Made by a program: the position numbers and the translations under genes
The notes under the pieces: model-generated
The model's input: the letters and a program-made list of their open reading frames with translations, nothing else
What the model was told of the DNA's origin: nothing
Databases searched by the model: none
From: a phage
Direction: 5' to 3' (one strand)
DNA length: 64,000 bases
Sequence record: PZ386973.1
Shown here: one piece after another, positions 1 through 64,000 of the stretch
How the letters are laid out: every line of letters starts with the position of its first letter
Position numbering within the stretch: the stretch's first letter is position 1

Positions 1-1393
1 TAGTTGTGGACATACGGTCAATAGCACCACGCTTAAAATTAAGCATATCTACAGACTTATCATATTGTCCTGCACTAAATTTCTTAGCATTTGAAGATAC
101 CAGTGCTCGAGTATTGGTAATTGCTAAGAAATTACCATTAATAACTCCTGAATCTAACCAACGCACAACCGCCGTAGTTTTACCTGTACCTAGACTTGCT
201 TTTACAAAAGTCATATAACCTTCTGGTGGTACAGTATTTAATTTCAAGAAGTTATCAGTCTCTAAAGAGTTAGTTTCTAGCTTTTTAAGTGGAATACCTT
301 TTAAAACATCCGGTATATCACGTTTAGAATTATTAACAAACGCTTTCAGAGCCTGTTTACGACCATTATTAAAGTAGTCTTGAATATTACGACTATTATC
401 TTTAGTTGCAATATATTCTGATAAGGCTGGACGAATTTCTTTTTCTAGCCATGCAAAATCAACACCATCCTCTAAAGCCCTGTGATAGAGTTTAGGAATA
501 ATACGTAGATACACTCCATCCTCAGCTTCTTCTAGTTCGCTGATAGTTTCTTCTACTTTATCAGAGGCAGCTTTTTTACCCTTAATTTGGTCGAGTAAAG
601 AGTAGAACTCTTCTTTAAACTCACCTCTAGTTGTTTCATAGTCAACCAGATTATTGGGTAAATTTACTTTAGAACCCTTAACAAATACCAGACGTGAAGC
701 ACCCTCCGCTTTAAACGGATCTACTATACCATCAGTAAATAAAGGATCTGCAAAATAATGGAGCTGTACGGAAGAGTAATAAGCTAAGTCGGCAATATCA
801 AAGCCATACTTTTGTCTACTACTTTCGTTGATAGATGTAAATAAGAATTTGATTTGACCCTGAGTTACTTTAACATTAGATTCTAGTATTAAGTGCATTC
901 GGATACCTGGTTTTAGCCCAGCCGAAGACGATGCATGAGCGATAAACCCTGCATCAAGAGGAAACATATCCTCACTAATACTATTTAACATTCTAATAAT
1001 ATGTCGAGCCATGCCAACAAGATCAAACTTGTTACAACCACCTGTATCTACAATACCATCCACGTCCATTGCAATTATATGGCTTGGATTAGATACATTA
1101 AAGTTGCCCTTCTTACGTCGCACATTATTTTTAGGTGCAAGACATCGACCTCGTACCGCAACGATATGAGGGTCAGACGTTAAACGTCTCATAAGAGGAA
1201 GCATTTCTACTAGGGTTTGAGGATCAACTTCATCAATTACATCAAACTTGAAGGGCATTGAAGCTGGTTTACCTTCAGGATGCTTTGAGGAAAATCTTTT
1301 AGCAAAAAGATAATCTTCTGCTTTAACTTCTCGCCAATTGCCTGTGGCTAAATCGCGATGAAATCCTGCATGACCTTGTAGGATTGAGAACAC
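1..1393 (-). CDS. replication-associated P-loop NTPase (N-terminal part; C-terminus lies beyond position 1)
   Basis: Stop-free minus-strand frame from a GTG at 1393 (AGGAG 7 nt upstream) to the window edge; Walker-A-like SLGTGKTT; absent from the ORF track because it runs off the window. Confidence 0.55.
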   Translation of the reverse strand, partial: MFSILQGHAGFHRDLATGNWREVKAEDYLFAKRFSSKHPEGKPASMPFKFDVIDEVDPQTLVEMLPLMRRLTSDPHIVAVRGRCLAPKNNVRRKKGNFNVSNPSHIIAMDVDGIVDTGGCNKFDLVGMARHIIRMLNSISEDMFPLDAGFIAHASSSAGLKPGIRMHLILESNVKVTQGQIKFLFTSINESSRQKYGFDIADLAYYSSVQLHYFADPLFTDGIVDPFKAEGASRLVFVKGSKVNLPNNLVDYETTRGEFKEEFYSLLDQIKGKKAASDKVEETISELEEAEDGVYLRIIPKLYHRALEDGVDFAWLEKEIRPALSEYIATKDNSRNIQDYFNNGRKQALKAFVNNSKRDIPDVLKGIPLKKLETNSLETDNFLKLNTVPPEGYMTFVKASLGTGKTTAVVRWLDSGVINGNFLAITNTRALVSSNAKKFSAGQYDKSVDMLNFKRGAIDRMSTT

Positions 1394-2016
1394 AACAATA
1401 CTCCTGTGTTGGAAATGAAATAAGTTTTCTTTAGGACTATTCAGAAAGAATAGAACAACTGTTACTGTCAATTTCTCAACAAATTAATCGCAAATACTGA
1501 AGTGGGGTGGCAACTTCCACTTTCACGCTGCGCTGCTGCCTCATTATACCGCACAAATCCTTGAGGATGGCCGCTAAGCCAGATTTGCTCACCTAATGCT
1601 TCATATACTAGCTCATACTAGATGCAATATAACTTACAGAATCACGTCTCGGTAGTTTTTCACTCCTCCCATCTCACTTCACAACCACCTCATACTAGGT
1701 TGCTTCGAGGCCTTACCAGGGTTCCTATGGGACGCAGATCGCTAAGTATTCTATTAACTATTTGTTTAAAAACTAACACGTAACAGTTAAAACAACCCTT
1801 AATGGGGCAGCCTAACTGTTCCGTATCGCGGATTGTAAACAAGAAAAATTAGCAAAATCAATTTTTACTAATGTCTCTCAATTCAATATAAATATTATAT
1901 CAAGATTTTGGGCATCCTGCAAGTAAAATTTTCCGGATGGTGCTATCATTGGTCTTGAGTACGGATAAAACCGAGCCAAAATGACTCGGTAATCAGAGTT
2001 CAGCTAATAAAAATCA

Positions 2017-2406
2017 TTAGTCATTTAGGCCAGGAACATAGATCCCAACACGGTTTAATTGTTCTTTAGCTTCTTTAAGAATATCTGGAGTGTACTCCCA
2101 AACATCATCTTCCACCTGTAAAAGATGGGGCGAACAACCATCATCCGGCACACGACATATGGCCAGACCACGTGGATGGAACAAAGAGAAATTTAGGGCA
2201 ACAATCAAGCCCATAGCAGACAATTCATTCCAATCCAATTCCCATTCCCCGGCATATCCAGACAGGAAAACACCAATGCAGGGATCATCTATTTGCTGCT
2301 CCGGAAAAGTGAAGGAGGCTTGTCTTACCCCCAACCAACGTTGTAGTAGCTTCTCCGCACGTCTCACCAAACTAGGGTCAATCTGACGCCAATATACTTG
2401 TTCCAT
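2017..2406 (-). CDS. hypothetical protein, paralog of 2416-2844
   Basis: Track ORF; shares an MGL(I/V)xALN...(I/V)PGL pattern with the adjacent ORF. Confidence 0.45.
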   Translation of the reverse strand: MEQVYWRQIDPSLVRRAEKLLQRWLGVRQASFTFPEQQIDDPCIGVFLSGYAGEWELDWNELSAMGLIVALNFSLFHPRGLAICRVPDDGCSPHLLQVEDDVWEYTPDILKEAKEQLNRVGIYVPGLND

Positions 2407-2415
2407 TCTGCCCCC

Positions 2416-2844
2416 TTAAGCAGTTAAACCTGGGATCATATACCCGAAACGTCGAAGTTTCTGAATCCCCTCATTTACTTCTTCCGGTGAGTAAGACCAA
2501 CCATAACGTTCATTAACCTGAAAACCAGGGGATTCACTAGTCTTATAGTTAACAACGAGGCGATGCTTAGCAGGCATAAACAGCTTATAGTTTAACGCAA
2601 AAACTAAGCCCATTTCATCTAACTCTTTCCAGCCAACAATTTCTTCAAGACCCTCCTCTACCTGAACAATTAAACCAATACAGAGGGCCTCATCAATATC
2701 ATCTTTAAAAGCAAAGGAGATTTCGTTATTCTCACACCATATTTTCAAGGAATTAATAGCCTCATTATACAGGCTAGCCGGGAGAGTACGCCAAAAGTTA
2801 ACCAAAATTGGGTTAGCTTCTTTAGAGAATACATTATTGAACAT
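2416..2844 (-). CDS. hypothetical protein, paralog of 2017-2406
   Basis: Track ORF; tandem duplicate-like. Confidence 0.45.
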   Translation of the reverse strand: MFNNVFSKEANPILVNFWRTLPASLYNEAINSLKIWCENNEISFAFKDDIDEALCIGLIVQVEEGLEEIVGWKELDEMGLVFALNYKLFMPAKHRLVVNYKTSESPGFQVNERYGWSYSPEEVNEGIQKLRRFGYMIPGLTA

Positions 2845-2846
2845 AC

Positions 2847-3353
2847 TTACACCTTAAATTGTTGTAAGGATTTACACATTTCAAGATCCGGGCTAAATTC
2901 TAGCATATAGCTAACAGCTTTTAAATCTTGAAGATTTATCCCAGTCCTACCGTTGACTATAACTGTTGGATACTGATACATCATAGCACCAGCATCATCA
3001 AGCACACACCAATGTTTGAGCTTATGCTTTTCAACGAAGCGAAGAACAGAATTACCCCTAGATAATCCACCACCAGTAAAATCCGTTGTACCAAGAAAAC
3101 GATCGATAAGACCTAATCCGGTCATAATTCGAACGTTCTCCATTTCATTTTTAACAGAAAACCACGAAGATACCCCAACAATCATTATTGAAGAGGGACG
3201 AATAAAATCCTGAAAAGCCTTGAGAAGTGGCTTAAAAACCCAATCACTTCCGAAGAAGATCTTTTCATCATCCGGCGCATGGTGGTGCGAGATGCTCGAA
3301 TTGAGCACCCCATCAATATCTAGAAAAATAACTGGAGTATTACTTATTTCCAT
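2847..3353 (-). CDS. HAD-superfamily phosphatase-like protein
   Basis: N-terminal FLDIDGVL (DxDG motif I). Confidence 0.55.
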   Translation of the reverse strand: MEISNTPVIFLDIDGVLNSSISHHHAPDDEKIFFGSDWVFKPLLKAFQDFIRPSSIMIVGVSSWFSVKNEMENVRIMTGLGLIDRFLGTTDFTGGGLSRGNSVLRFVEKHKLKHWCVLDDAGAMMYQYPTVIVNGRTGINLQDLKAVSYMLEFSPDLEMCKSLQQFKV

Positions 3354-3522
3354 TTTTGTTCCTTTCTAAGAACGTATCATACTCAACCGTATCAACATAT
3401 ATGACACCATAGTCATCGGATTTATAGTCCATTTCCCACAGCTCACAGCGATAACACCAACTACCATCCGCCCATACAAATATATCATCGGGATGTGTAT
3501 ATACAGATTTAACTATAGACAT
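3340..3522 (-). CDS. hypothetical small protein
   Basis: Track ORF, overlaps its neighbours in operon fashion. Confidence 0.35.
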   Translation of the reverse strand: MSIVKSVYTHPDDIFVWADGSWCYRCELWEMDYKSDDYGVIYVDTVEYDTFLERNKNGNK

Positions 3523-4337
3523 ATTTGTTTCCCTGGCATATAAGGTCTACCCTCTAAATGAGCTTCCACACGAGCAATAAAATCAGGATCACTGAAAGCA
3601 TCTACCGCACCTTTACTCCAGTAAGGGACCCCACGTTCTTCCAGCTGGTACATCTCACTACGAGTCATACCTTGATAGCCGGGCTCCGCTGCTAGAGCAC
3701 TATCATAGTAGTTAACAACCATAAGTTTCGCAGCAGTCAAATTAAGAACAGGAAATAATTCCCAGTAGAAGTTAATTACTTGGTTAGAGCAACCAACTAC
3801 AATAATCATATCTTGACTGGTAATACTGTCAAAAACATTATACATTTCTGCGTATGCAGGAGCATGCTCTCCAAAGAAGATTACATTAGGTTTAGCCCAT
3901 TTATAATCATCCGGATCGATAGAACTGTATCCTACATCAATAATCCGTTTATTGCTACTATTGTATCTATCAGCTACAACAACCTCTTTTAAATATCCGT
4001 GAATGTGCAGAATGTCACTATGTGGAACGCCAGCACGCTCAATAAGGTCATCAACGTTGGTAGTCAAGTTTACTACTTGACCAGGGTATTGTTTATGCCA
4101 TTCACCAATACGCAAATGCGCAAGATTGGGTTCGACAGTTTTTAGCTCTTCACGACGCTTGTTATAAAACATATGGGTTTTATGGTAAAAATTACCACGA
4201 AAGGCATGAATATTACATACTTCTTCTAGATCATAATCATCCCACAATGCTTTACCACTAGCAGTATCAGTACGAAAAGCTCGTACACCACTTTCAACGC
4301 TCAAACCTGCACCGCTAATAATAATTACTCTACGCAT
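3513..4337 (-). CDS. Sir2-like NAD-binding protein
   Basis: GAGLSVESGVRAFR (sirtuin GAGIS..SG motif), TTNVDDL (TQNID-like), HIHG catalytic His; no Zn-ribbon cysteines seen. Confidence 0.6.
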   Translation of the reverse strand: MRRVIIISGAGLSVESGVRAFRTDTASGKALWDDYDLEEVCNIHAFRGNFYHKTHMFYNKRREELKTVEPNLAHLRIGEWHKQYPGQVVNLTTNVDDLIERAGVPHSDILHIHGYLKEVVVADRYNSSNKRIIDVGYSSIDPDDYKWAKPNVIFFGEHAPAYAEMYNVFDSITSQDMIIVVGCSNQVINFYWELFPVLNLTAAKLMVVNYYDSALAAEPGYQGMTRSEMYQLEERGVPYWSKGAVDAFSDPDFIARVEAHLEGRPYMPGKQICL

Positions 4338-4551
4338 TTTTCACCTGTTCTCTGAAGTTTTGCCCAATGCTGTCTAATAGCTCAGCTAATTCTTTATTGC
4401 CTTTCTCCATTAAGGTATTAGCAATAACTTCTAGCATAGTAGCACAGGATTCAACACCATCCTTATAGCCAGTTTCCCACTGCTGCATTAATGCATTTTC
4501 CAAAGCGGCATTTAAACCATTATCTGGTAGCATCGGCTTCGAGAATGCCAT
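4330..4551 (-). CDS. hypothetical protein
   Basis: Track ORF. Confidence 0.4.
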   Translation of the reverse strand: MAFSKPMLPDNGLNAALENALMQQWETGYKDGVESCATMLEVIANTLMEKGNKELAELLDSIGQNFREQVKNA

Positions 4552-4723
4552 AAAGTTTCTCCTCTAGTTCCATAACACGATTTTCATAAGAGGCACGCAA
4601 CTTTTCAATTGCCAGCGCACGCACTGTAACCTCATTAGAATTAATAGCTAATTGGGCCAGGTCTTCTGTTTCCATACGTCCATTGTAAATTAAGCGATAT
4701 TTAAGATGTTTTACGTTTTTCAT
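4520..4723 (-). CDS. hypothetical protein
   Basis: Track ORF. Confidence 0.4.
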   Translation of the reverse strand: MKNVKHLKYRLIYNGRMETEDLAQLAINSNEVTVRALAIEKLRASYENRVMELEEKLYGILEADATR

Positions 4724-4732
4724 TCTTGTTCC

Positions 4733-5014
4733 TTAGTTCTGTACTGTAAATTTATTCTTATCACAGTAAGCATAATAATACCCATACATACGATAAATTT
4801 TCACAGCCTTAGTAGACCCCTTCGATTCTTCATAATCAATCCAGAGCCACTTGTCTTTACCTACATAATGTACCCGAAACTTCTTAACTTTCTTATCATT
4901 CCATGTTGCAACAACACGACGATAATCAAATCCGCCCAACCAATCTAGAGCCTTACGTTCTTCACTAGGCTCTCCAAGATGGGAGACATCTACTTTAGGA
5001 AGCAATTCGCTCAT
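4733..5014 (-). CDS. hypothetical protein
   Basis: Track ORF. Confidence 0.4.
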   Translation of the reverse strand: MSELLPKVDVSHLGEPSEERKALDWLGGFDYRRVVATWNDKKVKKFRVHYVGKDKWLWIDYEESKGSTKAVKIYRMYGYYYAYCDKNKFTVQN

Positions 5015-5113
5015 AGCTTTCTCCTCTCAAATTTATAAATCTATTATATATAAATTTTTGGCTGAAAGCAAATAAAATAAAAGCCAGGTCGACTAGCAAC
5101 CCGGCTGATTAGC

Positions 5114-6991
5114 TTATTTAGCTCGAATATCCTGATGTTTCACTCTGCCCATCACCTCGTGCTGTTTGCCGGGGTTAAATGGACGAGCACCTGGATTTCC
5201 AAGATACCCACAAACTCGACGAGTTACTTCAAGAGTTTCGGGGTCATGATTACCACAGATAGGGCACTTAAATCCATCTTCGGATGCTATTGTTTCACCT
5301 AAGAATCCACATTTACCACAAGAATCCACTGGAGTATTAATACCGAAGTAATGAACCTTACTAGCAGCATAATTAATAACCCATTCCAGTGCATCTGGGA
5401 ATCGTTTCATATCCGGTAGTTCCACATAGGAAATGCATCCACCAGAAGCAATCGGCGTAAAATTAGATTCATAGTCGAACTTCACGTTTGGAGCAACCTT
5501 ACGCTCCACATCTAGGTGGTGCGAGTTAGTGTAGTAACCTTTACTAAGAATATCTTCATGCTCCGGGAAATATTCACGATCTAAACGGCAGAAACGATCA
5601 CATAAGGATTCAGATGGTGTAGCATACAGACTATAGCCTAACTGAGTCTCTTCCTTCTTCTGATCCACTCTATCCCGCATATATTGTAGAACACGTTGTA
5701 CAAACTTAATACAGGTCTCGGACATTGTATCTACATCTTTGCCAAACATAAATTGTAGCATCTCATGGCAACCAATATATCCCAGAGATACAGAAGCACG
5801 GTTATAGAAATGATCAAATACATATTCATCAGGCCCCAAGCGTAGTCCAAAGGCTCCTGACATATAGAGGATGGGTGCGGCTTTAGCTTGAATGTATTTT
5901 AAGCGATCAACTCTCCACTCCAGTGCTTTAAGCGCGGTATCCACACGTAGCTCAAGCAAATCAAAGAATAGATCAATGTTCCCTTCAGCTTCGATAGCAA
6001 TTCTAGGCAAGTTTACAGAAACAACACCTAAGTTATTACGACCGGCAGTTTCTCCATCTTCTGCAGCAGCTAGGAACGAACGGCAGCCCATAGAAACTTT
6101 ATAGTCACCAGTAACTTCCACAACCTTATCATAGCTGATGTAATCAGGATACATACGTTCAGCAGTACATTTCATAGCTAACTTCTTGATGTCATAATTA
6201 ACATCCCCTGGTTTCATATTTACGCCATCACGAAGTACAAATACCAGTTTCGGGAAGATAGCTGTACGTTTATTGATACCTAAACCATCCATGCGTACTT
6301 TCAGTATTGCTTTCTGTACTAGACGTGCTTCCCAAGAAGTTCCTAGACCAAAACCAAAGGTAATAAATGGACTCTGACCATTAGAGTTGAACATGGTATT
6401 GATTTCATATTCTAAACCCTGACAAGCGTCATAGACTTCTTTTTCAGTCATCTCCGTAGCCATTACGGATGCTTTAGCTTCATCCTTAGTCCAACGTTTT
6501 GCAAACGCATGATTTTTGTCATAGGATTTACGAACATAAGGGGCTAATACTTCATCAAGGCGATCTACAGAAGTACCACCATACTGATGGGAGCTAACCT
6601 GAGTAATAATTTGAGCAGTAATAGCCGCCGCAGTAGTGATAGAGTTTGGAGTGCTAATTTCAGCATTACCAACTTTCATACCATTCTTCAACATATCTTC
6701 CAGAGCTACCAGACAACAGTTAGTCATGCCTAATGCAGCATAATCAGCATCATGGAAATGAATATCCCCAATCATATGAGCATTTCGAATCTGAATTGGC
6801 ATTTCTTCTAGAATTAGATACTTACTCAATTCACCTGCAAGCATATCCCTTTGTGTAGGGAAACGTTCTGAGGGTTTATTGGCATTATTAAATAGCAGTT
6901 CTTCATCTGCTGACCCTTCGATAATCTCTTTGCAGTTTCTAATTAACGCCTGCATTTCTTTATATTTTAGTTCTTCATTACGATTCATCAC
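5114..6991 (-). CDS. nrdD: anaerobic ribonucleoside-triphosphate reductase (class III)
   Basis: 625 aa; C-terminal glycyl-radical motif RRVCGYLG preceded by CGKCGF...CPICG zinc ribbon. Confidence 0.88.
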   Translation of the reverse strand: MMNRNEELKYKEMQALIRNCKEIIEGSADEELLFNNANKPSERFPTQRDMLAGELSKYLILEEMPIQIRNAHMIGDIHFHDADYAALGMTNCCLVALEDMLKNGMKVGNAEISTPNSITTAAAITAQIITQVSSHQYGGTSVDRLDEVLAPYVRKSYDKNHAFAKRWTKDEAKASVMATEMTEKEVYDACQGLEYEINTMFNSNGQSPFITFGFGLGTSWEARLVQKAILKVRMDGLGINKRTAIFPKLVFVLRDGVNMKPGDVNYDIKKLAMKCTAERMYPDYISYDKVVEVTGDYKVSMGCRSFLAAAEDGETAGRNNLGVVSVNLPRIAIEAEGNIDLFFDLLELRVDTALKALEWRVDRLKYIQAKAAPILYMSGAFGLRLGPDEYVFDHFYNRASVSLGYIGCHEMLQFMFGKDVDTMSETCIKFVQRVLQYMRDRVDQKKEETQLGYSLYATPSESLCDRFCRLDREYFPEHEDILSKGYYTNSHHLDVERKVAPNVKFDYESNFTPIASGGCISYVELPDMKRFPDALEWVINYAASKVHYFGINTPVDSCGKCGFLGETIASEDGFKCPICGNHDPETLEVTRRVCGYLGNPGARPFNPGKQHEVMGRVKHQDIRAK

Positions 6992-7097
6992 ACCCTCCTT
7001 CTCTAACTAAGACTACTATTATAACTCATTCGAGGGCGGATGTCAACAATATTTTACTATAAAGTTCTGTAACATGATCTGAGTCAAAAAATTTTAT

Positions 7098-7126
7098 TTG
7101 CCAACCTCTATTAAAAATTGTATAAT
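7098..7126 (+). promoter_or_regulatory. sigma70-type promoter (TTGCCA-N17-TATAAT)
   Basis: Hexamers with 17-nt spacer upstream of the phoH-like gene. Confidence 0.5.
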
Positions 7127-7238
7127 CACGCACTCGTGTATGCGATATAAAATGATTGTCTAGTATCACACATCTACCATTAAAAGCAAGCAAATTTTTT
7201 ATTTAAATGCAATATCATAGGCTTATTTAAAATTGTAG

Positions 7239-7267
7239 TTGCTTTTTACTGTATATATTGGTATAAT
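7239..7267 (+). promoter_or_regulatory. sigma70-type promoter (TTGCTT-N17-TATAAT)
   Basis: Second tandem promoter upstream of the phoH-like gene. Confidence 0.5.
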
Positions 7268-7340
7268 ATATTTGTAAGTTGATAAACAAGATCTTTTTGT
7301 TGATCCTCTGTTAGCGAAGTACACTATAGGAGTGTTATTT

Positions 7341-8093
7341 ATGGGAAAAGCACGTCAAAAAAGAGAGAACCGCAATGGTTCAAGAAAGCGTGGCAACAAA
7401 TATGAGAATAACGTAATTCAGGCTGATTTTTCTAATGATTACGCTAACCCAGTTGCTAAATCCCTAGTAGGTAAAAACCGCGAGCAAAAATCATATATCA
7501 ATATGATCAAGAACAACACAGTGACTGTGGGTATCGGTGAGCCAGGTACTGGTAAAACCTTTATTCCGTCTGTTCTTGCAGCTCAGGAACTCGTAGACAT
7601 TCACTCAGATATTGAGCAAGTGATTCTCGTACGTCCTAATGAACCTCTAGGTAAGTCTCTTGGTATGCTTCCTGGTGATCTAGCGGAAAAGCTAGAGCCT
7701 TGGTTGGAGCCAATAGCTGATGGTATGAAATGGGCCATCGGCGACCATGCATATAAAGGATATGTCGAACGTCAGAAAATTAAATTTTTGGCTATCGAAC
7801 ATGCTCGTGGCAGAACTTTCAACAACTCCTATGTAATTGTCGATGAAGCTCAGAATATTTCCGTTGAGGCAATGATTTGTCTCCTAACTCGTGTAGGACA
7901 AGATTGCCGTTTAATTATCTGCGGAGATATAGCTCAGAAAGACATTAAAGGTGACTCAGGTCTAGCACTACTTATGGAAGTCTATGAGAAATACGAAAAT
8001 GCCCCATTCTCAATGATCGAATTGATTGATAACGTTCGTTCTGTTGAGTCTAAAGCATTCTATGATATTTTTAAAGACATGGGGAAGGTGTAA
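7341..8093 (+). CDS. phoH: PhoH-like ATPase
   Basis: Walker A GEPGTGKT and VDEAQN; ATG at 7341 with AGGAG upstream (track start 7332 is a GTG). Confidence 0.8.
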   Translation: MGKARQKRENRNGSRKRGNKYENNVIQADFSNDYANPVAKSLVGKNREQKSYINMIKNNTVTVGIGEPGTGKTFIPSVLAAQELVDIHSDIEQVILVRPNEPLGKSLGMLPGDLAEKLEPWLEPIADGMKWAIGDHAYKGYVERQKIKFLAIEHARGRTFNNSYVIVDEAQNISVEAMICLLTRVGQDCRLIICGDIAQKDIKGDSGLALLMEVYEKYENAPFSMIELIDNVRSVESKAFYDIFKDMGKV

Positions 8094-8094
8094 T

Positions 8095-8316
8095 ATGGGA
8101 AACGTCGTTCATCTGAGCCGTAAAACTAAAATACATCGTACTTCACTGAGTGCTGCTAATATGATTACACGTAGGGAAGGGGAAGAAAGTCCTAAGACAA
8201 CCCTAGCGTGGAAAATTGTAACCTCAAATCCAAATAAACCATTCAATTATAACGAGCTGAGCACCTCCATAGATATTCTATTAAAAGAAGTAGCTAGAGC
8301 TAAAGTAATTGAATAA
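8095..8316 (+). CDS. hypothetical small protein
   Basis: In-frame ATG at 8095 directly after the phoH stop; the longer track ORF overlaps phoH. Confidence 0.4.
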   Translation: MGNVVHLSRKTKIHRTSLSAANMITRREGEESPKTTLAWKIVTSNPNKPFNYNELSTSIDILLKEVARAKVIE

Positions 8317-8458
8317 GCTAAAAAGCTAGACTGACAACACAGAAGGCCTGGGTATGAAAATACTCGGGCCTTTTCTATCAGAAAATTTTATTTGCCTAAT
8401 GACCGATAATAAAGTAGAATATTTCCTAAATCCTGATAACTATAAAAAGGAAAACCAA

Positions 8459-10789
8459 ATGAGCCATCGTATTGAAAAAGTAATTAAACGTGACGGTACT
8501 GTAGAAGACTTTGCTCCTGAAAAAATCAATGGTTGGGCAGAGTATGGTTGCAAAACAGTTGATGTAAGTTGGTCAGCCATTACTATGGCTGCTCAAAAAA
8601 CTCTGCCTAAAGGGGTTGTAGATTCCGACACTCTGATGGACGCATTAATTAAAGCTGCTGAAAGTCTTATCAAAGATAACCCAGCATACGACGTGCCGGC
8701 AAAGGAATTACGTCTTGCGCAAATGCGTAAACGCCTCTATGATTCCTTCGAACCGCCTTCTCTGCGCTTCTTCCATGACCATATGGTTAGCGTAGGTGCA
8801 TGGGAAGACATGAGTGCATGGATTACCGATGAGCAATTTGAAGCTCTGAATCAGGTTATCGACCATGATCGTGATCGTCTTTTTACTAGTGGTGGACTGA
8901 AGCAGTTCTTTGATAAGTATTCCCGTCGTAATATAGCCACTGGTGAAATTTATGAAACCCCGCAATTTGCCTACATGGGTATGGCAATGGCGATGCTATC
9001 TCAACCTAACTGGACAATTCTAGATGCAATCGACCTCTACAACGCAATGTCGCTCCACAAAATCAACGTTCCTACGCCGCCACTGGTTGGTCTGCGCTCT
9101 AGTGACCGCGGATTTGCTAGTTGCTGCCTCGTGGATTCCACTGACACATTGGATTCAATCGACACCGCCGAGCACATCGTCTTCAAAATGGTCGCAGCCA
9201 GAGCGGGAATCGGGTATCATCTTGAAAGCCGATCAATTGCTGATCCGGTGCGAAATGGGGCATTCCCGCATTCCGGAAAACTGCCATATTATCGACACAT
9301 TGATCGATCAGTAAAAGCGAACACTCAGCAAACCCGTGGTGGTTCTGCTACTGTATCTTACCCGTACTTCGATCCTGAAATCATTCAGTTGATGCAGGTT
9401 AAGCAACAACGTGCTACAGACGAGAATAAAATCGACAAGATGGATTATTCTCTGAGCTTCAATAATCTTTTGTTAAAACGTTATCTGAAAAACGAAGATA
9501 TTACGCTAATGTCGTACTTCTATGCCCCAGAAGTTCATGAAGCGTTTTATAGTGATGACGAGGCTAAATTTGAAGAAATCTATGTGGCAGCGGAGAAACG
9601 TGTGGCATCTCTTACAAAGATCGACCACGAAGGAAAAACAGTTCCAGCAGCTCCTAAAGTCTCTGCAAAAGAAATCCTAGATACCTGGCTGCGTATCCGA
9701 ATGGAAACAGGACGTATGTATGCTCATCACATTGGGGAATCTAATCGTCATGGTAACTTCCTTGATCCGATCCGTATGACAAACCTTTGTGTTGAAATTA
9801 CTCAGCCTACACGCCCGTTCCACCATATCACAGAACTGTATAAGACAAAAGAGCAGCTTGATCAAATGAAGCCAGAGGATATTGGTGAAGTATCTCTGTG
9901 TAACTTAGGCGGTGTTGTACTTGGACGCATGGAATCTCTGGCTGAGTGGGAAAAGACTTGCTATATTCTTCTGAAATTCGTTGATACCATCATTGAAATT
10001 CAGGATTATCCATTCCCAACTATGGAATATACGGCTAAGAAACGTCGTAACGTTGGTATTGGTCTGATGAACGCAGCAGGTGCAATGGCAGCGGAAGGTT
10101 TGGCTTATGAAGGCGTTGAAGCGCGTAACTGGATTCATCGTGAAGCTGAAAAACTGTCCTACTTCCTGCATAAAGCCTCTGTACGCCTAGCCAAAGAGCA
10201 AGGTGCATGTGAATGGTTTGACCGTACTAAACCGTCTAAAGGAATACTGGTAATCGACACGTACAAGAAAACTGTTGATGAACTGGTATCAGTAGGTCTA
10301 GAAATGGATTGGGAATCTCTACGTGCAGATATTCTGAAATATGGTATGCGTAACTCTGTTCTGACTGCTCAGATGCCTGGAGAAAGTTCTTCTGTACTGT
10401 TGGGTGTTACTAACTCTATCGAACCGCCTCGTAAGATTGTATCTATCAAGGGTAGTGCGGTGAATAAAGTAATTGCAATTGCTCCAGGTGCAACCGATTG
10501 GGAAACGTTAATGAGCTATAAACTGGCTTATGATGTAGATCGTATCGAGTGGATCAAATGGGTAGCAACTATGCAGAAATTCTTCAGTCAGTCTATCAGT
10601 ACGAATATGTACTATGACTACACCAAGTTTGAGAATGAAATCATTCCTGGCCCAGTAGTAGTTCGTGATTTCATGACTGCTGTTAAGTATGGGTGGAAAA
10701 CTTGGTATTATGCTAACTTCAACACTGCAAATGGTGGAGGTGCTGGAGAAGAAGCAGCCGGTTGTGCATCCGGTGGTTGTACTATTTAA
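8459..10789 (+). CDS. nrdA: ribonucleotide reductase large subunit (class Ia)
   Basis: ATP-cone-like N-terminus (VIKRDGTVEDF), CNLG active-site region, C-terminal Cys pair; ATG 8459 with AAGGA upstream. Confidence 0.88.
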   Translation: MSHRIEKVIKRDGTVEDFAPEKINGWAEYGCKTVDVSWSAITMAAQKTLPKGVVDSDTLMDALIKAAESLIKDNPAYDVPAKELRLAQMRKRLYDSFEPPSLRFFHDHMVSVGAWEDMSAWITDEQFEALNQVIDHDRDRLFTSGGLKQFFDKYSRRNIATGEIYETPQFAYMGMAMAMLSQPNWTILDAIDLYNAMSLHKINVPTPPLVGLRSSDRGFASCCLVDSTDTLDSIDTAEHIVFKMVAARAGIGYHLESRSIADPVRNGAFPHSGKLPYYRHIDRSVKANTQQTRGGSATVSYPYFDPEIIQLMQVKQQRATDENKIDKMDYSLSFNNLLLKRYLKNEDITLMSYFYAPEVHEAFYSDDEAKFEEIYVAAEKRVASLTKIDHEGKTVPAAPKVSAKEILDTWLRIRMETGRMYAHHIGESNRHGNFLDPIRMTNLCVEITQPTRPFHHITELYKTKEQLDQMKPEDIGEVSLCNLGGVVLGRMESLAEWEKTCYILLKFVDTIIEIQDYPFPTMEYTAKKRRNVGIGLMNAAGAMAAEGLAYEGVEARNWIHREAEKLSYFLHKASVRLAKEQGACEWFDRTKPSKGILVIDTYKKTVDELVSVGLEMDWESLRADILKYGMRNSVLTAQMPGESSSVLLGVTNSIEPPRKIVSIKGSAVNKVIAIAPGATDWETLMSYKLAYDVDRIEWIKWVATMQKFFSQSISTNMYYDYTKFENEIIPGPVVVRDFMTAVKYGWKTWYYANFNTANGGGAGEEAAGCASGGCTI

Positions 10790-10796
10790 TAAAAAC

Positions 10797-10826
10797 AAGG
10801 AGATCTTCGGGTCTCCTTTTTCTTTG
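10797..10826 (+). terminator. rho-independent terminator
   Basis: Hairpin AGGAGATCTTCGGGTCTCCT followed by a T-run. Confidence 0.6.
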
Positions 10827-10835
10827 AAATTTTAC

Positions 10836-10864
10836 TTGCTAATCTCTACCAGATTTGCTATAAT
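10836..10864 (+). promoter_or_regulatory. early promoter module (TTGCTA-N17-TATAAT)
   Basis: Member of the repeated promoter family upstream of nrdB. Confidence 0.55.
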
Positions 10865-10895
10865 ATTCCTGAAATAGTGAGAAAGAGGAAAATCA

Positions 10896-12041
10896 ATGAC
10901 TACTTTACTAAACCTGAATTGGGACCATACTAACGCTGACCTTTTCCTGGGAGATTCTCTCGGTGTCGCAGATTATGTACGCGTAGCACATCCAGAACTA
11001 GAACGTCTGGCACTTCTGCAACGCTCTCAATTTTGGACTGAAACTGAAATCAGTCTGGAAGCAGATAAGAAACAATGGCCTAATCTCCCACGTGAAATTC
11101 AGGAAATTACACTCCTGAACTTAGCATGGCAGACTCAAACTGATTCCTTTATCAGTCGTGCCCCTGAAGCAGCTATTATGCCGCTTGTAAGTCGTCCAGA
11201 ATTGGAAGGAATGTTAAAGCAGTGGAGCTACTTCGAAGACCTGCATAGTCGTGCTTATAGTAATATTATTCGTAATGTGTTGACTGACCCAGCAGAATTT
11301 ATTGATTCTGTAACTAAAAACCAAGAAGCATTCGCACGAATCGCTGATTCTGTTGAACTATTCGATGAACTGTACCAGTTAGGTCAGTATTTCATTGCAG
11401 TACGCGATCATCGTGGCGACAATACTTATCCAGAAACTGAGTTCCCTGAAGTTAAACGTGAAACTCAGGCTAAACTATTAGACGCTTACTTTGCTATCTA
11501 TGGTCTGGAAGCAATGCAGTTTTACGCATCATTTGCATGTACCTTTGCATTAGCAGAGAACGATATTCTGCAAGGTATTGCTAAAAATCTGCAATTAATC
11601 GCTAAAGATGAAGCTCTGCACACTCAGATGTCCAAAGCAATCATCCAGATTATGTTCCAGCAGTTTGACAAAGACCTGGTGGATGAAGCAGTGGCTAAAG
11701 CACCAGCACAGCTCCTGAAAACTCTGAAAACTGAAATTGAATGGGGTCATTTCATTTTCAAAGGTCGTAGTCTGATTGGCTTGAATGCAGAACTTCTAGA
11801 AGAATATCTGTACTTTGTGGGGCGTAATGCATTTATGCACATCGGTGTAGAATGGCCTAGTCACTTACCAGTAATCACCAAAAACCCTATTCCGTGGATC
11901 ATGAACTGGTTGGATACTACTTCTCTACAGCCTGCTCCGCAAGAAATCCAGATTGGTGCAGCTTACCGTGTAGGTCAGGTAACTGAGACCTCTACGGATA
12001 CCCTGAAAGATCTGGGTAATGAATTTGGAGATTTCTTATGA
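10896..12041 (+). CDS. nrdB: ribonucleotide reductase small subunit
   Basis: Ferritin-like di-iron protein (EALH motifs); immediately follows nrdA. Confidence 0.85.
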   Translation: MTTLLNLNWDHTNADLFLGDSLGVADYVRVAHPELERLALLQRSQFWTETEISLEADKKQWPNLPREIQEITLLNLAWQTQTDSFISRAPEAAIMPLVSRPELEGMLKQWSYFEDLHSRAYSNIIRNVLTDPAEFIDSVTKNQEAFARIADSVELFDELYQLGQYFIAVRDHRGDNTYPETEFPEVKRETQAKLLDAYFAIYGLEAMQFYASFACTFALAENDILQGIAKNLQLIAKDEALHTQMSKAIIQIMFQQFDKDLVDEAVAKAPAQLLKTLKTEIEWGHFIFKGRSLIGLNAELLEEYLYFVGRNAFMHIGVEWPSHLPVITKNPIPWIMNWLDTTSLQPAPQEIQIGAAYRVGQVTETSTDTLKDLGNEFGDFL

Positions 12042-12571
12042 TTACAGCAATGTATGCAGTTGGGCCGAATGGGGAGTTCGGCCTCCGCGGTAAACTTCCA
12101 TGGGGTTCTTTCAAAGAAGAACTAGATGCTTTCTATTCTCAACTGGACGTGTTGAATCCAGATAACATCATTATTGGTGCGGGTACTTATTTAGCTCTTC
12201 CATACGCCGTTAGGGAACGTATGATTGGAGCCTCCGACCTATTTATTCGTGCAGATCGTCCACTGCCAGACGATATTACACATGATATTTACACCCCAAT
12301 TTCTAGGATTGGGGATACATTGCCCACGTTCTTAAAAGATCAGCAAACAGTAGTTCTAGGCGGAGCTAATCTTCTTTTGGAAATGTACCAGCACGGGCAC
12401 ATAGAAAGTGCTTTTGTATCTACAATCTTTAGCGAACAGAAGCTAGAGGCAGATATACACCTAGATAGCACAATCCTGGATTATAATTATGAATCCACTA
12501 GATTAGTTTATGCAGTTGGCGCTAACAGTGATAACAGCCTGCGATTTGTACAGGAATTGGTTACTTATTAA
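12038..12571 (+). CDS. folA: dihydrofolate reductase
   Basis: N-terminal AVGPNGEFG...LPW pattern; overlaps nrdB stop and thyA start (ATGA). Confidence 0.75.
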   Translation: MITAMYAVGPNGEFGLRGKLPWGSFKEELDAFYSQLDVLNPDNIIIGAGTYLALPYAVRERMIGASDLFIRADRPLPDDITHDIYTPISRIGDTLPTFLKDQQTVVLGGANLLLEMYQHGHIESAFVSTIFSEQKLEADIHLDSTILDYNYESTRLVYAVGANSDNSLRFVQELVTY

Positions 12572-13410
12572 TGCAACAATACTTAAAAATTCTAACAGAT
12601 GTAATTTTATTGGGTGAACCACGTAACGATCGTACGGGAACAGGCACAGTTTCAATTTTCGATTCCTATGCTAAGTTCGACCTACGTGAAGGATTCCCTG
12701 CCGTAACCACTAAACGTCTAGCTTGGAAATCGGTAGTTGGGGAACTCTTATGGTTTTTATCTGGATCTACAAATCTTCATGATCTACGTGTATTCACATT
12801 TGGTCGTGACGAAGGACAGTGGACCATCTGGACTCCAAATTATGAAGACCAAGCTATAAGTATGGGGTATGATAAGGGTAATCTAGGACCAGTATATGGT
12901 AAACAGTGGCGTAACTTTGGTGGACGAGATCAGATTCTAGAACTTATTGAGGGACTCAAGAATAATCCTCATGGCCGCAGACATCTAGTTTCTGCATGGA
13001 ATGTTGCTGAACTTGATAAAATGGCATTACCACCCTGTCACTACGGCTTCCAGTGCTATGTAAGTAACGATGGATACCTAGATCTTAAATGGACACAACG
13101 TTCTGTAGATTGTTTCCTCGGTTTACCTTTCAATATTGCTAGTTATGCTTTATTAACGCATATAATAGCAAAACTGACAGGATTAAAACCTCGTTATCTT
13201 ATCTTTAGTGGCGGTGATACTCATATCTATAATGACCACATGGAACAGGTAGAAGAACAGGTAAAACGTAAACCTCGTCCTTTACCGACTCTAGTAATGC
13301 CAGAATTTGTAGATCTTTACGACTTACTAGAAAATAATACGGCAGCTTGGTCATTCCATTTAGAGGGGTACGATCCTCACCCAGCTCTTAAAGCTAAGAT
13401 GTCTTCTTAA
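12571..13410 (+). CDS. thyA: thymidylate synthase
   Basis: RTGTGT, LPPCH active-site Cys, DxHIY motifs. Confidence 0.9.
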   Translation: MQQYLKILTDVILLGEPRNDRTGTGTVSIFDSYAKFDLREGFPAVTTKRLAWKSVVGELLWFLSGSTNLHDLRVFTFGRDEGQWTIWTPNYEDQAISMGYDKGNLGPVYGKQWRNFGGRDQILELIEGLKNNPHGRRHLVSAWNVAELDKMALPPCHYGFQCYVSNDGYLDLKWTQRSVDCFLGLPFNIASYALLTHIIAKLTGLKPRYLIFSGGDTHIYNDHMEQVEEQVKRKPRPLPTLVMPEFVDLYDLLENNTAAWSFHLEGYDPHPALKAKMSS

Positions 13411-13415
13411 CTCAA

Positions 13416-13440
13416 ATAGCCCTTCGGGGCTATTATATCT
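13416..13440 (+). terminator. terminator hairpin
   Basis: ATAGCCCTTCGGGGCTAT with TTCG tetraloop, then a U-rich stretch. Confidence 0.5.
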
Positions 13441-13449
13441 AAATTTCAT

Positions 13450-13478
13450 TTGCTTACTGAGTGAAATTTAGATATAAT
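13450..13478 (+). promoter_or_regulatory. early promoter module
   Basis: TTGCTT-N17-TATAAT followed by TTTATAAATCGGAGA. Confidence 0.5.
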
Positions 13479-13502
13479 ATATTTTATAAATCGGAGACAA
13501 CT

Positions 13503-13757
13503 ATGGGACTCTTTAAAAAGAAAGTTTATTTAACACAAAGTCAAGAACGTAGGTTCTTAGCTCTGTCTCAGTATTATCACTTACCTTTCGATCATTTTGT
13601 AGAACGGGCGTTAGAACAATTCCTAGAAAAGGAATTAAAGGCAATTAGACCTGAACCGCCAAGAGTACCAAATGATGCACAGAGAGGTCATCCATGTATT
13701 CCTCCTATGCCGCCAATTCCTCCAGCGACTAGGGTAATTATAGAAGGCGAAAACTAA
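13503..13757 (+). CDS. hypothetical protein (Pro-rich C-terminus)
   Basis: ATG 13503 after GGAGA; the track start 13461 lies inside the promoter. Confidence 0.45.
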   Translation: MGLFKKKVYLTQSQERRFLALSQYYHLPFDHFVERALEQFLEKELKAIRPEPPRVPNDAQRGHPCIPPMPPIPPATRVIIEGEN

Positions 13758-14026
13758 TGTCTATTCTTTTATCTGCTTTAGAAGCAAAACAAAATACTAT
13801 TGCTGTTATTAAACAGGAAGTACTTAATCTAGAGTCACTTATTGCCGTAGAGATTGATAAAGCAATCAAAGAAAAAGAATTTAACTGCCATATTCAGGGA
13901 TTAACTGAATATTCAGAAAACGCCAGAAACAGCGTTATGCAACGACTCACTAAACTAGGCTATGTCGTAGAAGCTAAGTATGAGCAGCGTGAAGGTTTTT
14001 GGCTTGAAATTGACTGGAGCAAATAA
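13757..14026 (+). CDS. hypothetical protein
   Basis: Track ORF, ATGA overlap. Confidence 0.45.
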   Translation: MSILLSALEAKQNTIAVIKQEVLNLESLIAVEIDKAIKEKEFNCHIQGLTEYSENARNSVMQRLTKLGYVVEAKYEQREGFWLEIDWSK

Positions 14027-14502
14027 TGTCGGTTTTCCACATTTACACAGATGGTGCTTGTAAGTCTAACCCAGGTCCAGGTGCTTGGGGTTTTATTGTC
14101 TATGATGATAACGACGATCGTTTAGGTTCTAAATCGGGTTATAGTCCTAAAACTACAAATAATGAGATGGAACTCACAGCTATTGTAGAAGCTCTACGTT
14201 GGTCTGTTAAAAAAGATAATAGACCAATTGCTATCTATACTGACTCTGCTTATTGCAAAAATGGCATGGAAAGTTGGATGTTTTCTTGGCAAAGGAAAGG
14301 CTGGAAGAAAGCAGATGGTGAAGTTCCTCTTAATCTAGAACTTTGGCAGGAAGCATTTAGATTAACACAGCAGTATATTAACTTTCATAATACTAACCCT
14401 ACCTTTATTAAGGTTAAAGGACATTCTGGTATTAGTGGTAATGAAGCTGTAGATGCCTTATGTAATACAGTTATTACTGAAGCTGAAATGGCTGAGATGT
14501 AA
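14026..14502 (+). CDS. rnhA: ribonuclease H
   Basis: YTDGAC...ELTA...TDS...GH..GNE...D pattern of RNase HI. Confidence 0.8.
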   Translation: MSVFHIYTDGACKSNPGPGAWGFIVYDDNDDRLGSKSGYSPKTTNNEMELTAIVEALRWSVKKDNRPIAIYTDSAYCKNGMESWMFSWQRKGWKKADGEVPLNLELWQEAFRLTQQYINFHNTNPTFIKVKGHSGISGNEAVDALCNTVITEAEMAEM

Positions 14503-14522
14503 TAAATAAATTAAAAATTCTC

Positions 14523-14551
14523 TTGCTTAAAGCTCTCTAATTTAGTATAAT
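14523..14551 (+). promoter_or_regulatory. early promoter module
   Basis: TTGCTT-N17-TATAAT. Confidence 0.55.
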
Positions 14552-14578
14552 ATTCGTATTGAAAGTGAGGAGGGCTTT

Positions 14579-14863
14579 ATGCGGATTTATAACTCAAATT
14601 CATTAGGATTTAAACCATTGAGAAAACGTGCACAATCACCTCGTCAAATAAGAAAGGCTAATATTGGTGAGCCAGAAACACGTCTTCCACCTCCTCCAGA
14701 ACAACGTTTAGTTTATCTGGACGAAGAATTAGCTGAACGCGAAAGAAAAGCTCAAGAAGAGATTGAGCGTAAGAAAATGTGTACTGCTCCAGCCTACTCC
14801 AAGGGGGCTTATCAGTATATCTATACAGCCGAGGAGGCTAAAGATGCGGGGCGTAAAAAATGA
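14579..14863 (+). CDS. hypothetical protein
   Basis: Track ORF downstream of promoter. Confidence 0.45.
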   Translation: MRIYNSNSLGFKPLRKRAQSPRQIRKANIGEPETRLPPPPEQRLVYLDEELAERERKAQEEIERKKMCTAPAYSKGAYQYIYTAEEAKDAGRKK

Positions 14864-15309
14864 AGATTACTGAATTTAAAGGTACTTATAGTTTCTTATC
14901 TAACTTTTATTTATCACCAATTACTTTCGAATATCTAAATGAGATATGGCATGCTGATACTGTAGAACATGCCTTTCAGGCTATGAAATCCGACCAAAAA
15001 GATGATGTAGCTCATGTACTGCGCTCCCTAAGTGCAGGAGTTGCCAAACGTAGGGGACGTAAATTAACTCTGCGCTCTGACTGGGATAAGGTAAAAGATG
15101 ATGTAATGCTAGAGCTTTTACGGTTAAAGTTTGCAATCCCTGATTTGAGAGACAAACTGTTAGCAACAAAAAATGCAACTTTGGTCGAAGGAAATACCTG
15201 GGGAGATACATATTGGGGTGTTTGCCGAGGCATCGGGGATAATACTTTAGGAGTTCTTTTGATGCAGGTAAGGTCTGAAATTAAAAGAAGCTTACAGTTA
15301 ATAAATTAA
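14860..15309 (+). CDS. NADAR-domain (YbiA-like) protein
   Basis: YSFLSNFY...HAEHAFQAMK...GNTWGDTYWG pattern. Confidence 0.6.
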   Translation: MKITEFKGTYSFLSNFYLSPITFEYLNEIWHADTVEHAFQAMKSDQKDDVAHVLRSLSAGVAKRRGRKLTLRSDWDKVKDDVMLELLRLKFAIPDLRDKLLATKNATLVEGNTWGDTYWGVCRGIGDNTLGVLLMQVRSEIKRSLQLIN

Positions 15310-15317
15310 AAATTCAT

Positions 15318-15346
15318 TTGCTAAACGCTTCAAATTCTCGTATAAT
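15318..15346 (+). promoter_or_regulatory. early promoter module
   Basis: AAAAATTCATTTGCTA...TATAAT...CATAAATTGAT. Confidence 0.6.
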
Positions 15347-15384
15347 ATACTTCATAAATTGATAAACAAAAAGGAAAATAAATA

Positions 15385-15900
15385 ATGGCTAAGCAGAAAA
15401 ACGCAAAAACTCAAGCAGCTCCGGCAGTTAAAACTTTCCCTCAGACTGAGGCTAATCGCAAAGCTCGTCTGGAACGCCACCTGCGCAAGCATCCTACCGA
15501 TGCTCAGGCTGCGCAAGCACTGAATAACCCGGCTCCGATTCGCCAGAAACCTAAGGCTAAGAATACTGCTCGTTCTGTAGCCCGCCTTGTAACCTATGTG
15601 CAGGGTTATGGTCACAAATCTGTTCCAGTAACACTGAGTTTCAATGCTGGGGCTGAATTGTTCCCTCGTAATGGCATGGCTATGAAAGACTATGAGAAGG
15701 CAGTTAACCAGAAGCGTAAACCAACGGCAGATGTACTTCGTGACACTCGTGGCCAGTTTGGTTCTGTTAAACCAAATATTTTTGGCGTAGAATATAGCAA
15801 AGATAACGTTCGTGCTCTGTGCTACGGTGTAGGAATTAAGTTCACCGGCGATTCTGCTCGTAAATCTGCTAAACCAGCTCGCAAGCGTAAAGCGAAGTAA
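15385..15900 (+). CDS. basic, Lys/Arg/Ala-rich protein
   Basis: Track ORF; highly basic termini. Confidence 0.5.
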   Translation: MAKQKNAKTQAAPAVKTFPQTEANRKARLERHLRKHPTDAQAAQALNNPAPIRQKPKAKNTARSVARLVTYVQGYGHKSVPVTLSFNAGAELFPRNGMAMKDYEKAVNQKRKPTADVLRDTRGQFGSVKPNIFGVEYSKDNVRALCYGVGIKFTGDSARKSAKPARKRKAK

Positions 15901-15963
15901 TAGATAAATAGGGGCAGAAGCCCCTACAATCTACTAATTCTCTAACTAATCAAGGATATTTTT

Positions 15964-16179
15964 ATGTTCTCTAAGAAACCACGTTCCGTTACTGAAATCG
16001 TTGCTTCCTTTACCACTATCACTGATGAGCTTCAAGCTCGTATTGAGGCTGATCAAAAAATTGCTGCGGATATTCAGAAACAGCAGGAAGAACTCGCTTT
16101 AAAGTTGGCTGAAACCAACAAGAGTGAAAAATCTGCCCAAACTATTATGGAAAATATCCTTAAACTGCTGGGCAAGTAA
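15964..16179 (+). CDS. hypothetical protein
   Basis: Track ORF. Confidence 0.45.
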   Translation: MFSKKPRSVTEIVASFTTITDELQARIEADQKIAADIQKQQEELALKLAETNKSEKSAQTIMENILKLLGK

Positions 16180-16187
16180 TTTAAATC

Positions 16188-16212
16188 AGGGGGCGAAAGC
16201 CCCTCTTATTTG
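16188..16212 (+). terminator. terminator hairpin
   Basis: AGGGGGCGAAAGCCCCCT then CTTATTT. Confidence 0.5.
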
Positions 16213-16220
16213 GAGAAACT

Positions 16221-16457
16221 ATGCGTAATTTTGTAGCAAAGAATGATTTTAACCGTGCTAGCACCCATAAGTCAGCTAGGGATTATACACGACTTTCTAG
16301 TCATGAGGTAATGGATACCTGTTATGAAGAGCTGGAAGGTAGCTGGAATGAATGGCCCGACTTCTCTATGGAAGAGAACTGGGATGTCAGTGAGGATATG
16401 CTTCCTGGTTTTAAAGACCCCAAGAAGTGGGAGTCTATTAAAGAGACAGCTCTTTAA
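16221..16457 (+). CDS. hypothetical acidic protein
   Basis: Track ORF. Confidence 0.45.
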   Translation: MRNFVAKNDFNRASTHKSARDYTRLSSHEVMDTCYEELEGSWNEWPDFSMEENWDVSEDMLPGFKDPKKWESIKETAL

Positions 16458-16485
16458 TAGTTTTCTACACAATAAAGGATAAGTT

Positions 16486-17187
16486 ATGAAAGTAAAACCA
16501 TTTGGTATGCTAGATATTGAATCTCTAGGAACCCCTGGAGATTGTGGTACTACCCATATCGCAATGCCTTCATTCGCTTTTGTGGCTATGCATGGAATTG
16601 ATAAAGACCCTGATCTAGTATTTGTTACTTTAGATGTACAAGATCAACTTAATTCTGGTGCCAAAGTTACAGCATCTACTCTAGCATTCTGGATGGATCA
16701 GGCTAAACATAGCCCGTCTGCTATTCACATTATGGAAGCTATGAAGGAACGTAATCCAAAACTGATTGCCTTCCAAAATGGTAAACATCATTGCACTAAT
16801 AAATTAGGCTCAAACTATGCTGCCTTCTCTATGGCTCAAAATATTATGGAGTTGGCTCTAGGCGAAAATGCTTTGTATTATGGCAATGGCCCAGAGTTTG
16901 ATATGACTATCTACTCTGCAAACACGTTCCATGCTGGAACCAATGAAGAGGTAGTTCCGTGGAAATTCTGGAATTTGGGTAATGTTCGATCTCTTCGTAA
17001 TCTCTGGATGCAAGCTGGATACAGTTATAAAGCTCTAGAGACAGAAGGTATTAGCTGGGCAATAGCTAAAATGGAGAAGATGGACACTATTCGTTATGGG
17101 ATCTATCCGGTTAAGCATGATCCTGCATTTGATGCCTTAGTTGAAAGCTATTGTGTTGCAGCTATGATCGAAAAAATGAAAATTTGA
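16486..17187 (+). CDS. DEDDh-type 3'-5' exonuclease-like protein
   Basis: MLDIESLG (DxE), internal EFD and C-terminal HDPAFDA. Confidence 0.55.
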   Translation: MKVKPFGMLDIESLGTPGDCGTTHIAMPSFAFVAMHGIDKDPDLVFVTLDVQDQLNSGAKVTASTLAFWMDQAKHSPSAIHIMEAMKERNPKLIAFQNGKHHCTNKLGSNYAAFSMAQNIMELALGENALYYGNGPEFDMTIYSANTFHAGTNEEVVPWKFWNLGNVRSLRNLWMQAGYSYKALETEGISWAIAKMEKMDTIRYGIYPVKHDPAFDALVESYCVAAMIEKMKI

Positions 17188-17188
17188 T

Positions 17189-17217
17189 TTGCCTCCGGCT
17201 CCAAAATTCTGTATAAT
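17189..17217 (+). promoter_or_regulatory. early promoter module
   Basis: TTGCCT-N17-TATAAT. Confidence 0.5.
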
Positions 17218-17257
17218 ATATTCATAAATTTGAGAAAACAATAAAAGGAAAACAAAT

Positions 17258-17440
17258 ATGCCAGTATCTAAAAATGTTCGTAAAAATGGTAAGAAAGCTA
17301 CTCGTAATCTGGGTATCCGTCGTATGGCTGAACGTCAATCAGGTGTCCAGAAAATCTTTGATCTGCTAAATCGTGCTAATCCTAAAATTGATAACAGTAA
17401 CGATACTGTTCTACGCACTCTGCTGGCAATTGGTCTGTAA
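17258..17440 (+). CDS. hypothetical small basic protein
   Basis: Track ORF. Confidence 0.4.
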   Translation: MPVSKNVRKNGKKATRNLGIRRMAERQSGVQKIFDLLNRANPKIDNSNDTVLRTLLAIGL

Positions 17441-17493
17441 TAGACCAAATTTAAACAAATTCAAATCTCAAACCTCATATAAGGAAGCAAATA

Positions 17494-18132
17494 ATGACTA
17501 CTCGTATTTCTAAAACTCGCGCTCTGGCAACTATCAAATCTCTGGAAGCTAAAATCCGTAAAGCTACTGAACAGCAGCTTCTGATCGCTGTTGGTGAAGG
17601 TAAGGATAAAAATAAGGTTGTAGTTGGCGCTGCAATCGAAGTAGACGATCTGTCTGCTCGTATTAAGGCAGATTTCCAATCTCTCCTGGATATGATGTCC
17701 CAGCGTGACCGTATCAAAGCTGCTCTGATTAAGAGCAATGCGGAAACAGTAGTTGAGATTGGTTCTCGTAAGATGACTGTTGCGGAAGCAATTGAAGCTA
17801 AACGTTCTATGGAGCTTAAAGCTCAGCTGCTGGCTAACATGCGTAAGCAGTTCCATGCCGCAACGGTTAAGTTTAATACCCAGAAAGCACAGTTTGATGC
17901 TAAATATGAGCGTTTGCAGGATAGCATGGCTACCCGCGATAAGAAAACTTCCGAAGATGAAGTTAAAATGCAGCTCAACCTGCTGGAACTCAAGAATACC
18001 CCATTCTTGATTGATCCGCTGGAACTGGAGAAGCTGATTAAGCAGCATGACGAGGAATATCAGGACTTTGCAACAAATGTTGACTTTGTTCTGTCCGAGT
18101 CTAACGCCTCTACTTTCATTGAAGTAGAGTAA
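17494..18132 (+). CDS. hypothetical helical protein
   Basis: Track ORF with AAGGA RBS; the antisense 237-aa ORF was rejected. Confidence 0.5.
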   Translation: MTTRISKTRALATIKSLEAKIRKATEQQLLIAVGEGKDKNKVVVGAAIEVDDLSARIKADFQSLLDMMSQRDRIKAALIKSNAETVVEIGSRKMTVAEAIEAKRSMELKAQLLANMRKQFHAATVKFNTQKAQFDAKYERLQDSMATRDKKTSEDEVKMQLNLLELKNTPFLIDPLELEKLIKQHDEEYQDFATNVDFVLSESNASTFIEVE

Positions 18133-18515
18133 TGATTTGAAAGCTAGTAAATCGGTAGACGAAAGCCCAAGCATCTTACCTCGCAGCAGCGGTTGAAATA
18201 CGAGGTTAAATAAGACCGCTGACCATACTATAAAGTATAATCTATTGGAGATTATGTTTATTACACCAGCCTTTTAAGCTGACACGTAAGAACAAAGCGT
18301 CGTTGATATTACCGACACAACTTCAAAGATCAACATTTAAGTATGAAAGCTGAAAAGTTTAAAGAACTCAAACTTCTAAACTTCTAAAGCTAAAAGATGC
18401 AAAGTATTCGTTGATGATTCAAACCCTAGATCAAAGGTACATGGCTCATAAGATATGGCCTGTGGCGCCTCTAGGCTGTTTATCGGTTTACTAGTTTCAC
18501 AATTTAAAAATGTAT

Positions 18516-18544
18516 TTGCTAATTTATTAAGTTATCTGTATAAT
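18516..18544 (+). promoter_or_regulatory. early promoter module
   Basis: TTGCTA-N17-TATAAT. Confidence 0.55.
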
Positions 18545-18574
18545 ATATTTTTAAATTGATGAAACGAGGCTATT

Positions 18575-19396
18575 ATGGGTAAATTACAAAAACAAATACT
18601 ACCATATATAGATTATATTCGAGAAATTATAGAGTATAATCCTTATACCGGTAAATTATTTTATAAGCCTAATAAATACAAGAATAAAACTTGGCACACC
18701 CTATATGCTGGGAGAGAAATATGTAGTAAGAACTCTGATGGGTACATCAGGGTTAGTTTGCTATTAGATAATAAACCCACAATTATTTATGGACACCGAA
18801 TAGCGTGGTTGCTCCATTATGGTGAAGAGCCGCCTTATATGATCGACCATATAAATACCATACCGTGGGATAACAGAATTATTAATCTAAGAGAGACAAA
18901 TTTTAAGTTAAATAGGATTAATACTAGTAAAACCGTAGGTGTAGAACTCCTCCCCGAGGGTTTTGTGTATAGCATTACATTAGGTGGAAAGTTTTTCGTA
19001 TCTCCTGGCTTCACCACTTTCGAACAAGCTAAAGTAGAAAGAGAAAAACTAGTAAATGGTTTATGTAATGCAGAAATTGGGAAGCAGACCAATATTCTAA
19101 TAGACGATGTTAGAGATTTACCTGAAATGTCCATTATTTGTCGTACAGTTATAGGTGCGCTGGAACTATCAGATGTGTTTAGTTTTACAGGATCCTATTT
19201 ATTTATGGACTCAGATTTAGGAGATCCAGAGGTACAAGGAAAAGATTTATTAGATCATATACTATCATTAGGTCAAAGACCCCTAAAAGTGATTCTAGTA
19301 ACATCTAATCCTGTTGACGCAGAGTACATGAGAGGTACTCTTACGTCTTATGGATACCGAGAAAATCCCAATAGATTAGAATATGATCTATTTTAA
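18575..19396 (+). CDS. HNH homing-endonuclease-like protein with C-terminal extension
   Basis: GHRIAWLLHYG...IDHIN...NLRETN HNH-type motif in the N-terminal half. Confidence 0.65.
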   Translation: MGKLQKQILPYIDYIREIIEYNPYTGKLFYKPNKYKNKTWHTLYAGREICSKNSDGYIRVSLLLDNKPTIIYGHRIAWLLHYGEEPPYMIDHINTIPWDNRIINLRETNFKLNRINTSKTVGVELLPEGFVYSITLGGKFFVSPGFTTFEQAKVEREKLVNGLCNAEIGKQTNILIDDVRDLPEMSIICRTVIGALELSDVFSFTGSYLFMDSDLGDPEVQGKDLLDHILSLGQRPLKVILVTSNPVDAEYMRGTLTSYGYRENPNRLEYDLF

Positions 19397-19408
19397 GGAG
19401 TAAAAAGA

Positions 19409-19858
19409 ATGAAGGCAGCTTTGCTTTTAGTAGCTGCCCTTACCTTTAGCTTTAGTAGTCAGGCATCGCACGATGCAAAAGAAATAGATTGCATTGCTAA
19501 AAATATCTATTTCGAAAGTCGTGGTGAGGGCATAAAGGGAATGACGGCGATTGCACACGTTACTAAAAACCGTGTAAACTCCGGTAAATTCCCAGATTCC
19601 TACTGTAAAGTAGTATATCAGTCTAACCAGTTCTCTTGGGTATCTAAGAGACCAAAAGTTGATAAAACTGATGAGGCTTGGCAAACCGCCAAGAATTTAG
19701 CTAGAGTGATATACTACGTTGATTTACCACAAGATCCTACACATGGAGCTTTATACTTCCATAGTGGTAAAGATAAACCGTACTGGACAAAGAAGTTTAA
19801 GAAAACAACTAAGATTAAGGGACATACATTCTATAAACCTGTTGCCACTAAAACTTAA
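19409..19858 (+). CDS. secreted SleB-like cell-wall hydrolase
   Basis: Signal peptide MKAALLLVAALTFSFSSQA; NIYFESRGEG...VTKNRV...QFSW hydrolase pattern. Confidence 0.65.
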   Translation: MKAALLLVAALTFSFSSQASHDAKEIDCIAKNIYFESRGEGIKGMTAIAHVTKNRVNSGKFPDSYCKVVYQSNQFSWVSKRPKVDKTDEAWQTAKNLARVIYYVDLPQDPTHGALYFHSGKDKPYWTKKFKKTTKIKGHTFYKPVATKT

Positions 19859-19866
19859 AAATTTAC

Positions 19867-19895
19867 TTGCTTAAATACTTAAATTTCCGTATAAT
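19867..19895 (+). promoter_or_regulatory. early promoter module
   Basis: TTGCTT-N17-TATAAT. Confidence 0.55.
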
Positions 19896-19926
19896 ACTTC
19901 CATAAATTAATGAGAGGAAGCGAAAT

Positions 19927-20097
19927 ATGAAATCAGTTGTAATTATTGGTGTTAACACTCGCGGTATTCGTACTACGAAAACTGTTAAAACTTCTAACAT
20001 TGCTGAAATCACTACGAACCCTAAAAAGTTTGATTTCGCCAAAGTCTCAGCAGTTATGACAGAACAATCTTTTAACCAAGCATTGGGGATGAAATAA
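19927..20097 (+). CDS. hypothetical small protein
   Basis: ATG after GAGGAAG; about 56 codons; below the track length threshold. Confidence 0.35.
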   Translation: MKSVVIIGVNTRGIRTTKTVKTSNIAEITTNPKKFDFAKVSAVMTEQSFNQALGMK

Positions 20098-20531
20098 TGG
20101 GTACGAACATGATTCGTGTACTACGAGAGTTGATTGAAGATGCTCGTAAACGTGGAGATACTGTATCGGTTAAGCACCTAAGTACGATTCTAGGTGACTT
20201 GCAACGTATTAACAAGGATTGCATAACTAAGCTGGAATTTACTAACTGGCTGAAATCCCAGTTCAAGGCAATTGAGAATACACAGACTGCTGCTGAAAAA
20301 GCAAATGTCGAATATATTCCTGATGATGAATATCTAGATCTTTTAGCAGGTTTAGAGTATGAATACGCTTTGCAACAGCTGACTGAAACCGAAATTCGTA
20401 AATACTTTGCAGAACTAGTTAAATTAAACCCAGGTATTACCAAAGCCCTACTAATGAAAACTATTAAGGCAGAGTTCCCAGGGCGTTATGATGGTAAAAC
20501 AACTGCTTTGATTGCTAGTGAATTTTTCTAA
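20097..20531 (+). CDS. hypothetical protein
   Basis: Track ORF. Confidence 0.5.
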   Translation: MGTNMIRVLRELIEDARKRGDTVSVKHLSTILGDLQRINKDCITKLEFTNWLKSQFKAIENTQTAAEKANVEYIPDDEYLDLLAGLEYEYALQQLTETEIRKYFAELVKLNPGITKALLMKTIKAEFPGRYDGKTTALIASEFF

Positions 20532-20539
20532 AAATTCAT

Positions 20540-20568
20540 TTGCTAAATGCTTATAAATTCTGTATAAT
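20540..20568 (+). promoter_or_regulatory. early promoter module
   Basis: Reads into the 900-nt non-coding RNA region. Confidence 0.55.
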
Positions 20569-20801
20569 ATATTCATAAATTAGAGAACAGCGAGCCGATT
20601 ACGCTGAGTGCAGAATCCCAACCGGAGCGCATTGAATAGAGTCGGTGGGTTAGTTGTAAAACTAGTACACAGGGGGCGGCAATCCCGGTTAGTGGCTAGA
20701 ACGTGTAAAATGGGGCGTCTGAAACCTCTCCCTTAAACTCTTCTCTAATCTATAAATAGTGGGGTGTGGAAATCACTTATGTAGTAACACTGCCGTCCTA
20801 A

Positions 20802-20888
20802 GTTAATTGGTAGACTTCTGCACGCGGAGATTATATCTCCAGATGCGGAAAGTGCAGGTTCGAATCCTGCGGTCGGTAAGAACTGGAT
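20802..20888 (+). tRNA. tRNA-like element (isotype unresolved)
   Basis: GGTTCGAATCC T-loop; acceptor GCCGTCC/GGTCGGT has one mismatch; anticodon arm not resolved. Confidence 0.35.
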
Positions 20889-21380
20889 AACTGGTGCTTT
20901 TAACGTAAAAGCTTCCGAGGTTAGTTGCGCACTGCCTAAACCACGCGGTAGTTGGTTCCAGGCTAACCAACCCGTCTGCTGAATAGTTTTATTACGATTT
21001 AGCTATGTCCAGGCTAAAGAAGAACTTTAGAAGGTATTCTAGGATAGTGAAGTTCTTTCTCCATATCGGAGTAGTTTTTCAGGCTATCCACAAAGTGGGA
21101 AATGCTGACATGAGAGATGTCACTAATGGTGCACAATAGCACAGGTAATTCGCGATAACTCCTGTTGAGTAGCAGCAAAAGGCGGGAAGTCATGACCCCA
21201 AGCCTAACCGAGTCCTCAATATACCGCAGGACATAACCACTAAGTCACCCTGACTTAAACTGGAAAATAATAGACGTTACTGTATTTTGTCTTGAAATAC
21301 TTAATGAGTGAGACTTATGACTCTCCCGGTATCGTCTGTATTTTTAAGAATTTTTACGAGAGTTCTTAAAAATACTTAAA

Positions 21381-21452
21381 CGGGGTGTAGTCTAAGGGAG
21401 AGGCAGGAGTCTTCTAAATTCCTTTATGCAGGTTCGAATCCTGTCACCTCGG
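21381..21452 (+). tRNA. tRNA-Arg (anticodon TCT)
   Basis: 7-bp acceptor, T-arm GCAGG-TTCGAAT-CCTGT, anticodon loop CTTCTAA, encoded CCA. Confidence 0.7.
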
Positions 21453-21489
21453 CCAATTTTATTAACTGTAACTAAAACAAAGGAAATAT

Positions 21490-22437
21490 ATGTTTGCTAC
21501 TAAAAATATGAAAGAACTGACTTCTGAGCAGAAAGTAATTCGTACTATTAAACGTTGGGGTATTGGTGCTGTAGTTGGTTTAGCAGGTTTAATCCTAGCT
21601 TTTAATTCATATACTATTGTTTCTGATGGTACGGTTAAAACCCAAACATTCCTGGGTAAAGTAGACCCTAATCCAGTATTGCCAGGTTTCCATCTTGTAA
21701 ACCCGTTTGCATCTTTCGATACTTTTAGTACAAAAGATATTGCTGTAAAATTAGATAAACTTCAGGTTCCTAGTCAGGATAAGTTTAAATCCACTGTTGA
21801 CCTGACTGTTATGTTGCAGTTTGATGGTTCTAAGGCACCTATTAACCGTATTAATGCGGGTACTCAGGATCAGGCACTAGACAAGTATGTAACTGAAAAA
21901 TTACTATCTACTATTCGTGAGTTTGGTAAGTCTGTACCTAAAGCACAAGATTTGTTTGATGCTAAAATTCAGGCTCAATTGCAAACTGCAATTCAACAGG
22001 AAGTTGAAGAGTATGCACGCCCATATGGTTACACAGTTAAGCAGGTGTTCCTTCAGGATATTACTTTGCCACCGGTAATCATGGAACAGGTACAGAATAC
22101 CAAAGTTCGTGAAGAGCAAGTTAATGCTGCGAAAGCTGAACTGGCTCGTGTTGAACAGGAAGCACAGCAAAAAGTTAAACAAGCAGAAGCAGATCGTGAA
22201 GCTCGCAACAACCAAGCTATTGCTAATGAACGTGACGCAGATGCTAAACTGTACGCAGCTAAGAAAGAAGCTGAAGCTAACGCCGCATTGCAACGTACCA
22301 TTACTCCTGAGATGATTCGCTGGAAGCAACTGGAAGTTGAAATGATTCGTGCTCAGAAATACCAAGGTGGTGTACCACAGACGGTAGTTGGTACTGGTTA
22401 TGATGGCCAGATGATTATGGATATGCGTAACAAGTAA
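21490..22437 (+). CDS. SPFH/band-7 (prohibitin-like) membrane protein
   Basis: N-terminal TM helix, central SPFH-like region, Ala/Glu/Gln-rich coiled coil. Confidence 0.65.
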   Translation: MFATKNMKELTSEQKVIRTIKRWGIGAVVGLAGLILAFNSYTIVSDGTVKTQTFLGKVDPNPVLPGFHLVNPFASFDTFSTKDIAVKLDKLQVPSQDKFKSTVDLTVMLQFDGSKAPINRINAGTQDQALDKYVTEKLLSTIREFGKSVPKAQDLFDAKIQAQLQTAIQQEVEEYARPYGYTVKQVFLQDITLPPVIMEQVQNTKVREEQVNAAKAELARVEQEAQQKVKQAEADREARNNQAIANERDADAKLYAAKKEAEANAALQRTITPEMIRWKQLEVEMIRAQKYQGGVPQTVVGTGYDGQMIMDMRNK

Positions 22438-22514
22438 TAGTTACACGTAATCTTCGAACCAAGCCTGCGTTTCCCTCGAGAGCGCGGGCTTTTCTGTATT
22501 TAAGGCAAAAGAAA

Positions 22515-22549
22515 AAGCCCCTTACCTTTCGGCAGGGGCTTTTGTTTTT
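22515..22549. terminator. bidirectional terminator
   Basis: GCCCCTTACCTTTCGGCAGGGGC flanked by A-run and T-run between convergent genes. Confidence 0.6.
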
Positions 22550-22756
22550 GGTTTAGAACCACACTCTCGGTATACAGCAACCACCCATACGGGAGGCCAA
22601 TCTTGACTGAAAATCTACTCTAGGGGGCAGGATAAGAGTAGGCTTAAAGGCAAACGGATTGAACGCCGGTATTTGCGTAAACATTGCTGGAGAGCAACAA
22701 CGTGCTACAGGCATTGGGCAGCACGAAACAGATTTTCTGCAACACATAATTCCTCC

Positions 22757-23173
22757 TTAGGAGTTATTACCGCTATTTTGAGCTTTTGCAATTTGGCTTT
22801 GGCAGAAGCTATTAAACTTACCCATAAGTGATACAAGCTGCCTCCCATCCTCTGTCTTTGCGAAGTCTTCGAAAAGGGCTAGTACTGCCTGTCCTTCCGC
22901 AGAAACCTGCGGTTGTTGGGTTTGCTGCTGAACTTGCTGCTGAGGCACCTGTTGCTGCATTTGTTGAGGCATTTGCGACTGCCCGCTCATTTGCTGCATC
23001 ATTTGCATAGGACTTACACTTCCAGGGTTTTGCTGGAGTTGTTGCTGCATCTGTTGCGCTTCTGCTAAACGCTGTTGCAATTGTTGTAAGTAGGGGTTAT
23101 CCAGACCCGGAATGGGCTGCTGGGAGCCCATACTTTGATTAAGTCCGTTATTTACAAAACCATATTTACTCAT
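22757..23173 (-). CDS. Gln-rich low-complexity protein
   Basis: Track ORF; GGGGAGGAG RBS; QQLQQ repeats. Confidence 0.5.
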   Translation of the reverse strand: MSKYGFVNNGLNQSMGSQQPIPGLDNPYLQQLQQRLAEAQQMQQQLQQNPGSVSPMQMMQQMSGQSQMPQQMQQQVPQQQVQQQTQQPQVSAEGQAVLALFEDFAKTEDGRQLVSLMGKFNSFCQSQIAKAQNSGNNS

Positions 23174-23194
23174 AATGGGCTCCTCCCCTTAATA

Positions 23195-24181
23195 TTAAGC
23201 CGGCAGTTTAGCCTGCAGACCAGCCAGAGTCTGAGTGATCGCACCAAGACTTACAGCGATTTGATTAATTACCTGACCATTAGCACCGTTACCCGCAGCG
23301 ATTGCCTCACGTAGGCGACATGCATCTAACTCATCCTGAATACGCGCAGTAGTTACACCAGCGATCGCAGTCTGAAGTTCACAGCAACATTCAGAGATCT
23401 GACGTTCCAGAGAATTCTGGTTAGCACACATCTGAGCCTGAACAGCGGCAAACTGGTTATTAGTTTGTAAAGTCTGCTGGAAAGCGATCTGTGCAGAATC
23501 AAACTTATCTTGTGCACGAGCTATCTGGTTAGCTGCGAAAGATTGATCAATCTGGCGAGAAAGATCGAACTGACCCTGAATAACGTTGCGAGTTTCCTGG
23601 CAGATCTGATTAGACAGATTAGCACCTGTACCATAGATCGTAGTTAGTACAGACTGAGTATCACGGCTCTGGTTTTGGGATGTCTGGCTAAAACCATTGT
23701 TAACTGCGCTTAAAACAGCTCCAGTACCCTGGTTAGCTTCTGTACGAGTAGTGTTAATAGCTGCTAGAATACTAGCGGTATCTTGGTTCTGAAGTACTGC
23801 ATCAACTGCGGTACCATCACCAACTACACCACGTCCACCGAATCCACCGAAACCACCGAATCCGCCTGTTAATAGAGCACCGATTAGGATAGCTCCGAAT
23901 AGTCCCATACCTTCACCACCGAAAGCACCTGCGTTTGCTGGGTAACCACCCAGTAGGCCAGGGAGGCCACTAGTAAATACGTTTACTGGTTCTTGCATTT
24001 TATGTTTTCCATATTTATGACAATGTTCATCATCGTCATCTTCTTCATCATCGTGTTCACGATGCTTTTCTTCGTAGGCTCTGACCTTCTCCCACTTTTT
24101 CTTATCTGATTCCTCGTGACGGTGCAGTTCTGCTGCAACGCTAGCGACGGTCTCAGGACTCTTAGCTACTTCTTCTGTCAT
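23195..24181 (-). CDS. acidic, Gly-zipper membrane protein, Q/N/S/T-rich
   Basis: ATG at 24181 after AGGAGG; DDEEDDDDEH stretch; GLFGAILIGALLTGGFGGFGGFGG segment. Confidence 0.5.
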   Translation of the reverse strand: MTEEVAKSPETVASVAAELHRHEESDKKKWEKVRAYEEKHREHDDEEDDDDEHCHKYGKHKMQEPVNVFTSGLPGLLGGYPANAGAFGGEGMGLFGAILIGALLTGGFGGFGGFGGRGVVGDGTAVDAVLQNQDTASILAAINTTRTEANQGTGAVLSAVNNGFSQTSQNQSRDTQSVLTTIYGTGANLSNQICQETRNVIQGQFDLSRQIDQSFAANQIARAQDKFDSAQIAFQQTLQTNNQFAAVQAQMCANQNSLERQISECCCELQTAIAGVTTARIQDELDACRLREAIAAGNGANGQVINQIAVSLGAITQTLAGLQAKLPA

Positions 24182-24243
24182 TTTTTGACACCTCCTAGTA
24201 TATAGAAAATGTGTGTCTCTTTGATCACTCATCCATAACATAT

Positions 24244-24272
24244 ACTTTACACTACCCCAGCGAAAATGTCAA
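24244..24272 (-). promoter_or_regulatory. minus-strand promoter (TTGACA-N17-TAAAGT)
   Basis: Different hexamer type from the plus-strand early promoter family. Confidence 0.4.
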
Positions 24273-24388
24273 GGGGTCTTTAAAAATTGCCCCCGGATTT
24301 TTAGTGGGGTCACAAATTTTGGTCCTCACCACTTATATGCTACCCTTAAGTGCCCTATGATTTTCCTCTAAAAAGTTAAAAAATTTGA

Positions 24389-24417
24389 TTGCTTGAATGC
24401 TAAATTCTCTGTATAAT
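24389..24417 (+). promoter_or_regulatory. early promoter module
   Basis: TTGCTT-N17-TATAAT. Confidence 0.55.
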
Positions 24418-24447
24418 GTATCTATAAATTTGAGAGAGGAACCAAAT

Positions 24448-24966
24448 ATGAATGTTGACGAGCTAACACAGCACCTCTTATCTAGAGGATTTGATACAGA
24501 TAAATATCATTGCTGGTTAAGTCCGGAAGGATGGCTAACAGTCCCGTTGTATGATTTCTCTGGGATGTTGAGGGGCTATCAGACGTATAATCCTTCTGCT
24601 CCAAAAGGTCATGGTAAGTGCCCCTTTGAGGCTAAATATTTTACCTGCTCTACTACACAGTGTGTATGGGGGCTAGAAACTCTCAATGGAGATGAAAAAG
24701 TAGTATTGATCGCTGAATCTGTATTTAAGGCAGTTGCGTTACACAACGCTGGTTATCCAGCCCTGGCAATGTTGGGTTCTTCTCCAGGAAAAGCGTTATT
24801 AAAGCAACTGAAATTATTACCTTTTAAATTGGTAGCTGTCGGAGATAATGATCCTGCGGGTGAAAAATTTGCTAGAAAATTAAACGGCTTTGTTTCTCCC
24901 GTAGATGTGGATGAGATGTCTACCGAAAACTTGAAAAATTTTCTTGCTATGAAGCTAAATTTCTAA
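24448..24966 (+). CDS. Toprim-domain protein
   Basis: LIAESVFKAVAL...VAVGDNDPAGEKFA (E plus DxD Toprim signature); ATG 24448 after the promoter module. Confidence 0.5.
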   Translation: MNVDELTQHLLSRGFDTDKYHCWLSPEGWLTVPLYDFSGMLRGYQTYNPSAPKGHGKCPFEAKYFTCSTTQCVWGLETLNGDEKVVLIAESVFKAVALHNAGYPALAMLGSSPGKALLKQLKLLPFKLVAVGDNDPAGEKFARKLNGFVSPVDVDEMSTENLKNFLAMKLNF

Positions 24967-24972
24967 TATAAT
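24944..24972 (+). promoter_or_regulatory. early promoter overlapping the 3' end of the Toprim gene
   Basis: TTGCTA-N17-TATAAT; -35 lies inside the coding sequence; drives the tRNAs at 24988. Confidence 0.45.
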
Positions 24973-24987
24973 ATATCTTATAAATTC

Positions 24988-25078
24988 GGAAGATTAACCC
25001 TAAAGGTAAGGGAGCTGTTTGCTAAACAGCCAGTAACTGTGGAAACATGGTGTGCCAGTTCGAGTCTGGCATCTTCCT
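24988..25078 (+). tRNA. tRNA-Ser (anticodon GCT)
   Basis: Acceptor GGAAGAT/ATCTTCC, anticodon loop TTGCTAA, long variable arm, T-arm GCCAG-TTCGAGT-CTGGC. Confidence 0.7.
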
Positions 25079-25087
25079 CCAGATTTT

Positions 25088-25162
25088 GGTTCTCAAGCTC
25101 ATATGGTATGAGCACCCGGCTCATAACCGGAAGGTACGTAGGTTCGAATCCTCGGGGAGCCA
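25088..25162 (+). tRNA. tRNA with CAT anticodon (Met or Ile2)
   Basis: Acceptor GGTTCTC/GGGAGCC with G-U pairs, D-stem GCTC/GAGC, loop CTCATAA; T-stem pairing weak. Confidence 0.55.
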
Positions 25163-25383
25163 CCAACTTAATTAGGGGATTACAAGTGGAATTATACATA
25201 GTTTATGTTGTGTTTATTCAAGATAGAGAATACCCGGATGAATATAAAAAAGGATATAGGTTAGCCAGAGCTACCTCTGAGGCCCAAGCTATGGATAAAG
25301 TGGCAGATTATATGATTATGGTAGAAAACGTATACTATATCGACTCCCTTGAAGCCTCAAAAGTAATTGACTAAGGAGACTAT

Positions 25384-25569
25384 ATGTCTAAGTTTCAAGA
25401 ACTCAAGCAAGAGCTAGAAGAATGTGCCTGCCCTGAATGTAGGGGGATTGGTGAAAGTTCTGATGCAGAAGCAGGAGATACTTTTTGCAATATCTGGATT
25501 TGTTCAAATTGCAACGGTACAGGTATTAATCCTAACTGCGGTATTTCCCTAGATATTGAACGAGGATAA
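25384..25569 (+). CDS. small Cys-rich (zinc-ribbon-like) protein
   Basis: CACPEC...CSNCNG. Confidence 0.4.
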   Translation: MSKFQELKQELEECACPECRGIGESSDAEAGDTFCNIWICSNCNGTGINPNCGISLDIERG

Positions 25570-25671
25570 TACCTGTGAAACTAAAAGATTATTATATTGG
25601 TTGGTTTGTGGGACTAGTAGTAGGATTTTCACTAGGCTATAATATGTATCAACTAATAAACTGATTACATG

Positions 25672-25745
25672 GGGGGTGTAATCGAATTGGCATAGGTACT
25701 GGACTTAAAATTCAGGTTTTGTGGGTTCGAATCCCACCACCCCTA
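25672..25745 (+). tRNA. tRNA, anticodon read as TAA (Leu-type) on a class I body
   Basis: Acceptor GGGGGTG/CACCCCT, T-arm GTGGG-TTCGAAT-CCCAC, loop CTTAAAA, A73, short variable loop. Confidence 0.55.
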
Positions 25746-25763
25746 CCAAATTAAGGAATTAAG

Positions 25764-25931
25764 ATGTATAGACCTCCTCCGCCACCAACACGTCGTTCTA
25801 GGGAAGTCATCCTTATGGAATTGACGAAAAACTTCAAGGCGACTCTTGAGGATAGAGACTTAGGCACAGATGAAGACGTTGATTTCATTTGTAAACTATT
25901 AAAAATGAAACTGGAGAAACAACATGGCTAA
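25764..25931 (+). CDS. hypothetical small protein
   Basis: ATG after AAGGA; 55 codons. Confidence 0.4.
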   Translation: MYRPPPPPTRRSREVILMELTKNFKATLEDRDLGTDEDVDFICKLLKMKLEKQHG

Positions 25932-26130
25932 TCCTGAAATTACCATGCAACGACTCATGACTAAAGGCATGATAGCCGAGGCAGGTATTGAACAAGAAGT
26001 AAAAGGCTATTACGAACAGATTAAGACTATTATAGACTCTGCTAAAAACACCGGAGAAAAAGAACACGGTGCAGCAATTATGGCTATAACTCTTATTAGT
26101 CTAGACTTGGCCGAAGAATCTGGAGTTTAG
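25924..26130 (+). CDS. hypothetical protein
   Basis: Track ORF. Confidence 0.45.
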   Translation: MANPEITMQRLMTKGMIAEAGIEQEVKGYYEQIKTIIDSAKNTGEKEHGAAIMAITLISLDLAEESGV

Positions 26131-26160
26131 CTCCTCCAAACAGAATTTTTAAAAATGTAC

Positions 26161-26190
26161 TTGCTTTTTGTCTTAAATTTCTGATATAAT
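26161..26190 (+). promoter_or_regulatory. early promoter module
   Basis: TTGCTT-N18-TATAAT. Confidence 0.5.
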
Positions 26191-26220
26191 AGTCATATAA
26201 ATTGATGAAGGAGTTAACTA

Positions 26221-26496
26221 ATGCAAAATCGTGTTGTAGCAACTGGTATTGAAAGTGCAATCTGTAAATCCTGGGAAGGCTGGGAAGGTGAGATTGAATG
26301 GCTTTATTTCTACGATGTAGAACTCCTGCCGGAAGTTAAAGCTAAATGCGTTGAAGCTGGTATGGCTCCAGATGCAAAAGCTGATATTGATATTTCAATG
26401 TCTGAACTTAAAGGTCGTGTAGTTACCGTTAGTAATGAGGGGGAAGAAGTTTTTGAACTTCCGTTCTCCTTAGCTGTCACTCCTAAGTTCGACTAA
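26221..26496 (+). CDS. hypothetical protein
   Basis: Track ORF. Confidence 0.45.
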   Translation: MQNRVVATGIESAICKSWEGWEGEIEWLYFYDVELLPEVKAKCVEAGMAPDAKADIDISMSELKGRVVTVSNEGEEVFELPFSLAVTPKFD

Positions 26497-26532
26497 CTAA
26501 TACAGCACTGAGCAAGTTCTTCAAAATCTGAC

Positions 26533-26561
26533 TTGCTCAGTGCCCTAAAACTTGATATAAT
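26533..26561 (+). promoter_or_regulatory. early promoter module
   Basis: TTGCTC-N17-TATAAT inside a hairpin-forming region. Confidence 0.5.
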
Positions 26562-26624
26562 AGTTATCTAATTTGGAAACATATTTAAAAGTGTTTAAAC
26601 AAGTATTTGAATGCTTCTAAATAT

Positions 26625-26709
26625 GGGCGTTTATTCCGTAAGTGGTAGCGGAGGGGATTGTAAATCCCTGGTCATTGCGACTCGAGTGGTTCGACTCCAT
26701 TAACGCCCA
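26625..26709 (+). tRNA. tRNA-Tyr (anticodon GTA)
   Basis: Acceptor GGGCGTT/AACGCCC, loop TTGTAAA, long variable arm, encoded CCA. Confidence 0.75.
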
Positions 26710-26720
26710 CCAAATTTAAT

Positions 26721-26792
26721 GCACCTATCGTCTAATGGCTAGGACATCAGGATTTCAATCTGAGAATCGGAGTTCAATTCTCCGTGGGTGTA
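26721..26792 (+). tRNA. tRNA-Glu (anticodon TTC)
   Basis: Full cloverleaf traced (72 nt); loop ATTTCAA; T-arm CGGAG-TTCAATT-CTCCG. Confidence 0.7.
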
Positions 26793-26802
26793 CCAATTTC
26801 TG

Positions 26803-26877
26803 CATTCCTAGAGTGTTACTGGACAGCATGTCGGTCTCCAAAACCGTACGGTCTAGGTTCGAGTCCTAGTGGGTTTG
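26803..26877 (+). tRNA. tRNA-like element (possible Trp, CCA anticodon)
   Basis: T-arm CTAGG-TTCGAGT-CCTAG and loop CTCCAAA present; acceptor pairing not confirmed. Confidence 0.35.
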
Positions 26878-26886
26878 CCAAAATTT

Positions 26887-26958
26887 GCACCTTTAGCTGA
26901 GATGGATTAGCGCTTGCCTGAAGAGCTTGAGAGGTTCGTTCGATTCGAACAGGGTGCA
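26887..26958 (+). tRNA. tRNA-Phe (anticodon GAA)
   Basis: Acceptor GCACCTT/AGGGTGC, D-stem GCTG/TAGC, loop CTGAAGA; two anticodon-stem mismatches. Confidence 0.55.
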
Positions 26959-26978
26959 CCAATTTGAAGGAGATGCTG

Positions 26979-27251
26979 ATGCATCCTGAAAACTTCTTTA
27001 TTTACTGCGCGGATAAGTCGCTGAAACGTAGAATTAACAAAGTCTATCATTATCGTGCTAGTCAACAGCCTTATATATACGCTTTTGACGGTGATCACAT
27101 TCCACTAGAACAATTATCCTGTGATTACATGATATTGAAGAACTTTGACGAGACAAAGATCTCAAGCGTTCATAATCGACAGAATCCATTAACGTGGAAA
27201 TATAAGAAGAAAAAGAAAGGCATCAAATTCTTAAAAAATGTAGTTGCTTAG
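26979..27251 (+). CDS. hypothetical protein
   Basis: ATG with AAGGAG 6 nt upstream. Confidence 0.4.
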   Translation: MHPENFFIYCADKSLKRRINKVYHYRASQQPYIYAFDGDHIPLEQLSCDYMILKNFDETKISSVHNRQNPLTWKYKKKKKGIKFLKNVVA

Positions 27252-27272
27252 TTTCCAAAAGTTCTGTATAAT
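27244..27272 (+). promoter_or_regulatory. early promoter module
   Basis: TTGCTT-N17-TATAAT. Confidence 0.55.
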
Positions 27273-27320
27273 AATTACATAAATTGAACTGGAGAAGCAA
27301 CATGACAGAACAAGATAAAT

Positions 27321-27393
27321 CGACCGTTGGCTGAATGGCTTAGGCGAAGGATTGCAAATCCTTTTTATGTGAGTTCAAATCTCATGCGGTCGT
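27321..27393 (+). tRNA. tRNA-Cys (anticodon GCA)
   Basis: Acceptor CGACCGT/GCGGTCG, anticodon stem AAGGA/TCCTT, loop TTGCAAA. Confidence 0.7.
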
Positions 27394-27548
27394 CCAATTT
27401 GCTGAAAGAATTGTTAAATCAATTCAGGCACGCGTAGGAACACTGTCTCCGTAATTGAAAGATGAGACACGGTTTGGAGAGGTATGCCGCTACACGCTAC
27501 GGTGCTAACTCCGTCTAGGTGAAAATCCTAGTCAGCAATATAAATTTA

Positions 27549-27628
27549 GGGTCGTTAGCCAAGCGGTTTGGCGGTGGACTGTTAATCCATGTCGAAAGAC
27601 AACGTAGGTTCGAATCCTACACGGCCCG
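27549..27628 (+). tRNA. tRNA with GTT anticodon and 13-nt variable arm
   Basis: Acceptor GGGTCGT/ACGGCCC, D-stem GCCA/TGGC, anticodon stem GTGGA/TCCAT, loop CTGTTAA. Confidence 0.55.
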
Positions 27629-27733
27629 CCAAATTCTGTGTAGAGTTAAGTAAACCGGTAGCCAACCAGCTATCATTGCTGACATCGAATTCAGCCACAG
27701 ATACCATTTTCATTAATAACTGAGGAAACAAGC

Positions 27734-27919
27734 ATGTCCAAGAATGTAATTGCGCAGCTAGAAGTTCATCGTGATAGCACTATCAATAATATTGAAGTTG
27801 AGAAGAAATACATCGAAGAACTTAAACATGATATACTAGTAAGTCTCAACCGTCTTAATGTACGAAAAGAGTTTCTTAAAGAACTTAATGCAGCTATTGA
27901 AAAACTCAAAGCTGAGTAA
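27734..27919 (+). CDS. hypothetical small protein
   Basis: Track ORF. Confidence 0.4.
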   Translation: MSKNVIAQLEVHRDSTINNIEVEKKYIEELKHDILVSLNRLNVRKEFLKELNAAIEKLKAE

Positions 27920-27927
27920 ATAAATTA

Positions 27928-28001
27928 TGCGACCGGGGCTGGCTTGGTAATGGTACTCCCCTGTCACGGGAGAGAATGTGGGTTCAAATCCCATCGGTCG
28001 C
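27928..28001 (+). tRNA. tRNA-Asp (anticodon GTC)
   Basis: Acceptor GCGACCG/CGGTCGC, anticodon stem CTCCC/GGGAG, loop CTGTCAC. Confidence 0.75.
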
Positions 28002-28022
28002 GCCAAATAAGGTAGGTTAGCT

Positions 28023-28181
28023 ATGGAACGTAGGGAGTTTACTCCAGAAGAGATAGAGCAGATAAAAGAATCTGCTATGAAAAATGCTAGAATATCTCTG
28101 TCACTGGAAGGTATCATTATTAGTGACGTAAACTTTGAAAAAATCAAAGCCATAGCTGATGAACTGGAAAAAGTAATTTAA
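28023..28181 (+). CDS. hypothetical small protein
   Basis: ATG 28023; 52 codons. Confidence 0.4.
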   Translation: MERREFTPEEIEQIKESAMKNARISLSLEGIIISDVNFEKIKAIADELEKVI

Positions 28182-28182
28182 T

Positions 28183-28255
28183 ACATCCATAGCTCAATGG
28201 TTAGAGCTACCGCCTCTTAAGCGGAGGGTTCTAGGTTCAAGTCCTAGTGGGTGTA
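28183..28255 (+). tRNA. tRNA-Lys (anticodon CTT)
   Basis: Acceptor ACATCCA/TGGGTGT, D-stem GCTC/GAGC, loop CTCTTAA. Confidence 0.65.
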
Positions 28256-28284
28256 CCAAATTAAACTAGCACGAGAAATATGCT

Positions 28285-28632
28285 ATGATTAATGCTAAAG
28301 AAGAGTTGTTACTTGCCCTAAAGAATACTAAGTCTGAAGTTAAGTGTATTAAGATAGAATTCGGTTATTATGGGGATAAAGAAGTTTGGGTATTACCCGT
28401 AGGTTATACAGAAAAAGATATTGAAGATTTTCTAGATAATCTAGACTTTAAATATGATTCTGGTTTCGGCGGACAACTGCTTTATGGTAACGTATGGTTT
28501 ACTGATGGAACTTGGTTAGAACGTGGTGAATATGATGGTTCTGAATGGTGGGAATATAAGACTACACCAGCAATCCCAGAAGAATGCCGAACAATTAATG
28601 GTGAAGTAGATCGTACTTTACTATTAAATTAA
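28285..28632 (+). CDS. hypothetical protein
   Basis: Track ORF. Confidence 0.45.
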   Translation: MINAKEELLLALKNTKSEVKCIKIEFGYYGDKEVWVLPVGYTEKDIEDFLDNLDFKYDSGFGGQLLYGNVWFTDGTWLERGEYDGSEWWEYKTTPAIPEECRTINGEVDRTLLLN

Positions 28633-28640
28633 CAAAATTT

Positions 28641-28741
28641 CAGTGCAGAACACGGAGCTAGCAATTCGGAAGTGCTGACTCATGATAAGCTGCCTATGTA
28701 CTTGCGAAGCGGTCGTGTCCAAGACTCGGACTCTTGCACTG
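28641..28741 (+). ncRNA. candidate structured RNA closed by a long-range stem
   Basis: 5' CAGTGCA (28641-28647) pairs with 3' TGCACTG (28735-28741); no ORF. Confidence 0.3.
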
Positions 28742-28754
28742 AAAACAATCAAAC

Positions 28755-28875
28755 ATTCTAGCGTGGTTGATGGGGAAACCAGCTTGGCTAGGGCAGAAGC
28801 TCGTTCGATTCGAGTGGAAGAATGGTTCTCGTAAGTCCGCACAAGTGATAACAGGTTCGAGTCCTGTCTAGAATG
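28755..28875 (+). tRNA. tRNA-like element with two tandem T-arm hairpins
   Basis: ATTCTAG...CTAGAAT outer pairing; GCTCG-TTCGATT-CGAGT and ACAGG-TTCGAGT-CCTGT; too long for a canonical tRNA. Confidence 0.3.
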
Positions 28876-28884
28876 ACACTATAA

Positions 28885-29010
28885 AGTTTACTTATTGAGT
28901 AGGTTCCGATAGATCGGCGGGTCTATTCTGGCATTTAAGAGAGGTCTCGCAAACTTCTTTGTCAGCCGTGGGGTTCATAGCCTCCAGGTGGCCTACACAA
29001 TAAGTAAATT
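28885..29010 (+). ncRNA. candidate structured RNA closed by a 12-13 bp long-range stem
   Basis: AGTTTACTTATTG (28885-28897) pairs with CAATAAGTAAATT (28998-29010). Confidence 0.3.
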
Positions 29011-29024
29011 TATTAAAAATTCAT

Positions 29025-29053
29025 TTGCTATTCTGCTTAATTATCTGTATAAT
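29025..29053 (+). promoter_or_regulatory. early promoter module
   Basis: AAAAATTCATTTGCTA...TATAAT. Confidence 0.55.
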
Positions 29054-29085
29054 ATATTTTATAAAGTGAAGAGAAGGAAAGCAAA

Positions 29086-29244
29086 ATGAAACACAAGATA
29101 GCTCAAGTTTTTATGGCATTATGGTGTATGCCAATAGCTATAACAGCATTTAATCTAGATACTCTTACTATAGAAGAAAAATGTATCGGATTAGTTAGCG
29201 GCTTTAGTATGCTGGGCTTATCTTTGCTGTGGTTAAAGAAATAA
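29086..29244 (+). CDS. small hydrophobic membrane protein
   Basis: ATG after AGGAAAG; 52 codons with two hydrophobic segments; the overlapping minus-strand track ORF was rejected. Confidence 0.45.
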   Translation: MKHKIAQVFMALWCMPIAITAFNLDTLTIEEKCIGLVSGFSMLGLSLLWLKK

Positions 29245-29248
29245 TATT

Positions 29249-29323
29249 CTCCGTGTAGCTCAGTTTGGCCAGAGCGTTTCGTTTGGGGCGATAGGGTCGG
29301 GGGTTCAAATCCTCCCACGGAGA
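29249..29323 (+). tRNA. tRNA-Pro (anticodon TGG)
   Basis: Acceptor CTCCGTG/CACGGAG, D-arm GCTC...GAGC, loop TTTGGGG. Confidence 0.65.
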
Positions 29324-29333
29324 CCAAACAATT

Positions 29334-29407
29334 GCGGGTTAGATCTCTGGTAGAGATCGCTAGTCTCATAAGCTAGAAAGAGGTAGGTTCGATTCCTGCA
29401 CCCGCTT
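29334..29407 (+). tRNA. tRNA with CAT anticodon (Met, fMet or Ile2)
   Basis: T-arm GTAGG-TTCGATT-CCTGC, loop CTCATAA; acceptor end pairing ambiguous at position 1. Confidence 0.5.
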
Positions 29408-29430
29408 CCATTTTAATAGAGGATTTCGAA

Positions 29431-29598
29431 ATGAAAGTATTTCGATTAGTAGTAAGTGATAAACGTTTAGGTAAGAATACATCAAAATCCTTACTCGCTC
29501 ATTACGGTAAAAATTGGGATGAAGTAATGGTAGAGTTTAGTACTAATCACCCTTACCTGAAAGTTCACTCTATTAAAGAAGTATACAATGGTTACTAA
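29431..29598 (+). CDS. hypothetical small protein
   Basis: ATG 29431; 55 codons. Confidence 0.4.
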   Translation: MKVFRLVVSDKRLGKNTSKSLLAHYGKNWDEVMVEFSTNHPYLKVHSIKEVYNGY

Positions 29599-29599
29599 T

Positions 29600-29675
29600 A
29601 GATCGCTAGCTCAATAGGTTTAGTAGCATCCGACTTTTAATCGGAAGGTTCTGGGTTCAAGTCCCAGGCGATCTA
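29600..29675 (+). tRNA. tRNA-Lys (anticodon TTT)
   Basis: Acceptor AGATCGC/GCGATCT, anticodon stem TCCGA/TCGGA, loop CTTTTAA. Confidence 0.75.
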
Positions 29676-29696
29676 CCAATTTCAAGAAAAACGCAG

Positions 29697-29725
29697 TTGC
29701 TTGATGCTTAATTTCTTGTTATAAT
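29697..29725 (+). promoter_or_regulatory. early promoter module
   Basis: TTGCTT-N17-TATAAT followed by a GATGAGGATTTCTCCTCATC hairpin. Confidence 0.55.
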
Positions 29726-29963
29726 ATTTATATAAATTGATGAGGATTTCTCCTCATCATAGTTCACTAAGGTATTAGCTCGACCTAGGACTGGCTGCCA
29801 AAAAGCACGATCCCTACGATTCGGGAGAAGTTCTAGATTAGTCCACTAGATTCAGCGGCAACTGAATAGTGTATCGGGTTTGCGAGATGACGTAGTTCCT
29901 TCCGCTCGAAGCGAAGGTGCTGTAGTTACGCCGAGCTAATAGCCTTAGTAAATTAAAGAATTT

Positions 29964-30039
29964 GGGGGATGGGTCTGCTAGGAGTGGACACCTCGCTTGC
30001 ACCGAGGACATCAGAACGATTCGAATTCGTTATCCTCCA
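29964..30039 (+). tRNA. tRNA-Ala (anticodon TGC)
   Basis: Acceptor GGGGGAT/ATCCTCC, anticodon stem CCTCG/CGAGG, loop CTTGCAC. Confidence 0.65.
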
Positions 30040-30047
30040 CCAAATAC

Positions 30048-30121
30048 GCGTGATTGATGGAATGGGCATACATACCGTCCTTAGAAGTCGGGTTTTGAGG
30101 GTTCGAATCCCTTGTCACGCA
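30048..30121 (+). tRNA. tRNA, anticodon read as TAG (Leu-type) on a class I body
   Basis: Acceptor GCGTGAT/GTCACGC, T-arm GAGGG-TTCGAAT-CCCTT, loop CTTAGAA, A73; D-arm pairing unclear. Confidence 0.5.
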
Positions 30122-30236
30122 CCAAATTTGATGGTCAGAGTAAATTAAACCTACTATCTCGGTTGAGCTGTTTTAATGGGTTCGAATCCCAGCGAGGCGT
30201 AACTGCCTGGCGTGATAGAGGCATCATCTTATTATT

Positions 30237-30324
30237 GGAAGAGCAAATCGAATTGGCGACGAAAACCGCTTGGAAAGTGGCTGACTGGTAAAACGGCTTG
30301 AGAGTTCAAATCTCTTCTCTTCCG
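30237..30324 (+). tRNA. tRNA-Ser (anticodon GGA)
   Basis: Acceptor GGAAGAG/CTCTTCC, loop TTGGAAA, long variable arm. Confidence 0.6.
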
Positions 30325-30339
30325 CCAAACAATTTATAT

Positions 30340-30431
30340 GGTAGGTCAATCCAAAGGCTGGCGCTGGACTCCGACTTGAAATCGGTTGATCGTAGTGATA
30401 CGGTGTAAGGGTTCGATCCCCTTACCTACCT
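30340..30431 (+). tRNA. tRNA-Ser (anticodon TGA)
   Basis: Acceptor GGTAGGT/ACCTACC, anticodon stem CCGA/TCGG, loop CTTGAAA, long variable arm. Confidence 0.65.
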
Positions 30432-30439
30432 CCAAATCT

Positions 30440-30570
30440 TGGAATATGCCGGAATTAGTAGACGGGACTGCCGAATAGGTTTACTAGGAACATCCACTCC
30501 TAGAAATATACCTTAAAGGCGGTTGAGATAAATGGTCTATCTCGTGAAGGTTCAAGTCCTTCTATTCCTT
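30440..30570 (+). tRNA. tRNA-like element (Leu-type D-arm, over-length)
   Basis: GCCGGAATTAGTAGACGGG resembles a Leu D-arm; T-arm GAAGG-TTCAAGT-CCTTC; 131 nt, no clean cloverleaf. Confidence 0.3.
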
Positions 30571-30684
30571 GATACATCAATGGCTCAAAGTGTAACGGTG
30601 CTATTTGATGCTCTTGGAAAGACTTTCCCGACAGGCGTTCGGGGGTAAGCTTCTGAGGCTAGAATAGAAGAGTTTCTGAGAGCC

Positions 30685-30804
30685 GCCACAATTGAAAATT
30701 CGTACTCGTCTTGAGCTGCGTGCAATAGGAGATAACTTGATTAGTATTCTAGAACATGCTAATTGAGGATGGTTTCGCTAACCCTGCGAGTTTTCAATTG
30801 TGGC
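30685..30804 (+). ncRNA. candidate structured RNA closed by a perfect 14-bp long-range stem
   Basis: GCCACAATTGAAAA (30685-30698) is the exact reverse complement of TTTTCAATTGTGGC (30791-30804). Confidence 0.35.
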
Positions 30805-30873
30805 TATATCATAATTGGTTAATGATCCTGATTGTGAATCAGGCCTATGTGGATTCGAATTCCACTAGCCACC
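30800..30873 (+). tRNA. tRNA-His (anticodon GTG)
   Basis: Acceptor GTGGCTA/TAGCCAC, anticodon stem CCTGA/TCAGG, loop TTGTGAA, C73. Confidence 0.7.
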
Positions 30874-30901
30874 CCAAATTAACTTAAATAGGAAATAAAA
30901 T

Positions 30902-31099
30902 ATGGCTGATTTCTGCAAACAATGCTCTATTGATATGTGGGGCAGAGATACTGGTGATCTTTCTGGTTTGATTACAGAAGCCGAAGTTAAAGAAGGTTAT
31001 GGTGCAGTTGTGATTTGCGAAGGATGCGGAGTTATTCGAGTGGATCATGAAGGCAAACGTTTAGAAGAGCAGGAAAATTTAGGAGAAACAAATGAGTAA
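30902..31099 (+). CDS. small Cys-rich protein
   Basis: CKQC...CEGCG. Confidence 0.45.
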   Translation: MADFCKQCSIDMWGRDTGDLSGLITEAEVKEGYGAVVICEGCGVIRVDHEGKRLEEQENLGETNE

Positions 31100-31328
31100 T
31101 GCCTTAATTAGTGAAATTATGTTAACACGTCTTGCAGAATTACAAACTCTTCGAGATGAATCTCAGAATAACTTAGCCTACCATAAACAGATGGTAGATA
31201 CTCTTACTACTCGTATTGAAACTTACGAGCGCGATATTGCAGCATTACAAGCCCTTTTCTCTGTGTCAGCACCCGATACGTTAGAACAGCCTCCTGTGTC
31301 TCAGCCGGTAGAAACAGCATCTAGTTAA
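31092..31328 (+). CDS. hypothetical protein
   Basis: Track ORF. Confidence 0.45.
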   Translation: MSNALISEIMLTRLAELQTLRDESQNNLAYHKQMVDTLTTRIETYERDIAALQALFSVSAPDTLEQPPVSQPVETASS

Positions 31329-31337
31329 TAGCATTCT

Positions 31338-31410
31338 TGGAGTGTAGATCAATTGGCAGATCGTCGGCCTCTGACTCCGAAGGTTCCTGGTTCGATCCCA
31401 GGCACTCCAG
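31338..31410 (+). tRNA. tRNA-Gln (anticodon CTG, tentative)
   Basis: Acceptor TGGAGTG/CACTCCA, T-arm CCTGG-TTCGATC-CCAGG, loop CTCTGAC. Confidence 0.6.
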
Positions 31411-31419
31411 CCAAACAAT

Positions 31420-31492
31420 TGGAGAGTAGTGTAACGGTTAGCACAACGGCCTTTGACTCCGTTAATGGTAGGTTCGATTCCTCCTTCTCCAG
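31420..31492 (+). tRNA. tRNA-Gln (anticodon TTG)
   Basis: Acceptor TGGAGAG/TTCTCCA, D-stem GTGT/GCAC, loop CTTTGAC. Confidence 0.6.
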
Positions 31493-31503
31493 CCAAATAA
31501 TAG

Positions 31504-31576
31504 GCGGTTAAGCACACGGGTTGTGTCGCAGGCCTTCCAAGCCTCGCTGAGTAGGGTTCGATTCCCTCTAGCCGCT
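31504..31576 (+). tRNA. tRNA-Gly (anticodon TCC)
   Basis: Acceptor GCGGTTA/TAGCCGC, loop CTTCCAA. Confidence 0.6.
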
Positions 31577-31595
31577 CCAACTTTAAGGAAACGTT

Positions 31596-31847
31596 ATGCA
31601 CGTTTTTGAGTTTCGTAATAAAAGTACCGATAAACGAGTTATTGTTATTGGAGAAACATACCGAGCATACGAACAAACTGACGGCTCTGTTATCCTGAAT
31701 GATGAGAAAGGAGGTTTTAGCTTTTATCCAGAAGAACCTTATGAAGAGTTTCGAAAACAATTTAACCTAGACTGGAGAAAGCATTTAAACACTGTTGCTT
31801 CATCTGTAGTATTGCCAACTACCAGTACTGTACCCCCTAATGGCTGA
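31596..31847 (+). CDS. hypothetical protein
   Basis: Track ORF; the minus-strand track ORF 31281-31760 across the tRNAs was rejected. Confidence 0.45.
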   Translation: MHVFEFRNKSTDKRVIVIGETYRAYEQTDGSVILNDEKGGFSFYPEEPYEEFRKQFNLDWRKHLNTVASSVVLPTTSTVPPNG

Positions 31848-32004
31848 CAACCTAAAAGTAAAGATCGATAAACAAAAGAAACGTGTAGAAGTAGAGATTG
31901 GTGAAGAACGTGTAGCCTTCACCTTTGAATTTCTTCAGCAGTTGGCAATGACAGTTATGACTGATAAGTCTCCTGTTATTGAAAAAGAAATCCCGTTGAA
32001 ATAA
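31840..32004 (+). CDS. hypothetical small protein
   Basis: ATG 31840 overlapping the upstream stop; 54 codons. Confidence 0.4.
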   Translation: MADNLKVKIDKQKKRVEVEIGEERVAFTFEFLQQLAMTVMTDKSPVIEKEIPLK

Positions 32005-32012
32005 CGGGTTTT

Positions 32013-32084
32013 GCTCCTAAAGCATTGCTGGCGATGCAGTTGCCTTGTAAGCATCTGAACCGGGTTCGATTCCTGGTGGGAGCA
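32013..32084 (+). tRNA. tRNA-Thr (anticodon TGT)
   Basis: Acceptor GCTCCTA/TGGGAGC, D-stem GCAT/ATGC, loop CTTGTAA. Confidence 0.65.
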
Positions 32085-32102
32085 CCAAATTTAAAAATTC
32101 AT

Positions 32103-32131
32103 TTGCCTTCTCTCTTATTTATTGTTATAAT
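32103..32131 (+). promoter_or_regulatory. early promoter module
   Basis: TTGCCT-N17-TATAAT. Confidence 0.55.
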
Positions 32132-32161
32132 ATTTATATAAATTAATGAGAGGGAAACCAA

Positions 32162-32455
32162 ATGAAACGTTATCTTTCTGTATTATTCCAAGCTGGTGGT
32201 CAACGCTATACTTACGAATTTCCTAGCTCTTGGAAAATAAAAGAAGGTGATCAAGTAGTAGTGTTAACACCACGTGAAGGGTATAAAGTAGTAACGGTTA
32301 AACAAGTATTTCCAAAAGATCATGAACCGGCTAAAGGCATTCGCTATAAGATGATTCATGGTGTGGTTCGTCAAGTACCACGAGCGGAAGTAGAAATCAG
32401 AGTAGATAAAGATGGTAAACTTAAGTATACTTCTTGCTTAGATGAGTTACTATAA
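32162..32455 (+). CDS. hypothetical protein
   Basis: Track ORF. Confidence 0.45.
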   Translation: MKRYLSVLFQAGGQRYTYEFPSSWKIKEGDQVVVLTPREGYKVVTVKQVFPKDHEPAKGIRYKMIHGVVRQVPRAEVEIRVDKDGKLKYTSCLDELL

Positions 32456-32661
32456 TGAGGATTACTTTCACAGAAAAGATCATGAGTAATGGTGTTATGA
32501 TCATTACCGCATGGGATGGTAATCAGTGGTGTAGTGTTTCAGGTATTAAGCCCGAAGAACAAACACTAGAAAATATCTCAAAGATTAAGCGAAGAATGGC
32601 AGAACGTGCACGACTTCCAGGTGCGCCTAGAAATGGTAAACGTTCTGCAATTAAATGTTAA
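32455..32661 (+). CDS. hypothetical protein
   Basis: Track ORF, ATGA overlap. Confidence 0.4.
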   Translation: MRITFTEKIMSNGVMIITAWDGNQWCSVSGIKPEEQTLENISKIKRRMAERARLPGAPRNGKRSAIKC

Positions 32662-32662
32662 T

Positions 32663-32736
32663 GCTTCGGTAGCTTAGCGATCTAAAGCACTCGGCTGATA
32701 ACCGAGAGATCGGGGGTTTAAATCCCTCCCGGAGTA
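32663..32736 (+). tRNA. tRNA-Ile (anticodon GAT)
   Basis: Acceptor GCTTCGG/CCGGAGT, anticodon stem CTCGG/CCGAG, loop CTGATAA; unusual T-loop TTTAAAT. Confidence 0.6.
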
Positions 32737-32835
32737 CCAAATTTAGGAATTAAGACTATGCGTCCAGGAAAGTTTAAAAAAGCTAATTGGTCTAAAGAGT
32801 ATAAAGAATACTTACTTAGTCTAATAAAACATAAT

Positions 32836-32908
32836 AGTTAGTTGGCAGAGTGGTTATGCACCTCCTTCATACGGAGCGACTACAGTGGTTCAAATCCACT
32901 ACTAACTA
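32836..32908 (+). tRNA. tRNA with CAT anticodon (Met or Ile2)
   Basis: Acceptor AGTTAGT/ACTAACT, loop TTCATAC. Confidence 0.6.
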
Positions 32909-32934
32909 CCAAATTCTAACATCGGGGAGATCTA

Positions 32935-33303
32935 ATGAAAGCATATCAAAATCTTAAATCTGGCGTAATTAACCTTGTTCATGAAAATCAGATTATTCAG
33001 CTATACTCCGACAACGGTGAACTTAAACAGAAAGTTCTAGTTGAAGATCTAGAAGGTATCACCCCACAATTCGATCCTGAAGCCTTCCGTGAAGTCAAAG
33101 TGGAAGTCGCCCCTCAAATCGAAGGTGGTCAGCACCTAAATGTCAATGTGTTAAGCCGTGATCAGCTTTTGGATGCGCAGAAACATCCTGAAAAATATCC
33201 TCAGTTGACCATCCGTGTCTCTGGCTACGCTGTTCGATTTAACGCACTGACTCGTGAACAACAGAACGACGTTATTAGTCGTACATTTACTCAGGCGATG
33301 TAA
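32935..33303 (+). CDS. grcA: autonomous glycyl-radical cofactor (GrcA/YfiD-like)
   Basis: C-terminal [27 protein letters not shown] matches the glycyl-radical signature RVSGYAV. Confidence 0.7.
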
Positions 33304-33384
33304 TGGGGTTTGGATACGATTTCTCCGAGCTACATGAGGTAGTCGAGCAAACTCCATTTATCTCCCAAGTTTTAGGAGAAATGT

Positions 33385-33690
33385 GTGGATCGAGCATTAA
33401 GACGCCATCACCGGCAACGTGTGAAGAACAACCGTAAGAAGTATTGGACAGTCTTTCCACATGAAGAAAGCCCTAAGCGGTTAGGTATTATCACTACTAC
33501 TCCTTGCATCTGTTCTTGTTGGATGTGTGGGAACCCTCGCAAATATTATAAGAATAGTAAAGCAGGTATGAAAACCTCGGAGATCAGGAAAATGGAAGCG
33601 ATGATTGCGGACATCACCTATACTGGTGGTATTTCAAATGATGAATTTGATGGCTTCGTAGCGTTCGAAGATGAACGCCCCGATCTGTAA
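33385..33690 (+). CDS. hypothetical basic, Cys-containing protein
   Basis: Track ORF. Confidence 0.45.
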   Translation: MDRALRRHHRQRVKNNRKKYWTVFPHEESPKRLGIITTTPCICSCWMCGNPRKYYKNSKAGMKTSEIRKMEAMIADITYTGGISNDEFDGFVAFEDERPDL

Positions 33691-33699
33691 TTAATAACA

Positions 33700-33736
33700 A
33701 ACCCCAGCTATTGAATAAGTAGTCTGGGGTTTTTCT
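33700..33736 (+). terminator. rho-independent terminator
   Basis: CCCCAG...CTGGGG stem followed by TTTTT. Confidence 0.6.
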
Positions 33737-33811
33737 GTATAAAGGTACATAATATATGTATAATAAAATTCATCCACATTAGGTTAATTTAAAAGACTTA
33801 ATGGAGGTAAT

Positions 33812-34159
33812 ATGAGCCGTACTTATCGTAAACAATCTGGTGATCAGTGGTGGAAGTCTAAAGAACAATTCTCTCAAGAATATTCTTTCCTCAAAGAAAA
33901 TGGCTACTGGATTCGTGTTATTTATGCCAAATCCTGGGACGACATCAAAAAAGAAATGAAGGAAGCAACCATTCGTAATGAGAAAAAGGATGGTTATAAC
34001 TGGAATTCTATTAGTAAGAATGTTAAGTGGCATTCTAATAAAATGGTTCGTCAAGGGAATCGTCAAGAACTCCACCGCGTGATGAAAGATCCAGAAAATT
34101 ATGATTATAATCGCGATCATGACATGCGTAAACGTGGGTTATGGTGGTGCTATGACTAA
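33812..34159 (+). CDS. hypothetical protein
   Basis: Track ORF after GGAGG. Confidence 0.45.
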   Translation: MSRTYRKQSGDQWWKSKEQFSQEYSFLKENGYWIRVIYAKSWDDIKKEMKEATIRNEKKDGYNWNSISKNVKWHSNKMVRQGNRQELHRVMKDPENYDYNRDHDMRKRGLWWCYD

Positions 34160-34176
34160 ATTCTGAAATAATTCAT

Positions 34177-34205
34177 TTGCTAAACCTCTCTTTTCTTGTT
34201 ATAAT
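34177..34205 (+). promoter_or_regulatory. early promoter module
   Basis: TTGCTA-N17-TATAAT. Confidence 0.55.
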
Positions 34206-34235
34206 ATGTTTATAAATTGATGAGAGAGGTTTGAA

Positions 34236-34517
34236 ATGAAAACTCGTCTAGACTGTGCTGTTCATGTTCTTGAACATGATGTTGCGGGAACCTGTATGTC
34301 TTACCACGAAGCAGGTCGTTTAATTAAAGAACGTGTGGCAGATGTGTGCGGATTGAAGATTACTGCTGAGGAAGCTGATGATCTTTTAGGTCAAGCACTG
34401 GAGAAAACCGAAATGTTTCTCTGTGATTCTTGTTCTTGGTGGTGTGAAGCCCACGAACGTTCTTTCAACGATTATGATGTATGTCGTGATTGTAGTGGGG
34501 AGGATGAAGATGAATAA
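34236..34517 (+). CDS. Cys-rich hypothetical protein
   Basis: Track ORF; CDSCSWWC...CRDC. Confidence 0.45.
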   Translation: MKTRLDCAVHVLEHDVAGTCMSYHEAGRLIKERVADVCGLKITAEEADDLLGQALEKTEMFLCDSCSWWCEAHERSFNDYDVCRDCSGEDEDE

Positions 34518-34809
34518 GTTTATTATTGCACTGATGATCTCCGCAGTTAGTTTCGGTTCTCTGGCGTCTACCAAAGTTTCTATGAAAAATGGTAATGTTA
34601 AAGTCCAACAGAACGGCATTATTACCGAGTATGGTAAAGTTCGTGATGTTAAGGAACGTAATGGTAAAGTAGAAATATATACTAATAAAAACTTCTCTAC
34701 TCCAGCCGTTACTATTAGCAAACGCGGTGAAATAACCACTCAACGTACTAATAGCTCCAGTTCTTTTACTTGTCGTTATGATTGCGACTTTGAAGGTGAA
34801 GATGAATAA
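34510..34809 (+). CDS. secreted small protein
   Basis: ATG 34510; signal-peptide-like MNKFIIALMISAVSFGSLAS. Confidence 0.45.
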   Translation: MNKFIIALMISAVSFGSLASTKVSMKNGNVKVQQNGIITEYGKVRDVKERNGKVEIYTNKNFSTPAVTISKRGEITTQRTNSSSSFTCRYDCDFEGEDE

Positions 34810-35221
34810 TTTAGACCCTAGAATTAAATTTGCAATTACAGAAATCCAAGATCAAATTGATGAGGACTTCACCGTTTGGTCAAGGTCTGGTAATGGAGAA
34901 TATTGCCAGCTTTATAGCCTGAAAATGGGTATCTCAATTGAGCTTAATATCAACTCTGAAGGTAGAGTAGAGGCCCAACCCATGTTCAGTGTTCCAGGCT
35001 TCTCTGGATTTGTTGCAGGTATAAAATTGTGTCTACCAAATAACCATCTTCATCGAGTTATTTGTCAGTTAGAGACTATTAAGCATTTCTTGCCAGAAGG
35101 TAATATTAATGACTACTACCATGAAGTTGTAGCAGCTCATATGATGAAAGAAAGTAAACGTCGGAGAGAAGAACGTGAAAAGACTAAACATCAACAGCAC
35201 AGTGCAGATTCCAGCAACTAA
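34802..35221 (+). CDS. hypothetical protein
   Basis: In-frame ATG 34802. Confidence 0.45.
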   Translation: MNNLDPRIKFAITEIQDQIDEDFTVWSRSGNGEYCQLYSLKMGISIELNINSEGRVEAQPMFSVPGFSGFVAGIKLCLPNNHLHRVICQLETIKHFLPEGNINDYYHEVVAAHMMKESKRRREEREKTKHQQHSADSSN

Positions 35222-35471
35222 GGATGTTCTAACATTCCTACGTAGTGAGAATACCCAGTTTTGGCATGACTATATTCAGGAAAATAAAAATAATCCAGAT
35301 GTAGTTGCTTTTGCCAAAAAACGTATTGGTGAATATAAAGATCCAGAGATTAAAGATGGGATGATTACCATGCAATTATGGATAGCTATGAAAACCTTTG
35401 GACCCACTATGAGTCTAGGATTTACTCCACTGTTTACTAATATTCTAGTTAATGAAAAGGATCTGAAATGA
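35175..35471 (+). CDS. hypothetical protein
   Basis: Track ORF. Confidence 0.4.
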   Translation: MKRLNINSTVQIPATKDVLTFLRSENTQFWHDYIQENKNNPDVVAFAKKRIGEYKDPEIKDGMITMQLWIAMKTFGPTMSLGFTPLFTNILVNEKDLK

Positions 35472-35752
35472 TTATCTCTCCATTTGCTCTTTGGTTCGTC
35501 ATTGGATCTGTGGTTGCTATTTACAGCTTGATTGATGATCTGTATATTTCTAAGAATAAAGATGTAATATTATACGTTATACATAAAACTCGACCGTTAG
35601 ATCTGCCACCTCTTGATGATAAAACATTACTCAGATGTGCTAGATCTATGATATTTATTGTGGATATTCTTCTAGGCCCAACATCTGTGTTTTTCTTTTA
35701 TAGAAAAACTCGTAATATGAAAAAATTTAAAGCTGAAATGCAGAATACCTAA
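35468..35752 (+). CDS. hypothetical membrane protein
   Basis: Track ORF with hydrophobic N-terminus. Confidence 0.45.
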   Translation: MIISPFALWFVIGSVVAIYSLIDDLYISKNKDVILYVIHKTRPLDLPPLDDKTLLRCARSMIFIVDILLGPTSVFFFYRKTRNMKKFKAEMQNT

Positions 35753-35862
35753 AGAACTCGCGTAGGACCGAGTTGCGTCACCTGCAACTGTTACGGATAA
35801 GGGAGTCGTGCCCCTTAGTGCGGTAAGTGGTGAGGTGGCTGCTAGCCCTAACTGGAGATAAT

Positions 35863-36207
35863 ATGACTATATTACTAATTCTTGTTACAACTTGGTTTTT
35901 AATTGGTGCTGGATATGCGATAGCTATTATTAGACATTTGGACGAATACTCTGCTGAATGGTTTGTTAAGTATCTACGTATTGATGATCAAGAGCAGAAG
36001 TTTAAAGATGAAAAGCAGAAAAAAGCAGTAAATAATATGACAGCCAAAGAATGCTTGTTCTACATGCGTATTGTAGGGTTCTTTGGACTATTAGTTGCTG
36101 GCCCAATTGGTTCTACCATTGCCCCATATAAAGAAACAGTTGCTGACATCAAATTGTGGAGAAATGCAGGGGTACTACGCAAAGCTAGAGAAACTAATAT
36201 TACATAA
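35863..36207 (+). CDS. hypothetical membrane protein
   Basis: ATG 35863 after GGAGA; two predicted TM helices. Confidence 0.45.
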   Translation: MTILLILVTTWFLIGAGYAIAIIRHLDEYSAEWFVKYLRIDDQEQKFKDEKQKKAVNNMTAKECLFYMRIVGFFGLLVAGPIGSTIAPYKETVADIKLWRNAGVLRKARETNIT

Positions 36208-36250
36208 GATTGATGCTAAATCAACTTACTAGCAAAAGCAAATAATGACA

Positions 36251-36288
36251 AAGCCCAGCCTGCACTTTTGCGACTGGGCTATTTTTAT
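36251..36288 (+). terminator. rho-independent terminator
   Basis: AGCCCAG...CTGGGCT stem followed by ATTTTT. Confidence 0.55.
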
Positions 36289-36301
36289 AATAAAATTTTA
36301 G

Positions 36302-36330
36302 TTGCTTAGATGCCCAAACTTTTGTATAAT
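36302..36330 (+). promoter_or_regulatory. early promoter module
   Basis: TTGCTT-N17-TATAAT. Confidence 0.55.
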
Positions 36331-36361
36331 ATGTTTATAGATTGAGGCAAGAGGATTAAAT

Positions 36362-37060
36362 ATGAGGATTATTTCTAAGTTCGCCGATGTGTATGATTTG
36401 CAGAACAGTTTGTTCGACCCAGATCGTGTGTGGGAACGTAAAACTGAGGAGTTGCTGGTTAAAGTAACCGATGACGCAGAAAAGAACATTGTGCATACTC
36501 GCCAGGTATTTCGTGATGGTTCGCTATCTTTCCGTGGTGATTTCGAATATTTTGTAAACCCACTATTTGTTGCAGGTGAGGTTTACTGGTTACACGAGCT
36601 GTACTGCTGGCATCCAGCATTTAGCTTCAAAACGTTTAATCTCGACACTATGTTTGATAAAATGGAAGAGATGGGATTACATGCTCGCTCTTACTTAATG
36701 GATAAGAGTCGCGGAGATGTTCGTGAAACAATGCGTGATTTGCTCGCTGAAGCAAAACCTAAAGCAGAACGTATCTTATCCGAACTGCGTGTACCGATTG
36801 CATATGTGAAAGGTATTAAAAAGAACGATAACGATGATGTTCGTAACTTCGTAATTCAGACTAACATTCGTTTCCATCAGTCCGGTATTCCGTGGCAGGA
36901 AATTGAAAGTAACTTATACCGTTTACACCAAGTTCTCGAACAGTATATCTTCGGTGTACTAGGAACTGGTGAGCCTGATATGATTAAAGTATCAGATAAA
37001 GACAGGTTAGCAGCGCATGGATTTGATACAAAAACTTCTTTCAGGAATATGGCACGGTAA
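36362..37060 (+). CDS. hypothetical protein
   Basis: Track ORF. Confidence 0.5.
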   Translation: MRIISKFADVYDLQNSLFDPDRVWERKTEELLVKVTDDAEKNIVHTRQVFRDGSLSFRGDFEYFVNPLFVAGEVYWLHELYCWHPAFSFKTFNLDTMFDKMEEMGLHARSYLMDKSRGDVRETMRDLLAEAKPKAERILSELRVPIAYVKGIKKNDNDDVRNFVIQTNIRFHQSGIPWQEIESNLYRLHQVLEQYIFGVLGTGEPDMIKVSDKDRLAAHGFDTKTSFRNMAR

Positions 37061-37466
37061 GTGGTATATCCTGGGAGCAGGTCTAGCGATAGGCATCGGA
37101 TTCGGTGCTTATCACTTAGTAGATAAAGTGGAGACTTTAGCCGGAGATCTTGCGGTAGCTACTAAAAAGATCTCTTCTCTAGAAACTTCCCTTAATAAGG
37201 TGAAAGCTGAGAGCGAACTTCGTGAGACTAGAATGAATCAGTATTTCACAATGAATAATATTTCGCAAGCAGATCTAGACAAAAAGATTAAGCAGTTAGA
37301 TAAAGCGCTTAGTCGCCAAGATATTATAGCTGCAAAGCCTGGATTGGTAACATTAATTGCTAAAAAGCAGAGTAAAGAGTTCGAGGAAAGATTAGCGTGT
37401 TTAACTGGAAACTTGGAATACTGCTCGCAGCCGCAATCACAATCACAGGCTGTGCAGAAGAAATAA
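37017..37466 (+). CDS. hypothetical membrane-anchored coiled-coil protein
   Basis: Track ORF; start uncertain. Confidence 0.4.
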   Translation: MDLIQKLLSGIWHGKWYILGAGLAIGIGFGAYHLVDKVETLAGDLAVATKKISSLETSLNKVKAESELRETRMNQYFTMNNISQADLDKKIKQLDKALSRQDIIAAKPGLVTLIAKKQSKEFEERLACLTGNLEYCSQPQSQSQAVQKK

Positions 37467-37750
37467 AACCAGAGCCATCTCATGAGTTAAAGCAAGCTCA
37501 TGTAGACTGGCCTAAAGGACTTCAACCTTGTAGCTTTAACTTTAGGTTTGAAAAGAAATTAGCTACAAATGGAGAAGATGGCGTAGTAGTTGTTATACCA
37601 TACAAAGATTGGAATGCAAAAGCAAAATGTGAGGAAGCAGTTTACTCTTACATTTCACGACTGACTGGTATGGTCTGCTTCTATCGTCAAGATTTACAAG
37701 AAAAACGTTGCTTAGTTTACTATCCACCCATTACAAATAGGAAAGATTAA
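37397..37750 (+). CDS. putative lipoprotein
   Basis: Lipobox-like LAAAITITGC near the N-terminus. Confidence 0.45.
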   Translation: MFNWKLGILLAAAITITGCAEEIKPEPSHELKQAHVDWPKGLQPCSFNFRFEKKLATNGEDGVVVVIPYKDWNAKAKCEEAVYSYISRLTGMVCFYRQDLQEKRCLVYYPPITNRKD

Positions 37751-38502
37751 TGTCAGTATTAGTCGGTTTACATGGTGAAGCTGGTTCGGGAAAAGATACC
37801 GTTGCAAAATTAATTATCGATTGGTGTAGTGACACGTATCCAACGTGTTTATCCCGTCGTTACAGTTTTGCTAAGCCCGTTTATGAACTTGCATCCGTAA
37901 TCCTCGGTGTAACTCCAGAGTTTCTAGGAGAGCGCAGGGGAAAAGAGATTGATCAATGGTTTACGGTCACACAATCTCAATTGGAGCGAGCCAGAGATGT
38001 GTGGTTTAAGTACGGTATCGATAAGTTTGAAGACTTCTCGTACGTTTGGCCTATTTTTGAGGAAAAATATCTTAATCCTCAACAACTTATCTCAGAGAGT
38101 AAAGAAGACGGACTTTATAGTTTATTTATTTCTCCGAGAAAAATGTTACAGCTCGTAGGAACAGAGCTAGGAAGGCAGCTGGTGCATGAACGCATTTGGC
38201 TCATAATTCTGGAGCAATCCATCGCTAAAGACGACCCAGACGTCGCCATAATAACAGATGTTAGATTCCCCAATGAAGGAGAGCTACTCAGAGAAACAAA
38301 CCATTTAGATATGGATTCTTTGATAGTAAATGTAGTACCCGCTGAGCAGAAGTTCACTATTAAATCAGATCATCCATCTGAAAGTGGTATTCCTGCAAAA
38401 TATATTACTCACGAATTAGTTAATAAATTCGATGGTATCAATAACCTTAAACTAGAAGTTTATAACTTCTGTGACTTAGAGCTAGAACCACTAGTTGGAT
38501 AA
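37750..38502 (+). CDS. deoxynucleoside monophosphate kinase-like P-loop kinase
   Basis: N-terminal GLHGEAGSGKDT P-loop; about 250 aa. Confidence 0.6.
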   Translation: MSVLVGLHGEAGSGKDTVAKLIIDWCSDTYPTCLSRRYSFAKPVYELASVILGVTPEFLGERRGKEIDQWFTVTQSQLERARDVWFKYGIDKFEDFSYVWPIFEEKYLNPQQLISESKEDGLYSLFISPRKMLQLVGTELGRQLVHERIWLIILEQSIAKDDPDVAIITDVRFPNEGELLRETNHLDMDSLIVNVVPAEQKFTIKSDHPSESGIPAKYITHELVNKFDGINNLKLEVYNFCDLELEPLVG

Positions 38503-38514
38503 TCAAGGATCGCT

Positions 38515-39114
38515 ATGACTAATAAAAAAGAAGAAAAGACTAACCTGTTTCACTCCATTCGCCAATCTAACGAGTATACCTTTTTCTTTGATGAAGAGTT
38601 AGGCCCGCCGGATGAATACCGTGATTTATCAATGGTACTTATGCAGGCACATGAGGACGACGAAATTAATCTGATGATTAATGGCCCGGGTGGTTATGTT
38701 GATACTGCTGCACAGTTATCTAACTTAATTGCTAATTGCCGTGGAACAGTTATAGGACACCTGATTGGTCCTAGTGCTTCTGCTTACTGCACAATTTTCC
38801 TATCCTGTCATGGATGGGTAGTACATCCACATGCTACGCTAATGGGACACACGTTCTCTGGCGGATTCTGTGAGAAGGGTCAAGAAATCAAGAAAGCCTA
38901 TGAATCTTACAACAAGTTCGTAGAAGATATGATGCTAGATGTCTACTATCCGTTCTTCTCAATAGACGAAATCGACGAGATGGTAAAAGACAACAAAAAT
39001 ATCTATCTAGATAGCAAAGAAATCCATAAGCGTATTGAAATCTTGGCAAAATATCGATCTGAGCAATATAATAAAGCCCAGTTACCTCAATCAGAGGAGC
39101 ATAACGAAGAGTAA
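38515..39114 (+). CDS. ClpP/S49-like serine peptidase-like protein
   Basis: INGPGG and GPSASAY motifs. Confidence 0.45.
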   Translation: MTNKKEEKTNLFHSIRQSNEYTFFFDEELGPPDEYRDLSMVLMQAHEDDEINLMINGPGGYVDTAAQLSNLIANCRGTVIGHLIGPSASAYCTIFLSCHGWVVHPHATLMGHTFSGGFCEKGQEIKKAYESYNKFVEDMMLDVYYPFFSIDEIDEMVKDNKNIYLDSKEIHKRIEILAKYRSEQYNKAQLPQSEEHNEE

Positions 39115-39123
39115 GTAATTTTA

Positions 39124-39156
39124 AGCCAGGGTTTAACGACCCTGGCTTTTCTTTTA
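39124..39156 (+). terminator. rho-independent terminator
   Basis: GCCAGGGT...ACCCTGGC stem followed by TTTTCTTTT. Confidence 0.6.
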
Positions 39157-39217
39157 TCTAAAATTCTTCTTGACAACGACAAAATTTTATGCTCCAGAAG
39201 TGATCTTTAAAAACACA

Positions 39218-39246
39218 TTGTAATTTTCCTCCAAAATTAGTATAAT
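39218..39246 (+). promoter_or_regulatory. sigma70-type promoter (TTGTAA-N17-TATAAT)
   Basis: Upstream of the holin and endolysin pair; an additional TTGACA lies at 39170. Confidence 0.45.
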
Positions 39247-39270
39247 GGTACTGGTTAGAGGAGGTTACAA

Positions 39271-39927
39271 TTGGAAAAGTTCTTACAATTATTAACGGTA
39301 CTGCTCCAAGAAGCGAAAGATCCAGCATCGCTTCTTAAACGTCTGCTAACTATCTTAGTTGCTGTCATTATTTTCTTATTTGTTAGTAATACTAGCGAGG
39401 TGATGTCATTCTTAAAGACTTTCTCCACGTCTGCGGTTCTACAGGATGTTCAAACTCAAAGGATAGATAACTTTCCTAATGTAGCTAGAGAAAAGAGCAT
39501 GGTACTTTTTTCTCAAACGGGTGCGGATGCTGTTTTTGTCGTCAAGTATAAACCAGATGCTATTAATGATTATTCTAACATTATTGCATGGGAAAGCAAT
39601 GCGCAATTAGATAGGGCTGACTTGGCCGATAAAGCGGTAAATAAAACGTCTGAGCTATATAGACGTCACTTGGAGGGCTTTAACTACGCATCGGATTTAA
39701 GTGTAAAAGTAAATAAATACATGGGGTTAAATATACCTGCGTTTAAGAACGTTACTTTTAATTACATATACACTTGTCCGTATTTCAATCTAAACAATAT
39801 CTATGCTGGATATATTGGTATTGCTTGGAAAGATAACCCTGTAGATGCAGCCGATTCTGAGAAATTTAAGGAATATTTAACAAAGCTCTGTTCACCACAA
39901 CAGAGATCTTTAGGTAGATCAATATGA
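39271..39927 (+). CDS. holin-like membrane protein
   Basis: TTG start after GAGGAGG; 218 aa with a TM segment; directly precedes the endolysin. Confidence 0.55.
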   Translation: MEKFLQLLTVLLQEAKDPASLLKRLLTILVAVIIFLFVSNTSEVMSFLKTFSTSAVLQDVQTQRIDNFPNVAREKSMVLFSQTGADAVFVVKYKPDAINDYSNIIAWESNAQLDRADLADKAVNKTSELYRRHLEGFNYASDLSVKVNKYMGLNIPAFKNVTFNYIYTCPYFNLNNIYAGYIGIAWKDNPVDAADSEKFKEYLTKLCSPQQRSLGRSI

Positions 39928-40337
39928 GTTTTAAATTTGGTAAAAATAGCGAAAAACAATTAGCTACCGTTAAGCCAGAGCTACAAAAAGTAGCTCGTAG
40001 AGCTTTAGAATTATCTCCATATGATTTCACGATCGTACAGGGTATTCGTACAGTAGCACAAAGTGCCCAGAATATTGCTAATGGTACTTCATTTTTAAAA
40101 GATCCTAGTAAAAGCAAGCATATTACTGGGGATGCCCTTGATTTTGCTCCATACATTAATGGCAAAATTGATTGGAATGATTTAGAAGCATTTTGGGCAG
40201 TTAAAAAGGCTTTTGAACAAGCTGGTAAAGAACTGGGCATTAAACTTCGCTTTGGTGCTGATTGGAATGCTTCGGGGGATTATCACGATGAAATAAAACG
40301 TGGTACCTATGATGGCGGTCATGTCGAACTAGTTTAA
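39924..40337 (+). CDS. endolysin (L-alanyl-D-glutamate peptidase-like)
   Basis: 137 aa; size and position match the T5-type endolysin as recalled; HITGDALD and GGHVE suggest metallopeptidase ligands. Confidence 0.6.
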   Translation: MSFKFGKNSEKQLATVKPELQKVARRALELSPYDFTIVQGIRTVAQSAQNIANGTSFLKDPSKSKHITGDALDFAPYINGKIDWNDLEAFWAVKKAFEQAGKELGIKLRFGADWNASGDYHDEIKRGTYDGGHVELV

Positions 40338-40348
40338 TTAATAACTTA

Positions 40349-40371
40349 GGCGGGAATATTCCCGCCTTTTT
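40349..40371 (+). terminator. rho-independent terminator
   Basis: GGCGGGAATATTCCCGCC followed by TTTTT. Confidence 0.65.
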
Positions 40372-40414
40372 AGGCAAAGGGGGCTTTAATAATTTTTGAA
40401 GATAGGAGAAAGCC

Positions 40415-40831
40415 ATGTTTGCAGAACTATTCACTATGATGCTGCTAGGTATCTGGAAAATAAGTCTAGTAGTATTCATTTTAATGATAGTCTTTACTAT
40501 CATTGCATTAACTACCCGAAATAGCTTATTAATAAAGGTTATTCACGGACTAGAGTATATAATTATGGGTTCATTCGGCGTTTGTAAATGCAATTGCCAT
40601 AGAGATACGAAATATTGTTGGTTATGGATGGAACTAGAGAATCCTATATCCATAGCTTTGGCTGTTTCATTCGGCATGATTCTTATGGCCCTTACTCTAG
40701 CATTAATACCTTTGATGTTAGCTGGGGGAGTTACAGCGTATTTCACCCTTTTCTCCCCGATACTTATGTACTCAATTTACCCAATAACTATGTATCTAGT
40801 TAGGAAAAGATTTATACATGCAGTAGATTAA
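40415..40831 (+). CDS. polytopic membrane protein
   Basis: Track ORF; several hydrophobic helices. Confidence 0.45.
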   Translation: MFAELFTMMLLGIWKISLVVFILMIVFTIIALTTRNSLLIKVIHGLEYIIMGSFGVCKCNCHRDTKYCWLWMELENPISIALAVSFGMILMALTLALIPLMLAGGVTAYFTLFSPILMYSIYPITMYLVRKRFIHAVD

Positions 40832-40844
40832 GATAAAAAAGTAG

Positions 40845-40873
40845 TTGACTTTTAGCCCTAGTTATTATATAAT
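40845..40873 (+). promoter_or_regulatory. early promoter module (TTGACT-N17-TATAAT)
   Basis: Followed by CATAAATTAGTTAAGAGAGG. Confidence 0.5.
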
Positions 40874-40906
40874 ATATACATAAATTAGTTAAGAGAGGTA
40901 TATATT

Positions 40907-41338
40907 ATGTCTGATCGTTTCTATACTCAAATGGCGGAACATTTTCGTATACCACATTACGAGCTAAACATTGCACTCCGTGATCATGACTCTCCTGAGT
41001 ACAAAAAGCTCGAAAAGAAAGCGGAAAAATCTATTGATACAAAGGTAGGTGCATCTATGTCTAAGGGCAAAAAGTTAACTCGTCTTGATCTTAATAAAAT
41101 TTTAACTGAACTTTTGGGTACTGATATTGAAGGTGCTAAATTACCGCTTCTTGTACTAGAGACTATGATTAAAAAGGTCAAAAATAAAGAATATAAGAAA
41201 GTAGAAGTCCCAGAAGGCAGATTAAAGGCTCCTTATCAGGAAGCATTAACCGAGTGTTTGGGTGTAAATCTTGATCTGAGCACCGCAACCGTAAAAACTA
41301 TGAAAAACTTCTTAGAGGCCATTAATAACTATGAGTAA
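40907..41338 (+). CDS. hypothetical protein
   Basis: Track ORF. Confidence 0.45.
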   Translation: MSDRFYTQMAEHFRIPHYELNIALRDHDSPEYKKLEKKAEKSIDTKVGASMSKGKKLTRLDLNKILTELLGTDIEGAKLPLLVLETMIKKVKNKEYKKVEVPEGRLKAPYQEALTECLGVNLDLSTATVKTMKNFLEAINNYE

Positions 41339-41621
41339 ACTAGTATATCTATTGAAAGGTTCCACTTGCAACCCTTGCAAAATGTTTGAGCCAGTATTTG
41401 ATAAAGTAGTCAGTGACTATAATTTGGAAATCCATAAAGAGACTGATAATACAGAATTAATGCAGAAATTTGGTGTACGCCAAGTTCCTGTAGTAGTTCT
41501 GGCGGATCGCTTACCTAATGGTCGAGTAGAAGCTAATCATATTCTGATTGGACGTCAGCTTCGTAAAGAAACTATGCACGAAGCTATTAAAAATTTCCTG
41601 GATGATAATCCAGAGGATTAA
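41331..41621 (+). CDS. thioredoxin/glutaredoxin-like protein
   Basis: CNPC redox motif near the N-terminus; about 96 aa. Confidence 0.5.
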   Translation: MSKLVYLLKGSTCNPCKMFEPVFDKVVSDYNLEIHKETDNTELMQKFGVRQVPVVVLADRLPNGRVEANHILIGRQLRKETMHEAIKNFLDDNPED

Positions 41622-41627
41622 TAAACC

Positions 41628-41660
41628 AAGCCTGATCTTAGCTGATCAGGCTTTTATTTT
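41628..41660 (+). terminator. rho-independent terminator
   Basis: AAGCCTGATC...GATCAGGCTT stem followed by a T-run. Confidence 0.6.
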
Positions 41661-41662
41661 AC

Positions 41663-41691
41663 TTGCTTTTTGCTAAAAATTTTGGTATAAT
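41663..41691 (+). promoter_or_regulatory. early promoter module
   Basis: TTGCTT-N17-TATAAT. Confidence 0.55.
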
Positions 41692-41718
41692 ATTTATATA
41701 AATTGATTGGAGGATTAA

Positions 41719-41964
41719 ATGTTAGCGGAACAAGCAAAACGTTTAGCTAGGATAAATAGAGCTGCTCTTCTCAAGAGCAGAAAGAAGCCGTATAGATACG
41801 TTAAAAGGCGGATTCTAGCTTCTGTAGAGGCTGGGGGTTCTTTTATACAATTTAATCGTGATGAAATTAGTTATGAAGCTATAAAAGCTCTTAATAAAGA
41901 GGGTTATACTCTAAAACTATCAAATAATTATGGTACAACTATTTTAAATGTTATTTGGGAATAA
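41719..41964 (+). CDS. hypothetical protein
   Basis: Track ORF. Confidence 0.4.
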   Translation: MLAEQAKRLARINRAALLKSRKKPYRYVKRRILASVEAGGSFIQFNRDEISYEAIKALNKEGYTLKLSNNYGTTILNVIWE

Positions 41965-41966
41965 TT

Positions 41967-42830
41967 ATGAAAAAAGAATTTAATGTACATAAAACACTAG
42001 TAGTACCTGATGATGTTAACCTATTCTTTGTTGGTGATATTCATGGATGCAACGATTTACTAGAAGATGCACTACAATTAGCTGCTTATAACGGCAAGAA
42101 AGATTGTGTTGTATGTGTGGGGGACTTAATTGACCGAGGCACACAAAACTTACAAGTTTTAGCCAAATTCTTATATAACCCACGCTTTATCAGTGTCCGT
42201 GGAAACCATGACCAGTTTATGATTGTAGGGGATTGGGCTAACTGGATGTATAACGGTGGTATGTGGGCTATGAATGAGCTAGATTCTGATACCATTACTA
42301 ATATAGCTAAGGATATGGCTGAAAAACTTCCAGTATTCCTGACCGTACTACATCGTGGTAAGAAATATGGTGTTGTTCATGGTGGTGTACCTTTTACATA
42401 CAAAGAATGTGGTAATGAAGTAGAAACCCCAGTATGGGATAATCTTATTGCACAAGTAGAAGCAGCCAAGGAAGACCCACGTGACCATCCTGGATACCAT
42501 ATTGAACCTTATTTATGGGATCGAGATGTAATCCAAGAAATAGGCTTCTACTTATCCAAAAATGGCGAGGAACATCCGTATTTCCAGCGTTATGCAGGAT
42601 TTAAGGAAAAATATATGGTAGAAGTGCCAGAAGTTAAAGGGGTAGATTATGTGTTTCATGGGCATACTGGAGTACCTTACCCGATTTTATACCAGAACCG
42701 TGTTTATCTTGATACTGGCGGTGTTTTCAACGGGCAGTTGACGGTTGCGCAAGTTAATGATGAAACTGGCAAAATCACCACATTTACCACGCTTCGAGAA
42801 GATAGCTGTGGTGTACAGAGGATTCTTTAA
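41967..42830 (+). CDS. Ser/Thr protein phosphatase (PPP-family metallophosphatase)
   Basis: GDIHG, GDLIDRG and GNHD motifs. Confidence 0.8.
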   Translation: MKKEFNVHKTLVVPDDVNLFFVGDIHGCNDLLEDALQLAAYNGKKDCVVCVGDLIDRGTQNLQVLAKFLYNPRFISVRGNHDQFMIVGDWANWMYNGGMWAMNELDSDTITNIAKDMAEKLPVFLTVLHRGKKYGVVHGGVPFTYKECGNEVETPVWDNLIAQVEAAKEDPRDHPGYHIEPYLWDRDVIQEIGFYLSKNGEEHPYFQRYAGFKEKYMVEVPEVKGVDYVFHGHTGVPYPILYQNRVYLDTGGVFNGQLTVAQVNDETGKITTFTTLREDSCGVQRIL

Positions 42831-43117
42831 TGAATGATAGAATGAAAGAAGTACAAGAAGAATTACGAGCAATGCGTATTGATGCCCTTCGTTGGAGGGC
42901 ATTAGTTAATGCTTTCGTCAAAGGAGATACCGGAGTAATATATTCTGGAATAGCAGTCAATTTTTGTTTTAATTCTCCTGCTGAAATAGAGATAGAAACA
43001 AGGCTTACTACCTACCTTAGTGAGGTAGACCTTAAGGAAGGAGAGACTTCCGAGGAGTTTAAAACTAGAGTATTAACTACCTGGGTTGATAATTTAATAC
43101 AAAAAAGGAGTAAGTGA
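42830..43117 (+). CDS. hypothetical protein
   Basis: Track ORF. Confidence 0.45.
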   Translation: MNDRMKEVQEELRAMRIDALRWRALVNAFVKGDTGVIYSGIAVNFCFNSPAEIEIETRLTTYLSEVDLKEGETSEEFKTRVLTTWVDNLIQKRSK

Positions 43118-43707
43118 TGAAGGTTAAATTCTGGTCAGACTTGCACTTAGACCACCCTGGAGCACTACGTTTCCGTCCGTGGTTTAAGAACATGAAAGAG
43201 CACGATGAGTATATTCTAGATACTTTATCCAAGCATATTGGTAAACGAACAAAACTTATTTTGCTAGGAGATATTGCAGTAGGTCGTGAAGGTCTGGCCA
43301 AATTAAAGTCGGTTATCCACAATGTCCCTAATCAACTCATTATGGGTAATCATGATGCGGAGCGTCAAGGACTGAGTATCAGGGACTTAGCGGAAGTTTA
43401 TGACGATATTCAAGCTCTAGGCAAACAGACTGGAGGTGGCAAAAAGTTTTGGCTATCTCACTGCCCTTTGCACCCTAATGAACTTCGTGGCAAACTAAAT
43501 ATTCACGGACATGTACATACTACTTCTTTACGTGATCCACGTTATATTAATGTCTCATTTGAAATGAGTAGAACTCCAATTCCACTAGAGGATATTGTGT
43601 CTGGTAAGTTTACTAGTTACGATAGAGTGGTTAATTGTACTACCGGCGAGGTATTACAAATAGGAGAAGACGTAGCTGCTGTATTGCGTGGCGATATAAA
43701 TGTCTAA
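43114..43707 (+). CDS. calcineurin-like metallophosphoesterase
   Basis: SDLHLDHP, LLGDIAVG, GNHD and HGHVH motifs. Confidence 0.6.
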   Translation: MMKVKFWSDLHLDHPGALRFRPWFKNMKEHDEYILDTLSKHIGKRTKLILLGDIAVGREGLAKLKSVIHNVPNQLIMGNHDAERQGLSIRDLAEVYDDIQALGKQTGGGKKFWLSHCPLHPNELRGKLNIHGHVHTTSLRDPRYINVSFEMSRTPIPLEDIVSGKFTSYDRVVNCTTGEVLQIGEDVAAVLRGDINV

Positions 43708-43815
43708 GTATATAGCTGAGGTTATTATTAAACGAATCATACAGGCGATAGCAATACTTATAATCATTTGTATTGCTATTGGCACAGGATTAGGCATTTT
43801 AATTGAAAGTTTTAT

Positions 43816-43844
43816 TTGCTAAAATGCTTAAGTTTCTGTATAAT
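43816..43844 (+). promoter_or_regulatory. early promoter module
   Basis: TTGCTA-N17-TATAAT. Confidence 0.55.
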
Positions 43845-43874
43845 TACTTTATAAATTGATGAGAAGGAATCAAA

Positions 43875-44306
43875 ATGAACAAAGTTGATAAAGCTCTAGT
43901 TTTCGCAGCAGCAGATAAGTTTGAACAAGTTAAGGCAACTTTCCAAACCTTGTTCCAGTCTTACGTTCAAGATAAGTCTAATCCTATTTCTGAACGCTTA
44001 ATGGTTTGGGAATGTCATGCTTGCAATGCCCTGCTAATTGCGGATTATCGTAGTGATATAGATAAAGATCTCTGTGAAATCCTCATCCCTGAGGAAGCAG
44101 AACGTTATCAGCTAATCTCTTTTCAAGATTTGGCAGAGCATATTATTCCTGATGATCTTTGGGACAAGTATTACGGAGACCCTGAGGATGAGGGGATGAC
44201 TCCAGAAGCATGTATTGAGTTAATCTGTAAGGATCATCCTGAAATTGCAGAAAAATTTGAAAAAGTTTTTGCTTCTGAGTTCTCTGGTGTTGTTAACGAT
44301 TGGTAA
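43875..44306 (+). CDS. hypothetical acidic protein
   Basis: Track ORF. Confidence 0.45.
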   Translation: MNKVDKALVFAAADKFEQVKATFQTLFQSYVQDKSNPISERLMVWECHACNALLIADYRSDIDKDLCEILIPEEAERYQLISFQDLAEHIIPDDLWDKYYGDPEDEGMTPEACIELICKDHPEIAEKFEKVFASEFSGVVNDW

Positions 44307-44324
44307 GTAATTAAAAAAATTCAG

Positions 44325-44353
44325 TTGCTTTAAGCCTTAAAATTCTGTATAAT
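44325..44353 (+). promoter_or_regulatory. early promoter module
   Basis: TTGCTT-N17-TATAAT. Confidence 0.55.
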
Positions 44354-44385
44354 AAGTTCATAAATTAATGAGAGAGGAAATTCTA

Positions 44386-44637
44386 ATGGAAAACATGACT
44401 AAAAATGAAATGGCTAACGTTCTGGCAATTCTCCTCGACATGCAGGGTTTTGAGGGTCAGCTCATGAAGATGTCTATTCCGGCAATGAAAAAGATGTATG
44501 ATTCTCTGAATAAGAATGCTATGGCATTCAACCTTGCAAAACAGGAAGCACGTTTTGCTAAAGAGCATCAAGCGACTGCCGAGCGTCGTGCAGCATCTTT
44601 TGAGCGTGAAGTTAAGCAACTGAAAGGTAAGAAATAA
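44386..44637 (+). CDS. hypothetical protein
   Basis: ATG 44386 after GAGAGAGG; the track ATG 44368 lies inside the promoter module. Confidence 0.45.
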   Translation: MENMTKNEMANVLAILLDMQGFEGQLMKMSIPAMKKMYDSLNKNAMAFNLAKQEARFAKEHQATAERRAASFEREVKQLKGKK

Positions 44638-44659
44638 GGACTAAGGGAGTATATAATTA

Positions 44660-44941
44660 ATGTTAATTGAAATTCTCATTGGGTTGCTAGTGCTTATGAC
44701 ACTAGTAGCGATTGGTGGGGTTATTGGTATTGTAAGCATGCGAAAAAATATAGAGAGTATGCTTACTACTAATAGTGGACTTCACTGCCGATTAATAGAA
44801 CAAGAACAAGATATTGAACTAGCACAGAGACGCTCAGATATTCTAAAAGAAAAACTAAACAATATTGAAGCAATAGTTGGGAATAATAAATTACCTGCTA
44901 AAGTAATGCGTACACAGATAATCACGGAGATTAAAAAATGA
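44660..44941 (+). CDS. membrane protein
   Basis: Track ORF with N-terminal TM helix. Confidence 0.45.
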   Translation: MLIEILIGLLVLMTLVAIGGVIGIVSMRKNIESMLTTNSGLHCRLIEQEQDIELAQRRSDILKEKLNNIEAIVGNNKLPAKVMRTQIITEIKK

Positions 44942-45183
44942 TGATGTTTATTCTAGCGTTTTATCTAATTGTGGTTGGTGTACTGGTTACTAAGTATCAC
45001 ACATGGGCACCAAAGAATGTAGGTAAGGTAGCACTGTTTGTTATCCCAGTTCCGCTTATTATCTTTTCTATGTTACTGGTGATGTTAATTGGTAAAGTAA
45101 CAAAAACTGATATTAAACGTATTGCTGATGAATTGCAACAGTCTTGTGATATGGTAGAGGATATTATTAAAGATGAAGCTTAA
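44938..45183 (+). CDS. membrane protein
   Basis: Track ORF with two TM helices. Confidence 0.45.
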   Translation: MMMFILAFYLIVVGVLVTKYHTWAPKNVGKVALFVIPVPLIIFSMLLVMLIGKVTKTDIKRIADELQQSCDMVEDIIKDEA

Positions 45184-45499
45184 TTTTAATGAATTAAATA
45201 CCTTACATGAGATATTACAATTTGTGAATAATAATATTAGTATTCCAGATGATACTCTAGAAGTTCTCATGTTAATCGAGAAAAAGGTAGGAATTGAAAT
45301 TGAGGACTCTTGGAAACCACTTTCTGTATTAACACCTCTTAATATGAAAGTGATTGTTAAAAATATTGATACTGGTGAAGAGTGTGAAATGATTCGTAAA
45401 GAACTAGCTAATAGCTATTCACCAAAGTCTGTAGTAATGTACCATGATGATACCGCTAAGACTCTACAGACAGCTAATTACGTATGGCGTCTTCCATGA
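45173..45499 (+). CDS. hypothetical protein
   Basis: Track ORF. Confidence 0.45.
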   Translation: MKLNFNELNTLHEILQFVNNNISIPDDTLEVLMLIEKKVGIEIEDSWKPLSVLTPLNMKVIVKNIDTGEECEMIRKELANSYSPKSVVMYHDDTAKTLQTANYVWRLP

Positions 45500-45598
45500 T
45501 TGATTTAGTACCAATTACTGCGGGGCTAATAGCACTATTAGTGCTTGCAGTTTTTATTATTGTGGAGCAGGCCAAAGTAATAAGGAGACTTAAAAACA

Positions 45599-45799
45599 AT
45601 GATAAAACGTCTTGTTTATCAAGCACCAAAGATTGTAACTGAGTATTTTGTATTACTGCCTCAGATTGTATTTCTAACAGCATTATTTAATATACTTTTC
45701 CGACATCTAGGAGTAACAGAAAACGTATTTTACACTTCTGAATTACTTCCTTTTATGTACGAAGGCATTATCACGGCGTTTAATGGGGTTCGTAAATGA
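45599..45799 (+). CDS. hypothetical small membrane protein
   Basis: Track ORF. Confidence 0.4.
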   Translation: MIKRLVYQAPKIVTEYFVLLPQIVFLTALFNILFRHLGVTENVFYTSELLPFMYEGIITAFNGVRK

Positions 45800-46257
45800 C
45801 AGCACTACAACAACTACAGAATTACTGGTTTGATAACCAATTTAATGATCTCTTCATCCAGTTGTTTGTCGAAACGAACGGGCGTTTTAACTACCGATTC
45901 TTTAATAAGTTTCATGAAACAAAATTCTCGCATACAGAAATTAACGCTGCAATTCAGGACTTAACAGGTTCTAAGGTAGTTCAGTATCGTGAAGTAGACT
46001 TTACACCAGATTGTTTTGGATTTGAATTGTTTAAGAAAGCGTATAAATTTGGCAAGTTTGAGGATGCTCGTCAATGGGTTCATGATTTCTGGTATAATAC
46101 TGATATTGTTCCTAGTCGTGTGCTGATTCTTAACTGGATTGCTAAACAACACCCACCTAAAGCTCAATCGTCCTTCTTACCAACTGACACAGGAAACCTT
46201 TACCATGACAGAAAAGAAAAATCCATTGCTGGAGCAGATGAAGGAATGGGAGAGTAA
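45796..46257 (+). CDS. hypothetical protein
   Basis: Track ORF. Confidence 0.45.
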   Translation: MTALQQLQNYWFDNQFNDLFIQLFVETNGRFNYRFFNKFHETKFSHTEINAAIQDLTGSKVVQYREVDFTPDCFGFELFKKAYKFGKFEDARQWVHDFWYNTDIVPSRVLILNWIAKQHPPKAQSSFLPTDTGNLYHDRKEKSIAGADEGMGE

Positions 46258-46576
46258 TATTGAATCTGGTCTAGTAGACGGAGAAGATATTGTTAACTCT
46301 ATGCTAGAAGTAACAGTGGATAATATTAACCCTATTTTGGCCGGAGAAACTTCAGATCTTATAGGACTTTCTAGTACCTTCGATTCTTTGGCTAAATTAG
46401 CTTTAGACGATGAAGAGATAACCAAAGAAGATCTCGCTACAGCTATGAATATGGCTATTAACGCTTACATTGGCAAACGTACCGATGAACTCGACAAACA
46501 AATCAAAAAGCGGGATACAACGTTAAATCTTATGGAAATGGCCACTATGTTAAGAAGTGGTAAACAACTTCATTAA
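46205..46576 (+). CDS. hypothetical protein
   Basis: Internal ATG of track ORF 46139-46576. Confidence 0.4.
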   Translation: MTEKKNPLLEQMKEWESNIESGLVDGEDIVNSMLEVTVDNINPILAGETSDLIGLSSTFDSLAKLALDDEEITKEDLATAMNMAINAYIGKRTDELDKQIKKRDTTLNLMEMATMLRSGKQLH

Positions 46577-46583
46577 TTTTAGA

Positions 46584-46612
46584 GGCCAGGACTTAATTGT
46601 TCTGGCCTTTTG
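46584..46612 (+). terminator. rho-independent terminator
   Basis: GGCCAG...CTGGCC stem followed by TTTTG. Confidence 0.55.
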
Positions 46613-46620
46613 TGTATATT

Positions 46621-47067
46621 ATGAGAGAAAAAGTAAATGAATTATTAATCGAGGAAGCTAACAACTTCCCAGTAAATAGATTCATCAAATCAGATGGATC
46701 TATTAATAGAACTAAGATTAAGCAGCTACATCCCGACTTTCAACAAGAAGCGCTAAACCTTATATTTATCAAGAAAGCTGTTGCAGCTCATGGGGCTTTC
46801 TTTGGGTATGAGCGTGTAAATTATAAAACAATGCAACAGCAGGTTGAGATCTATTGTCCAGACCACGATGGTTATTACTGGCAAACTGCTAGATCTCATT
46901 TAGAAGGGCATGGTTGTCGACTGTGCGCACACAAGGTTGTGCAGCGTGTCACGGATTATGGAACTTATACCGTACCAGCATGTTATCATAAATTTGTAAT
47001 TGACGATAATCATATAATTTGGTATAATAAGTTTTCAAAGTTAAGAATGGAGATAAATAGTGAGTAG
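46621..47067 (+). CDS. hypothetical Cys/His-containing protein
   Basis: ATG 46621 after the terminator; the track start 46597 lies inside the hairpin. Confidence 0.45.
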   Translation: MREKVNELLIEEANNFPVNRFIKSDGSINRTKIKQLHPDFQQEALNLIFIKKAVAAHGAFFGYERVNYKTMQQQVEIYCPDHDGYYWQTARSHLEGHGCRLCAHKVVQRVTDYGTYTVPACYHKFVIDDNHIIWYNKFSKLRMEINSE

Positions 47068-47353
47068 CTATATTGTATGGTCAAATCCATTAGCCGCACT
47101 TAGTAATAAACTATTTAAAACAGAATGGGGTAAAAACGAAATAGACTTAAGTAGTCGTCCAATACCAAACAAGCACCCATTAGTCCCTGAGCTATATAGG
47201 GTGGTTATAAATGACACAGAGTATTTGGTCGATAAATTTGATAGAAAACGTTTACTAGAGGGTATCTATGATAATTCTACATCAATGGATGAATTAATAG
47301 AGCATGCCCAAATATATGATAAAAGCTGGATGTTAATATGGAGATCATACTAA
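47060..47353 (+). CDS. hypothetical protein
   Basis: Track ORF. Confidence 0.45.
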   Translation: MSSYIVWSNPLAALSNKLFKTEWGKNEIDLSSRPIPNKHPLVPELYRVVINDTEYLVDKFDRKRLLEGIYDNSTSMDELIEHAQIYDKSWMLIWRSY

Positions 47354-47571
47354 TTATTTTAGGAGTTATGCTATTTATTGTAGCATTTGTATATTTTGCT
47401 ATTATGAGTAGAGCCAGAGAGTTAGAAAAAGATCTAACAAAATTACGAGGTGAGTTGGCAGCCCTTAAATTACAGCGTGAGGCTTTAAAGTTGTTTGTGG
47501 TTCAAGGTAGTGTAGAACATACACCAGAAGACTTCATTGCGTGTCTCAAACGTTATATGGGAATTAAATAA
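47338..47571 (+). CDS. membrane-anchored small protein
   Basis: Track ORF. Confidence 0.4.
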   Translation: MEIILIILGVMLFIVAFVYFAIMSRARELEKDLTKLRGELAALKLQREALKLFVVQGSVEHTPEDFIACLKRYMGIK

Positions 47572-47756
47572 TGGAAACACTTTTTCTTTTAATGCTCGTA
47601 GGTTCGTTAGTAGTTATATTAGCACTCCTATTAATCTGTAATATTCTTAATAATAAGAATTTAGGACTAAAGTGTGAAAACCAAATCCTCAACCGTGAAC
47701 TTAAACAATATAATCTAGCAGCACATAAGCTGCTAGACAAACTGGAGAATAAGTAA
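47571..47756 (+). CDS. membrane-anchored small protein
   Basis: Track ORF. Confidence 0.4.
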   Translation: METLFLLMLVGSLVVILALLLICNILNNKNLGLKCENQILNRELKQYNLAAHKLLDKLENK

Positions 47757-48361
47757 TGACTTTATATGCACAACAACCTGTTCAAGTAGTACCAGACCAT
47801 GAGTTAAATACTTGGGATTATAGCTTCAAAGATTTAACTGCTACTGTACAGTTCAAATCTATGAAATTAACCTTTGCACATACTGATATTAAAGCATGTA
47901 AAGATTTTGAAGGTAAACTAAAAGAAGCTCGTAAGATTTTTGGCAGGGCTCGCATCCCAGCTGATAATCTAATTAATACACTAATCGATGCTGGCTATAA
48001 ACTCGTGAAGACCGAGGTGAACCGTCCTGATACTCCTATAACTGTTGGAGGTTACTGGGCTAAAAGTGGTATAGCATTTAATCCTAAAATAACGTCGGAA
48101 ATGCACAATGTTCCATGCGGTGGCAATATAGAAAATAGTTCCTCATATCGAGTTGGTGAAGATTACGGCCCATCTGTACAGTTGAAACATACTCAAGAGG
48201 CTTTTGAATCTGACATGAAAAGCGTAGCACCTGCGGATACTAAAGGTTTTAGAAGTCCCATCTATGTTACTCACTTTAATAATCTTAGGCCTGGGAGTAT
48301 AAATGATACTATCCTTGAAGCGTTGGGAGCTGCTCTTAATGAAGATAAGAGAGGTAGTTAA
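47756..48361 (+). CDS. hypothetical protein
   Basis: Track ORF. Confidence 0.45.
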   Translation: MTLYAQQPVQVVPDHELNTWDYSFKDLTATVQFKSMKLTFAHTDIKACKDFEGKLKEARKIFGRARIPADNLINTLIDAGYKLVKTEVNRPDTPITVGGYWAKSGIAFNPKITSEMHNVPCGGNIENSSSYRVGEDYGPSVQLKHTQEAFESDMKSVAPADTKGFRSPIYVTHFNNLRPGSINDTILEALGAALNEDKRGS

Positions 48362-49092
48362 TGAAAGATTTGGCTGTAAAGTTTAAGAATATTCTAGCCC
48401 TCGCTAAGGGGGCTGATCATCGCTGTTTCTCTGATTTAACCACTGAAGAGAAACATGCAGTAATGTTTGTTTGCGAAATGTTCCCAGCTAGATGGGAGGG
48501 TGGTAAGATTAAGTATGATAACAAAGCAGCAAAAGCTGACCTTGCTTATTCTTACGTTGATATGAATAAACTCCTAAAGTCTTTAGACCCCACTGCTAAA
48601 GGTCACATGGGAAACTATATTCATGTTATCATTGATGAACCTCTCCCGGCTTATAGAGAAACATCCGCTAGAGAAGCATTAGAAGCATATCCAGAACAAT
48701 TATACATTCCGCCTAAGAAATGTAAGTTCGATCATCTTCCAGCGTTAGCATTTGAAACTAGTATCACGTTTGAAGATATTTATAGAACGATTGGAGCTGT
48801 AGTAGCACGGATTGCAGTGGCACATCATCGTGGCATAGAACTTACTACAGCGGAAGATTATATTCTATACGCTATCCATGATGAAAAGGACTCCTTCAAA
48901 CGTCTAATGGATGCTCTAGGATTAGGCAGTCTCACAGCGCTTGTGCTTAACCAGGCTCCTAGAACCAAGCGTTATGCAAAAGGATCTATTACTCTTGAAG
49001 AAACAGGGTCTACATCTTCATTCCTTGCTACATATATTTATTTAGCATCTAAAGGAATCTATCTAAAGGCTAGAAAGAATGTCACTATATAA
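48361..49092 (+). CDS. hypothetical protein
   Basis: Track ORF. Confidence 0.45.
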   Translation: MKDLAVKFKNILALAKGADHRCFSDLTTEEKHAVMFVCEMFPARWEGGKIKYDNKAAKADLAYSYVDMNKLLKSLDPTAKGHMGNYIHVIIDEPLPAYRETSAREALEAYPEQLYIPPKKCKFDHLPALAFETSITFEDIYRTIGAVVARIAVAHHRGIELTTAEDYILYAIHDEKDSFKRLMDALGLGSLTALVLNQAPRTKRYAKGSITLEETGSTSSFLATYIYLASKGIYLKARKNVTI

Positions 49093-49435
49093 AGTATATA
49101 TTCTTGCAAACAGGGATCTGACAAAGATCCCTAAGAGAACAAAGATCGGTATTAGCATGAATCCACATAATAGGATTCAAACACTAAACTTAGATAAGAT
49201 AGTCTATCGAGGTTTTGACGATTTATACGTGTATGGGGTCTATGAAACCCATAATCCTAGAGATCTAGAAGCCGCTGCTCATATCTACTTTAAGAAATAC
49301 CGTTGTAATTTAAAGGGATTCGAAGGATGTACAGAGTTCTTTGATATTCACCCACAACTTGCAGAACGATTCCTATTAAATACAGGAGCCAAGAAGATTT
49401 ACGATCCCAATACCAATCTCGAAGGAGATGTATAA
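49079..49435 (+). CDS. T5orf172/GIY-YIG-like domain protein
   Basis: YKVYILANRD...KIGISMNPHNRIQTL resembles the T5orf172 pattern as recalled. Confidence 0.45.
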   Translation: MSLYKVYILANRDLTKIPKRTKIGISMNPHNRIQTLNLDKIVYRGFDDLYVYGVYETHNPRDLEAAAHIYFKKYRCNLKGFEGCTEFFDIHPQLAERFLLNTGAKKIYDPNTNLEGDV

Positions 49436-49452
49436 ACATTAACAAAATCTTC

Positions 49453-49482
49453 TTGACAACTCATTGCGGCACATGTTATAAT
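49453..49482 (+). promoter_or_regulatory. consensus sigma70 promoter (TTGACA-N18-TATAAT) reading into the repeat field
   Basis: Canonical hexamers; no ORF downstream for about 1.4 kb. Confidence 0.5.
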
Positions 49483-49835
49483 AATCTCATAGATTAAAAA
49501 CAACTCTTGTTTTGAACTCTAGGGGCGATGATTATTACACTTAGTATTACGTCTATACGTTGCGACAGCACGAGTATAGATCTAATTACTAAGTCTTCCG
49601 TAATACTCACGCGCCCCACGAGTAAGCTCTCATGAAATGGGGGGACTATTTACTTTTAAAATATATGAAAATATTTAAAGGCAATATCTGTGTTCAAGAT
49701 GGTACACCTGTTGCCGCTCTTCTGCTAGGATGGCACAACACTTTCTTCTAGACTCCTAAGTTTATCACGAAATACCACACTTCTAGTGGGCGGTTCTCCT
49801 AAGTTTCTAGGAACATATACTAGGCGGTTAATACA

Positions 49836-49880
49836 GGGCGGTTATAGGGAGGGCGGTTATAGGGAGGGCGGTTATTTCTA
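49836..49880. repeat. tandem repeat, 3 copies of GGGCGGTTAT(A)GGGA
   Basis: Three adjacent copies read directly. Confidence 0.8.
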
Positions 49881-49917
49881 GAAGACATTTTTTGAAAACA
49901 CATTTCCAGAAATTACT

Positions 49918-50517
49918 GTCGGATTTGCACACTGCATTTCTAGAAATTTATGGTCGGATTTGCACAAACGCCTAAGTTTTTAGGAACATATAATCTCTTG
50001 AAAATAGCAGCATTATTTCGGGCCGAAGGCCCATGATTGCCTGAGTTTTTAGAGCCACAGAAATTTTCCCTTGTCAAGCTATTTTGCCACATTTAGCTAA
50101 TAAAATTTTACTTTTTCTGCACCTATCTCAAATCTTCTCCAATTATCTCAACTCTTCCCCAAAATCCCGGCAAATCTGGTGCTCCGCACCAACCATGCGC
50201 CCACATCCCTCTAGTCCCCAAAATTTCTTCGTTCTCTCAACTTCTCTCCAAACCTATACAATCACACACCCTCTAATCGAAGTCATAAAAATCTTGTCGG
50301 ATTCGCACATCTTAATCCTAGAAAAACCGTGTCGGATTTGCACATACCCCACAGGATTCGAACGCAGTTCGTGATTGCTGGAGTTTTTGGGAAAATTCAT
50401 TGTCGGATTCGCACACTATAAAAATTTTTAGGGTCGGATTTGCACACTACCAAAAATTGTCGGATTCGCACATACACGCCAGCACGTAACCCGTGGAGCA
50501 AATGTCGGATTTGCACA
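49918..50517. repeat. iteron array: 8 direct copies of GTCGGATT(T/C)GCACA
   Basis: Copies at 49918, 49963, 50296, 50331, 50402, 50433, 50459, 50504, all same orientation. Confidence 0.85.
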
Positions 50518-50522
50518 AAAGC

Positions 50523-50700
50523 GCAGGGCAATTGCCCTGCTAGTTTGAATGCGAATAAAAATGAGAATCATTATCATTTAAAAAGCGGAATGCGAATGAG
50601 AATCATTATCATTTACGAAAGGGAATGAGAACTATTCAGGAAGTGAAACGATTCTCATTTAGATAGTGAAATGCGAATGATAATGATTCGCATTTAAAAA
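50523..50700. repeat. 18-bp palindrome GCAGGGCAATTGCCCTGC plus direct and inverted copies of a GAATGCGAATGAGAATCATTATCATTTA unit
   Basis: Palindrome 50523-50540; repeat copies around 50547-50615 and inverted or palindromic copies 50646-50696. Confidence 0.75.
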
Positions 50701-50727
50701 CGGAAGTGAGAAACACTGTTATTTAAG

Positions 50728-50819
50728 TTATCCACAGACTTATCAACAGCACGATTTGACTTGACAAAATCCTAGCCATTTTGAGGCGTTATTAACAGAC
50801 TTATCCACAGCTTATCCTA
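50728..50819. promoter_or_regulatory. cluster of DnaA-box-like 9-mers (TTATCCACA and variants)
   Basis: TTATCCACA at 50728 and 50801; variants TTATCAACA, TTATTAACA, TTATCCTAC. Confidence 0.6.
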
Positions 50820-50835
50820 CTGTATAAATATACAG
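50796..50835. repeat. left arm of a 40-bp inverted repeat (partner 54682-54721)
   Basis: CAGACTTATCCACAGCTTATCCTACTGTATAAATATACAG; reverse complement matches the right arm at 39 of 40. Confidence 0.8.
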
Positions 50836-50986
50836 TATTCCTACGCAGTGAATAGTTCTAATATAGCGTTAAAACGTCCTAGATCGCATTCTAACGCGTT
50901 TAATTTTGGTGGGGATACTAAAACAAGGGGGTATTTATCTGGAGGGAGAAAAACGGGGATCAGATCCCCGTCGATTATTAGAAAAG

Positions 50987-51100
50987 AGGGCAATTATCCC
51001 GCTTTGCCATTTCGCGCCACTCATCCTGATGCCTAGACTTGCGACGGCGTACTAAAAACCGTTTATACCAGTGATTAAACCATCGTTTCATAAATCCTCC
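50987..51100 (-). CDS. small basic protein
   Basis: ATG after GAGGAGG; 37 codons; below track threshold. Confidence 0.3.
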
Positions 51101-51291
51101 TCAGGTAGTCGATGCGTGATCTTCTCCTCTTCCCCATAGGAATCGACCAAATGTTGATAATAACCATCGGCATCATAAATCACTTTATCATATTCGCCAC
51201 GCTCGACCGCTTGCCGATTCTCAGGTGTATCCGGCACATAGAAAACATCAACCATTGTGGTAGTTTTGGTCACAATAATTTTATTGCTCAT
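51088..51291 (-). CDS. hypothetical acidic protein
   Basis: Track ORF. Confidence 0.4.
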   Translation of the reverse strand: MSNKIIVTKTTTMVDVFYVPDTPENRQAVERGEYDKVIYDADGYYQHLVDSYGEEEKITHRLPEEDL

Positions 51292-51514
51292 AATAACGCT
51301 CCGTTATTAAAAATCCCCATATATTCCCGGCCAAATTTTACTAGTAACATAAGTTACTATCCCGGCAACAATTACGCTATAAACTATTAATAAGGTAAAC
51401 ATTAAACCAGACATAATAACTCCTAGTAAATATATTTTTGCCAATAGTGGCGAACGTTATCGCCACCAGCGGAATCATTAGCTGCCTCAGCATTACCAAC
51501 GAAAATATATAATC

Positions 51515-51874
51515 TCATTGTGCCACCTTTCGGAATGCTGTTTCAATACTATCCGCAGTGGATTGAATATATGCGCCTTTCATTATCAGGCGCTCAGTGC
51601 ACACCTTACGGAAGATATTAATAAAATCATCTTCATTTTCTGCGATTAATGCCTCCCCCATGACCTGAATATCACAAGATGCGAAAGTCAAAAATTGAAA
51701 CGCTAGTTCACGGGCAACGACCGCATTGATTTTATAATGCGCCTTGCCCTCATAAATATTAATAACGCCCTTGTAAGCCGGGGAAAGCTGATTTAAGTAG
51801 TTTGCTAACACTGCCGGACGGCAATTAGTAACAAAGCGATTGCCTTCATAAATTATCATTTGCATAGCTCCCAA
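51515..51874 (-). CDS. hypothetical protein
   Basis: Track ORF. Confidence 0.45.
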   Translation of the reverse strand: MGAMQMIIYEGNRFVTNCRPAVLANYLNQLSPAYKGVINIYEGKAHYKINAVVARELAFQFLTFASCDIQVMGEALIAENEDDFINIFRKVCTERLIMKGAYIQSTADSIETAFRKVAQ

Positions 51875-52101
51875 ATAGTTCCGCCGATAATCATTAGCTG
51901 ACTAATGATTATCAGAATAAAACCGATTGAAGGCAGGACGCCCCAATATTGGAACGCCCTTTTAATTTGTTGAATCATTTGTTAGCCTCCCAATTAGATA
52001 GCCAGATAATAACATAAAGATCCCCAGTAAAAGGGGATCATTTTTAAATAAGGTGGCGGTAAAACCGCCAACCATTGCAAGGGTAATAATAATAACGCTT
52101 T

Positions 52102-52314
52102 TCATAGTACCCCACGAAAGGCCGCGTAAAAGGTGGCAAAGTGTTTAACCGTTTCAGCGATCACGTTGCCGCGCTTATCAAATTTCTTTTCGGTAACACG
52201 AAAGGCATTTTTGTTACGTGCTACATATTCGATTTTACAATCAGGACGCTCAAACGTGTTTACATCCACCAGCTTAAAGCCTTTCGAACGTGCAAGAGAA
52301 ACGTTGCGAATCAT
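52102..52314 (-). CDS. hypothetical basic protein
   Basis: Track ORF. Confidence 0.4.
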   Translation of the reverse strand: MIRNVSLARSKGFKLVDVNTFERPDCKIEYVARNKNAFRVTEKKFDKRGNVIAETVKHFATFYAAFRGVL

Positions 52315-52317
52315 TTT

Positions 52318-52470
52318 TTATTCTCCTTTACTAGTCATGCAGCCCAGCAGATAAGAAAATGCAGCGATACCCGCGCCAATAATAACCGCGTGGACACCGA
52401 AAGCTATTGCAAAAAGGGATAAAATAGCGCCCAAGATACCTGCTAGAATAGCTCGAAAAATAACCATTTT
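52318..52470 (-). CDS. small hydrophobic membrane peptide
   Basis: 50 codons, two hydrophobic segments; one of several sub-threshold TM mini-ORFs between 51303 and 52470. Confidence 0.35.
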   Translation of the reverse strand, partial: KMVIFRAILAGILGAILSLFAIAFGVHAVIIGAGIAAFSYLLGCMTSKGE

Positions 52471-52513
52471 CATTCTCCTAGTTAGTGGGGCGAAAGTAAC
52501 GCCCCATTATTAA

Positions 52514-52746
52514 TTACATTAAAACAATTTTAGCGGCTTGTTTTTTGGTGCAATGTTCCGCTTTCAGGGTATCCAGCAAAAAGCCAGCCGTTTGCTGATC
52601 GATTTTATCGGCATTATATAGTTCCTGAATGGTGTTATAGGTTTTAGCAATGCCGAACTCCTGCACCATTTCATGAATGATGACGCGATTAGATACCCAA
52701 CCTTGCGCGGTGAACAGATGACTAGCAGAAGAATATGCAACCATTT
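52514..52746 (-). CDS. hypothetical protein
   Basis: Internal ATG with GGAGG RBS. Confidence 0.4.
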
Positions 52747-52811
52747 TAAGCCTCCAAATTTTTGGGAAAATTTTCAACCGTCCTCAAACGGTGTAAAGGC
52801 ATTATAACAAA

Positions 52812-52838
52812 AAAGGCCGCCATAATAGGCGGCCTTTA
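52812..52838 (-). terminator. intra-operon terminator/attenuator hairpin
   Basis: AAAGGCCGCCATAATAGGCGGCCTTT with a T-run on the minus strand. Confidence 0.45.
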
Positions 52839-52850
52839 CAAAACTTTACA

Positions 52851-53345
52851 TTAAACTACTTGTAAGGATTCAACATTGAAACATCGTTTTAATTCGTCAT
52901 GCAAAACAGCGTATTCCTCCCATCGGGTACTATCAGGAATATAAACAAGCTGTTTTAATCGGTTTGCATATATTACCGCTTTGTTATCAATTATCTCGAC
53001 GCCACCATATTTAATAACTAATTTCATGACGGAATTAATAGGATCGCCGCCGTTTACATATGTGCCGGACTTACTCAATTGATAATGATAAAGGCTTGCA
53101 TACACGTTGTCATTTTCAACCCATTCGCCAGTATCCTCATCTTCATACCCATCGCTACCAAAACGAGAAGCATTATCAATAGCCATTTCCTGAGCGAAAG
53201 CGTCGAGATCTGTACCAGCAGGAACAAAATATTCTTCGGTGTTCCCTTCCCCGCAGTACCCAGTATGGCAATCGACCAAAATGATCATATCGTGTTTTGC
53301 CGTGCTCACTTCTCCCAGTGAGAAGCCATATTTTTCCTCAGCCAT
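52851..53345 (-). CDS. hypothetical acidic protein
   Basis: Track ORF. Confidence 0.5.
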   Translation of the reverse strand: MAEEKYGFSLGEVSTAKHDMIILVDCHTGYCGEGNTEEYFVPAGTDLDAFAQEMAIDNASRFGSDGYEDEDTGEWVENDNVYASLYHYQLSKSGTYVNGGDPINSVMKLVIKYGGVEIIDNKAVIYANRLKQLVYIPDSTRWEEYAVLHDELKRCFNVESLQVV

Positions 53346-53410
53346 TTATTATCCTCCTATTAATTAATCAGGGAATAGTAAAGCGGGGAAACAATCCCCG
53401 CTAGATATTA

Positions 53411-54415
53411 TTATTCGCTTTCGGTGCTAGTGGTGAAGGTAGAAATATCGATACCTTTTACCATTTCATCAATCATTTCAGCGATGTTAAAACTTTGCAC
53501 CATTTCCAACATTGCCGCTTCCATAGCTGCCCCTGCTACCGCTTTCGCTTTCTGATTGCTTGGGGCATACTGGTCAACCGCTACGCTCAGCAGGTTGGCA
53601 ATTACTACTCGACCAATCGGCGTATCAATATAACCTTTAATCATGAACGGTGCTTTTTTAGCCGCTACTTTCGTAATTTGAGTCAGTGCAATTTTACCCG
53701 CTTCCAGTTTTGCAGCGTTTACAACAGCGGATTTATTAGCGGCAACAATATTAGCGATCTTGGTCATAGTATTTTTTCCTTTGTTTTCAGTAGTTTGAGT
53801 ATTAACGCTTTGAGTGTTAGAATTTACAACATGGTTTTCTGTATTGTCAACTGGTTTTAGCGTAAATCCAGCATTTGCAACATTTGATTCATTCCCATAC
53901 TCTAAATAATCGCTAGGGATCAACATGTTACCCGTTGACTTTTCAAAACACAAAACACCAGTTGTTTCTATTGCGTAACTATCCGCACCTTTATAGTTTG
54001 ATGATAGTTCACGCCAGATACTATTTAGTAACGATTCGACACTATCAAGCCTGATATTATTTATTTTTGTTGCTATTACCTGCTCTTTTTCTTGCACGTT
54101 ATATAATCGCGCAATGTAACCATTATTCGGCTCACTGTAACCAACAATGATAAAATCAATATCAGTTCCCCGACTGTTACGGAAAACGTGATAATCACGG
54201 TTGAAAATTACTAGTACCCTTGTCTGGTCTAGTAGTAATATGAAATCATTGACTGAATAATGAGTATCATTACTGTCTAAAATTTCATCATGAATCTTTT
54301 CAACCATGCTAGCGGTATGTTGTACACTTGCCGCGCTACTACCATCTAGCAGGTTGCGCAAACTACCCTTTACAATAGTTGCGTTTGCTGGTACTGCAAT
54401 TCTAGTAAAAGACAT
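53411..54415 (-). CDS. hypothetical two-domain protein with low-complexity linker
   Basis: Track ORF; first gene of the minus-strand cassette. Confidence 0.5.
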   Translation of the reverse strand: MSFTRIAVPANATIVKGSLRNLLDGSSAASVQHTASMVEKIHDEILDSNDTHYSVNDFILLLDQTRVLVIFNRDYHVFRNSRGTDIDFIIVGYSEPNNGYIARLYNVQEKEQVIATKINNIRLDSVESLLNSIWRELSSNYKGADSYAIETTGVLCFEKSTGNMLIPSDYLEYGNESNVANAGFTLKPVDNTENHVVNSNTQSVNTQTTENKGKNTMTKIANIVAANKSAVVNAAKLEAGKIALTQITKVAAKKAPFMIKGYIDTPIGRVVIANLLSVAVDQYAPSNQKAKAVAGAAMEAAMLEMVQSFNIAEMIDEMVKGIDISTFTTSTESE

Positions 54416-54681
54416 TCTCTTGTCTCCCTCGTTAATCGGTGAGTGAATGATAAAGGTATTTTCTTTCTAGGGGCAAATATTATTTTACCTTTTTATTTTC
54501 CTTGCCTAACGCCTAGTTTTATGCTAACCGCGCAGCGGTGCAATAAAGAGCAAACCACGGCGAAGCCACCAGGCCGACGCATCGAGGCTTTACTTTAATA
54601 TTACCCCACCGCATTTAGCTCGTTAGAAAGCGTTTTAGGCGGCCTAAAATTGATTGCAGTTGTTAACACTACCTTTTTACC

Positions 54682-54721
54682 CTGTATATTTATACAGTAG
54701 GATAACCTGTGGATAAGTCTG
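54682..54721. repeat. right arm of the 40-bp inverted repeat (partner 50796-50835)
   Basis: CTGTATATTTATACAGTAGGATAACCTGTGGATAAGTCTG. Confidence 0.8.
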
Positions 54722-54789
54722 TGTAAAACTCCTTATATCGCCGCCTATCGTGTCAAATTATTTTGTGCTGTGGATAACGTTGTGGATAA
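54699..54789. promoter_or_regulatory. cluster of DnaA-box-like 9-mers (TGTGGATAA orientation)
   Basis: TGTGGATAA at 54708, 54769, 54781; TAGGATAAC at 54699. Confidence 0.6.
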
Positions 54790-55150
54790 CTTAAATGATA
54801 GTGGTTCTCACTTAGGCCGATAGTTTCTTATAGTTATTATTTCTATCGGTTACGATTTCTTATAATTATTATTTCTCACTAATTTATATGTATATTATAT
54901 ATTATAGAATAGTTAGTTGGCTAATGAGATTTTCCGTGATTAATAGTCTGCTAATAGTTTAAGCCGTTACAATCCACCAGCATGATTATCATCCTAGCAA
55001 TTATTAGTCTGCTATCTTTCCGATGCATACTAACAAATAAAAGTCAATTAATTTAGTTCATAAAATAAGTAGTTATCCACTGGAAAATAAAAGTCAAGTG
55101 GATAACTAGGAAAATTTCATTTTTGCTTTTGGGGATAAGTTATCAACAAG
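54790..55150. promoter_or_regulatory. AT-rich region with an inverted DnaA-box pair (origin-like)
   Basis: Long A/T-rich tracts; TTATCCACT at 55073 and AGTGGATAA at 55097; no ORF. Confidence 0.4.
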
Positions 55151-55493
55151 GCTAGAATGCGCCTAAAACGCCCTAGAATGCGATGAAAGTTTTAGTCATG
55201 CCATTGCATTGCCTACCCTCGTTTATCTCTACCACGAGCTTTTTAGGTTTTGTCAAGTAGGGCAAAGCAAATATAAATGAAAAAATTACTTGCCTATCTG
55301 CTATGTTTTGTGGTATTCGCGCGCCCGTTTCTTTTAATTTTAGTGCGCCGCGCCCAGGTCGCCGCACGCCGTCCGGTGAATCGTGTCTTTACATTTCTTT
55401 ACAAAAATAAGGTTGCGCCATTTTCGGGAATCCCCTATTATTTATCACGTAGGGCGGCAATGACGAACTACACGGCGGGAAGTTTACCGCCAC

Positions 55494-55532
55494 GCTCTTT
55501 AAAAATTGGGTACATCTTAAAGCCTATCGGCG
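55494..55532. repeat. left arm of an imperfect inverted repeat flanking ORF 55564-55767
   Basis: TGGGTACATCTTAAAGCCTATCGGC core; partner 55773-55813. Confidence 0.65.
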
Positions 55533-55563
55533 GTAAACTTATACATTATAAGGAATCGACGAT

Positions 55564-55767
55564 ATGAAACAAACTTTATTGATCACTGGCAAGCCTAGCA
55601 AGGCACTAGATAGCAAAACAAAAAATTTGTTGACAGTAGCGCAAAGATCGGTAAAATACCGATTCAAGCAATACAAGAAAGGCCGCCAGCAAGGTCTAGA
55701 AATGATCTGGCGAAATATTATGATTGACTTGAAAGAAAATCATAAAAAATCTCAAAAAATTGTTTGA
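55564..55767 (+). CDS. small basic protein flanked by inverted repeats
   Basis: Track ORF; AAGGA RBS; Lys/Arg-rich. Confidence 0.4.
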   Translation: MKQTLLITGKPSKALDSKTKNLLTVAQRSVKYRFKQYKKGRQQGLEMIWRNIMIDLKENHKKSQKIV

Positions 55768-55772
55768 CAACC

Positions 55773-55813
55773 TAGCCGATAGGTTTTAAGATGTACCCAG
55801 TTCGATAAGAGCG
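55773..55813. repeat. right arm of the inverted repeat flanking ORF 55564-55767
   Basis: GCCGATAGGTTTTAAGATGTACCCAG core. Confidence 0.65.
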
Positions 55814-55997
55814 ATAACTTGATAAAATTTGACGGTCGGTGCTTACCATAATGCATCCCGCCCCCTAACTGGGATATAGCGGCCTACGTGGAGTTCTTTA
55901 AATTGATTTAACTGGCGAGCGGATTGTTACTTATTACCTGCTACTGTTTTCTAGCAGGTAATGCGGAACAATCCTCAAATAACTAGGAGTTTATATT

Positions 55998-56249
55998 ATG
56001 CAAAACGTTATCACCGCGCCGAAAGTTGGTCAGTCTGTTTTTATTCCTTTCGTTACCAAAACGGATGAATTAACCGGAAAGGCCGAACGTATTAAAGGTG
56101 CGGCGCTTATGCCGTTTGATACAATCGACGCGGTATATGCTGAAAATGAACGCAGTAACAACGGCAAACCCGTTTTTAACGTTCGTGTTAAATCCGGCGA
56201 CGTTGTAAAGGTTGTTCAACGCAACGAAAAATGGGAAGCTGTATTATAA
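55998..56249 (+). CDS. hypothetical protein
   Basis: Track ORF after AGGAG. Confidence 0.45.
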   Translation: MQNVITAPKVGQSVFIPFVTKTDELTGKAERIKGAALMPFDTIDAVYAENERSNNGKPVFNVRVKSGDVVKVVQRNEKWEAVL

Positions 56250-56350
56250 TCTAGTGTTAACTTTATATTCCCCTGAAATATGGGGAATATAACGATTAAC
56301 ATTAAGTTAATCATTAAATCCCTTAAATTAAACAAATAGGAGTTTTTACC

Positions 56351-56758
56351 ATGACTAACGTTAAAACCGCAAAATTCGCTTGGAATGAAGAAAACACTCA
56401 GAAAGCTGTTTCTATGTACCAGCAGTTAATCAATGAAAACGGTTTAGATTTCGCAAATAGTGACGGCCTGAAAGAAATTGCAAAAGCAGTTGGCGCGGCT
56501 TCTCCCGTATCCGTTCGGTCAAAATTGACCAGCGCGAAAGCGTATCAGAAAAGCGATAAGCCGCGCAAAGTTGGCGGTGGTAGCTCAATCCGCAAAGCGC
56601 ATTATGTACGCGTTATTGCTAAACATGCTATTGATTCCGGCATTATCAAAGACGCCGATGATCTGGCAAGCCTTGAAAGTGCTAAACTTGAAACGCTGGA
56701 CGCCGTGGCGCAACTGTTAGGCGTTGCCGATGAAGTGAAACAAGCCGCAGGAGAATAA
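56351..56758 (+). CDS. pre-early-region protein, possible A2 counterpart
   Basis: Track ORF after AGGAG; sits immediately upstream of the A1-like gene; assignment by position and size only. Confidence 0.4.
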   Translation: MTNVKTAKFAWNEENTQKAVSMYQQLINENGLDFANSDGLKEIAKAVGAASPVSVRSKLTSAKAYQKSDKPRKVGGGSSIRKAHYVRVIAKHAIDSGIIKDADDLASLESAKLETLDAVAQLLGVADEVKQAAGE

Positions 56759-56846
56759 TTATATACATTGCCCTTCCTAGTGGGAGGGCAATAATATAAC
56801 TGTTTAGCGATAGTTATTTTCTTCCCTTAAATCAGGAGTTTTAAAA

Positions 56847-57044
56847 ATGATTTTCTTTCCTACTGAGTCATTAATTTTAGGCTTGTTTATTATGGCGGCC
56901 TCGTTATTACTCGCTTATTTTCAAAATGATTTAGATTCATATTATTTTAAACGTAAATCTAAGTTAGCAAAGCGTTTAGGTCTGATTTGTTTTATTGCCG
57001 CCGTTGCTTGTGGTGTTAGTTCTAGCCTTATGCCTTTAAATTAA
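56847..57044 (+). CDS. small membrane protein
   Basis: Track ORF with hydrophobic helices. Confidence 0.3.
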   Translation: MIFFPTESLILGLFIMAASLLLAYFQNDLDSYYFKRKSKLAKRLGLICFIAAVACGVSSSLMPLN

Positions 57045-57118
57045 TGTTGCAAATTATAACGCCTATTATTCAAGGCGTTATATTTGGCAATATTGCCGTT
57101 ATTAACTTAATCCCTTTA

Positions 57119-58798
57119 ATGGAGTTTATTACTATGATTATTTCCGCAGAAAAACAAACCGTTATCCTGAAAATGGCCGCTGACTTTAATTTCTATGGTA
57201 AACGTCTGCGCGCCACTAAACTGGAGGTCTGCGACGATATATCAAAAGCGGTCTACGATACAACAAAACACTCGACCGCTATCTGCGACTGGCTGGAAGC
57301 AAATAAACCAGTTAAACCGAAAGCGGCGAAAGTAGCAAAAGCCATTAAAAACGATGAGCGTCCAGAAGCGGCGGGGATTGTTTCTAGCACGGTTGAACAG
57401 TGGGAAGTAAAACAAGGCAAACGCTTTATTATTACGTCGATTCAGAATAATACTTTCCCGCATAAAAACTTTTTAGCCTCATTGGAAAAATTCGCTGAAT
57501 ATATCGGTGCTGATTTGCTTGTTTCTAAGTATATTTATAATAAAAACGGCTTCCAAAATGGCGAGGGTGCGGATGGAATCAAATATGATTCCGCGTTCGA
57601 TAAATATATTTGCAGCAAAAACGTGTTTTTAAATAACCGCCGTTTTGCTTTCATGGCTGAAATTAATGTTTTGCCAACAGCAGACTATCCGCTTTCTGGA
57701 TTCGCTGAAACTGCAACGGCGCTTAATCTGGAAGGTCTGGCAATCGGTCATGCTAAAATCACCGCTGAAAGCGTGCCAGCTCTCAAAGGTGAAGTAGTAC
57801 GCCGCATGTATTCAACCGGAACGGCAACGCTCAAAAACTACATTCAGCAGAAAGCAGGGCAAAAAGCGGAAGCGCTTCATAACTTTGGTGCGCTGATTGT
57901 CGAGTTCGACGAGGACGGGGAGTTTTTTGTTCGCCAGCTTGAAACTATGGATGAAAGCGGGGTGTTTTATGATCTGAATGTTTGCGCTACTCCCGCCGGA
58001 TGCTATGAAACAACGGGGCATGTTTTAGGCTTGCAATATGGTGACATACACGCCGAAAAATTGGATGATGATTGTGCCGTTGCGTCATGGGCTGGCGAAA
58101 ATAGCTTGCTTGATATTCTTAAACCAAAATATCAGTTTGTGCATGATGTGCATGATTTTACATCGCGCAACCATCACAACCGCGCTTCGGGTGTATTCCT
58201 AGCAAAACAATATGCCGCCGGACGTGATAAAGTTCTGGATGATCTTATCGATACGGGGCGCGTGCTGGAATCGATGGAACGAGATTTTAGCCAAACAATC
58301 ATTGTTGAATCTAATCACGATCTGGCGCTATCCCGCTGGCTTGATGATCGTAATGCTAACATTAAAGACGATCCAGCAAACGCGGAACTATATCACCGCC
58401 TGAATGCCGAGATTTATGGAGCTATTGCAGAAAAAGACGATACTTTCAACGTGCTAGATTATGCATTGCGCAAGGTTGCAGGTTGTGAGTTTAACGCCAT
58501 TTTCCTAACAACTGACCAATCATTTAAAATTGCAGGCATCGAGTGTGGCGTACACGGTCACAACGGCATTAACGGCAGCCGTGGCAATCCTAAACAATTT
58601 AAGAAATTGGGCAAATTGAACACCGGACACACTCACACCGCCAGCATTTACGGCGGGGTATATACCGCTGGCGTTGCTGGTAGTCTCGATATGGGTTACA
58701 ACGTTGGCGCGTCAAGCTGGACGCAAACGCATTTAATTACCTATGCAAACGGGCAGCGCACTTTGATCGATTTTAAGAATGGTAAATTCTTTGCGTAA
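57119..58798 (+). CDS. A1: A1-like pre-early protein with metallophosphoesterase domain
   Basis: GDIHA, GHNG and GHTHT metallophosphatase motifs; about 555 aa from the internal ATG; matches T5 A1 as recalled. Confidence 0.6.
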   Translation: MEFITMIISAEKQTVILKMAADFNFYGKRLRATKLEVCDDISKAVYDTTKHSTAICDWLEANKPVKPKAAKVAKAIKNDERPEAAGIVSSTVEQWEVKQGKRFIITSIQNNTFPHKNFLASLEKFAEYIGADLLVSKYIYNKNGFQNGEGADGIKYDSAFDKYICSKNVFLNNRRFAFMAEINVLPTADYPLSGFAETATALNLEGLAIGHAKITAESVPALKGEVVRRMYSTGTATLKNYIQQKAGQKAEALHNFGALIVEFDEDGEFFVRQLETMDESGVFYDLNVCATPAGCYETTGHVLGLQYGDIHAEKLDDDCAVASWAGENSLLDILKPKYQFVHDVHDFTSRNHHNRASGVFLAKQYAAGRDKVLDDLIDTGRVLESMERDFSQTIIVESNHDLALSRWLDDRNANIKDDPANAELYHRLNAEIYGAIAEKDDTFNVLDYALRKVAGCEFNAIFLTTDQSFKIAGIECGVHGHNGINGSRGNPKQFKKLGKLNTGHTHTASIYGGVYTAGVAGSLDMGYNVGASSWTQTHLITYANGQRTLIDFKNGKFFA

Positions 58799-58851
58799 TT
58801 AAATTATTCCCTAGCGGCTTGAAATATAGCCGCTATTACAGGAGTCAAAAA

Positions 58852-59109
58852 ATGAAAGTTACATTACCCAAAACATTGGACGAAAAAGTATTCATTTCAC
58901 CGGATGAAATGGAATCTGATAAAGTTTACAGCTTCGGGCCTATCCTAGCCGCCAAAACTAATACGGATGGAATTATTACAGTCGATTATCGTGATAATGA
59001 TGTTGTCCCCTTTGACGATGATGACGCTTTTTATGAATGGTTGAGCGATAATAATTTACCCGTAAATGGTGAATTAACGCCGTATCAAATGCAAATTATT
59101 ATTAAATAA
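58852..59109 (+). CDS. hypothetical acidic protein
   Basis: ATG 58852 after CAGGAG. Confidence 0.4.
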   Translation: MKVTLPKTLDEKVFISPDEMESDKVYSFGPILAAKTNTDGIITVDYRDNDVVPFDDDDAFYEWLSDNNLPVNGELTPYQMQIIIK

Positions 59110-59147
59110 ATTAAATCCCCTATTAAACTAATTGGAGTTTTATAAAT

Positions 59148-59540
59148 ATGAAAAAGCAAAATATCCCATTCGATCGCGCTCAGTCCTCAATTGTTCTGGT
59201 TTATTCTAATGGCGAACGTTACCACGTCGAGGCGGGGCATGTTATTGATGACCTATTAGATTTCAATGACGCTGTGCAGGTTACTACCTTTGCCTATACA
59301 CAAGGCAAACTAACCAGCCATATTAAGGCAAAAGGCGTTTATGTTGACACGGTGAAACAAGAAACGATTATCATCGATGCCGTAAAATCCGGCCTAGCCT
59401 TTGCAGTTGTCGCGCCTTGCCTCGCTTGCCTTGATGATCAATTGATTAGTGCAAAGGTCTACACATGTGCGGGGATTCGTTCTAGCGTATCCGGTGAGGA
59501 TGTTAGTTTTATCGCTGATGCGTTGGCTTATGGTCTTTAA
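59148..59540 (+). CDS. hypothetical protein
   Basis: Track ORF. Confidence 0.45.
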   Translation: MKKQNIPFDRAQSSIVLVYSNGERYHVEAGHVIDDLLDFNDAVQVTTFAYTQGKLTSHIKAKGVYVDTVKQETIIIDAVKSGLAFAVVAPCLACLDDQLISAKVYTCAGIRSSVSGEDVSFIADALAYGL

Positions 59541-59627
59541 TAGTTGATTGAACACAGCCCGCTGATAAAGTATCATTAGTGGGCTGGATTGAATTAACTT
59601 AATCCCTTAAATGGAGAATGCAACAAA

Positions 59628-60362
59628 ATGAATCAAGTTAAAACGAATATTACCCGTAATTTCCCGCATATTTCCCGCGTTATGATTTGGGATCTGGACG
59701 GCACTATCATTAATTCTTTCCATCGTGTAGCGCCTTGTTTTGATAGCGAGGGCAATTTAGATTTAAATAAGTATAAAAATGAAGCCTGCAAACATCATTT
59801 AATAATGCAGGATTCATTATTGCCATTAGTTGAATATATGCGCCAGTGCATGAATGACGCTAACACGCTAAACATTATTTGCACCGCTCGACTAATGAGC
59901 AAATCAGATTATTATTTCTTGCGTAAACAAGGATTGCGAGGGCGTGGAAATAGTAATATCCGCGTGTTTTCCCGCGATACCCTGCACAAATACTTTAAAG
60001 CTGATAAGGTTAGCGAAATATACCACAGCAAGGACGCAGTATATAAAAGCCATTATTTTGAATTATTTAAACAATTATATCCGAACGCTGATTTTACAAT
60101 GATTGATGATCATAAAGGCGTGTTAGCGGCGGCGGCATCATACGGATTTAAAACGCTAGACGCGCAAGCCGTTAATGATATTCTATCAATCGGTGTTACA
60201 TTGATTGGTGAAACCTTTATTGATGAATCGCTCGACGATGATAATGATTATCAGTTCCTGGCCGACCGCCTGCAATTATGTTGGGAAGGTATGACCGAGG
60301 AAGAACGCGCAGAATATAGTTGCAGCCCGCAACAATATATTGAGAAATTAAAAGTTGCGTAA
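59628..60362 (+). CDS. dmp: HAD-family 5'-deoxyribonucleotidase-like protein
   Basis: MIWDLDGTIINS (DxDGT motif I); 244 aa; matches T5 dmp as recalled. Confidence 0.6.
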   Translation: MNQVKTNITRNFPHISRVMIWDLDGTIINSFHRVAPCFDSEGNLDLNKYKNEACKHHLIMQDSLLPLVEYMRQCMNDANTLNIICTARLMSKSDYYFLRKQGLRGRGNSNIRVFSRDTLHKYFKADKVSEIYHSKDAVYKSHYFELFKQLYPNADFTMIDDHKGVLAAAASYGFKTLDAQAVNDILSIGVTLIGETFIDESLDDDNDYQFLADRLQLCWEGMTEEERAEYSCSPQQYIEKLKVA

Positions 60363-60380
60363 TAATTAAAGTTGAAATAG

Positions 60381-60417
60381 TTTCATCCTGCAATTAAAAT
60401 GGTTGCAGGATGAAACA
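60381..60417. terminator. bidirectional terminator hairpin
   Basis: GTTTCATCCTGCAA...TTGCAGGATGAAAC 14-bp stem between convergent genes. Confidence 0.55.
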
Positions 60418-60527
60418 ATTACCCTGCTAATAGTAACGGGGTGTGGCGGTTAGCAGACTAAGTATTTTCCCCCAACCCACTGGACACACCTCCATGTGTA
60501 ATCTTATGAAATTTGGCAAAAGGTTAA

Positions 60528-60773
60528 TTAGCGCATAGAAGGGTCATCAAACCGATGTTCGGGTCTAAACTCACGAAATCTCTTCCGCGACGCCCGAGAA
60601 CCGTCCGCCCACTCCCGTTCAAACTCCGCACGTTTTTCATCAAACCTCTGCTCCCTTTCCGCAATCTCCCGCGATACTTCCGCAATATATTTGCGATGCT
60701 TGTTAATGGCCGCAGTCATTCCGAAAACTCCCGCGATTATTCCGATAATAAAAGCAATTACAATACTAAACAT
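60528..60773 (-). CDS. small membrane protein
   Basis: Track ORF with N-terminal TM helix. Confidence 0.4.
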   Translation of the reverse strand: MFSIVIAFIIGIIAGVFGMTAAINKHRKYIAEVSREIAEREQRFDEKRAEFEREWADGSRASRKRFREFRPEHRFDDPSMR

Positions 60774-60960
60774 CTAGTTCTCTCTCAATTTGCAGAATAC
60801 GAGTGCTATCACAACGTTGCAGTTTTACTGATTTTTCTATAGCTAATTGTTGTTGTTTTACTCTGGCTTCTAGAGTTTTTAGGCGAACATACTCGGTATA
60901 AGAAACAAGGAAAATTGCCCGGACTAATATTACTATTAGTGTAGCTGCCAATTCCATCAT
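60766..60960 (-). CDS. small membrane protein
   Basis: Track ORF; followed by two more sub-threshold TM mini-ORFs around 60960-61207. Confidence 0.4.
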   Translation of the reverse strand: MMELAATLIVILVRAIFLVSYTEYVRLKTLEARVKQQQLAIEKSVKLQRCDSTRILQIERELDV

Positions 60961-61368
60961 TTACGTTTCTCCGTTAATAACGTTTCAATTCTAGCCAGGT
61001 GGTTATCTAAAATACATTGCCCAATAATCACAATCCCTAGTAGTGCAATAATTACCCATTCCATTAAATCCACCCCGCCATAGCTGCTAACCAAAAACCT
61101 ACGAAAATAAAGAATAGGATAGTCCCAAGTCCAAAACTATTAATCCAGCTATCATACACCTCTCCGCGTCTGCTCTTTCTTTTGTTTGACATATCTTTCA
61201 TGCTCCTATAAGTGTGGTATTTAAAATAGTCTATAATTTGTACACAACCAACCGTGCTTATAGACTCCTAGAAGGACTTCTACTTTTCCTACCTAGTGGT
61301 TTCTGCCAGTACACCATCCAAGAAATAAAAAATTTAGTTTACTTGGATGTCTTTTTGTTTTATACTAA

Positions 61369-61635
61369 TTACAAGTAATTAGATTGTTCTAGTTTAAATT
61401 TACAGTCACCATATTTAAGGTCAAACTGACTGAGATCCCACCACCCAAACTTAGTACGGAGCTGTACTACTGGAAAGCGATCTCCCTTAATACGAACTTT
61501 TTGAACCTTGAGGCCGTAATGTTCTTCTCCCGCACCCCCAAAAGATTTTACAAATCCCGTACAAAATGGTTTAGGAGCAGGTGCACAACCAGATAACATA
61601 ACTGCGGCAACTAGTGCAATCACAAACTTTTTCAT
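61369..61635 (-). CDS. llp: small lipoprotein, Llp-like (candidate receptor-blocking protein)
   Basis: Lipobox MKKFVIALVAAVMLSGC; divergent from and adjacent to the receptor-binding-like gene. Confidence 0.55.
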   Translation of the reverse strand: MKKFVIALVAAVMLSGCAPAPKPFCTGFVKSFGGAGEEHYGLKVQKVRIKGDRFPVVQLRTKFGWWDLSQFDLKYGDCKFKLEQSNYL

Positions 61636-61720
61636 ATTTATCTCTCCATTTCTAATTTATGAATCTATTATAGCAAAATAGAGAGATAAAAGCAAATACA
61701 TTTTTATAATAGGAGATTAT

Positions 61721-63508
61721 ATGGGTTTTTTCGCTGGAAAATATAGTGATGGTAAAACTGTATTATCACTAAACAAAGTGAATGGTGGGGATATTAATGC
61801 CCACAAAACTCCTAATGCCAATACTATATTTCACTCTGATATGCCATTTGTTCTAGTTGAGAGTACTTATGAAAGTGCACTTTCTAATGCTGGAAATGGC
61901 TTTTTTGTATGTCAGATGCCTTCTGTGATAGCTAACCTAAAAAGTAATGATCCTGGTAGGGTTATACTAACCGCTGTTGAGATAAATGGTACACATAGAG
62001 CTTTTCTTAACGGTACTCAATCCCAGGTTGGGCAATTTCTTGCATTTTTTGAAGATCCCCCTATTGGTAGGGCTGGTGCTGAACTAGGCCTTACGTCAGC
62101 TTTTGCATCTGGTAATAGTTTGGCACATGGTACTTACACTTATAACTCCAGTCTAGGCCATGAAGAGTCAATAGCTAGACAAGGTACTGGTGGTACTATA
62201 TCACAGGCTTCTGGATTTAACTTATACAGACCTGGAGGGGCATATGCCGGTGAAGCTATCGGTAGAGCATGGACTTTAGCAGGATTTCCAGCTGGAGCAT
62301 CTAAAGTATCGATAAATAGTGGTAATGTTGACTTCTGGCACCCTAATTGGCAAGCTCCTATAGGGGCTGGGAAAAGGGGTCATAATTGGTTTTATGTTTG
62401 TAATTCCAATATACGTGGGTATGCAGGTAAAAAAGGTACTACGCCAAGTAATGTTAGTGTCCTATATAATTCTTCAACCTATCCAAATAAGGTTTATGTA
62501 TGCAGAGGCTCGACATCTAACTTAGCATCACAAGCAGCAAAGAAGATGTATGTGCAGGATAGTTATAATGTTACTCCTACCAAAGTTATTTGGTATGTGC
62601 TGAATCTTAGATACTCTAATGGTAGTATGAGCGTTGCTAGTAATCCCTTTACTGGATCCGATATTCTTATAAGCCCCTCTAATTTTACTATAAAAGGTGT
62701 TAGTCTTCCAAATACTAGTTACAAATTCATTAATCAGAATGCTTTTGGTAACTTATCGTCTAGACCTGATATGGAGTACATTGGTAATAACGTTGCTTAT
62801 ACCGGAGTCTTTGGAGACACTACAGCAAGATGCGAGATTGTAGGTTCTAACAAAGGCTCTTTATGGTCTCCGGTAAATTATGGGGGCTCTAAATCTCAGA
62901 TAAGTATTTACAAATTTTCTGCTGGTAAACAATGGTATGTTAATTCCAATAATAATACTATAGGTAATGAGCATGGGGTTGTTTGGGGACCTTCTTCAGT
63001 ACCTTTACGATTACTGCCAAATAACGTAGCTAGTACTTACATAGGTGATGATATAAACCCCTCTTATCCAGGTACAGGAAATAAGTACGTAGGGCTATCT
63101 ACCGTAGGCCTTGGATTACCTAATGCAAACTCTACAGTAATCCTAACTACTGAGGTAGTTGCCGGAAATCTTAATACAGCAGGAGGTCCTATACGAACAT
63201 ATGGTGGCACTGCGTGGCAGGTGCAAGGTAGAAGACAACAAAGTTATACAGGTGGTGATGGGGTATTCCATCAAATATTAACTTTACCACCTAATCAGTT
63301 GGTGCCCTTCCATACTACAGCTTCTTATAGCTATACACAGCAGTGGGCTAGTCGACCTGATGATTTAACATTTACTAGAAGTGGATTTATTTATACTATT
63401 AAAAATTTGGGTAACGGTAACGCTGAGTTAGGTGTAGTTATACATGCAAATGAATCCGCCGCAGTTTTCTTACCGAGATTACGAGTAACAGTTCAACGCC
63501 TTACCTAA
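61721..63508 (+). CDS. receptor-binding tail protein-like (pb5/oad-like)
   Basis: 595 aa, Gly/Asn/Ser/Thr-rich; position next to the lipoprotein gene. Confidence 0.5.
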
Positions 63509-63528
63509 AGGAGGAAATATGGCAAATG

Positions 63529-64000
63529 ATGTATTAGTACCAGATCTTATGTCCCCTGAAGGGATGGATGTGATTGAAGCTTATTTACAGTGTGGCAGTG
63601 ATGTGCCTTCTGCCGCACGTAGCCTTGGAATGTCCGAAATTGCTTTCCGAGATATTATGAATCGTAGTGAAGTTAAGAACTACTTAAACGATATTTTTAT
63701 GGAGAGTGGATTCCGTAATAGGGATCGTTTGTTCGGTGTTCTAGATGAAGTTATTAAACGTAAACTAGAGGAGCTAGAAGAAACTGGCATGGGTTCTGAC
63801 CAGGATATTATGGATATTCTATGGAAGGCACACAAAATGAAGATGGAAGAAATGAAAATGATGGTAGAGTTAGAAAAAGCTAAAGCTGCTGTCCGTGCTC
63901 CTGCTAATCAGACCAATATCCAGAATAACATTATTGCTGGAGCTGGGGATCAAAACTACATGGACTTAATTACTTCCCTAGCTACTGGAGGTAAGAAGTA
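63529..64000 (+). CDS. hypothetical DNA-binding-like protein (possibly terminase small subunit; 3' end beyond window)
   Basis: ATG after AGGAGG; helical protein; no stop before the window edge. Confidence 0.4.

What the first reader, a model, noticed from the sequence alone, without database searches (positions are those of the whole stretch)
7098..44353. About 25 copies of one conserved early-promoter module
A near-identical roughly 60-bp unit (AAAAATTCATTTGCTA, 17-nt spacer, TATAAT, then CATAAATTGATGAGAGG) precedes most early transcription units. One copy has its -35 element inside the 3' end of the Toprim gene (24944-24972). This is consistent with the very strong T5-type early promoters as recalled.
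Basis: partly seen in the sequence, partly recalled or inferred. Interest (0 to 1): 0.4.

Follow-up and report, generated by a model that had tools for sequence, protein, structure and literature searches.

The report
Classical T5-type early promoters, repeated
The repeated ~70-bp unit is real, but it is the long-known family of strong host-polymerase "early" promoters of phage T5 and its relatives, each fused to a short leader and ribosome-binding site, so the finding is correct but ordinary.

Summary
The window comes from a T5-like phage (Demerecviridae), and its + strand corresponds to the T5 minus strand. There are 25 co-oriented copies of one promoter module on the + strand between 7098 and 44353. 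Four more lie outside that range: 47000 (+), and 1922, 5071 and 61695 (-). The module spans about -53 to +17:
- an A-tract at -45 to -41
- a -35 element TTGCTW
- a 17-nt spacer with AAATTT at -21 to -16
- a perfect TATAAT
- an A/T-rich discriminator
- +1 ATAAATT
- a GAGAGG Shine-Dalgarno, with ATG near +25

TTGCT-N18-TATAAT occurs 22 times against 0.42 expected by chance. An unbiased repeat search ranks the module as the top repeat family.

Copies are not near-identical; mean pairwise identity is 56%. Nearly every copy is the syntenic ortholog of a promoter already annotated in the T5 GenBank record (P-H207, P-D/E33, P16-17, P15a/b/c, P14a/b, P13a/b, P11, P-F30). The copy overlapping the Toprim gene is T5 P15b, which drives tRNA-Ser.

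In the whole T5 genome the module is confined to the early region plus the llp promoter. It is absent from the pre-early terminal repeats and from the late genes. A PeSL-like recombination-joint role was tested and not supported.

Novelty: already known.

The parts
1868..1937 (-). Module copy, -50..+20 footprint. -35 TTGCAG at 1922-1917, -10 at 1899-1894, predicted +1 at 1887. No Shine-Dalgarno/ATG within 150 nt.
   Evidence: PWM score 53. Identical 65/65 to the T5 promoter at 58999-59073.
5017..5086 (-). Module copy abutting an upstream terminator hairpin (5106-5082). ATG at 5014 (93 aa).
   Evidence: PWM 58. Terminator scan. T5 promoter 55708-55782, 55/65.
7083..7152 (+). Partial copy. A-tract, TTGCCA and TATAAT (7098-7126) are present, but the discriminator is GC-rich and there is no ATAAATT. 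It stands in tandem with the next copy.
   Evidence: It falls below the PWM threshold. T5 promoter 53776-53850, 48/65.
7224..7293 (+). Module copy (7239-7267) ahead of the phoH-like operon.
   Evidence: PWM 57. 65/65 to the T5 promoter at 53638-53712.
8377..8446 (+). Weak copy (TTGCCT / TAGAAT, 8392-8420) just after a terminator hairpin (8341-8374). Followed by the nrdA ATG at 8459.
   Evidence: PWM 35. Hairpin -22.6 kcal/mol, z -5.4. Not annotated as a promoter in T5.
10821..10890 (+). Module copy (10836-10864) fused to terminator 10797-10818. Followed by the nrdB ATG at 10896.
   Evidence: T5 promoter 50061-50135 by position.
13435..13504 (+). Module copy (13450-13478) after hairpin 13415-13434. 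ATG at 13503.
   Evidence: PWM 47. Hairpin -12.2 kcal/mol. Positional ortholog of the T5 promoter at 46937-47011.
14508..14577 (+). Module copy (14523-14551). ATG at 14579.
   Evidence: PWM 42. 62/65 to the T5 promoter at 46337-46411.
15303..15372 (+). Module copy (15318-15346), ortholog of T5 P-H207. ATG at 15385.
   Evidence: 65/65 to T5 45985-46059, 'promoter P-H 207'.
17174..17243 (+). Module copy (17189-17217). The A-tract lies in the 3' end of ORF 16486-17187. ATG at 17258.
   Evidence: PWM 62. 61/65 to the T5 promoter at 44393-44467.
18501..18570 (+). Module copy (18516-18544). ATG at 18575.
   Evidence: PWM 62. 64/65 to the T5 promoter at 43067-43141.
19852..19921 (+). Module copy (19867-19895), ortholog of T5 P-D/E33. 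ATG at 19927.
   Evidence: 61/65.
20525..20594 (+). Module copy (20540-20568), ortholog of T5 P16-17. It drives an ~800-nt stretch with no convincing ORF (RNAX-like) and then tRNA-Arg at 21381. No Shine-Dalgarno.
   Evidence: PWM 68. 58/65.
24374..24443 (+). Module copy (24389-24417), ortholog of T5 P15a. Followed by the Toprim gene ATG at 24448.
   Evidence: 60/65. P15A was seen as an early primer-extension product in T5 (PMC7472727).
24929..24998 (+). Module copy (24944-24972), ortholog of T5 P15b. The A-tract, -35 element and spacer lie inside the Toprim ORF (stop codon 24964-24966). tRNA-Ser starts at about +9 (24988). No Shine-Dalgarno.
   Evidence: T5 P15b (37247-37321) overlaps T5.076 in the same way.
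26147..26216 (+). Module copy with an 18-nt spacer (-35 at 26161-26166, -10 at 26185-26190), ortholog of T5 P15c. ATG at 26221.
   Evidence: Variable-spacer PWM 60. 60/65.
26518..26587 (+). Module copy (26533-26561), ortholog of T5 P14a. It drives the tRNA-Tyr/Glu/Trp/Phe cluster, starting at +57. No Shine-Dalgarno.
   Evidence: 60/65.
27229..27298 (+). Module copy (27244-27272), ortholog of T5 P14b. The -35 element overlaps the stop codon of ORF 26964-27251. tRNA-Cys follows at 27321.
   Evidence: 64/65..
29010..29079 (+). Module copy (29025-29053), ortholog of T5 P13a. ATG at 29086, then tRNA-Pro and tRNA-Met.
   Evidence: 59/65..
29682..29751 (+). Module copy (29697-29725), ortholog of T5 P13b. 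The transcript begins with a hairpin (29738-29759) that pairs the Shine-Dalgarno-like GAGGA. It leads into an RNA2H-like stable RNA and tRNA-Ala.
   Evidence: 60/65. Hairpin -12.9 kcal/mol. T5 RNA2H annotation.
32088..32157 (+). Module copy (32103-32131), ortholog of T5 P11, starting right after tRNA-Thr. ATG at 32162.
   Evidence: 62/65..
34162..34231 (+). Module copy (34177-34205). ATG at 34236.
   Evidence: 62/65 to the T5 promoter at 26722-26796.
36287..36356 (+). Module copy (36302-36330) after hairpin 36252-36280. ATG at 36362, the start of the long operon running to about 40.8 kb.
   Evidence: 62/65 to the T5 promoter at 24443-24517. Hairpin -15.3 kcal/mol.
40830..40899 (+). Module copy with -35 TTGACT (40845-40873). 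ATG at 40907.
   Evidence: 65/65 to the T5 promoter at 19368-19442.
41648..41717 (+). Module copy (41663-41691) fused to terminator 41628-41653. ATG at 41719.
   Evidence: 60/65 to the T5 promoter at 18550-18624.
43801..43870 (+). Module copy (43816-43844), positional ortholog of T5 P-F30. ATG at 43875.
   Evidence: PWM 61. T5 16807 site and P-F30 annotation.
44310..44379 (+). Best-scoring copy (44325-44353). The Shine-Dalgarno GAGAGG is followed by ATG at 44386. The in-motif ATG at 44368 precedes the Shine-Dalgarno.
   Evidence: PWM 70. 65/65 to the T5 promoter at 16245-16319.
46985..47054 (+). GTG at 47060.
   Evidence: PWM 39. 63/65 to the T5 promoter at 13212-13286.
61641..61710 (-). It drives a lipoprotein gene (61635-61369) divergent from the receptor-binding-protein gene, the Llp position in T5.
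   Evidence: PWM 61. Pfam LPAM_1. T5 has a module at 110369 before lpp/llp.
45796..46257 (+). Ortholog of gpT5.026, the RNA-polymerase-binding protein proposed to down-tune this promoter class. It is a trans-acting partner, not a copy of the module.
   Evidence: 97% identical to T5.026. Function from PMC7472727.

Best explanation
These are the early-class sigma-70 promoters of a T5-like phage. Each is packaged with its initial transcribed sequence and, for protein genes, a ribosome-binding site.

Proposed mechanism. Unmodified host RNA polymerase holoenzyme binds a footprint of about 70 bp.
- The alpha C-terminal domains contact the A-tract at -45 to -41 (a proximal UP-element-like block).
- Sigma region 4 contacts TTGCTW.
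- The optimal 17-bp A/T-rich spacer sets the geometry.
- Sigma region 2 contacts a perfect TATAAT.
- The discriminator is A/T-rich.
- Transcription starts at the A seven (sometimes eight) bases after TATAAT.
- The conserved purine-rich start ATAAATTGA... favours promoter escape.
- In mRNA-type copies GAGAGG at +11..+17 and ATG near +25 start translation.
- In tRNA or stable-RNA copies the Shine-Dalgarno is missing but ATAAATT is kept.

Many copies spaced 0.5-5 kb apart, some fused to the preceding terminator, cut the early region into short, strongly expressed units. These become available once the second-step DNA has entered the cell.

What is shown and what is inferred. Shown here: the architecture, excess over chance, strand and position relative to genes, synteny with annotated T5 promoters, restriction to the early class, and conservation in a diverged relative. 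Inferred from T5 literature: polymerase binding, the exact +1, strength and timing.
For: Excess over chance and unbiased detection.

The information profile rises above background only from about -53 to +17, the size of an RNA polymerase footprint. Peaks are at the A-tract, TTGC, TATAAT and +1..+7.

All copies point toward the downstream gene or RNA. The start codon lies mostly at index 24-25 from the predicted +1.

Natural dissection. Copies lacking a nearby ORF keep +1..+8 (6.8 bits in both classes). They lose the Shine-Dalgarno (86% against 32%) yet stay 75% purine at +9..+18.

Ortholog footprint across 26 relatives: -10 element 99.6%, +1..+8 98.9% and -35 element 96.7% identity, against 93.6% overall.

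One-to-one synteny with promoters annotated in T5, including P-H207 and the P13-P16 series.

Whole T5 genome: 31 PWM hits above 25. Thirty lie in the early region at 13.2-75.5 kb and one is the llp promoter. None lies in either terminal repeat or in the late block.

Other genomes: 11-16 hits per full-length (~20 kb) locus, 3-16 over all 26 T5-like loci, every one on the gene strand; zero in about 400 kb of 23 non-T5-like loci. Serratia phage Slocum (45% GC, DNA barely alignable) has 13 copies in 25 kb, all on the gene strand.

Literature: the N25 +1 position, the early-class ATATT discriminator, the UP element, and P15A as an early start in vivo (PMC7472727). N25 anatomy and the role of the initial transcribed sequence in escape (PMC12464699).
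Against: There are no transcript 5' ends or expression data for this phage, so activity and timing are by homology.

The generic sigma-70 consensus scan finds no more sites than chance (49 against 57, 52 against 51, 70 against 68). Support therefore rests on the specific module, not on resemblance to TTGACA/TATAAT.

The 'ATATT' discriminator is exact in only about 6 of 28 copies here.

Two listed copies (7098, 8392) are marginal.

The uniformly non-consensus -35 element (TTGCT) and the conserved spacer are not explained by simple maximisation of sigma-70 binding.
Confidence: 0.93

Rival explanations
1. The modules are mobile regulatory cassettes or recombination joints, like the PeSL promoter/stem-loop motifs of T4-type phages. 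Their main evolutionary role would be to mediate insertion, deletion and swapping of gene cassettes by recombination between copies.
For: The copies are dispersed direct repeats of about 56% identity. Six of them are fused to an upstream terminator hairpin, a PeSL-like composite. Several alignment breaks against T5 fall at module edges, for example 13486, 15308, 18577, 20586 and 26584. The PeSL precedent is in PMC2839356 and PMC4122927.
Against: This was tested on 26 relatives over 20.5 kb. Eleven of 97 unique breakpoints fall in module footprints against 6.7 expected (p = 0.07). Junctions with a module are no more often breakpoints than junctions without one (Fisher p = 0.81; excluding tRNA junctions p = 0.32). 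No module-to-module deletion signature was seen. At 56% identity the copies are poor substrates for homologous recombination.
Confidence: 0.07
2. Besides being promoters, the copies carry a class-specific operator. The positions conserved beyond what sigma-70 needs would be read by a phage factor or by phage-modified polymerase to switch the whole early class off together. Those positions are TTGCT rather than TTGACA, C/T at -24/-23, AAATTT at -21..-16, A at -6, T at -3, and ATAAATT at +1..+7.
For: The same non-consensus features recur in all ~29 copies, in T5 and in Serratia phage Slocum. +1..+8 is as conserved among orthologs as the -10 element and is kept in non-coding copies. The module is absent from pre-early and late promoters. 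gpT5.026 weakens polymerase contact with -5/+2, and its loss raises early transcripts (PMC7472727). The window encodes a 97% identical ortholog.
Against: The gpT5.026 effects in vitro are two-fold or less, and the mutant still switches. The discriminator itself is not better conserved than background among orthologs (93.7% against 93.6%). Conservation of the initial transcribed sequence is already explained by promoter escape (PMC12464699). No DNA-binding factor for these positions is known.
Confidence: 0.25
3. The similarity is a by-product of A/T-rich intergenic composition plus generic promoter hexamers, not a distinct family.
For: The genome is 61% A+T. Generic sigma-70-like matches are as frequent as in shuffled sequence.
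Against: Twenty-two matches to TTGCT-N18-TATAAT against 0.42 expected. PWM scores of 35-70 against a shuffle maximum of 2.8. Zero hits in about 400 kb of the 23 non-T5-like loci, including the 33% GC locus L029. Strict co-orientation with genes.
Confidence: 0.01

Closest known systems
Bacteriophage T5 early promoters (P-N25, P-N26, P-K28a, P-H207, P-D/E33, P13-P16 series). Sources: Gentz & Bujard 1985 J Bacteriol 164:70 (recalled from memory and from reference lists; not held in the library), the T5 GenBank annotation NC_005859, and Klimuk et al. 2020 (PMC7472727).
   Same: Same architecture position by position. Same genes downstream and same order along the genome. Several copies are identical over 65 of 65 bases, including the P-H207 ortholog.
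   Different: Nothing essential. Differences are those expected at about 90% genome identity. One weak extra site before nrdA (8392) is not annotated in T5. A few downstream genes are inserted or replaced.
T4-type PeSL (promoter-early stem-loop) cassettes (Arbiol et al. 2010, PMC2839356; Comeau et al. 2014, PMC4122927).
   Same: Dispersed, conserved early sigma-70 promoter motifs, sometimes fused to a terminator stem-loop, in the variable small-ORF regions of a large virulent phage.
   Different: Here only 6 of 29 copies have the stem-loop. Indel or replacement breakpoints are not significantly enriched at the modules.
UP-element promoters of E. coli such as rrnB P1 (Estrem et al. 1999, cited in PMC12464699).
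   Same: An A-tract centred near -43 upstream of the -35 element, in the position of the proximal UP subsite.
   Different: The distal subsite (-57..-47) carries little information here. The discriminator is A/T-rich rather than GC-rich, so no stringent-control-type regulation is implied.
T4 early promoters (from general knowledge; not checked here).
   Same: A phage-specific, extended consensus for host sigma-70 polymerase used at dozens of sites to out-compete host promoters immediately after DNA entry.
   Different: Different consensus outside TATAAT. T4 boosts its early promoters by ADP-ribosylating the polymerase alpha subunit; no such modification is known for T5.

Membership tests
T5-type early sigma-70 promoters | -35 element TTGCTW and -10 element TATAAT separated by 17 (rarely 18) bp | tested here: met
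   28 of 29 copies have a 17-bp spacer and one has 18. TATAAT is perfect in 28 of 29. TTGC is present in 26 of 29, the other three being TTGACT, TTGACG and (with TTGC) TTGCAG variants.
T5-type early sigma-70 promoters | A-rich block around -43 (UP-like) | tested here: met
   A at -45..-42 in 85-93% of window copies, at 0.9-1.2 bits per position.
T5-type early sigma-70 promoters | Early-class discriminator 'ATATT' (Klimuk et al. 2020) | tested here: inconclusive
   A at -6 (93%) and T at -3 (89%) are conserved, but the exact ATATT occurs in only about 6 of 28 copies. The consensus is A-T-w-T-T-y.
T5-type early sigma-70 promoters | Conserved transcribed region (+1 ATAAATT, then a purine-rich run) as in P-N25 | tested here: met
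   +2..+7 at 67-89% consensus. Kept in copies that drive tRNAs or stable RNAs. The N25 sequence is shown.
T5-type early sigma-70 promoters | Orthology and synteny with mapped T5 promoters | tested here: met
   25 of 29 copies match the syntenic annotated T5 promoter at 45-65 of 65 positions. The remaining copies are positional orthologs or lie before llp.
T5-type early sigma-70 promoters | Restricted to the early transcription class | tested here: met
   In T5, 30 hits lie in the early region and one before llp. None lies in the terminal repeats or the late block. In the window there are no hits between 47.1 and 61.6 kb (the terminal-repeat copy) apart from one half-site.
T5-type early sigma-70 promoters | Initiation by unmodified host sigma-70 holoenzyme at the predicted +1, with high strength | not testable with these tools
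   Known for T5 N25, H207 and others from the literature. No data exist for this phage.
PeSL-like mobile regulatory cassettes | Composite of a terminator stem-loop plus an early promoter | tested here: not met
   Only 6 of 29 copies have an adjacent upstream hairpin.
PeSL-like mobile regulatory cassettes | Indels and replacements between close relatives bounded by the motif | tested here: not met
   11 of 97 breakpoints fall in footprints against 6.7 expected (p = 0.07). Junction tests give p = 0.81 and 0.32. Power is limited: one 20-kb region, and events are not phylogenetically independent.

The most novel reading that the evidence does not exclude
The features shared by every copy but not required by sigma-70 form a class code. 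These are the TTGCT -35 element, the -24/-16 spacer pattern and, above all, ATAAATT at +1..+7. ATAAATT is as conserved among orthologs as the -10 element and survives in non-coding copies and in a Serratia phage. The code would be read after initiation or by phage-modified polymerase. One possibility is gpT5.026-dependent destabilisation. Another is a sigma-dependent promoter-proximal pause at the -10-like TAAATT. Either would give coordinated shut-off or tuning of all ~30 early units.
Probability: 0.2. Interest if true: 0.4.

Novelty: already known. Interest (0 to 1): 0.12.

Why it matters
The finding matters little as a discovery. T5 early promoters have been cloned, sequenced and used in expression vectors since the 1980s, and they are annotated in the T5 reference genome.

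Its practical value is for annotation. The module is a precise marker of early transcription units and true start codons in T5-like genomes, which are usually deposited without promoters. It corrects ORF starts, for example at nrdA and where an ATG sits inside the motif. It also separates early units from pre-early and late ones.

The family-wide conservation of the +1..+7 block is a modest lead for the still unsolved early-to-late switch of T5.

Tried and rejected
1. Recombination-joint (PeSL-like) role. I chained blastn alignments of window 14448-34966 against 26 IMG/VR T5-like loci, giving 95 unique indel or replacement events and 97 breakpoint clusters. There was no significant enrichment at modules.

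2. Generic sigma-70 scan. It gave no excess over shuffles, so it is uninformative.

3. Rfam at gathering thresholds. It found only tRNAs, and no RNA family overlaps the modules.

4. Distant relative L029 (Toprim 47% identical, 33% GC). It has no module and no alternative promoter family was evident, so it did not help to date the module.

5. Collection-wide pattern scan of IMG/VR. It is dominated by multi-hit 100-128 kb contigs, but single hits elsewhere are at the level expected by chance, so no clean host or taxon range could be drawn.

6. The classical papers are not held in the library: Gentz & Bujard 1985, Deuschle 1986 and Rommens 1983. Statements about them rest on memory and on reference lists in PMC7472727 and PMC12464699.

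7. Site 43251-43266 matched the upstream 16-mer. It has no -10 element and lies inside an ORF, so it is not a copy.

8. My initial recollection that P-N25 is pre-early was wrong. In the T5 record it lies at 63043-63117, before the D2 gene in the early region.


Full report
**What the window is.** Megablast of 12-25 kb pieces finds about 650 T5-like phage records. The best are Salmonella and Escherichia phages at 94-96% identity. Alignment to the T5 reference NC_005859 is collinear at 84-97% identity, with the window + strand equal to the T5 minus strand.
- Window 1-7 kb is the divergent nrdD-side unit.
- 7-49.7 kb is the leftward early region, including 22 tRNA genes.
- About 50.05-60.49 kb is a single copy of the terminal repeat, which carries the pre-early genes.
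- 60.5-64 kb is the llp and receptor-binding-protein end of the genome.

- TTGCT-N18-TATAAT occurs 22 times against 0.42 expected from dinucleotide shuffles.
- A weight matrix built from the copies and iterated gives 29 sites scoring 18-70, while the best score in 20 shuffled windows is 2.8. Allowing 16-18 nt spacers also gives 29 and rescues one 18-nt-spacer copy at 26161.
- An unbiased repeat finder puts the unit first among all direct-repeat families (18 copies of 61 nt at 60% identity or more). tRNA 3' halves come second.
- Four more lie outside that range: 47000 (+), and 1922, 5071 and 61695 (-).
- 'Near-identical' is too strong. Mean pairwise identity over -50..+20 is 56% (39-73%), against 25% for random 70-mers.
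- The copy at 7098 conforms only upstream of +1, and 8392 is weak.

**Anatomy.** Information content exceeds background only from about -53 to +17, the size of an RNA polymerase footprint. Its elements are:
- A at -45..-42 (85-93%), followed by T-T-t-A
- TTGC (93-100%), then T and T/A
- a spacer with C/T at -24/-23 and AAATTT at -21..-16
- TATAAT (96-100%)
- A at -6 and T at -3
- A-T-A-A-A-T-T at +1..+7
- a purine run

With +1 set seven bases after TATAAT, as established for T5 N25 (PMC7472727), a Shine-Dalgarno (GAGG, GGAG or AGGA) follows in 86% of copies that have an ORF. The start codon sits mostly 24-25 nt after +1.

Copies that drive tRNAs or stable RNAs form a natural dissection. In the window these are 20540, 24944, 26533 and 29697. 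They keep +1..+8 with the same information (6.8 bits) and remain 75% purine at +9..+18. They lose the Shine-Dalgarno (32%). So ATAAATT belongs to the promoter or the initial transcribed sequence, and GAGAGG to translation.

Six copies sit directly after an intrinsic-terminator hairpin whose T-run merges into the upstream A/T block: 5071 (-), 8392, 10836, 13450, 36302 and 41663.

**The Toprim copy.** The ORF with a proper Shine-Dalgarno runs 24448-24966. It matches Pfam Toprim_2 above the cutoff. Its stop codon is 24964-24966, so the A-tract, the -35 element and the whole spacer are coding, and TATAAT starts on the next base. tRNA-Ser begins about nine bases after the predicted start. In T5 this is annotated as promoter P15b, overlapping gene T5.076 and preceding tRNA-Ser3. 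The copy at 27244 likewise has its -35 element over the end of an ORF.

**Comparison with T5.** The T5 record carries 75-bp 'promoter' features throughout the early region, many with the classical names. Gapless comparison of each window copy (-45..+20) with those features gives the syntenic T5 promoter as best hit in 25 of 29 cases, at 45-65 of 65 identities:
- 15318 = P-H207 (65/65)
- 19867 = P-D/E33
- 20540 = P16-17
- 24389 = P15a
- 24944 = P15b
- 26161 = P15c
- 26533 = P14a
- 27244 = P14b
- 29025 = P13a
- 29697 = P13b
- 32103 = P11

13450 and 43816 are positional orthologs of the T5 promoter at 46937-47011 and of P-F30. 61695 (-) corresponds to the T5 module before llp. P-N25, P-N26 and P-K28a, which lie beyond this window, have the same architecture.

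**Class specificity.** I scanned the complete T5 genome with the window-derived matrix. Of 31 hits above 25, 30 lie between 13.2 and 75.5 kb (the early region) and one lies at 110369, before the early-expressed lipoprotein gene. None lies in either 10.2-kb terminal repeat, and none lies in the 28-kb late block, where P-G25 scores 13.6. Promoters annotated in T5 for other units use TTGACA-type -35 elements and lack ATAAATT: P-H22, P12, P-K28b, nrdD and holin. Their window counterparts (7046-, 24272-, 55630+, 49453+) do the same.

**Conservation elsewhere.** Twenty-six IMG/VR T5-like loci carry 11-16 hits per full-length (~20 kb) locus (3-16 overall, the lowest in loci cut short by a contig end). 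Every hit is on the gene strand. Twenty-three non-T5-like loci (about 400 kb) carry none. Against those 26 relatives, orthologous identity is 99.6% for the -10 element, 98.9% for +1..+8 and 96.7% for the -35 element. The overall figure is 93.6%, and spacer and discriminator sit at background. Serratia phage Slocum is a Demerecviridae member with 45% GC whose DNA aligns to only about 2% of the query. It nevertheless has 13 copies in 25 kb, all on the gene strand, with the same A-tract, TTGC, 17 bp, TATAAT and ATAAATTGA. The module is therefore maintained by selection across the family and is not merely inherited with nearly identical DNA.

**Mechanism.** The best-supported reading is the classical one: strong early promoters for unmodified host sigma-70 polymerase. 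They have an upstream alpha-CTD contact, a perfect -10 element and an optimal spacer. Their initial transcribed sequence favours escape (PMC12464699). A standardised short leader and ribosome-binding site follow. Regulation of the class probably involves gpT5.026, an RNA-polymerase-binding protein that weakens contacts at -5/+2 and whose loss raises early transcripts (PMC7472727). The window encodes a 97% identical ortholog at 45796-46257. Binding, start sites, strength and timing are inferred from T5, not shown for this phage.

**Rival tested.** Alignment breaks against T5 often fall at module edges, and T4-type phages have PeSL promoter/stem-loop cassettes that bound shuffled modules (PMC2839356, PMC4122927). 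I therefore tested whether indel and replacement breakpoints concentrate at modules.
- Over 14448-34966 against 26 relatives there were 95 unique events and 97 breakpoint clusters.
- Eleven clusters fall in module footprints against 6.7 expected (p = 0.07).
- Gene junctions with a module are not more often breakpoints than those without (p = 0.81; p = 0.32 without tRNA junctions).
- No module-to-module deletion scars were seen.

The idea is not supported, although the test has limited power.

**Verdict.** The finding is accurate and correctly interpreted, but it re-describes a textbook promoter family that is already annotated in the reference genome. What remains unexplained is why the non-consensus TTGCT and the +1..+7 block are held so uniformly. 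A class-specific regulatory code is possible but untested.

Noticed in passing
window 8341-8459: The longest nrdA ORF starts at ATG 8354, which lies inside a strong terminator hairpin (8341-8374, -22.6 kcal/mol, z -5.4). A weak promoter module follows the hairpin. The real start is probably ATG 8459, preceded by AAAGGAAAA. The 811-aa T5 nrdA annotation would then be about 35 codons too long.
   Followed up: partly
window 50052-60486: The window contains one copy of the T5-type terminal repeat (pre-early genes: A1-like 57044-58798, dmp-like 59628-60362). On one side it is flanked by left-unique DNA and on the other by the llp/receptor-binding-protein end. The source sequence is therefore an assembly with the terminal repeat collapsed. 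The physical genome ends would lie near 50052 and 60486.
   Followed up: partly
window 20575-21380: About 800 nt downstream of module 20540 have no convincing ORF; T5 annotates 'RNAX, stable RNA of unknown function' here. Rfam finds a tRNA-like element at 20792-20878 (42 bits) that ARAGORN did not call. The module plus the first ~60 transcribed bases are 91% identical in the distant Proteus phage 2, where almost nothing else aligns.
   Followed up: no
window 25088-25162: Rfam tRNA match (40 bits) directly after tRNA-Ser, missed by ARAGORN. It is in the position of T5 tRNA-Ile2(CAU).
   Followed up: no
window 29738-29759: The transcript from module 29697 (P13b ortholog) begins with a hairpin (-12.9 kcal/mol) that pairs the Shine-Dalgarno-like GAGGA. 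It lies at the 5' end of the RNA2H-like stable RNA. Relatives show variants that keep the pairing.
   Followed up: partly
window 44368 (and other copies with TGATGAGAGG or TAATGAGAGG): The conserved leader motif contains an ATG upstream of the Shine-Dalgarno. Mechanical ORF calling takes it as the start (44368..44637), whereas the start placed by the Shine-Dalgarno is 44386. This is a likely source of mis-annotated starts in T5-like genomes.
   Followed up: no
window 54923-54895 (-): A half-module lies in the pre-early terminal-repeat region. It has TATAAT, ATACAT and ATAAATTAGTGAG but a poor -35 element (TAGCCA) and an 18-nt spacer (score 25). It is the only module-like site in that region.
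   Followed up: no
window 49910-50712: Clustered direct repeats lie at the inner boundary of the terminal repeat: 63-nt pairs at 49910 and 50288, and three 62-nt units at 50535-50712. This corresponds to the region that T5 annotates as the injection stop signal.
   Followed up: no
window 61369-63508: The receptor-binding protein (61721-63508, 595 aa, no Pfam hit) is only 31% identical to T5 Pb5, suggesting a different host receptor. The divergent 88-aa lipoprotein (61635-61369), in the position of T5 Llp, is driven by an early-type module.
   Followed up: partly
IMG/VR T5-like locus (one of L003-L028), ortholog of window 17189: One relative carries a tandem duplication of the -10 element and start region (…ATAAATTCTGTATAATATATTCATAAATTTGAG…). 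This creates two overlapping start modules behind one -35 element.
   Followed up: no

Follow-up and report, generated by a model that had tools for sequence, protein, structure and literature searches.

A NADAR gene of a T5-like phage is an orthologue of the anti-DarTG1 factor AdfN-Bas32

The gene at positions 14860..15309 (+ strand) of the analysed stretch of PZ386973.1 (64,000 nucleotides, hereafter the window) is an orthologue of a published and experimentally characterised anti-DarTG1 factor, the NADAR of the phages Bas32 and Bas33, named AdfN-Bas32 ("anti-DarT factor NADAR") by Johannesman et al. 2025 (Nat Commun 16:1598, PMC11825919). The window belongs to a T5-like phage (Tequintavirus, Markadamsvirinae), and the gene very probably encodes an orphan, antitoxin-like enzyme of the AdfN-Bas32 type, acting early in T5-like infection and reversing guanine ADP-ribosylation by DarT1. 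It is already known, with nothing biologically new beyond that study. The assignment places the phage in a subset of T5-like phages already equipped against the DarTG1 abortive-infection system, which helps host-range prediction and the choice of therapeutic phages. Many names of the gene in GenBank ("swarming motility protein", "GTP cyclohydrolase II", "hypothetical protein") are misleading.

The identity with AdfN-Bas32 was set via the bas32 and bas33 locus tags. The window protein shares 97% identity with bas32_0066 of IrisVonRoten (QXV80247; T9A, S58N, K104E and V109I) and 99% with bas33_0070 of HildyBeyeler (QXV80081; S58N and V109I), the genes lying at 3001-3447 of the extracted Bas32 and Bas33 loci. 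None of the four substitutions relative to Bas32, nor of the two relative to Bas33, falls at a conserved position of the 72-sequence family alignment (positions 9, 58, 104 and 109, the last being V or I throughout). The proteins share the length of 149 aa, the genus Tequintavirus, the slot between the homologues of T5.090 and T5.089, and the active-site residues, and the order of the genes on either side is identical. Changes between the gene and its orthologues are mostly synonymous, 6-8 nucleotide differences lying in synonymous codons as against 2-5 in non-synonymous codons. The closest protein in the phage collection has 98.7% identity, and the exact allele is absent among the matches listed. 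From this comparison we infer that the window allele, with two to four substitutions, would behave as AdfN-Bas32. Johannesman et al. call the Bas32 and Bas33 NADARs "identical", whereas the GenBank translations have A (Bas32) or T (Bas33) at residue 9 and E (Bas32) or K (Bas33) at residue 104.

In the same paper, T5 is described as strongly restricted by DarTG1; AdfN-Bas32 neutralises the toxicity of DarT1, a guanine-specific DNA ADP-ribosyltransferase, in uninfected E. coli, and when expressed ectopically it allows T5, RB69 and Bas25 to plaque again on DarTG1 hosts. Restriction of T5 by the thymidine-modifying DarTG2 is reported there as unaffected by AdfN-Bas32. The proposal of the sequence-only reading, that a phage NADAR may counter DNA ADP-ribosylation by DarT-type toxins, has thus been demonstrated experimentally for a protein 97-99% identical to that of the window. 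By analogy with the same experiments, the proposal is refined: the activity of the window protein should be limited to the guanine-modifying DarT1 of DarTG1, with no rescue from DarTG2. The Bas32 protein was assayed via ectopic expression, and in the portions of PMC11825919 used here no Bas32 or Bas33 mutant with the gene knocked out was found; counteraction of DarTG1 would be the native, selected role in the window phage.

The gene is an open reading frame of 149 aa plus stop (ATG to TAA). It is a real gene encoding a clear NADAR-domain protein, with a match far beyond chance: the profile search, an empty result of which had been named in advance as the refutation, gave Pfam PF08719 (NADAR, DUF1768) with 80.1 bits (gathering cutoff 35.1 bits) and E 2.9e-22, residues 9-142 being aligned to profile positions 9-163 of 163. 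The protein also matches PHROG 1017 (E 1.3e-44). Sequence search of the PDB retrieved E. coli YbiA (2b3w, E 1e-15) and the Phytophthora nicotianae NADAR (PnNADAR; 8bau, E 3e-7), and a profile of 72 relatives retrieved the same two entries at E 2.3e-36 and 4.7e-19, respectively; neither search matched the DarG1-type NADAR of Geobacter (8bat). An AlphaFold2 model built from the alignment of 72 relatives (mean pLDDT 97.7, pTM 0.91) superposes on both structures, the top Foldseek matches in the PDB being 2b3w (TM 0.82, 39% identity) and the ADP-ribose-bound 8bau (TM 0.78), each with probability 1.00, while 8bat is marginal (TM 0.52, E 0.41). The YbiA-like fold, with its alpha-helical core, suggested earlier from motifs is therefore borne out by the PF08719 match and the model. 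As to the motifs themselves, YSFLSNFY is correct (residues 10-17), whereas the second one had been quoted slightly off, as HAEHAFQAMK: residues 31-43 are actually HADTVEHAFQAMK. The E-x6-K signature of the family is present (E36 to K43, within VEHAFQAMK).

Defence-related models were also compared with the protein. Membership in NCBIfam NF053876 ("NADAR family anti-phage protein") was rejected at 47 bits against a cutoff of 240. In the PADLOC scan no DarG model matched, and the candidate family PDC-M42C did so only weakly (E 1.3e-6).

Residue equivalents were taken from HMMER alignments (the 2b3w and 8bau searches) and residue roles from Schuller et al. 2023. By these alignments, the ADP-ribose-binding and catalytic residues of the NADAR family are conserved in the window protein. 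The putative catalytic pair is E36 and K43, equivalent to PnNADAR E43 and K50, which correspond to E88 and K95 of the E. coli C7 protein (Schuller et al. 2023). K63 aligns with PnNADAR K75 and is the counterpart of E. coli C7 K115, which is required for rescue in vivo. G66 and R67 align with PnNADAR G78 and R79, D74 with D86, W75 with W89, D116 with D130 and W119 with W133; K79 stands for R93, a conservative change, and the adenine-stacking tyrosine Y84 is not conserved, its place being taken by R72. E110, in the context LVEGNTWGD, aligns with PnNADAR E125, a position which is a signature of the subfamilies: it is Glu in YbiA, Asp in DarG1/BC4488 (E. coli C7 D171) and His in T4-type phage NADARs (Schuller et al. 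2023). In the 72-sequence family alignment E36, K43, K63, E110, D116 and W119 are invariant and W75 is nearly so.

The mechanism proposed on this basis is as follows. When DarTG1 of the host is triggered, the DarT1 toxin puts ADP-ribose on guanines (N2) of the phage DNA and replication is blocked. The 149-aa protein, a predicted ADP-ribosyl-guanine DNA glycohydrolase, would bind the ADP-ribose moiety, with K43, R67, W75, D116 and W119 on the pyrophosphate and with E36 and E110 flanking the distal ribose in the active site. Hydrolysis of the N-glycosidic bond between ribose and guanine would then yield unmodified DNA and allow replication to resume, which would resemble the action of a type IV antitoxin, here in orphan form. 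Thymidine adducts made by DarT2 would not be acted on. The chemistry assigned to single residues is carried over from work on the Phytophthora and E. coli C7 NADARs and should be read as putative for the window protein.

Among the characterised NADARs, YbiA is nearest to the window protein both by sequence and by modelled fold. Its structure (2b3w) is the closest solved one, and the two share a compact single domain, the E-x6-K motif and Glu at the position of PnNADAR E125. YbiA is reported to hydrolyse guanine-linked ADP-ribose (G-ADPr) in vitro but not to rescue cells from DarT1, whereas rescue is seen with AdfN-Bas32, the orthologue of the window protein. Since YbiA fails to protect from DarT1, similarity alone would not predict the activity of the window protein, and the anti-DarT1 assignment is therefore made from the experiment on the orthologue, not from membership in the family.

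The NADARs of DarG1 from DarTG1 systems (E. coli C7; Geobacter lovleyi, 8bat) belong to the same superfamily and share with the window protein the E/K pair and the lysine corresponding to K63. They reverse guanine ADP-ribosylation by DarT1, and by analogy the window protein would carry out the same reaction. It differs from them, however, in that its gene has no DarT1 among the ten flanking ORFs, in having Glu110 instead of the BC4488-type Asp, and in the weak match to the 8bat fold with no match in sequence. Moreover, the N-terminal beta1-beta2-alpha1 extension of DarG1, which carries a basic putative DNA groove and has been proposed to bind DNA in DarG1-type NADARs, is absent, the window protein beginning directly with the YbiA-like core. 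A DarG1-type antitoxin was ruled out by the missing DarT neighbour, Glu in place of Asp, the lack of the extension and the TM of 0.52 to 8bat.

AdfN-T4 (T4 gp30.3) is likewise an orphan phage NADAR that counters DarTG1, and its sequence aligns with E36 and K43 at the profile level. The T4 type was nevertheless ruled out by the BLASTP E-value of 1.2, by an hhalign match (probability 89%) covering only about 60 N-terminal columns, and by Glu110, the T4-type NADARs having His here. The two also differ in reported behaviour: according to PMC11825919, AdfN-T4 is fully effective only in T-even infections and, unlike AdfN-Bas32, does not neutralise DarT1 in uninfected cells. In that paper AdfN-Bas32 is grouped with "archaeal-type" NADARs and NADARs are said to have been co-opted by phages several times, a conclusion with which the separation of the window protein from the T4 type agrees.

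The resemblance to YbiA bears on two other readings. The first holds that the protein is a de-ADP-ribosylase of broader spectrum, whose main selected targets are other than DarT1-modified phage DNA, the reversal of DarTG1 being one of several activities; such targets could be guanine- or cytidine-linked ADP-ribose on RNA or single-stranded DNA, made by other toxin ADP-ribosyltransferases (ARTs; pierisin/ScARP-like or YarT-like), or guanine nucleotides of the dNTP pool that carry ADP-ribose. E110 is the YbiA-type Glu and the protein is closest to YbiA; published work reports that cytidine-linked ADP-ribose (C-ADPr) is removed by YbiA- and NADAR-family members and not by DarG1 or T4 NADARs, that NADARs also act on G-ADPr in RNA, and that YarT, a non-DarT ART, has a myxobacterial YbiA-type protein as its antitoxin. 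The gene adjoins nucleotide-metabolism genes, and Johannesman et al. suggest that detoxification of other ADP-ribosylating defences may be the task of some phage counter-defences. However, the DarTG1 phenotype suffices to explain the retention of the gene, and the broader spectrum adds to the AdfN-Bas32 assignment without excluding it; as the main selected role we consider it improbable. A milder claim, that the T5-type AdfN with Glu110 is a generalist nucleic-acid de-ADP-ribosylase also taking C-ADPr and RNA G-ADPr, is by analogy with these relatives less remote, though still doubtful. If it were true, T5-like phages would be shielded from ART defences beyond DarTG1, or the dNTP pool supplied by nrd, frd and thy would be cleared of ADP-ribosylated guanine nucleotides.

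The second of these readings, a housekeeping YbiA/COG3236-type N-glycosidase of reactive riboflavin-pathway intermediates, a role in which YbiA has been reported, draws on the best NCBIfam match (TIGR02464, "riboflavin biosynthesis intermediates N-glycosidase"), on YbiA being the closest solved structure and on deposited labels ("GTP cyclohydrolase II", "N-glycosidase", "swarming motility protein YbiA"), but it is highly unlikely because TIGR02464 scores 68.1 bits, below its curated cutoff of 73.7, because no riboflavin genes were found near the gene and because the near-identical Bas32 protein has a demonstrated anti-DarT1 phenotype, while riboflavin damage control would be of no evident use to a lytic phage. 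The window gene stands alone among phage early genes, with neither a riboflavin-pathway fusion or context nor the LexA-controlled dinG-ybiB context. Across T5-like genomes the deposited names disagree further, and they also include "DUF1768 domain-containing protein", "NADAR domain-containing protein", "antitoxin-like enzyme" and "hypothetical protein".

The surroundings of the gene fit the AdfN-Bas32 assignment into a T5-type early region. The first 25 kb of the window are about 95% identical to Escherichia phage vB_EcoD-Elw (Tequintavirus, Markadamsvirinae) and its relatives, and the 3.1 kb around the NADAR gene are 97% identical to vB_EcoD-Elw. The gene order, all on the + strand, is nrdA, nrdB, frd, thy, two small ORFs, rnh, the T5.090 homologue, the NADAR gene and a DUF7022 gene (T5.089 homologue, 15385-15900). 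The upstream neighbour is the T5.090 homologue (14579..14863, +), a 94-aa ORF with no Pfam match, and its stop overlaps the start codon of the NADAR gene (ATGA), which makes co-transcription and translational coupling of the two probable. Upstream of them a sigma-70-type early promoter is predicted (TTGCTT-17-TATAAT, 14523..14551, +); the 121-column stretch containing it has a mean column identity of 95% to the T5 region with the annotated promoter upstream of T5.090, and by analogy with the T5 annotation this promoter likely drives the unit of the T5.090 homologue and the NADAR gene. Downstream, a promoter equivalent to P-H207 and conserved relative to T5 (TTGCTA-17-TATAAT, 15318..15346, +) serves the DUF7022 gene; the interval from the NADAR stop to this promoter has no predicted intrinsic terminator.

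The gene had been described as lying in the nucleotide-metabolism operon. It is indeed co-directional with nrdA-nrdB-frd-thy-rnh and downstream of them, but it has its own conserved T5-type early promoter and is the second gene of a two-gene unit. This short early unit, with the NADAR gene as its second cistron, lies next to the nucleotide-metabolism genes, so that "operon" is right only in a loose sense.

Pfam searches of ten flanking ORFs left five without a match, the rest being RNase H, DUF7022, DUF7230 (weak), an Rv2179c-like exonuclease and HNH plus cREC. As no ADP-ribosyltransferase domain was found in these ten ORFs, the NADAR gene is an orphan.

Comparison with T5 delimits the insertion. 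In T5, the gene T5.090 is directly followed by P-H207 and T5.089, and NADAR is absent at the locus. The last 14 or so codons of the T5.090 homologue diverge from T5.090, forming the left junction, and from about 15307 onward the window and T5 are identical, which places the right boundary next to the P-H207-equivalent promoter; by this alignment, the two junctions bracket a cassette of about 450 bp. In the phage collection, the surrounding 3.1 kb were matched by 444 records and the NADAR gene was present in 96, always with at least 95% nucleotide identity. The gene is an accessory cassette of T5-like phages. Its composition gives no sign of recent foreign acquisition relative to the flanks (GC content 37.6% in the gene, 37.8% and 40.4% in the flanks).

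Several records of the collection deserve separate mention. Salmonella phage vB_SenS_UTK0009 (OQ359889.1), also T5-like, has a NADAR that is 59-60% identical to that of the window and is encoded at 4001-4450 of the extracted locus, between rnh and the T5.090 homologue, not after the latter. This NADAR, present in no other phage of the collection, suggests that T5-like phages acquired a NADAR a second time, independently. A T5-type NADAR gene with 97.6-98% nucleotide identity was found in the records of Listeria phages LM 4-11-1 and 4-14-1 (OR847649.1 and OR848833.1, 2-3.5 kb), which are probably T5-like contigs under an ill-fitting host label. The 138-kb record of Klebsiella phage KPP2018 (OQ031075.1) has a gene 97.1% identical to that of the window.

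A scan of GTDB genomes yielded 364 confirmed cellular relatives, the best 80 of which were kept. These 80 are 45-55% identical to the phage protein and come from many bacterial phyla and from one Pacearchaeota MAG. Clustering of their immediate neighbours revealed no recurrent conserved gene, neither a toxin ART nor riboflavin genes: the largest cluster covered seven of the best 80 of the 364, several clusters consisted of noisy high-GC ORFs, and some contexts were phage-like. In two MAGs, one of Bryobacterales (OZ241991.1) and one of Azotimanducaceae (OZ241908.1), we found at least four dispersed copies of the NADAR subfamily each, 47-50% identical to the phage protein. The copies in these two MAGs showed no neighbour gene in common, and they may be carried by prophages or other repeated mobile elements.

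Elsewhere in the region, two small ORFs of 98 and 89 aa with no Pfam match lie between thy and rnh (13461-14026, +). This interval differs among relatives: T5 has only a promoter here, the Bas32 record has no gene and the Bas33 record has one. Small ORFs nearby are named "tail length tape-measure protein" or "metallopeptidase" in some records, which look like errors of annotation transfer. Farther downstream, the homologue of T5.084 (18575-19396, +) encodes 273 aa, whereas in T5 and vB_EcoD-Elw the product is a cREC_REC receiver-domain protein of 105 aa; about 170 aa of the window product form an HNH_3 endonuclease module, fused in frame at the N-terminus of a diverged cREC domain. Its equivalent in the Bas33 record carries an intein annotation that begins after residue 2; the gene resembles a homing-endonuclease fusion more than a canonical intein.

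What the first reader, a model, noticed from the sequence alone, without database searches (positions are those of the whole stretch)
20581..21380. About 800 nt of promoter-driven non-coding sequence ahead of tRNA-Arg
The early promoter at 20540 is followed by no ORF of 60 codons or more. The region contains one T-arm-bearing tRNA-like element (20802-20888) and strong hairpins, including a 12-bp stem at about 21340-21378 directly before tRNA-Arg.
Basis: seen in the sequence. Interest (0 to 1): 0.45.

Follow-up and report, generated by a model that had tools for sequence, protein, structure and literature searches.

The report
T5 phage RNAX: large structured RNA
The 800-base gene-free stretch encodes RNAX, a long, elaborately folded non-coding RNA that T5-like phages make early in infection; GenBank already annotates it as a stable RNA of unknown function, and comparison across phage genera shows that its fold is strongly conserved.

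Summary
The window comes from a T5-like phage (Tequintavirus). Bases about 20575-21380 are the orthologue (94% identity) of 'rnaX / RNAX, stable RNA with unknown functions', annotated in the GenBank records of T5, BF23 and DT571/2. In those records it lies between promoter P16-17 and tRNA-Arg(UCU).

No small ORF is conserved. Rfam recognises only an embedded tRNA-like element at 20792-20878.

Comparison of 55 distinct units from seven Demerecviridae genera shows a modular, heavily base-paired RNA. About 180 pairs are predicted and 67 of them show compensatory changes. In two formal tests no shuffle in 500 reached the observed values.

The universal core is a 12-bp stalk (20772-20785/20882-20895) with conserved C•C and G•G mismatches. 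In this phage its tip carries the tRNA-like cloverleaf, which has no anticodon loop. Other conserved parts are a hairpin with a near-invariant palindromic loop (AGUCAUGA, 21188-21195) and an AU-rich terminal hairpin (21338-21375).

RNAX lies inside the region deleted in T5 st0. Its function is unknown. The closest analogues are GOLLD and ROOL, large phage RNAs found near tRNA islands, but RNAX does not match their Rfam models.

Verdict: an already annotated feature, confirmed as a real structured RNA, and worth experimental study.

The parts
20540..20568 (+). Early promoter (the equivalent of 'P16-17' in T5 and BF23): -35 TTGCTA, 17-nt spacer, -10 TATAAT.
   Evidence: Consensus scan. Annotated as a promoter in NC_042564 and AY734508. 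Conserved in all related loci, including Proteus and Pectobacterium phages.
20575..21380 (+). RNAX transcript. The start is inferred at about 20575 from the -10 box; the GenBank RNAX start maps to 20582. The end is the base before tRNA-Arg.
   Evidence: 93.7-94.4% identity over the full length to the annotated BF23 rnaX. No Rfam family other than tRNA. No conserved ORF.
20575..20753 (+). 5' domain, closed by helix P1 (20575-20586 with 20742-20753). Inner helices: 20588-92/20602-06 (P2), 20607-10/20630-33, 20638-42/20737-41 and 20647-49/20730-32. T5 and DT571/2 lack the interior (20587-20735).
   Evidence: RNAalifold on 34 sequences gave 39 pairs, 13 with compensatory changes and 93.8% paired, against 34-49% when partners were slid. 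The T5-type deletion is seen. The P2 hairpin is also present in Providencia and Proteus phages.
20772..20895 (+). Stalk: a 12-bp helix (20772-20785 with 20882-20895) interrupted by conserved C•C (20776/20891) and G•G (20781/20886) mismatches. It carries a variable tip. This is the universal core of the family.
   Evidence: 99.5% of cells paired and 7 of 12 pairs with both-side changes; found in all 55 units from 7 genera, in 13 distinct versions, 12 of them paired 12/12; tip length 35-85 nt. Single-sequence folds predict the stalk in six lineages.
20792..20878 (+). tRNA-like cloverleaf at the tip of the stalk: acceptor stem, D arm with GG, and a canonical T arm (GGUUCGAAUCC). The anticodon arm is lengthened and capped by a 3-nt loop, so there is no anticodon. 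No CCA is encoded.
   Evidence: Rfam tRNA 42 bits with a 20-nt insertion. ARAGORN negative. The acceptor and T stems covary. 17 nt of the T arm are identical to tRNA-Arg (D2). At least 4 alternative tips occur in relatives, including a non-tRNA tip.
20896..20912 (+). Hairpin directly 3' of the stalk (GCUUUUA-ACG-UAAAAGC).
   Evidence: 3 of 6 pairs have both-side changes and 95% of cells are paired. It also passes the stringent covariation scan.
20913..21065 (+). Variable central region with lineage-specific hairpins, containing the conserved single-stranded motif AAACCACG.
   Evidence: Alignment blocks. 16 pairs, 6 with compensatory changes.
21066..21211 (+). 3' domain, closed by 21066-69 with 21208-11. 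It contains hairpins 21088-91/21095-98 and 21106-11/21117-22, the branched helix 21123-34/21169-81 with 21141-45/21161-65, and the palindromic-loop hairpin.
   Evidence: RNAalifold by the tool gave 38 pairs, 16 with both-side changes. The pair count shows 94.2% paired against 86.3% in shuffles (0/500), and 31-43% when slid.
21180..21205 (+). Hairpin whose 8-nt loop AGUCAUGA (21188-21195) contains the self-complementary UCAUGA (GUCAUGAC when the closing bases are included).
   Evidence: AGTCATGACC is one of only three invariant stretches of 9 nt or more in the 50 distinct units. The stem covaries, with 4 of 8 pairs changed on both sides. The motif is kept in Proteus phages at a different position relative to the stalk. 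One variant, AGUCAUGCCC, occurs in L174.
21212..21263 (+). Hairpin 21212-16/21228-32, followed by helix 21237-39/21261-63 enclosing hairpin AGUCA-CCC-UGACU (21242-47/21251-56).
   Evidence: All 5 pairs of the first hairpin have both-side changes (helix 7). The second element is nearly invariant.
21338..21375 (+). AU-rich terminal hairpin of 13-17 bp, placed 5 nt before tRNA-Arg. Its sequence is almost invariant across subfamilies.
   Evidence: 92-100% identity between Pectobacterium and Salmonella/Klebsiella phages, where the rest of the RNA has diverged beyond blastn detection. It is not terminator-like: no GC-rich stem and no U tract. It is present even where no tRNA follows.
21381..21455 (+). 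tRNA-Arg(UCU), immediately downstream. Its 5' processing would define the 3' end of RNAX.
   Evidence: ARAGORN and Rfam. In the GenBank records RNAX ends at the base before this tRNA.

Best explanation
This is the rnaX gene of a T5-like phage. It encodes an RNA of about 800 nt that is not translated and that folds into a chain of independently closed domains.

Shown here:
- It is orthologous to the annotated RNAX of T5, BF23 and DT571/2.
- It is driven by a conserved consensus-like early promoter.
- It has no conserved ORF.
- Its helices are maintained by compensatory substitutions across seven genera of Demerecviridae.
- Its architecture is modular. It comprises a 5' domain, a 12-bp stalk with two conserved mismatches that carries an exchangeable tip (here a tRNA-like cloverleaf without an anticodon loop), a 3' domain with a near-invariant palindromic loop, and a near-invariant AU-rich terminal hairpin.

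Inferred:
- The primary transcript runs on through tRNA-Arg and the SPFH gene to the terminator at about 22461-22491.
- RNase P cleavage at the 5' end of tRNA-Arg releases RNAX.
- The terminal hairpin then protects the new 3' end from exonucleases. This would account for the 'stable RNA' annotation.

Most likely function (about 35%, not shown): a trans-acting accessory RNA that is not needed in laboratory hosts. It would act as a scaffold or decoy for proteins that recognise RNA shape. The tRNA elbow would engage tRNA-handling or tRNA-targeting factors. The mismatched stalk and the palindromic loop would serve as protein-binding or self-pairing (dimerisation) sites.
For: - Identity.
- Non-coding.
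- Structure: (32 pairs, 94% paired, 16 pairs with both-side changes against 7.9 in shuffles, 0/500; slid controls 31-44%). (38 pairs, 94.2% paired, 16 against 6.2, 0/500). (about 180 pairs, 67 with compensatory changes; in four of five modules the compensatory count is above every one of 200 shuffles). (stalk in all 55 units, 13 versions).
- Strand: U•G is the commonest pair at two stalk positions. On the other strand these would be C•A mismatches.
- Breadth: Tequinta-, Epseptima-, Sugarland-, Hongcheon- and Novosibvirus plus Providencia phages.
- Independence from tRNA-Arg: Sugarlandvirus units are followed by a CDS.
- Dispensability: RNAX lies inside the 8,208-bp segment deleted in T5 st0. 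The complete BF23 genome keeps only the first 253 nt of the query (H77) and lacks tRNA-Arg.
- tRNA-island context and anti-defence roles of T5 tRNAs: PMC11464382 and PMC10644984.
Against: - No expression or stability data were available. 'Stable RNA' rests on a GenBank note.
- The transcription start is uncertain: about 20575 by consensus, 20582 in GenBank.
- Single-sequence folding energy is unremarkable on the + strand (z = -1.77) and lower on the - strand (z = -3.78).
- The tRNA-like tip is replaced by a non-tRNA hairpin in some phages (L026, L043, L052, Proteus, Providencia), so tRNA mimicry cannot be the whole function.
- The terminal hairpin, and in Providencia phages the palindromic loop, are missing in some genera.
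- No helix linking the domains was found, so the unit could be several RNAs rather than one.
Confidence: 0.85

Rival explanations
1. RNAX is a self-assembling 'ornate' RNA in the manner of GOLLD and ROOL. Copies would associate through the invariant palindromic loop, and perhaps other contacts, into dimers or larger RNA-only assemblies that hold or present the tRNA-like module.
For: - The self-complementary loop UCAUGA/GUCAUGAC is invariant in the 50 units scanned. It is kept in Proteus phages although the module order differs.
- The hairpin stem covaries while the loop does not.
- GOLLD and ROOL are phage-encoded, lie near tRNA islands, are 580-800+ nt long, have a variable 5' part, sometimes contain tRNAs, and build nanocages through kissing loops (PMC12286853). 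RNAX shares every one of these contextual traits.
Against: - No match to the Rfam GOLLD or ROOL models, even at E<=10.
- One palindromic loop alone gives dimers, not cages.
- L174 has a loop variant (AGUCAUGCCC), and Providencia phages lack the motif.
- An invariant palindrome could equally be a protein-binding site.
- There are no biophysical data.
Confidence: 0.2
2. The region is a cis-acting leader. Its structure would control processing, stability or translation of the downstream tRNA-Arg and SPFH-gene transcript, and it would have no role of its own in trans.
For: - There is no terminator between the hairpin and tRNA-Arg. The first terminator-like site on the + strand is at 22461-22491, so the RNA is co-transcribed with downstream genes.
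- The order RNAX then tRNA-Arg(UCU) recurs in Tequinta-, Epseptima-, Hongcheon- and Novosibvirus.
Against: - The downstream partner varies: tRNA-Arg, a 510-nt ORF or other CDSs.
- An HNH gene can sit between the promoter and the core.
- 640-1300 nt of covarying multi-domain structure is far more than known leaders need.
- The GenBank authors list it as a separate stable RNA.
Confidence: 0.12
3. The stretch is evolutionary debris of the tRNA island: a decayed tRNA gene plus spacer, transcribed but without function.
For: - The tRNA-like element lacks an anticodon loop, and annotators variously call it pseudo, 'OTHER', Ser, Pro or Sec.
- The region is dispensable in the laboratory.
Against: - Compensatory changes maintain about 180 base pairs.
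- The stalk is intact in all 55 units across 7 genera.
- Three sequence blocks are invariant.
- The unit is retained in every Demerecviridae genus examined.
Confidence: 0.02
4. The region encodes one or more small proteins (candidates: 20608-20736, 42 aa; 21005-21139, 44 aa).
For: These ORFs exist in the window, and some genome annotations list short hypothetical proteins here.
Against: Each ORF is intact only in the closest relatives. All are broken by frameshifts or stops, or are absent, in T5, Epseptimavirus and Sugarlandvirus. No Shine-Dalgarno sequence precedes the 21005 ATG (sequence). The substitutions follow base-pairing, not codon structure.
Confidence: 0.02

Closest known systems
RNAX (gene rnaX) of phages T5, BF23 and DT571/2, as annotated in GenBank AY734508, NC_042564 and NC_047749
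   Same: Same locus: promoter P16-17, then RNAX, then tRNA-Arg(UCU), then the SPFH/band-7 gene. 93.7-94.4% identity to BF23 RNAX over the full length. Same boundaries.
   Different: Nothing essential; this is the orthologue. Lengths differ by module content: 784 nt in BF23, 719 nt in T5 and 636 nt in DT571/2. The window carries the 87-nt long-arm tRNA-like tip instead of the 72-nt T5/BF23 version.
GOLLD and ROOL large ornate RNAs (Rfam families; cryo-EM nanocages, PMC12286853)
   Same: Phage-encoded. Located at or near tRNA islands. 600-1300 nt of multi-domain, covariation-supported structure. Less conserved 5' part. A tRNA or tRNA-like sequence can be embedded. Function unknown. A conserved loop capable of loop-loop pairing.
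   Different: No similarity detectable with the Rfam covariance models. The hosts are Enterobacterales and the phages are virulent, rather than mostly Gram-positive, marine or prophage settings. Oligomerisation is untested. Module order is not fixed.
Other 'stable' and 'tRNA-like' RNAs of the T5/BF23 tRNA region (RNA1, RNA2, RNA3, RNAI, RNAIII, RNAIV, RNA 2H), and the species 1/2 (C/D) RNAs of phage T4 (the T4 RNAs are cited from my own knowledge)
   Same: Small stable RNAs of unknown function, co-transcribed with phage tRNAs. Some have tRNA-like ends.
   Different: Those RNAs are 74-172 nt. RNAX is 5-10 times larger and multi-domain, and its tRNA-like element is internal and sits on a helix.
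Bacterial Y RNA / YrlA (a tRNA-like module on a protein-binding stem); own knowledge
   Same: A tRNA-like elbow module mounted on a long helix with conserved internal irregularities.
   Different: No Rfam hit to any Y RNA or YrlA model. No Rsr/Ro gene nearby. RNAX is much larger.
HIV-1 dimerisation initiation site and phi29 pRNA (loop-loop pairing between RNA copies); own knowledge
   Same: A hairpin loop with a 6-nt self-complementary sequence preceded by purines (A-G-UCAUGA).
   Different: This is an analogy of motif only. Dimerisation of RNAX has not been tested.

Membership tests
RNAX of T5-like phages (GenBank misc_RNA rnaX) | Lies between the early promoter P16-17 (downstream of the phrog_1460 gene) and tRNA-Arg(UCU), followed by the SPFH gene. 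| tested here: met
RNAX of T5-like phages (GenBank misc_RNA rnaX) | Full-length nucleotide homology to an annotated RNAX. | tested here: met
   93.7% identity over 826 nt to NC_042564 rnaX (H42); 94.4% over 922 nt.
RNAX of T5-like phages (GenBank misc_RNA rnaX) | Accumulates as a stable RNA in infected cells. | not testable with these tools
   Only the GenBank note 'stable RNA with unknown functions'. No paper on it was found.
tRNA (Rfam RF00005) | Cloverleaf scoring above the family's gathering score. | tested here: met
   42 bits against 29 at 20792-20878.
tRNA (Rfam RF00005) | A 7-nt anticodon loop with an anticodon. | tested here: not met
   20 nt are inserted, forming a 6-bp extension capped by a 3-nt loop. 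ARAGORN makes no call.
tRNA (Rfam RF00005) | Free 5' and 3' ends after processing, and a 3' CCA. | tested here: not met
   The flanks form a covarying 12-bp stalk plus a 2-bp extension. The acceptor stem is followed by A-AGA, not CCA. Processing itself cannot be tested here.
GOLLD / ROOL (Rfam) | Match to the family covariance model. | tested here: not met
   No hit at E<=10 in 20500-21480. No hit at E<=1 in eight related loci. No hit at the gathering threshold in the whole window.
GOLLD / ROOL (Rfam) | A large phage-encoded structured RNA beside a tRNA island. | tested here: met
   the description of those families is.
GOLLD / ROOL (Rfam) | A homo-oligomeric RNA-only assembly. | not testable with these tools
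   The only pointer is the palindromic loop.
Intrinsic (Rho-independent) terminator, for the 21338-21375 hairpin | A GC-rich stem followed by a U tract. | tested here: not met
   The terminator scan does not report it. The stem is AU-rich and is followed by UUAAAC.
Small protein-coding gene | An ORF kept intact across relatives. | tested here: not met
   Frameshifts, stops or absence in most lineages.

The most novel reading that the evidence does not exclude
RNAX is a new class of phage 'ornate' RNA, functionally akin to GOLLD and ROOL. It would be a modular scaffold that pairs with itself through the near-invariant palindromic loop and displays an exchangeable tRNA-like (or other) tip on a conserved mismatched stalk. 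It would be used early in infection to capture or shield tRNA-recognising host factors. Because it sits in T5, a classical E. coli phage with viable deletion mutants, it would give this enigmatic group of RNAs its first genetically tractable model.
Probability: 0.2. Interest if true: 0.8.

Novelty: already known. Interest (0 to 1): 0.55.

Why it matters
Large structured RNAs of unknown function are rare in bacteria and phages. The best-known examples, GOLLD and ROOL, were only recently shown to form RNA cages, and their biology is still unknown. RNAX has sat in GenBank for some twenty years, since the T5 record AY734508, as 'stable RNA with unknown functions'. I found no Rfam family for it and no paper on it in the searchable literature. 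This analysis shows that it is a conserved, covariation-supported, multi-domain RNA present throughout T5-like phages of Enterobacterales. It has a defined core (the stalk, the palindromic loop and the terminal hairpin) and a rapidly exchanged tRNA-like tip. T5 and BF23 are easy to grow and mutate, and natural deletions already exist, so simple experiments could reveal what such RNAs do. A role in the tRNA-centred arms race between phages and host defence is one possibility.

Tried and rejected
- An all-against-all column-pair scan with loose criteria was swamped by chance 4-bp stacks. A stringent version recovered known helices and two weak long-range candidates (20673-76/21076-79 and 21216-19/21292-95). 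I do not trust these; one of them conflicts with a well-supported hairpin.
- The metagenome scan used a pattern that was too loose: 53 loci were returned, of which 7 were true T5-like hits and 46 were chance.
- The genome-contig scan for the terminal hairpin gave one chance hit in an archaeal MAG.
- A 15-nt complementarity between 20725-20739 and the D arm of tRNA-Arg (I7), and a second one at 21311-21327 (I8), were rejected. The first segment is absent from T5-type units, it is not complementary in Epseptimavirus, and it is already used in conserved local helices.
- The thrice-repeated CAGGCUA motif (D1) is not conserved in other lineages.
- Single-sequence folding z-scores do not discriminate between strands.
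- Pfam and PDB sequence searches of the upstream protein gave nothing.
- Six literature searches and one look-up by PubMed id found no paper describing RNAX.

Full report
**What the window is.** A megablast of 20400-21600 finds 483 phage records, almost all T5-like phages of Escherichia, Salmonella and Klebsiella, the best at 95-96% identity. The window holds the T5-type tRNA island: ARAGORN tRNAs, starting with tRNA-Arg(UCU) at 21381-21455.

**Checking the observation.**
- A consensus-like promoter (TTGCTA, 17 nt, TATAAT) lies at 20540-20568. The promoter scan alone is not above chance (5 found, 6.0 expected). The site does coincide with the feature annotated 'promoter P16-17' in the T5 and BF23 records, and it is conserved in all relatives.
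- No + strand ORF longer than 44 aa follows the promoter. 20532-21489 is the second-longest stretch in the window free of ORFs of 60 aa or more on either strand. The longest such stretch is another tRNA and stable-RNA cluster.
- The tRNA-like element is real but lies at 20792-20878. It scores 42 bits against the Rfam tRNA model (gathering score 29), with a 20-nt insertion in place of the anticodon loop. ARAGORN does not call it.
- The hairpin before tRNA-Arg has perfect 13-nt arms (21338-50 and 21363-75) and up to 17 pairs. It occurs once in the window and never in 100 shuffles.

**It is an annotated feature.** Three GenBank records annotate this interval as misc_RNA 'rnaX, RNAX, stable RNA with unknown functions': the BF23 tRNA gene region NC_042564, T5 AY734508 and DT571/2 NC_047749. 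In each it runs from promoter P16-17 to the base before tRNA-Arg, with lengths of 784, 719 and 636 nt. The window is 93.7-94.4% identical to BF23 RNAX over its full length. The BF23 record lists seven further small 'stable' or 'tRNA-like' RNAs of unknown function in the same island. I found no paper that describes RNAX. Rfam has no family for it: the only significant hits are tRNA, even at E<=10 with relaxed filters.

**Non-coding.** Each small ORF in the window version is intact only in the nearest relatives. All are frameshifted, interrupted or absent in T5, Epseptimavirus and Sugarlandvirus. Across 40 distinct units, long ORFs appear only where a homing-type HNH gene has been inserted just after the promoter (L027, L049).

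**Distribution.** I collected 55 distinct units.
- Tequintavirus units are 636-805 nt.
- Epseptimavirus units are about 850-1100 nt.
- Sugarlandvirus units from Klebsiella phages are about 1250-1300 nt. They are followed by a CDS rather than a tRNA.
- Pectobacterium phage DU_PP_V (Mccorquodalevirinae) and a relative have units of about 990 nt.
- Providencia phages PR1 and PSTCR5 and Proteus phages (Novosibvirus) also carry units.
- Metagenomes added only T5-like contigs. The terminal-hairpin pattern is absent from 185,579 representative bacterial and archaeal genomes apart from one chance match.

The RNA therefore appears confined to virulent Demerecviridae of Enterobacterales.

**Structure.** The units are mosaics of conserved junction sequences and exchangeable hairpins.
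- RNAalifold on five overlapping modules predicts about 180 pairs, 67 of them with compensatory (both-side) changes. 90-95% of cells are paired, against 21-53% when partners are slid by 1-3 columns. In four of the five modules the compensatory count exceeds all 200 column shuffles.
- First formal test (20768-20915, 18 sequences from four genera): 32 pairs, 94.0% paired against 84.8% in shuffles, and 16 pairs with both-side changes against 7.9. No shuffle in 500 reached either value. Slid controls gave 31-44% paired and 0-4 such pairs.
- Second formal test (21060-21236, 10 sequences): 38 pairs, 94.2% against 86.3%, and 16 against 6.2, again 0/500. Slid controls gave 31-43%.
- U•G is the commonest pair at two stalk positions. 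This fits an RNA read from the + strand and not from the complement.
- Single-sequence folding energy is not informative (z = -1.77 on +, -3.78 on -).

**Anatomy in window coordinates.**
1. A 5' domain is closed by P1 (20575-86 with 20742-53). T5-type phages have lost its interior but keep the closing inverted repeat.
2. A 12-bp stalk (20772-85 with 20882-95) is interrupted by C•C and G•G mismatches. It is present in all 55 units, in 13 sequence versions, 12 of them fully paired. It is predicted independently by single-sequence folding in six lineages.
3. The tip of the stalk is variable.
   - In this window and in some Sugarlandvirus units it is an 87-nt cloverleaf. This has a normal acceptor stem, a D arm with GG and a canonical T arm, but its anticodon arm is lengthened and capped by a triloop.
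   - In T5 and BF23 it is a 72-nt pseudo-tRNA.
   - In some Epseptimavirus units it is a 72-nt version that annotators call tRNA-Sec(UCA).
   - In other Epseptimavirus units, and in Proteus and Providencia phages, it is a non-tRNA hairpin of 35-45 nt.
   - Because the acceptor stem continues into the stalk and no CCA is encoded, the element is an embedded tRNA-shaped module, not an ordinary tRNA gene.
4. A covarying hairpin follows at 20896-20912.
5. A variable central region follows.
6. A 3' domain is closed by 21066-69 with 21208-11. It contains a hairpin whose 8-nt loop AGUCAUGA includes the self-complementary UCAUGA. AGUCAUGACC is one of only three invariant stretches of 9 nt or more in the 50 units then in hand; the others are AACACUGCC at the junction of stalk and tip, and AGAGUUCUUAAA in the terminal hairpin. 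The stem covaries. Proteus phages keep GUCAUGAC in a hairpin placed upstream of the stalk, so module order can change while the motif stays. One relative has AGUCAUGCCC, and Providencia phages lack the motif.
7. The AU-rich terminal hairpin is 92-100% identical between Pectobacterium and Salmonella or Klebsiella phages, in which the rest of the RNA is no longer alignable by blastn. That points to sequence-specific recognition. It is not terminator-like.

**How it probably works.**
- Shown: it is a promoter-driven, non-coding, structurally constrained RNA built from modules.
- Inferred from the layout: transcription continues through tRNA-Arg and the SPFH gene to the terminator-like site at 22461-22491. 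That site corresponds to the annotated bidirectional terminator ter1.
- Inferred: RNase P cleavage at tRNA-Arg generates the RNAX 3' end 5 nt after the terminal hairpin, which would block 3' exonucleases. Where no tRNA follows, another nuclease (a long perfect duplex suggests RNase III) may cut instead.
- Dispensability: AY734508 is exactly the 8,208-bp segment deleted in T5 st0, and it contains rnaX. The sequenced BF23 stock retains only the first 253 nt of the query and lacks tRNA-Arg. An accessory role therefore fits better than an essential one.
- Context: the island's tRNAs are known to counter tRNA-directed host defences, and the tRNA-like tip is the most rapidly exchanged part of RNAX.
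- My best guess (about 35%) is a trans-acting scaffold or decoy that presents a tRNA elbow and other protein- or RNA-binding modules.
- Self-association through the palindromic loop, by analogy with GOLLD and ROOL, is the most interesting alternative (about 20%). Those are phage RNAs near tRNA islands, sometimes containing tRNAs, and they are held together by kissing loops.
- A purely cis-acting leader (about 12%), non-functional debris (about 2%) and small-protein coding (about 2%) fit the data less well.

**Novelty.** The feature is already annotated, so as a discovery it is not new, and this copy is simply the orthologue. What the analysis adds:
- family-wide conservation across seven genera;
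- statistical support for the fold;
- definition of a universal stalk with two conserved mismatches;
- the finding that the tRNA-like element is an exchangeable tip mounted on that stalk;
- the near-invariant palindromic loop;
- the parallel with GOLLD and ROOL.

None of this establishes the function. That needs the experiments listed under next steps.

Noticed in passing
window 25088-25162; also 30340-30430 and 31503-31576: Rfam finds a tRNA at 25088-25162 (40.3 bits) that ARAGORN misses. By synteny with BF23 it is probably tRNA-Ile2. Two further tRNA-like hits, below the gathering score of the tRNA-Sec model, probably correspond to the tRNA-Ser and tRNA-Gly genes of the BF23 map.
   Followed up: partly
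window 29370-30901: This is the largest ORF-free stretch in the window (1.5 kb). It matches the part of the BF23 map that holds several tRNAs plus the annotated 'stable' or 'tRNA-like' RNAs of unknown function: RNA 2H, RNA1, RNAI and RNAIII.
   Followed up: partly
window 219-2016, 49436-50083, 54416-55172: Other stretches of 650-830 nt have no ORF of 60 aa or more on either strand and no Rfam hit at the gathering threshold. They were not examined. The first may be the long non-coding region that T5-like phages have at the border of the first-step-transfer DNA.
   Followed up: no
window 20097-20531 (+), and the homologous genes in L059, L047, L058, L180: The gene directly upstream of RNAX belongs to phrog_1460, labelled 'tRNA amidotransferase' (E = 1e-37). 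It keeps this position next to RNAX in Tequinta-, Epseptima-, Hongcheon- and Novosibvirus and in Providencia phages. It has no Pfam or PDB sequence match. It is a possible protein partner of the RNA. In Sugarlandvirus it is not adjacent.
   Followed up: partly
L027 and L049 (36-518 of the extracted units); L047 1379 onward and L049 1187-1696: Selfish-gene traffic occurs around RNAX. In some phages a 160-aa HNH endonuclease gene is inserted right after the RNAX promoter, replacing the 5' domain. In some Epseptimavirus genomes a 510-nt ORF of unknown function is inserted between the terminal hairpin and tRNA-Arg.
   Followed up: partly
L002 and L013 (T5) and L114, at the position of window ~21256-21263: T5 and one metagenomic relative carry an insertion of about 85 nt. 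It is flanked by a duplication of AGUCACCUUGACUUAAACUGGAA and encloses a long hairpin.
   Followed up: no
window 20853-20869 and 21427-21443: 17 nt of the T arm of the tRNA-like element are identical to the T arm of the adjacent tRNA-Arg. This suggests that the tip derives from tRNA-Arg or has been converted by it.
   Followed up: no
L179 and L180 (Proteus phages), ~1000-1160: In Novosibvirus the palindromic-loop hairpin lies upstream of the stalk, not downstream of it. A separate T-arm element sits elsewhere in the unit. RNAX modules can therefore be permuted.
   Followed up: partly
window 20575-21455, - strand: The reverse complement folds with a more negative z-score (-3.78) than the + strand (-1.77). 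This is unexplained. The covariation, including the G•U pairs, still favours the + strand.
   Followed up: partly
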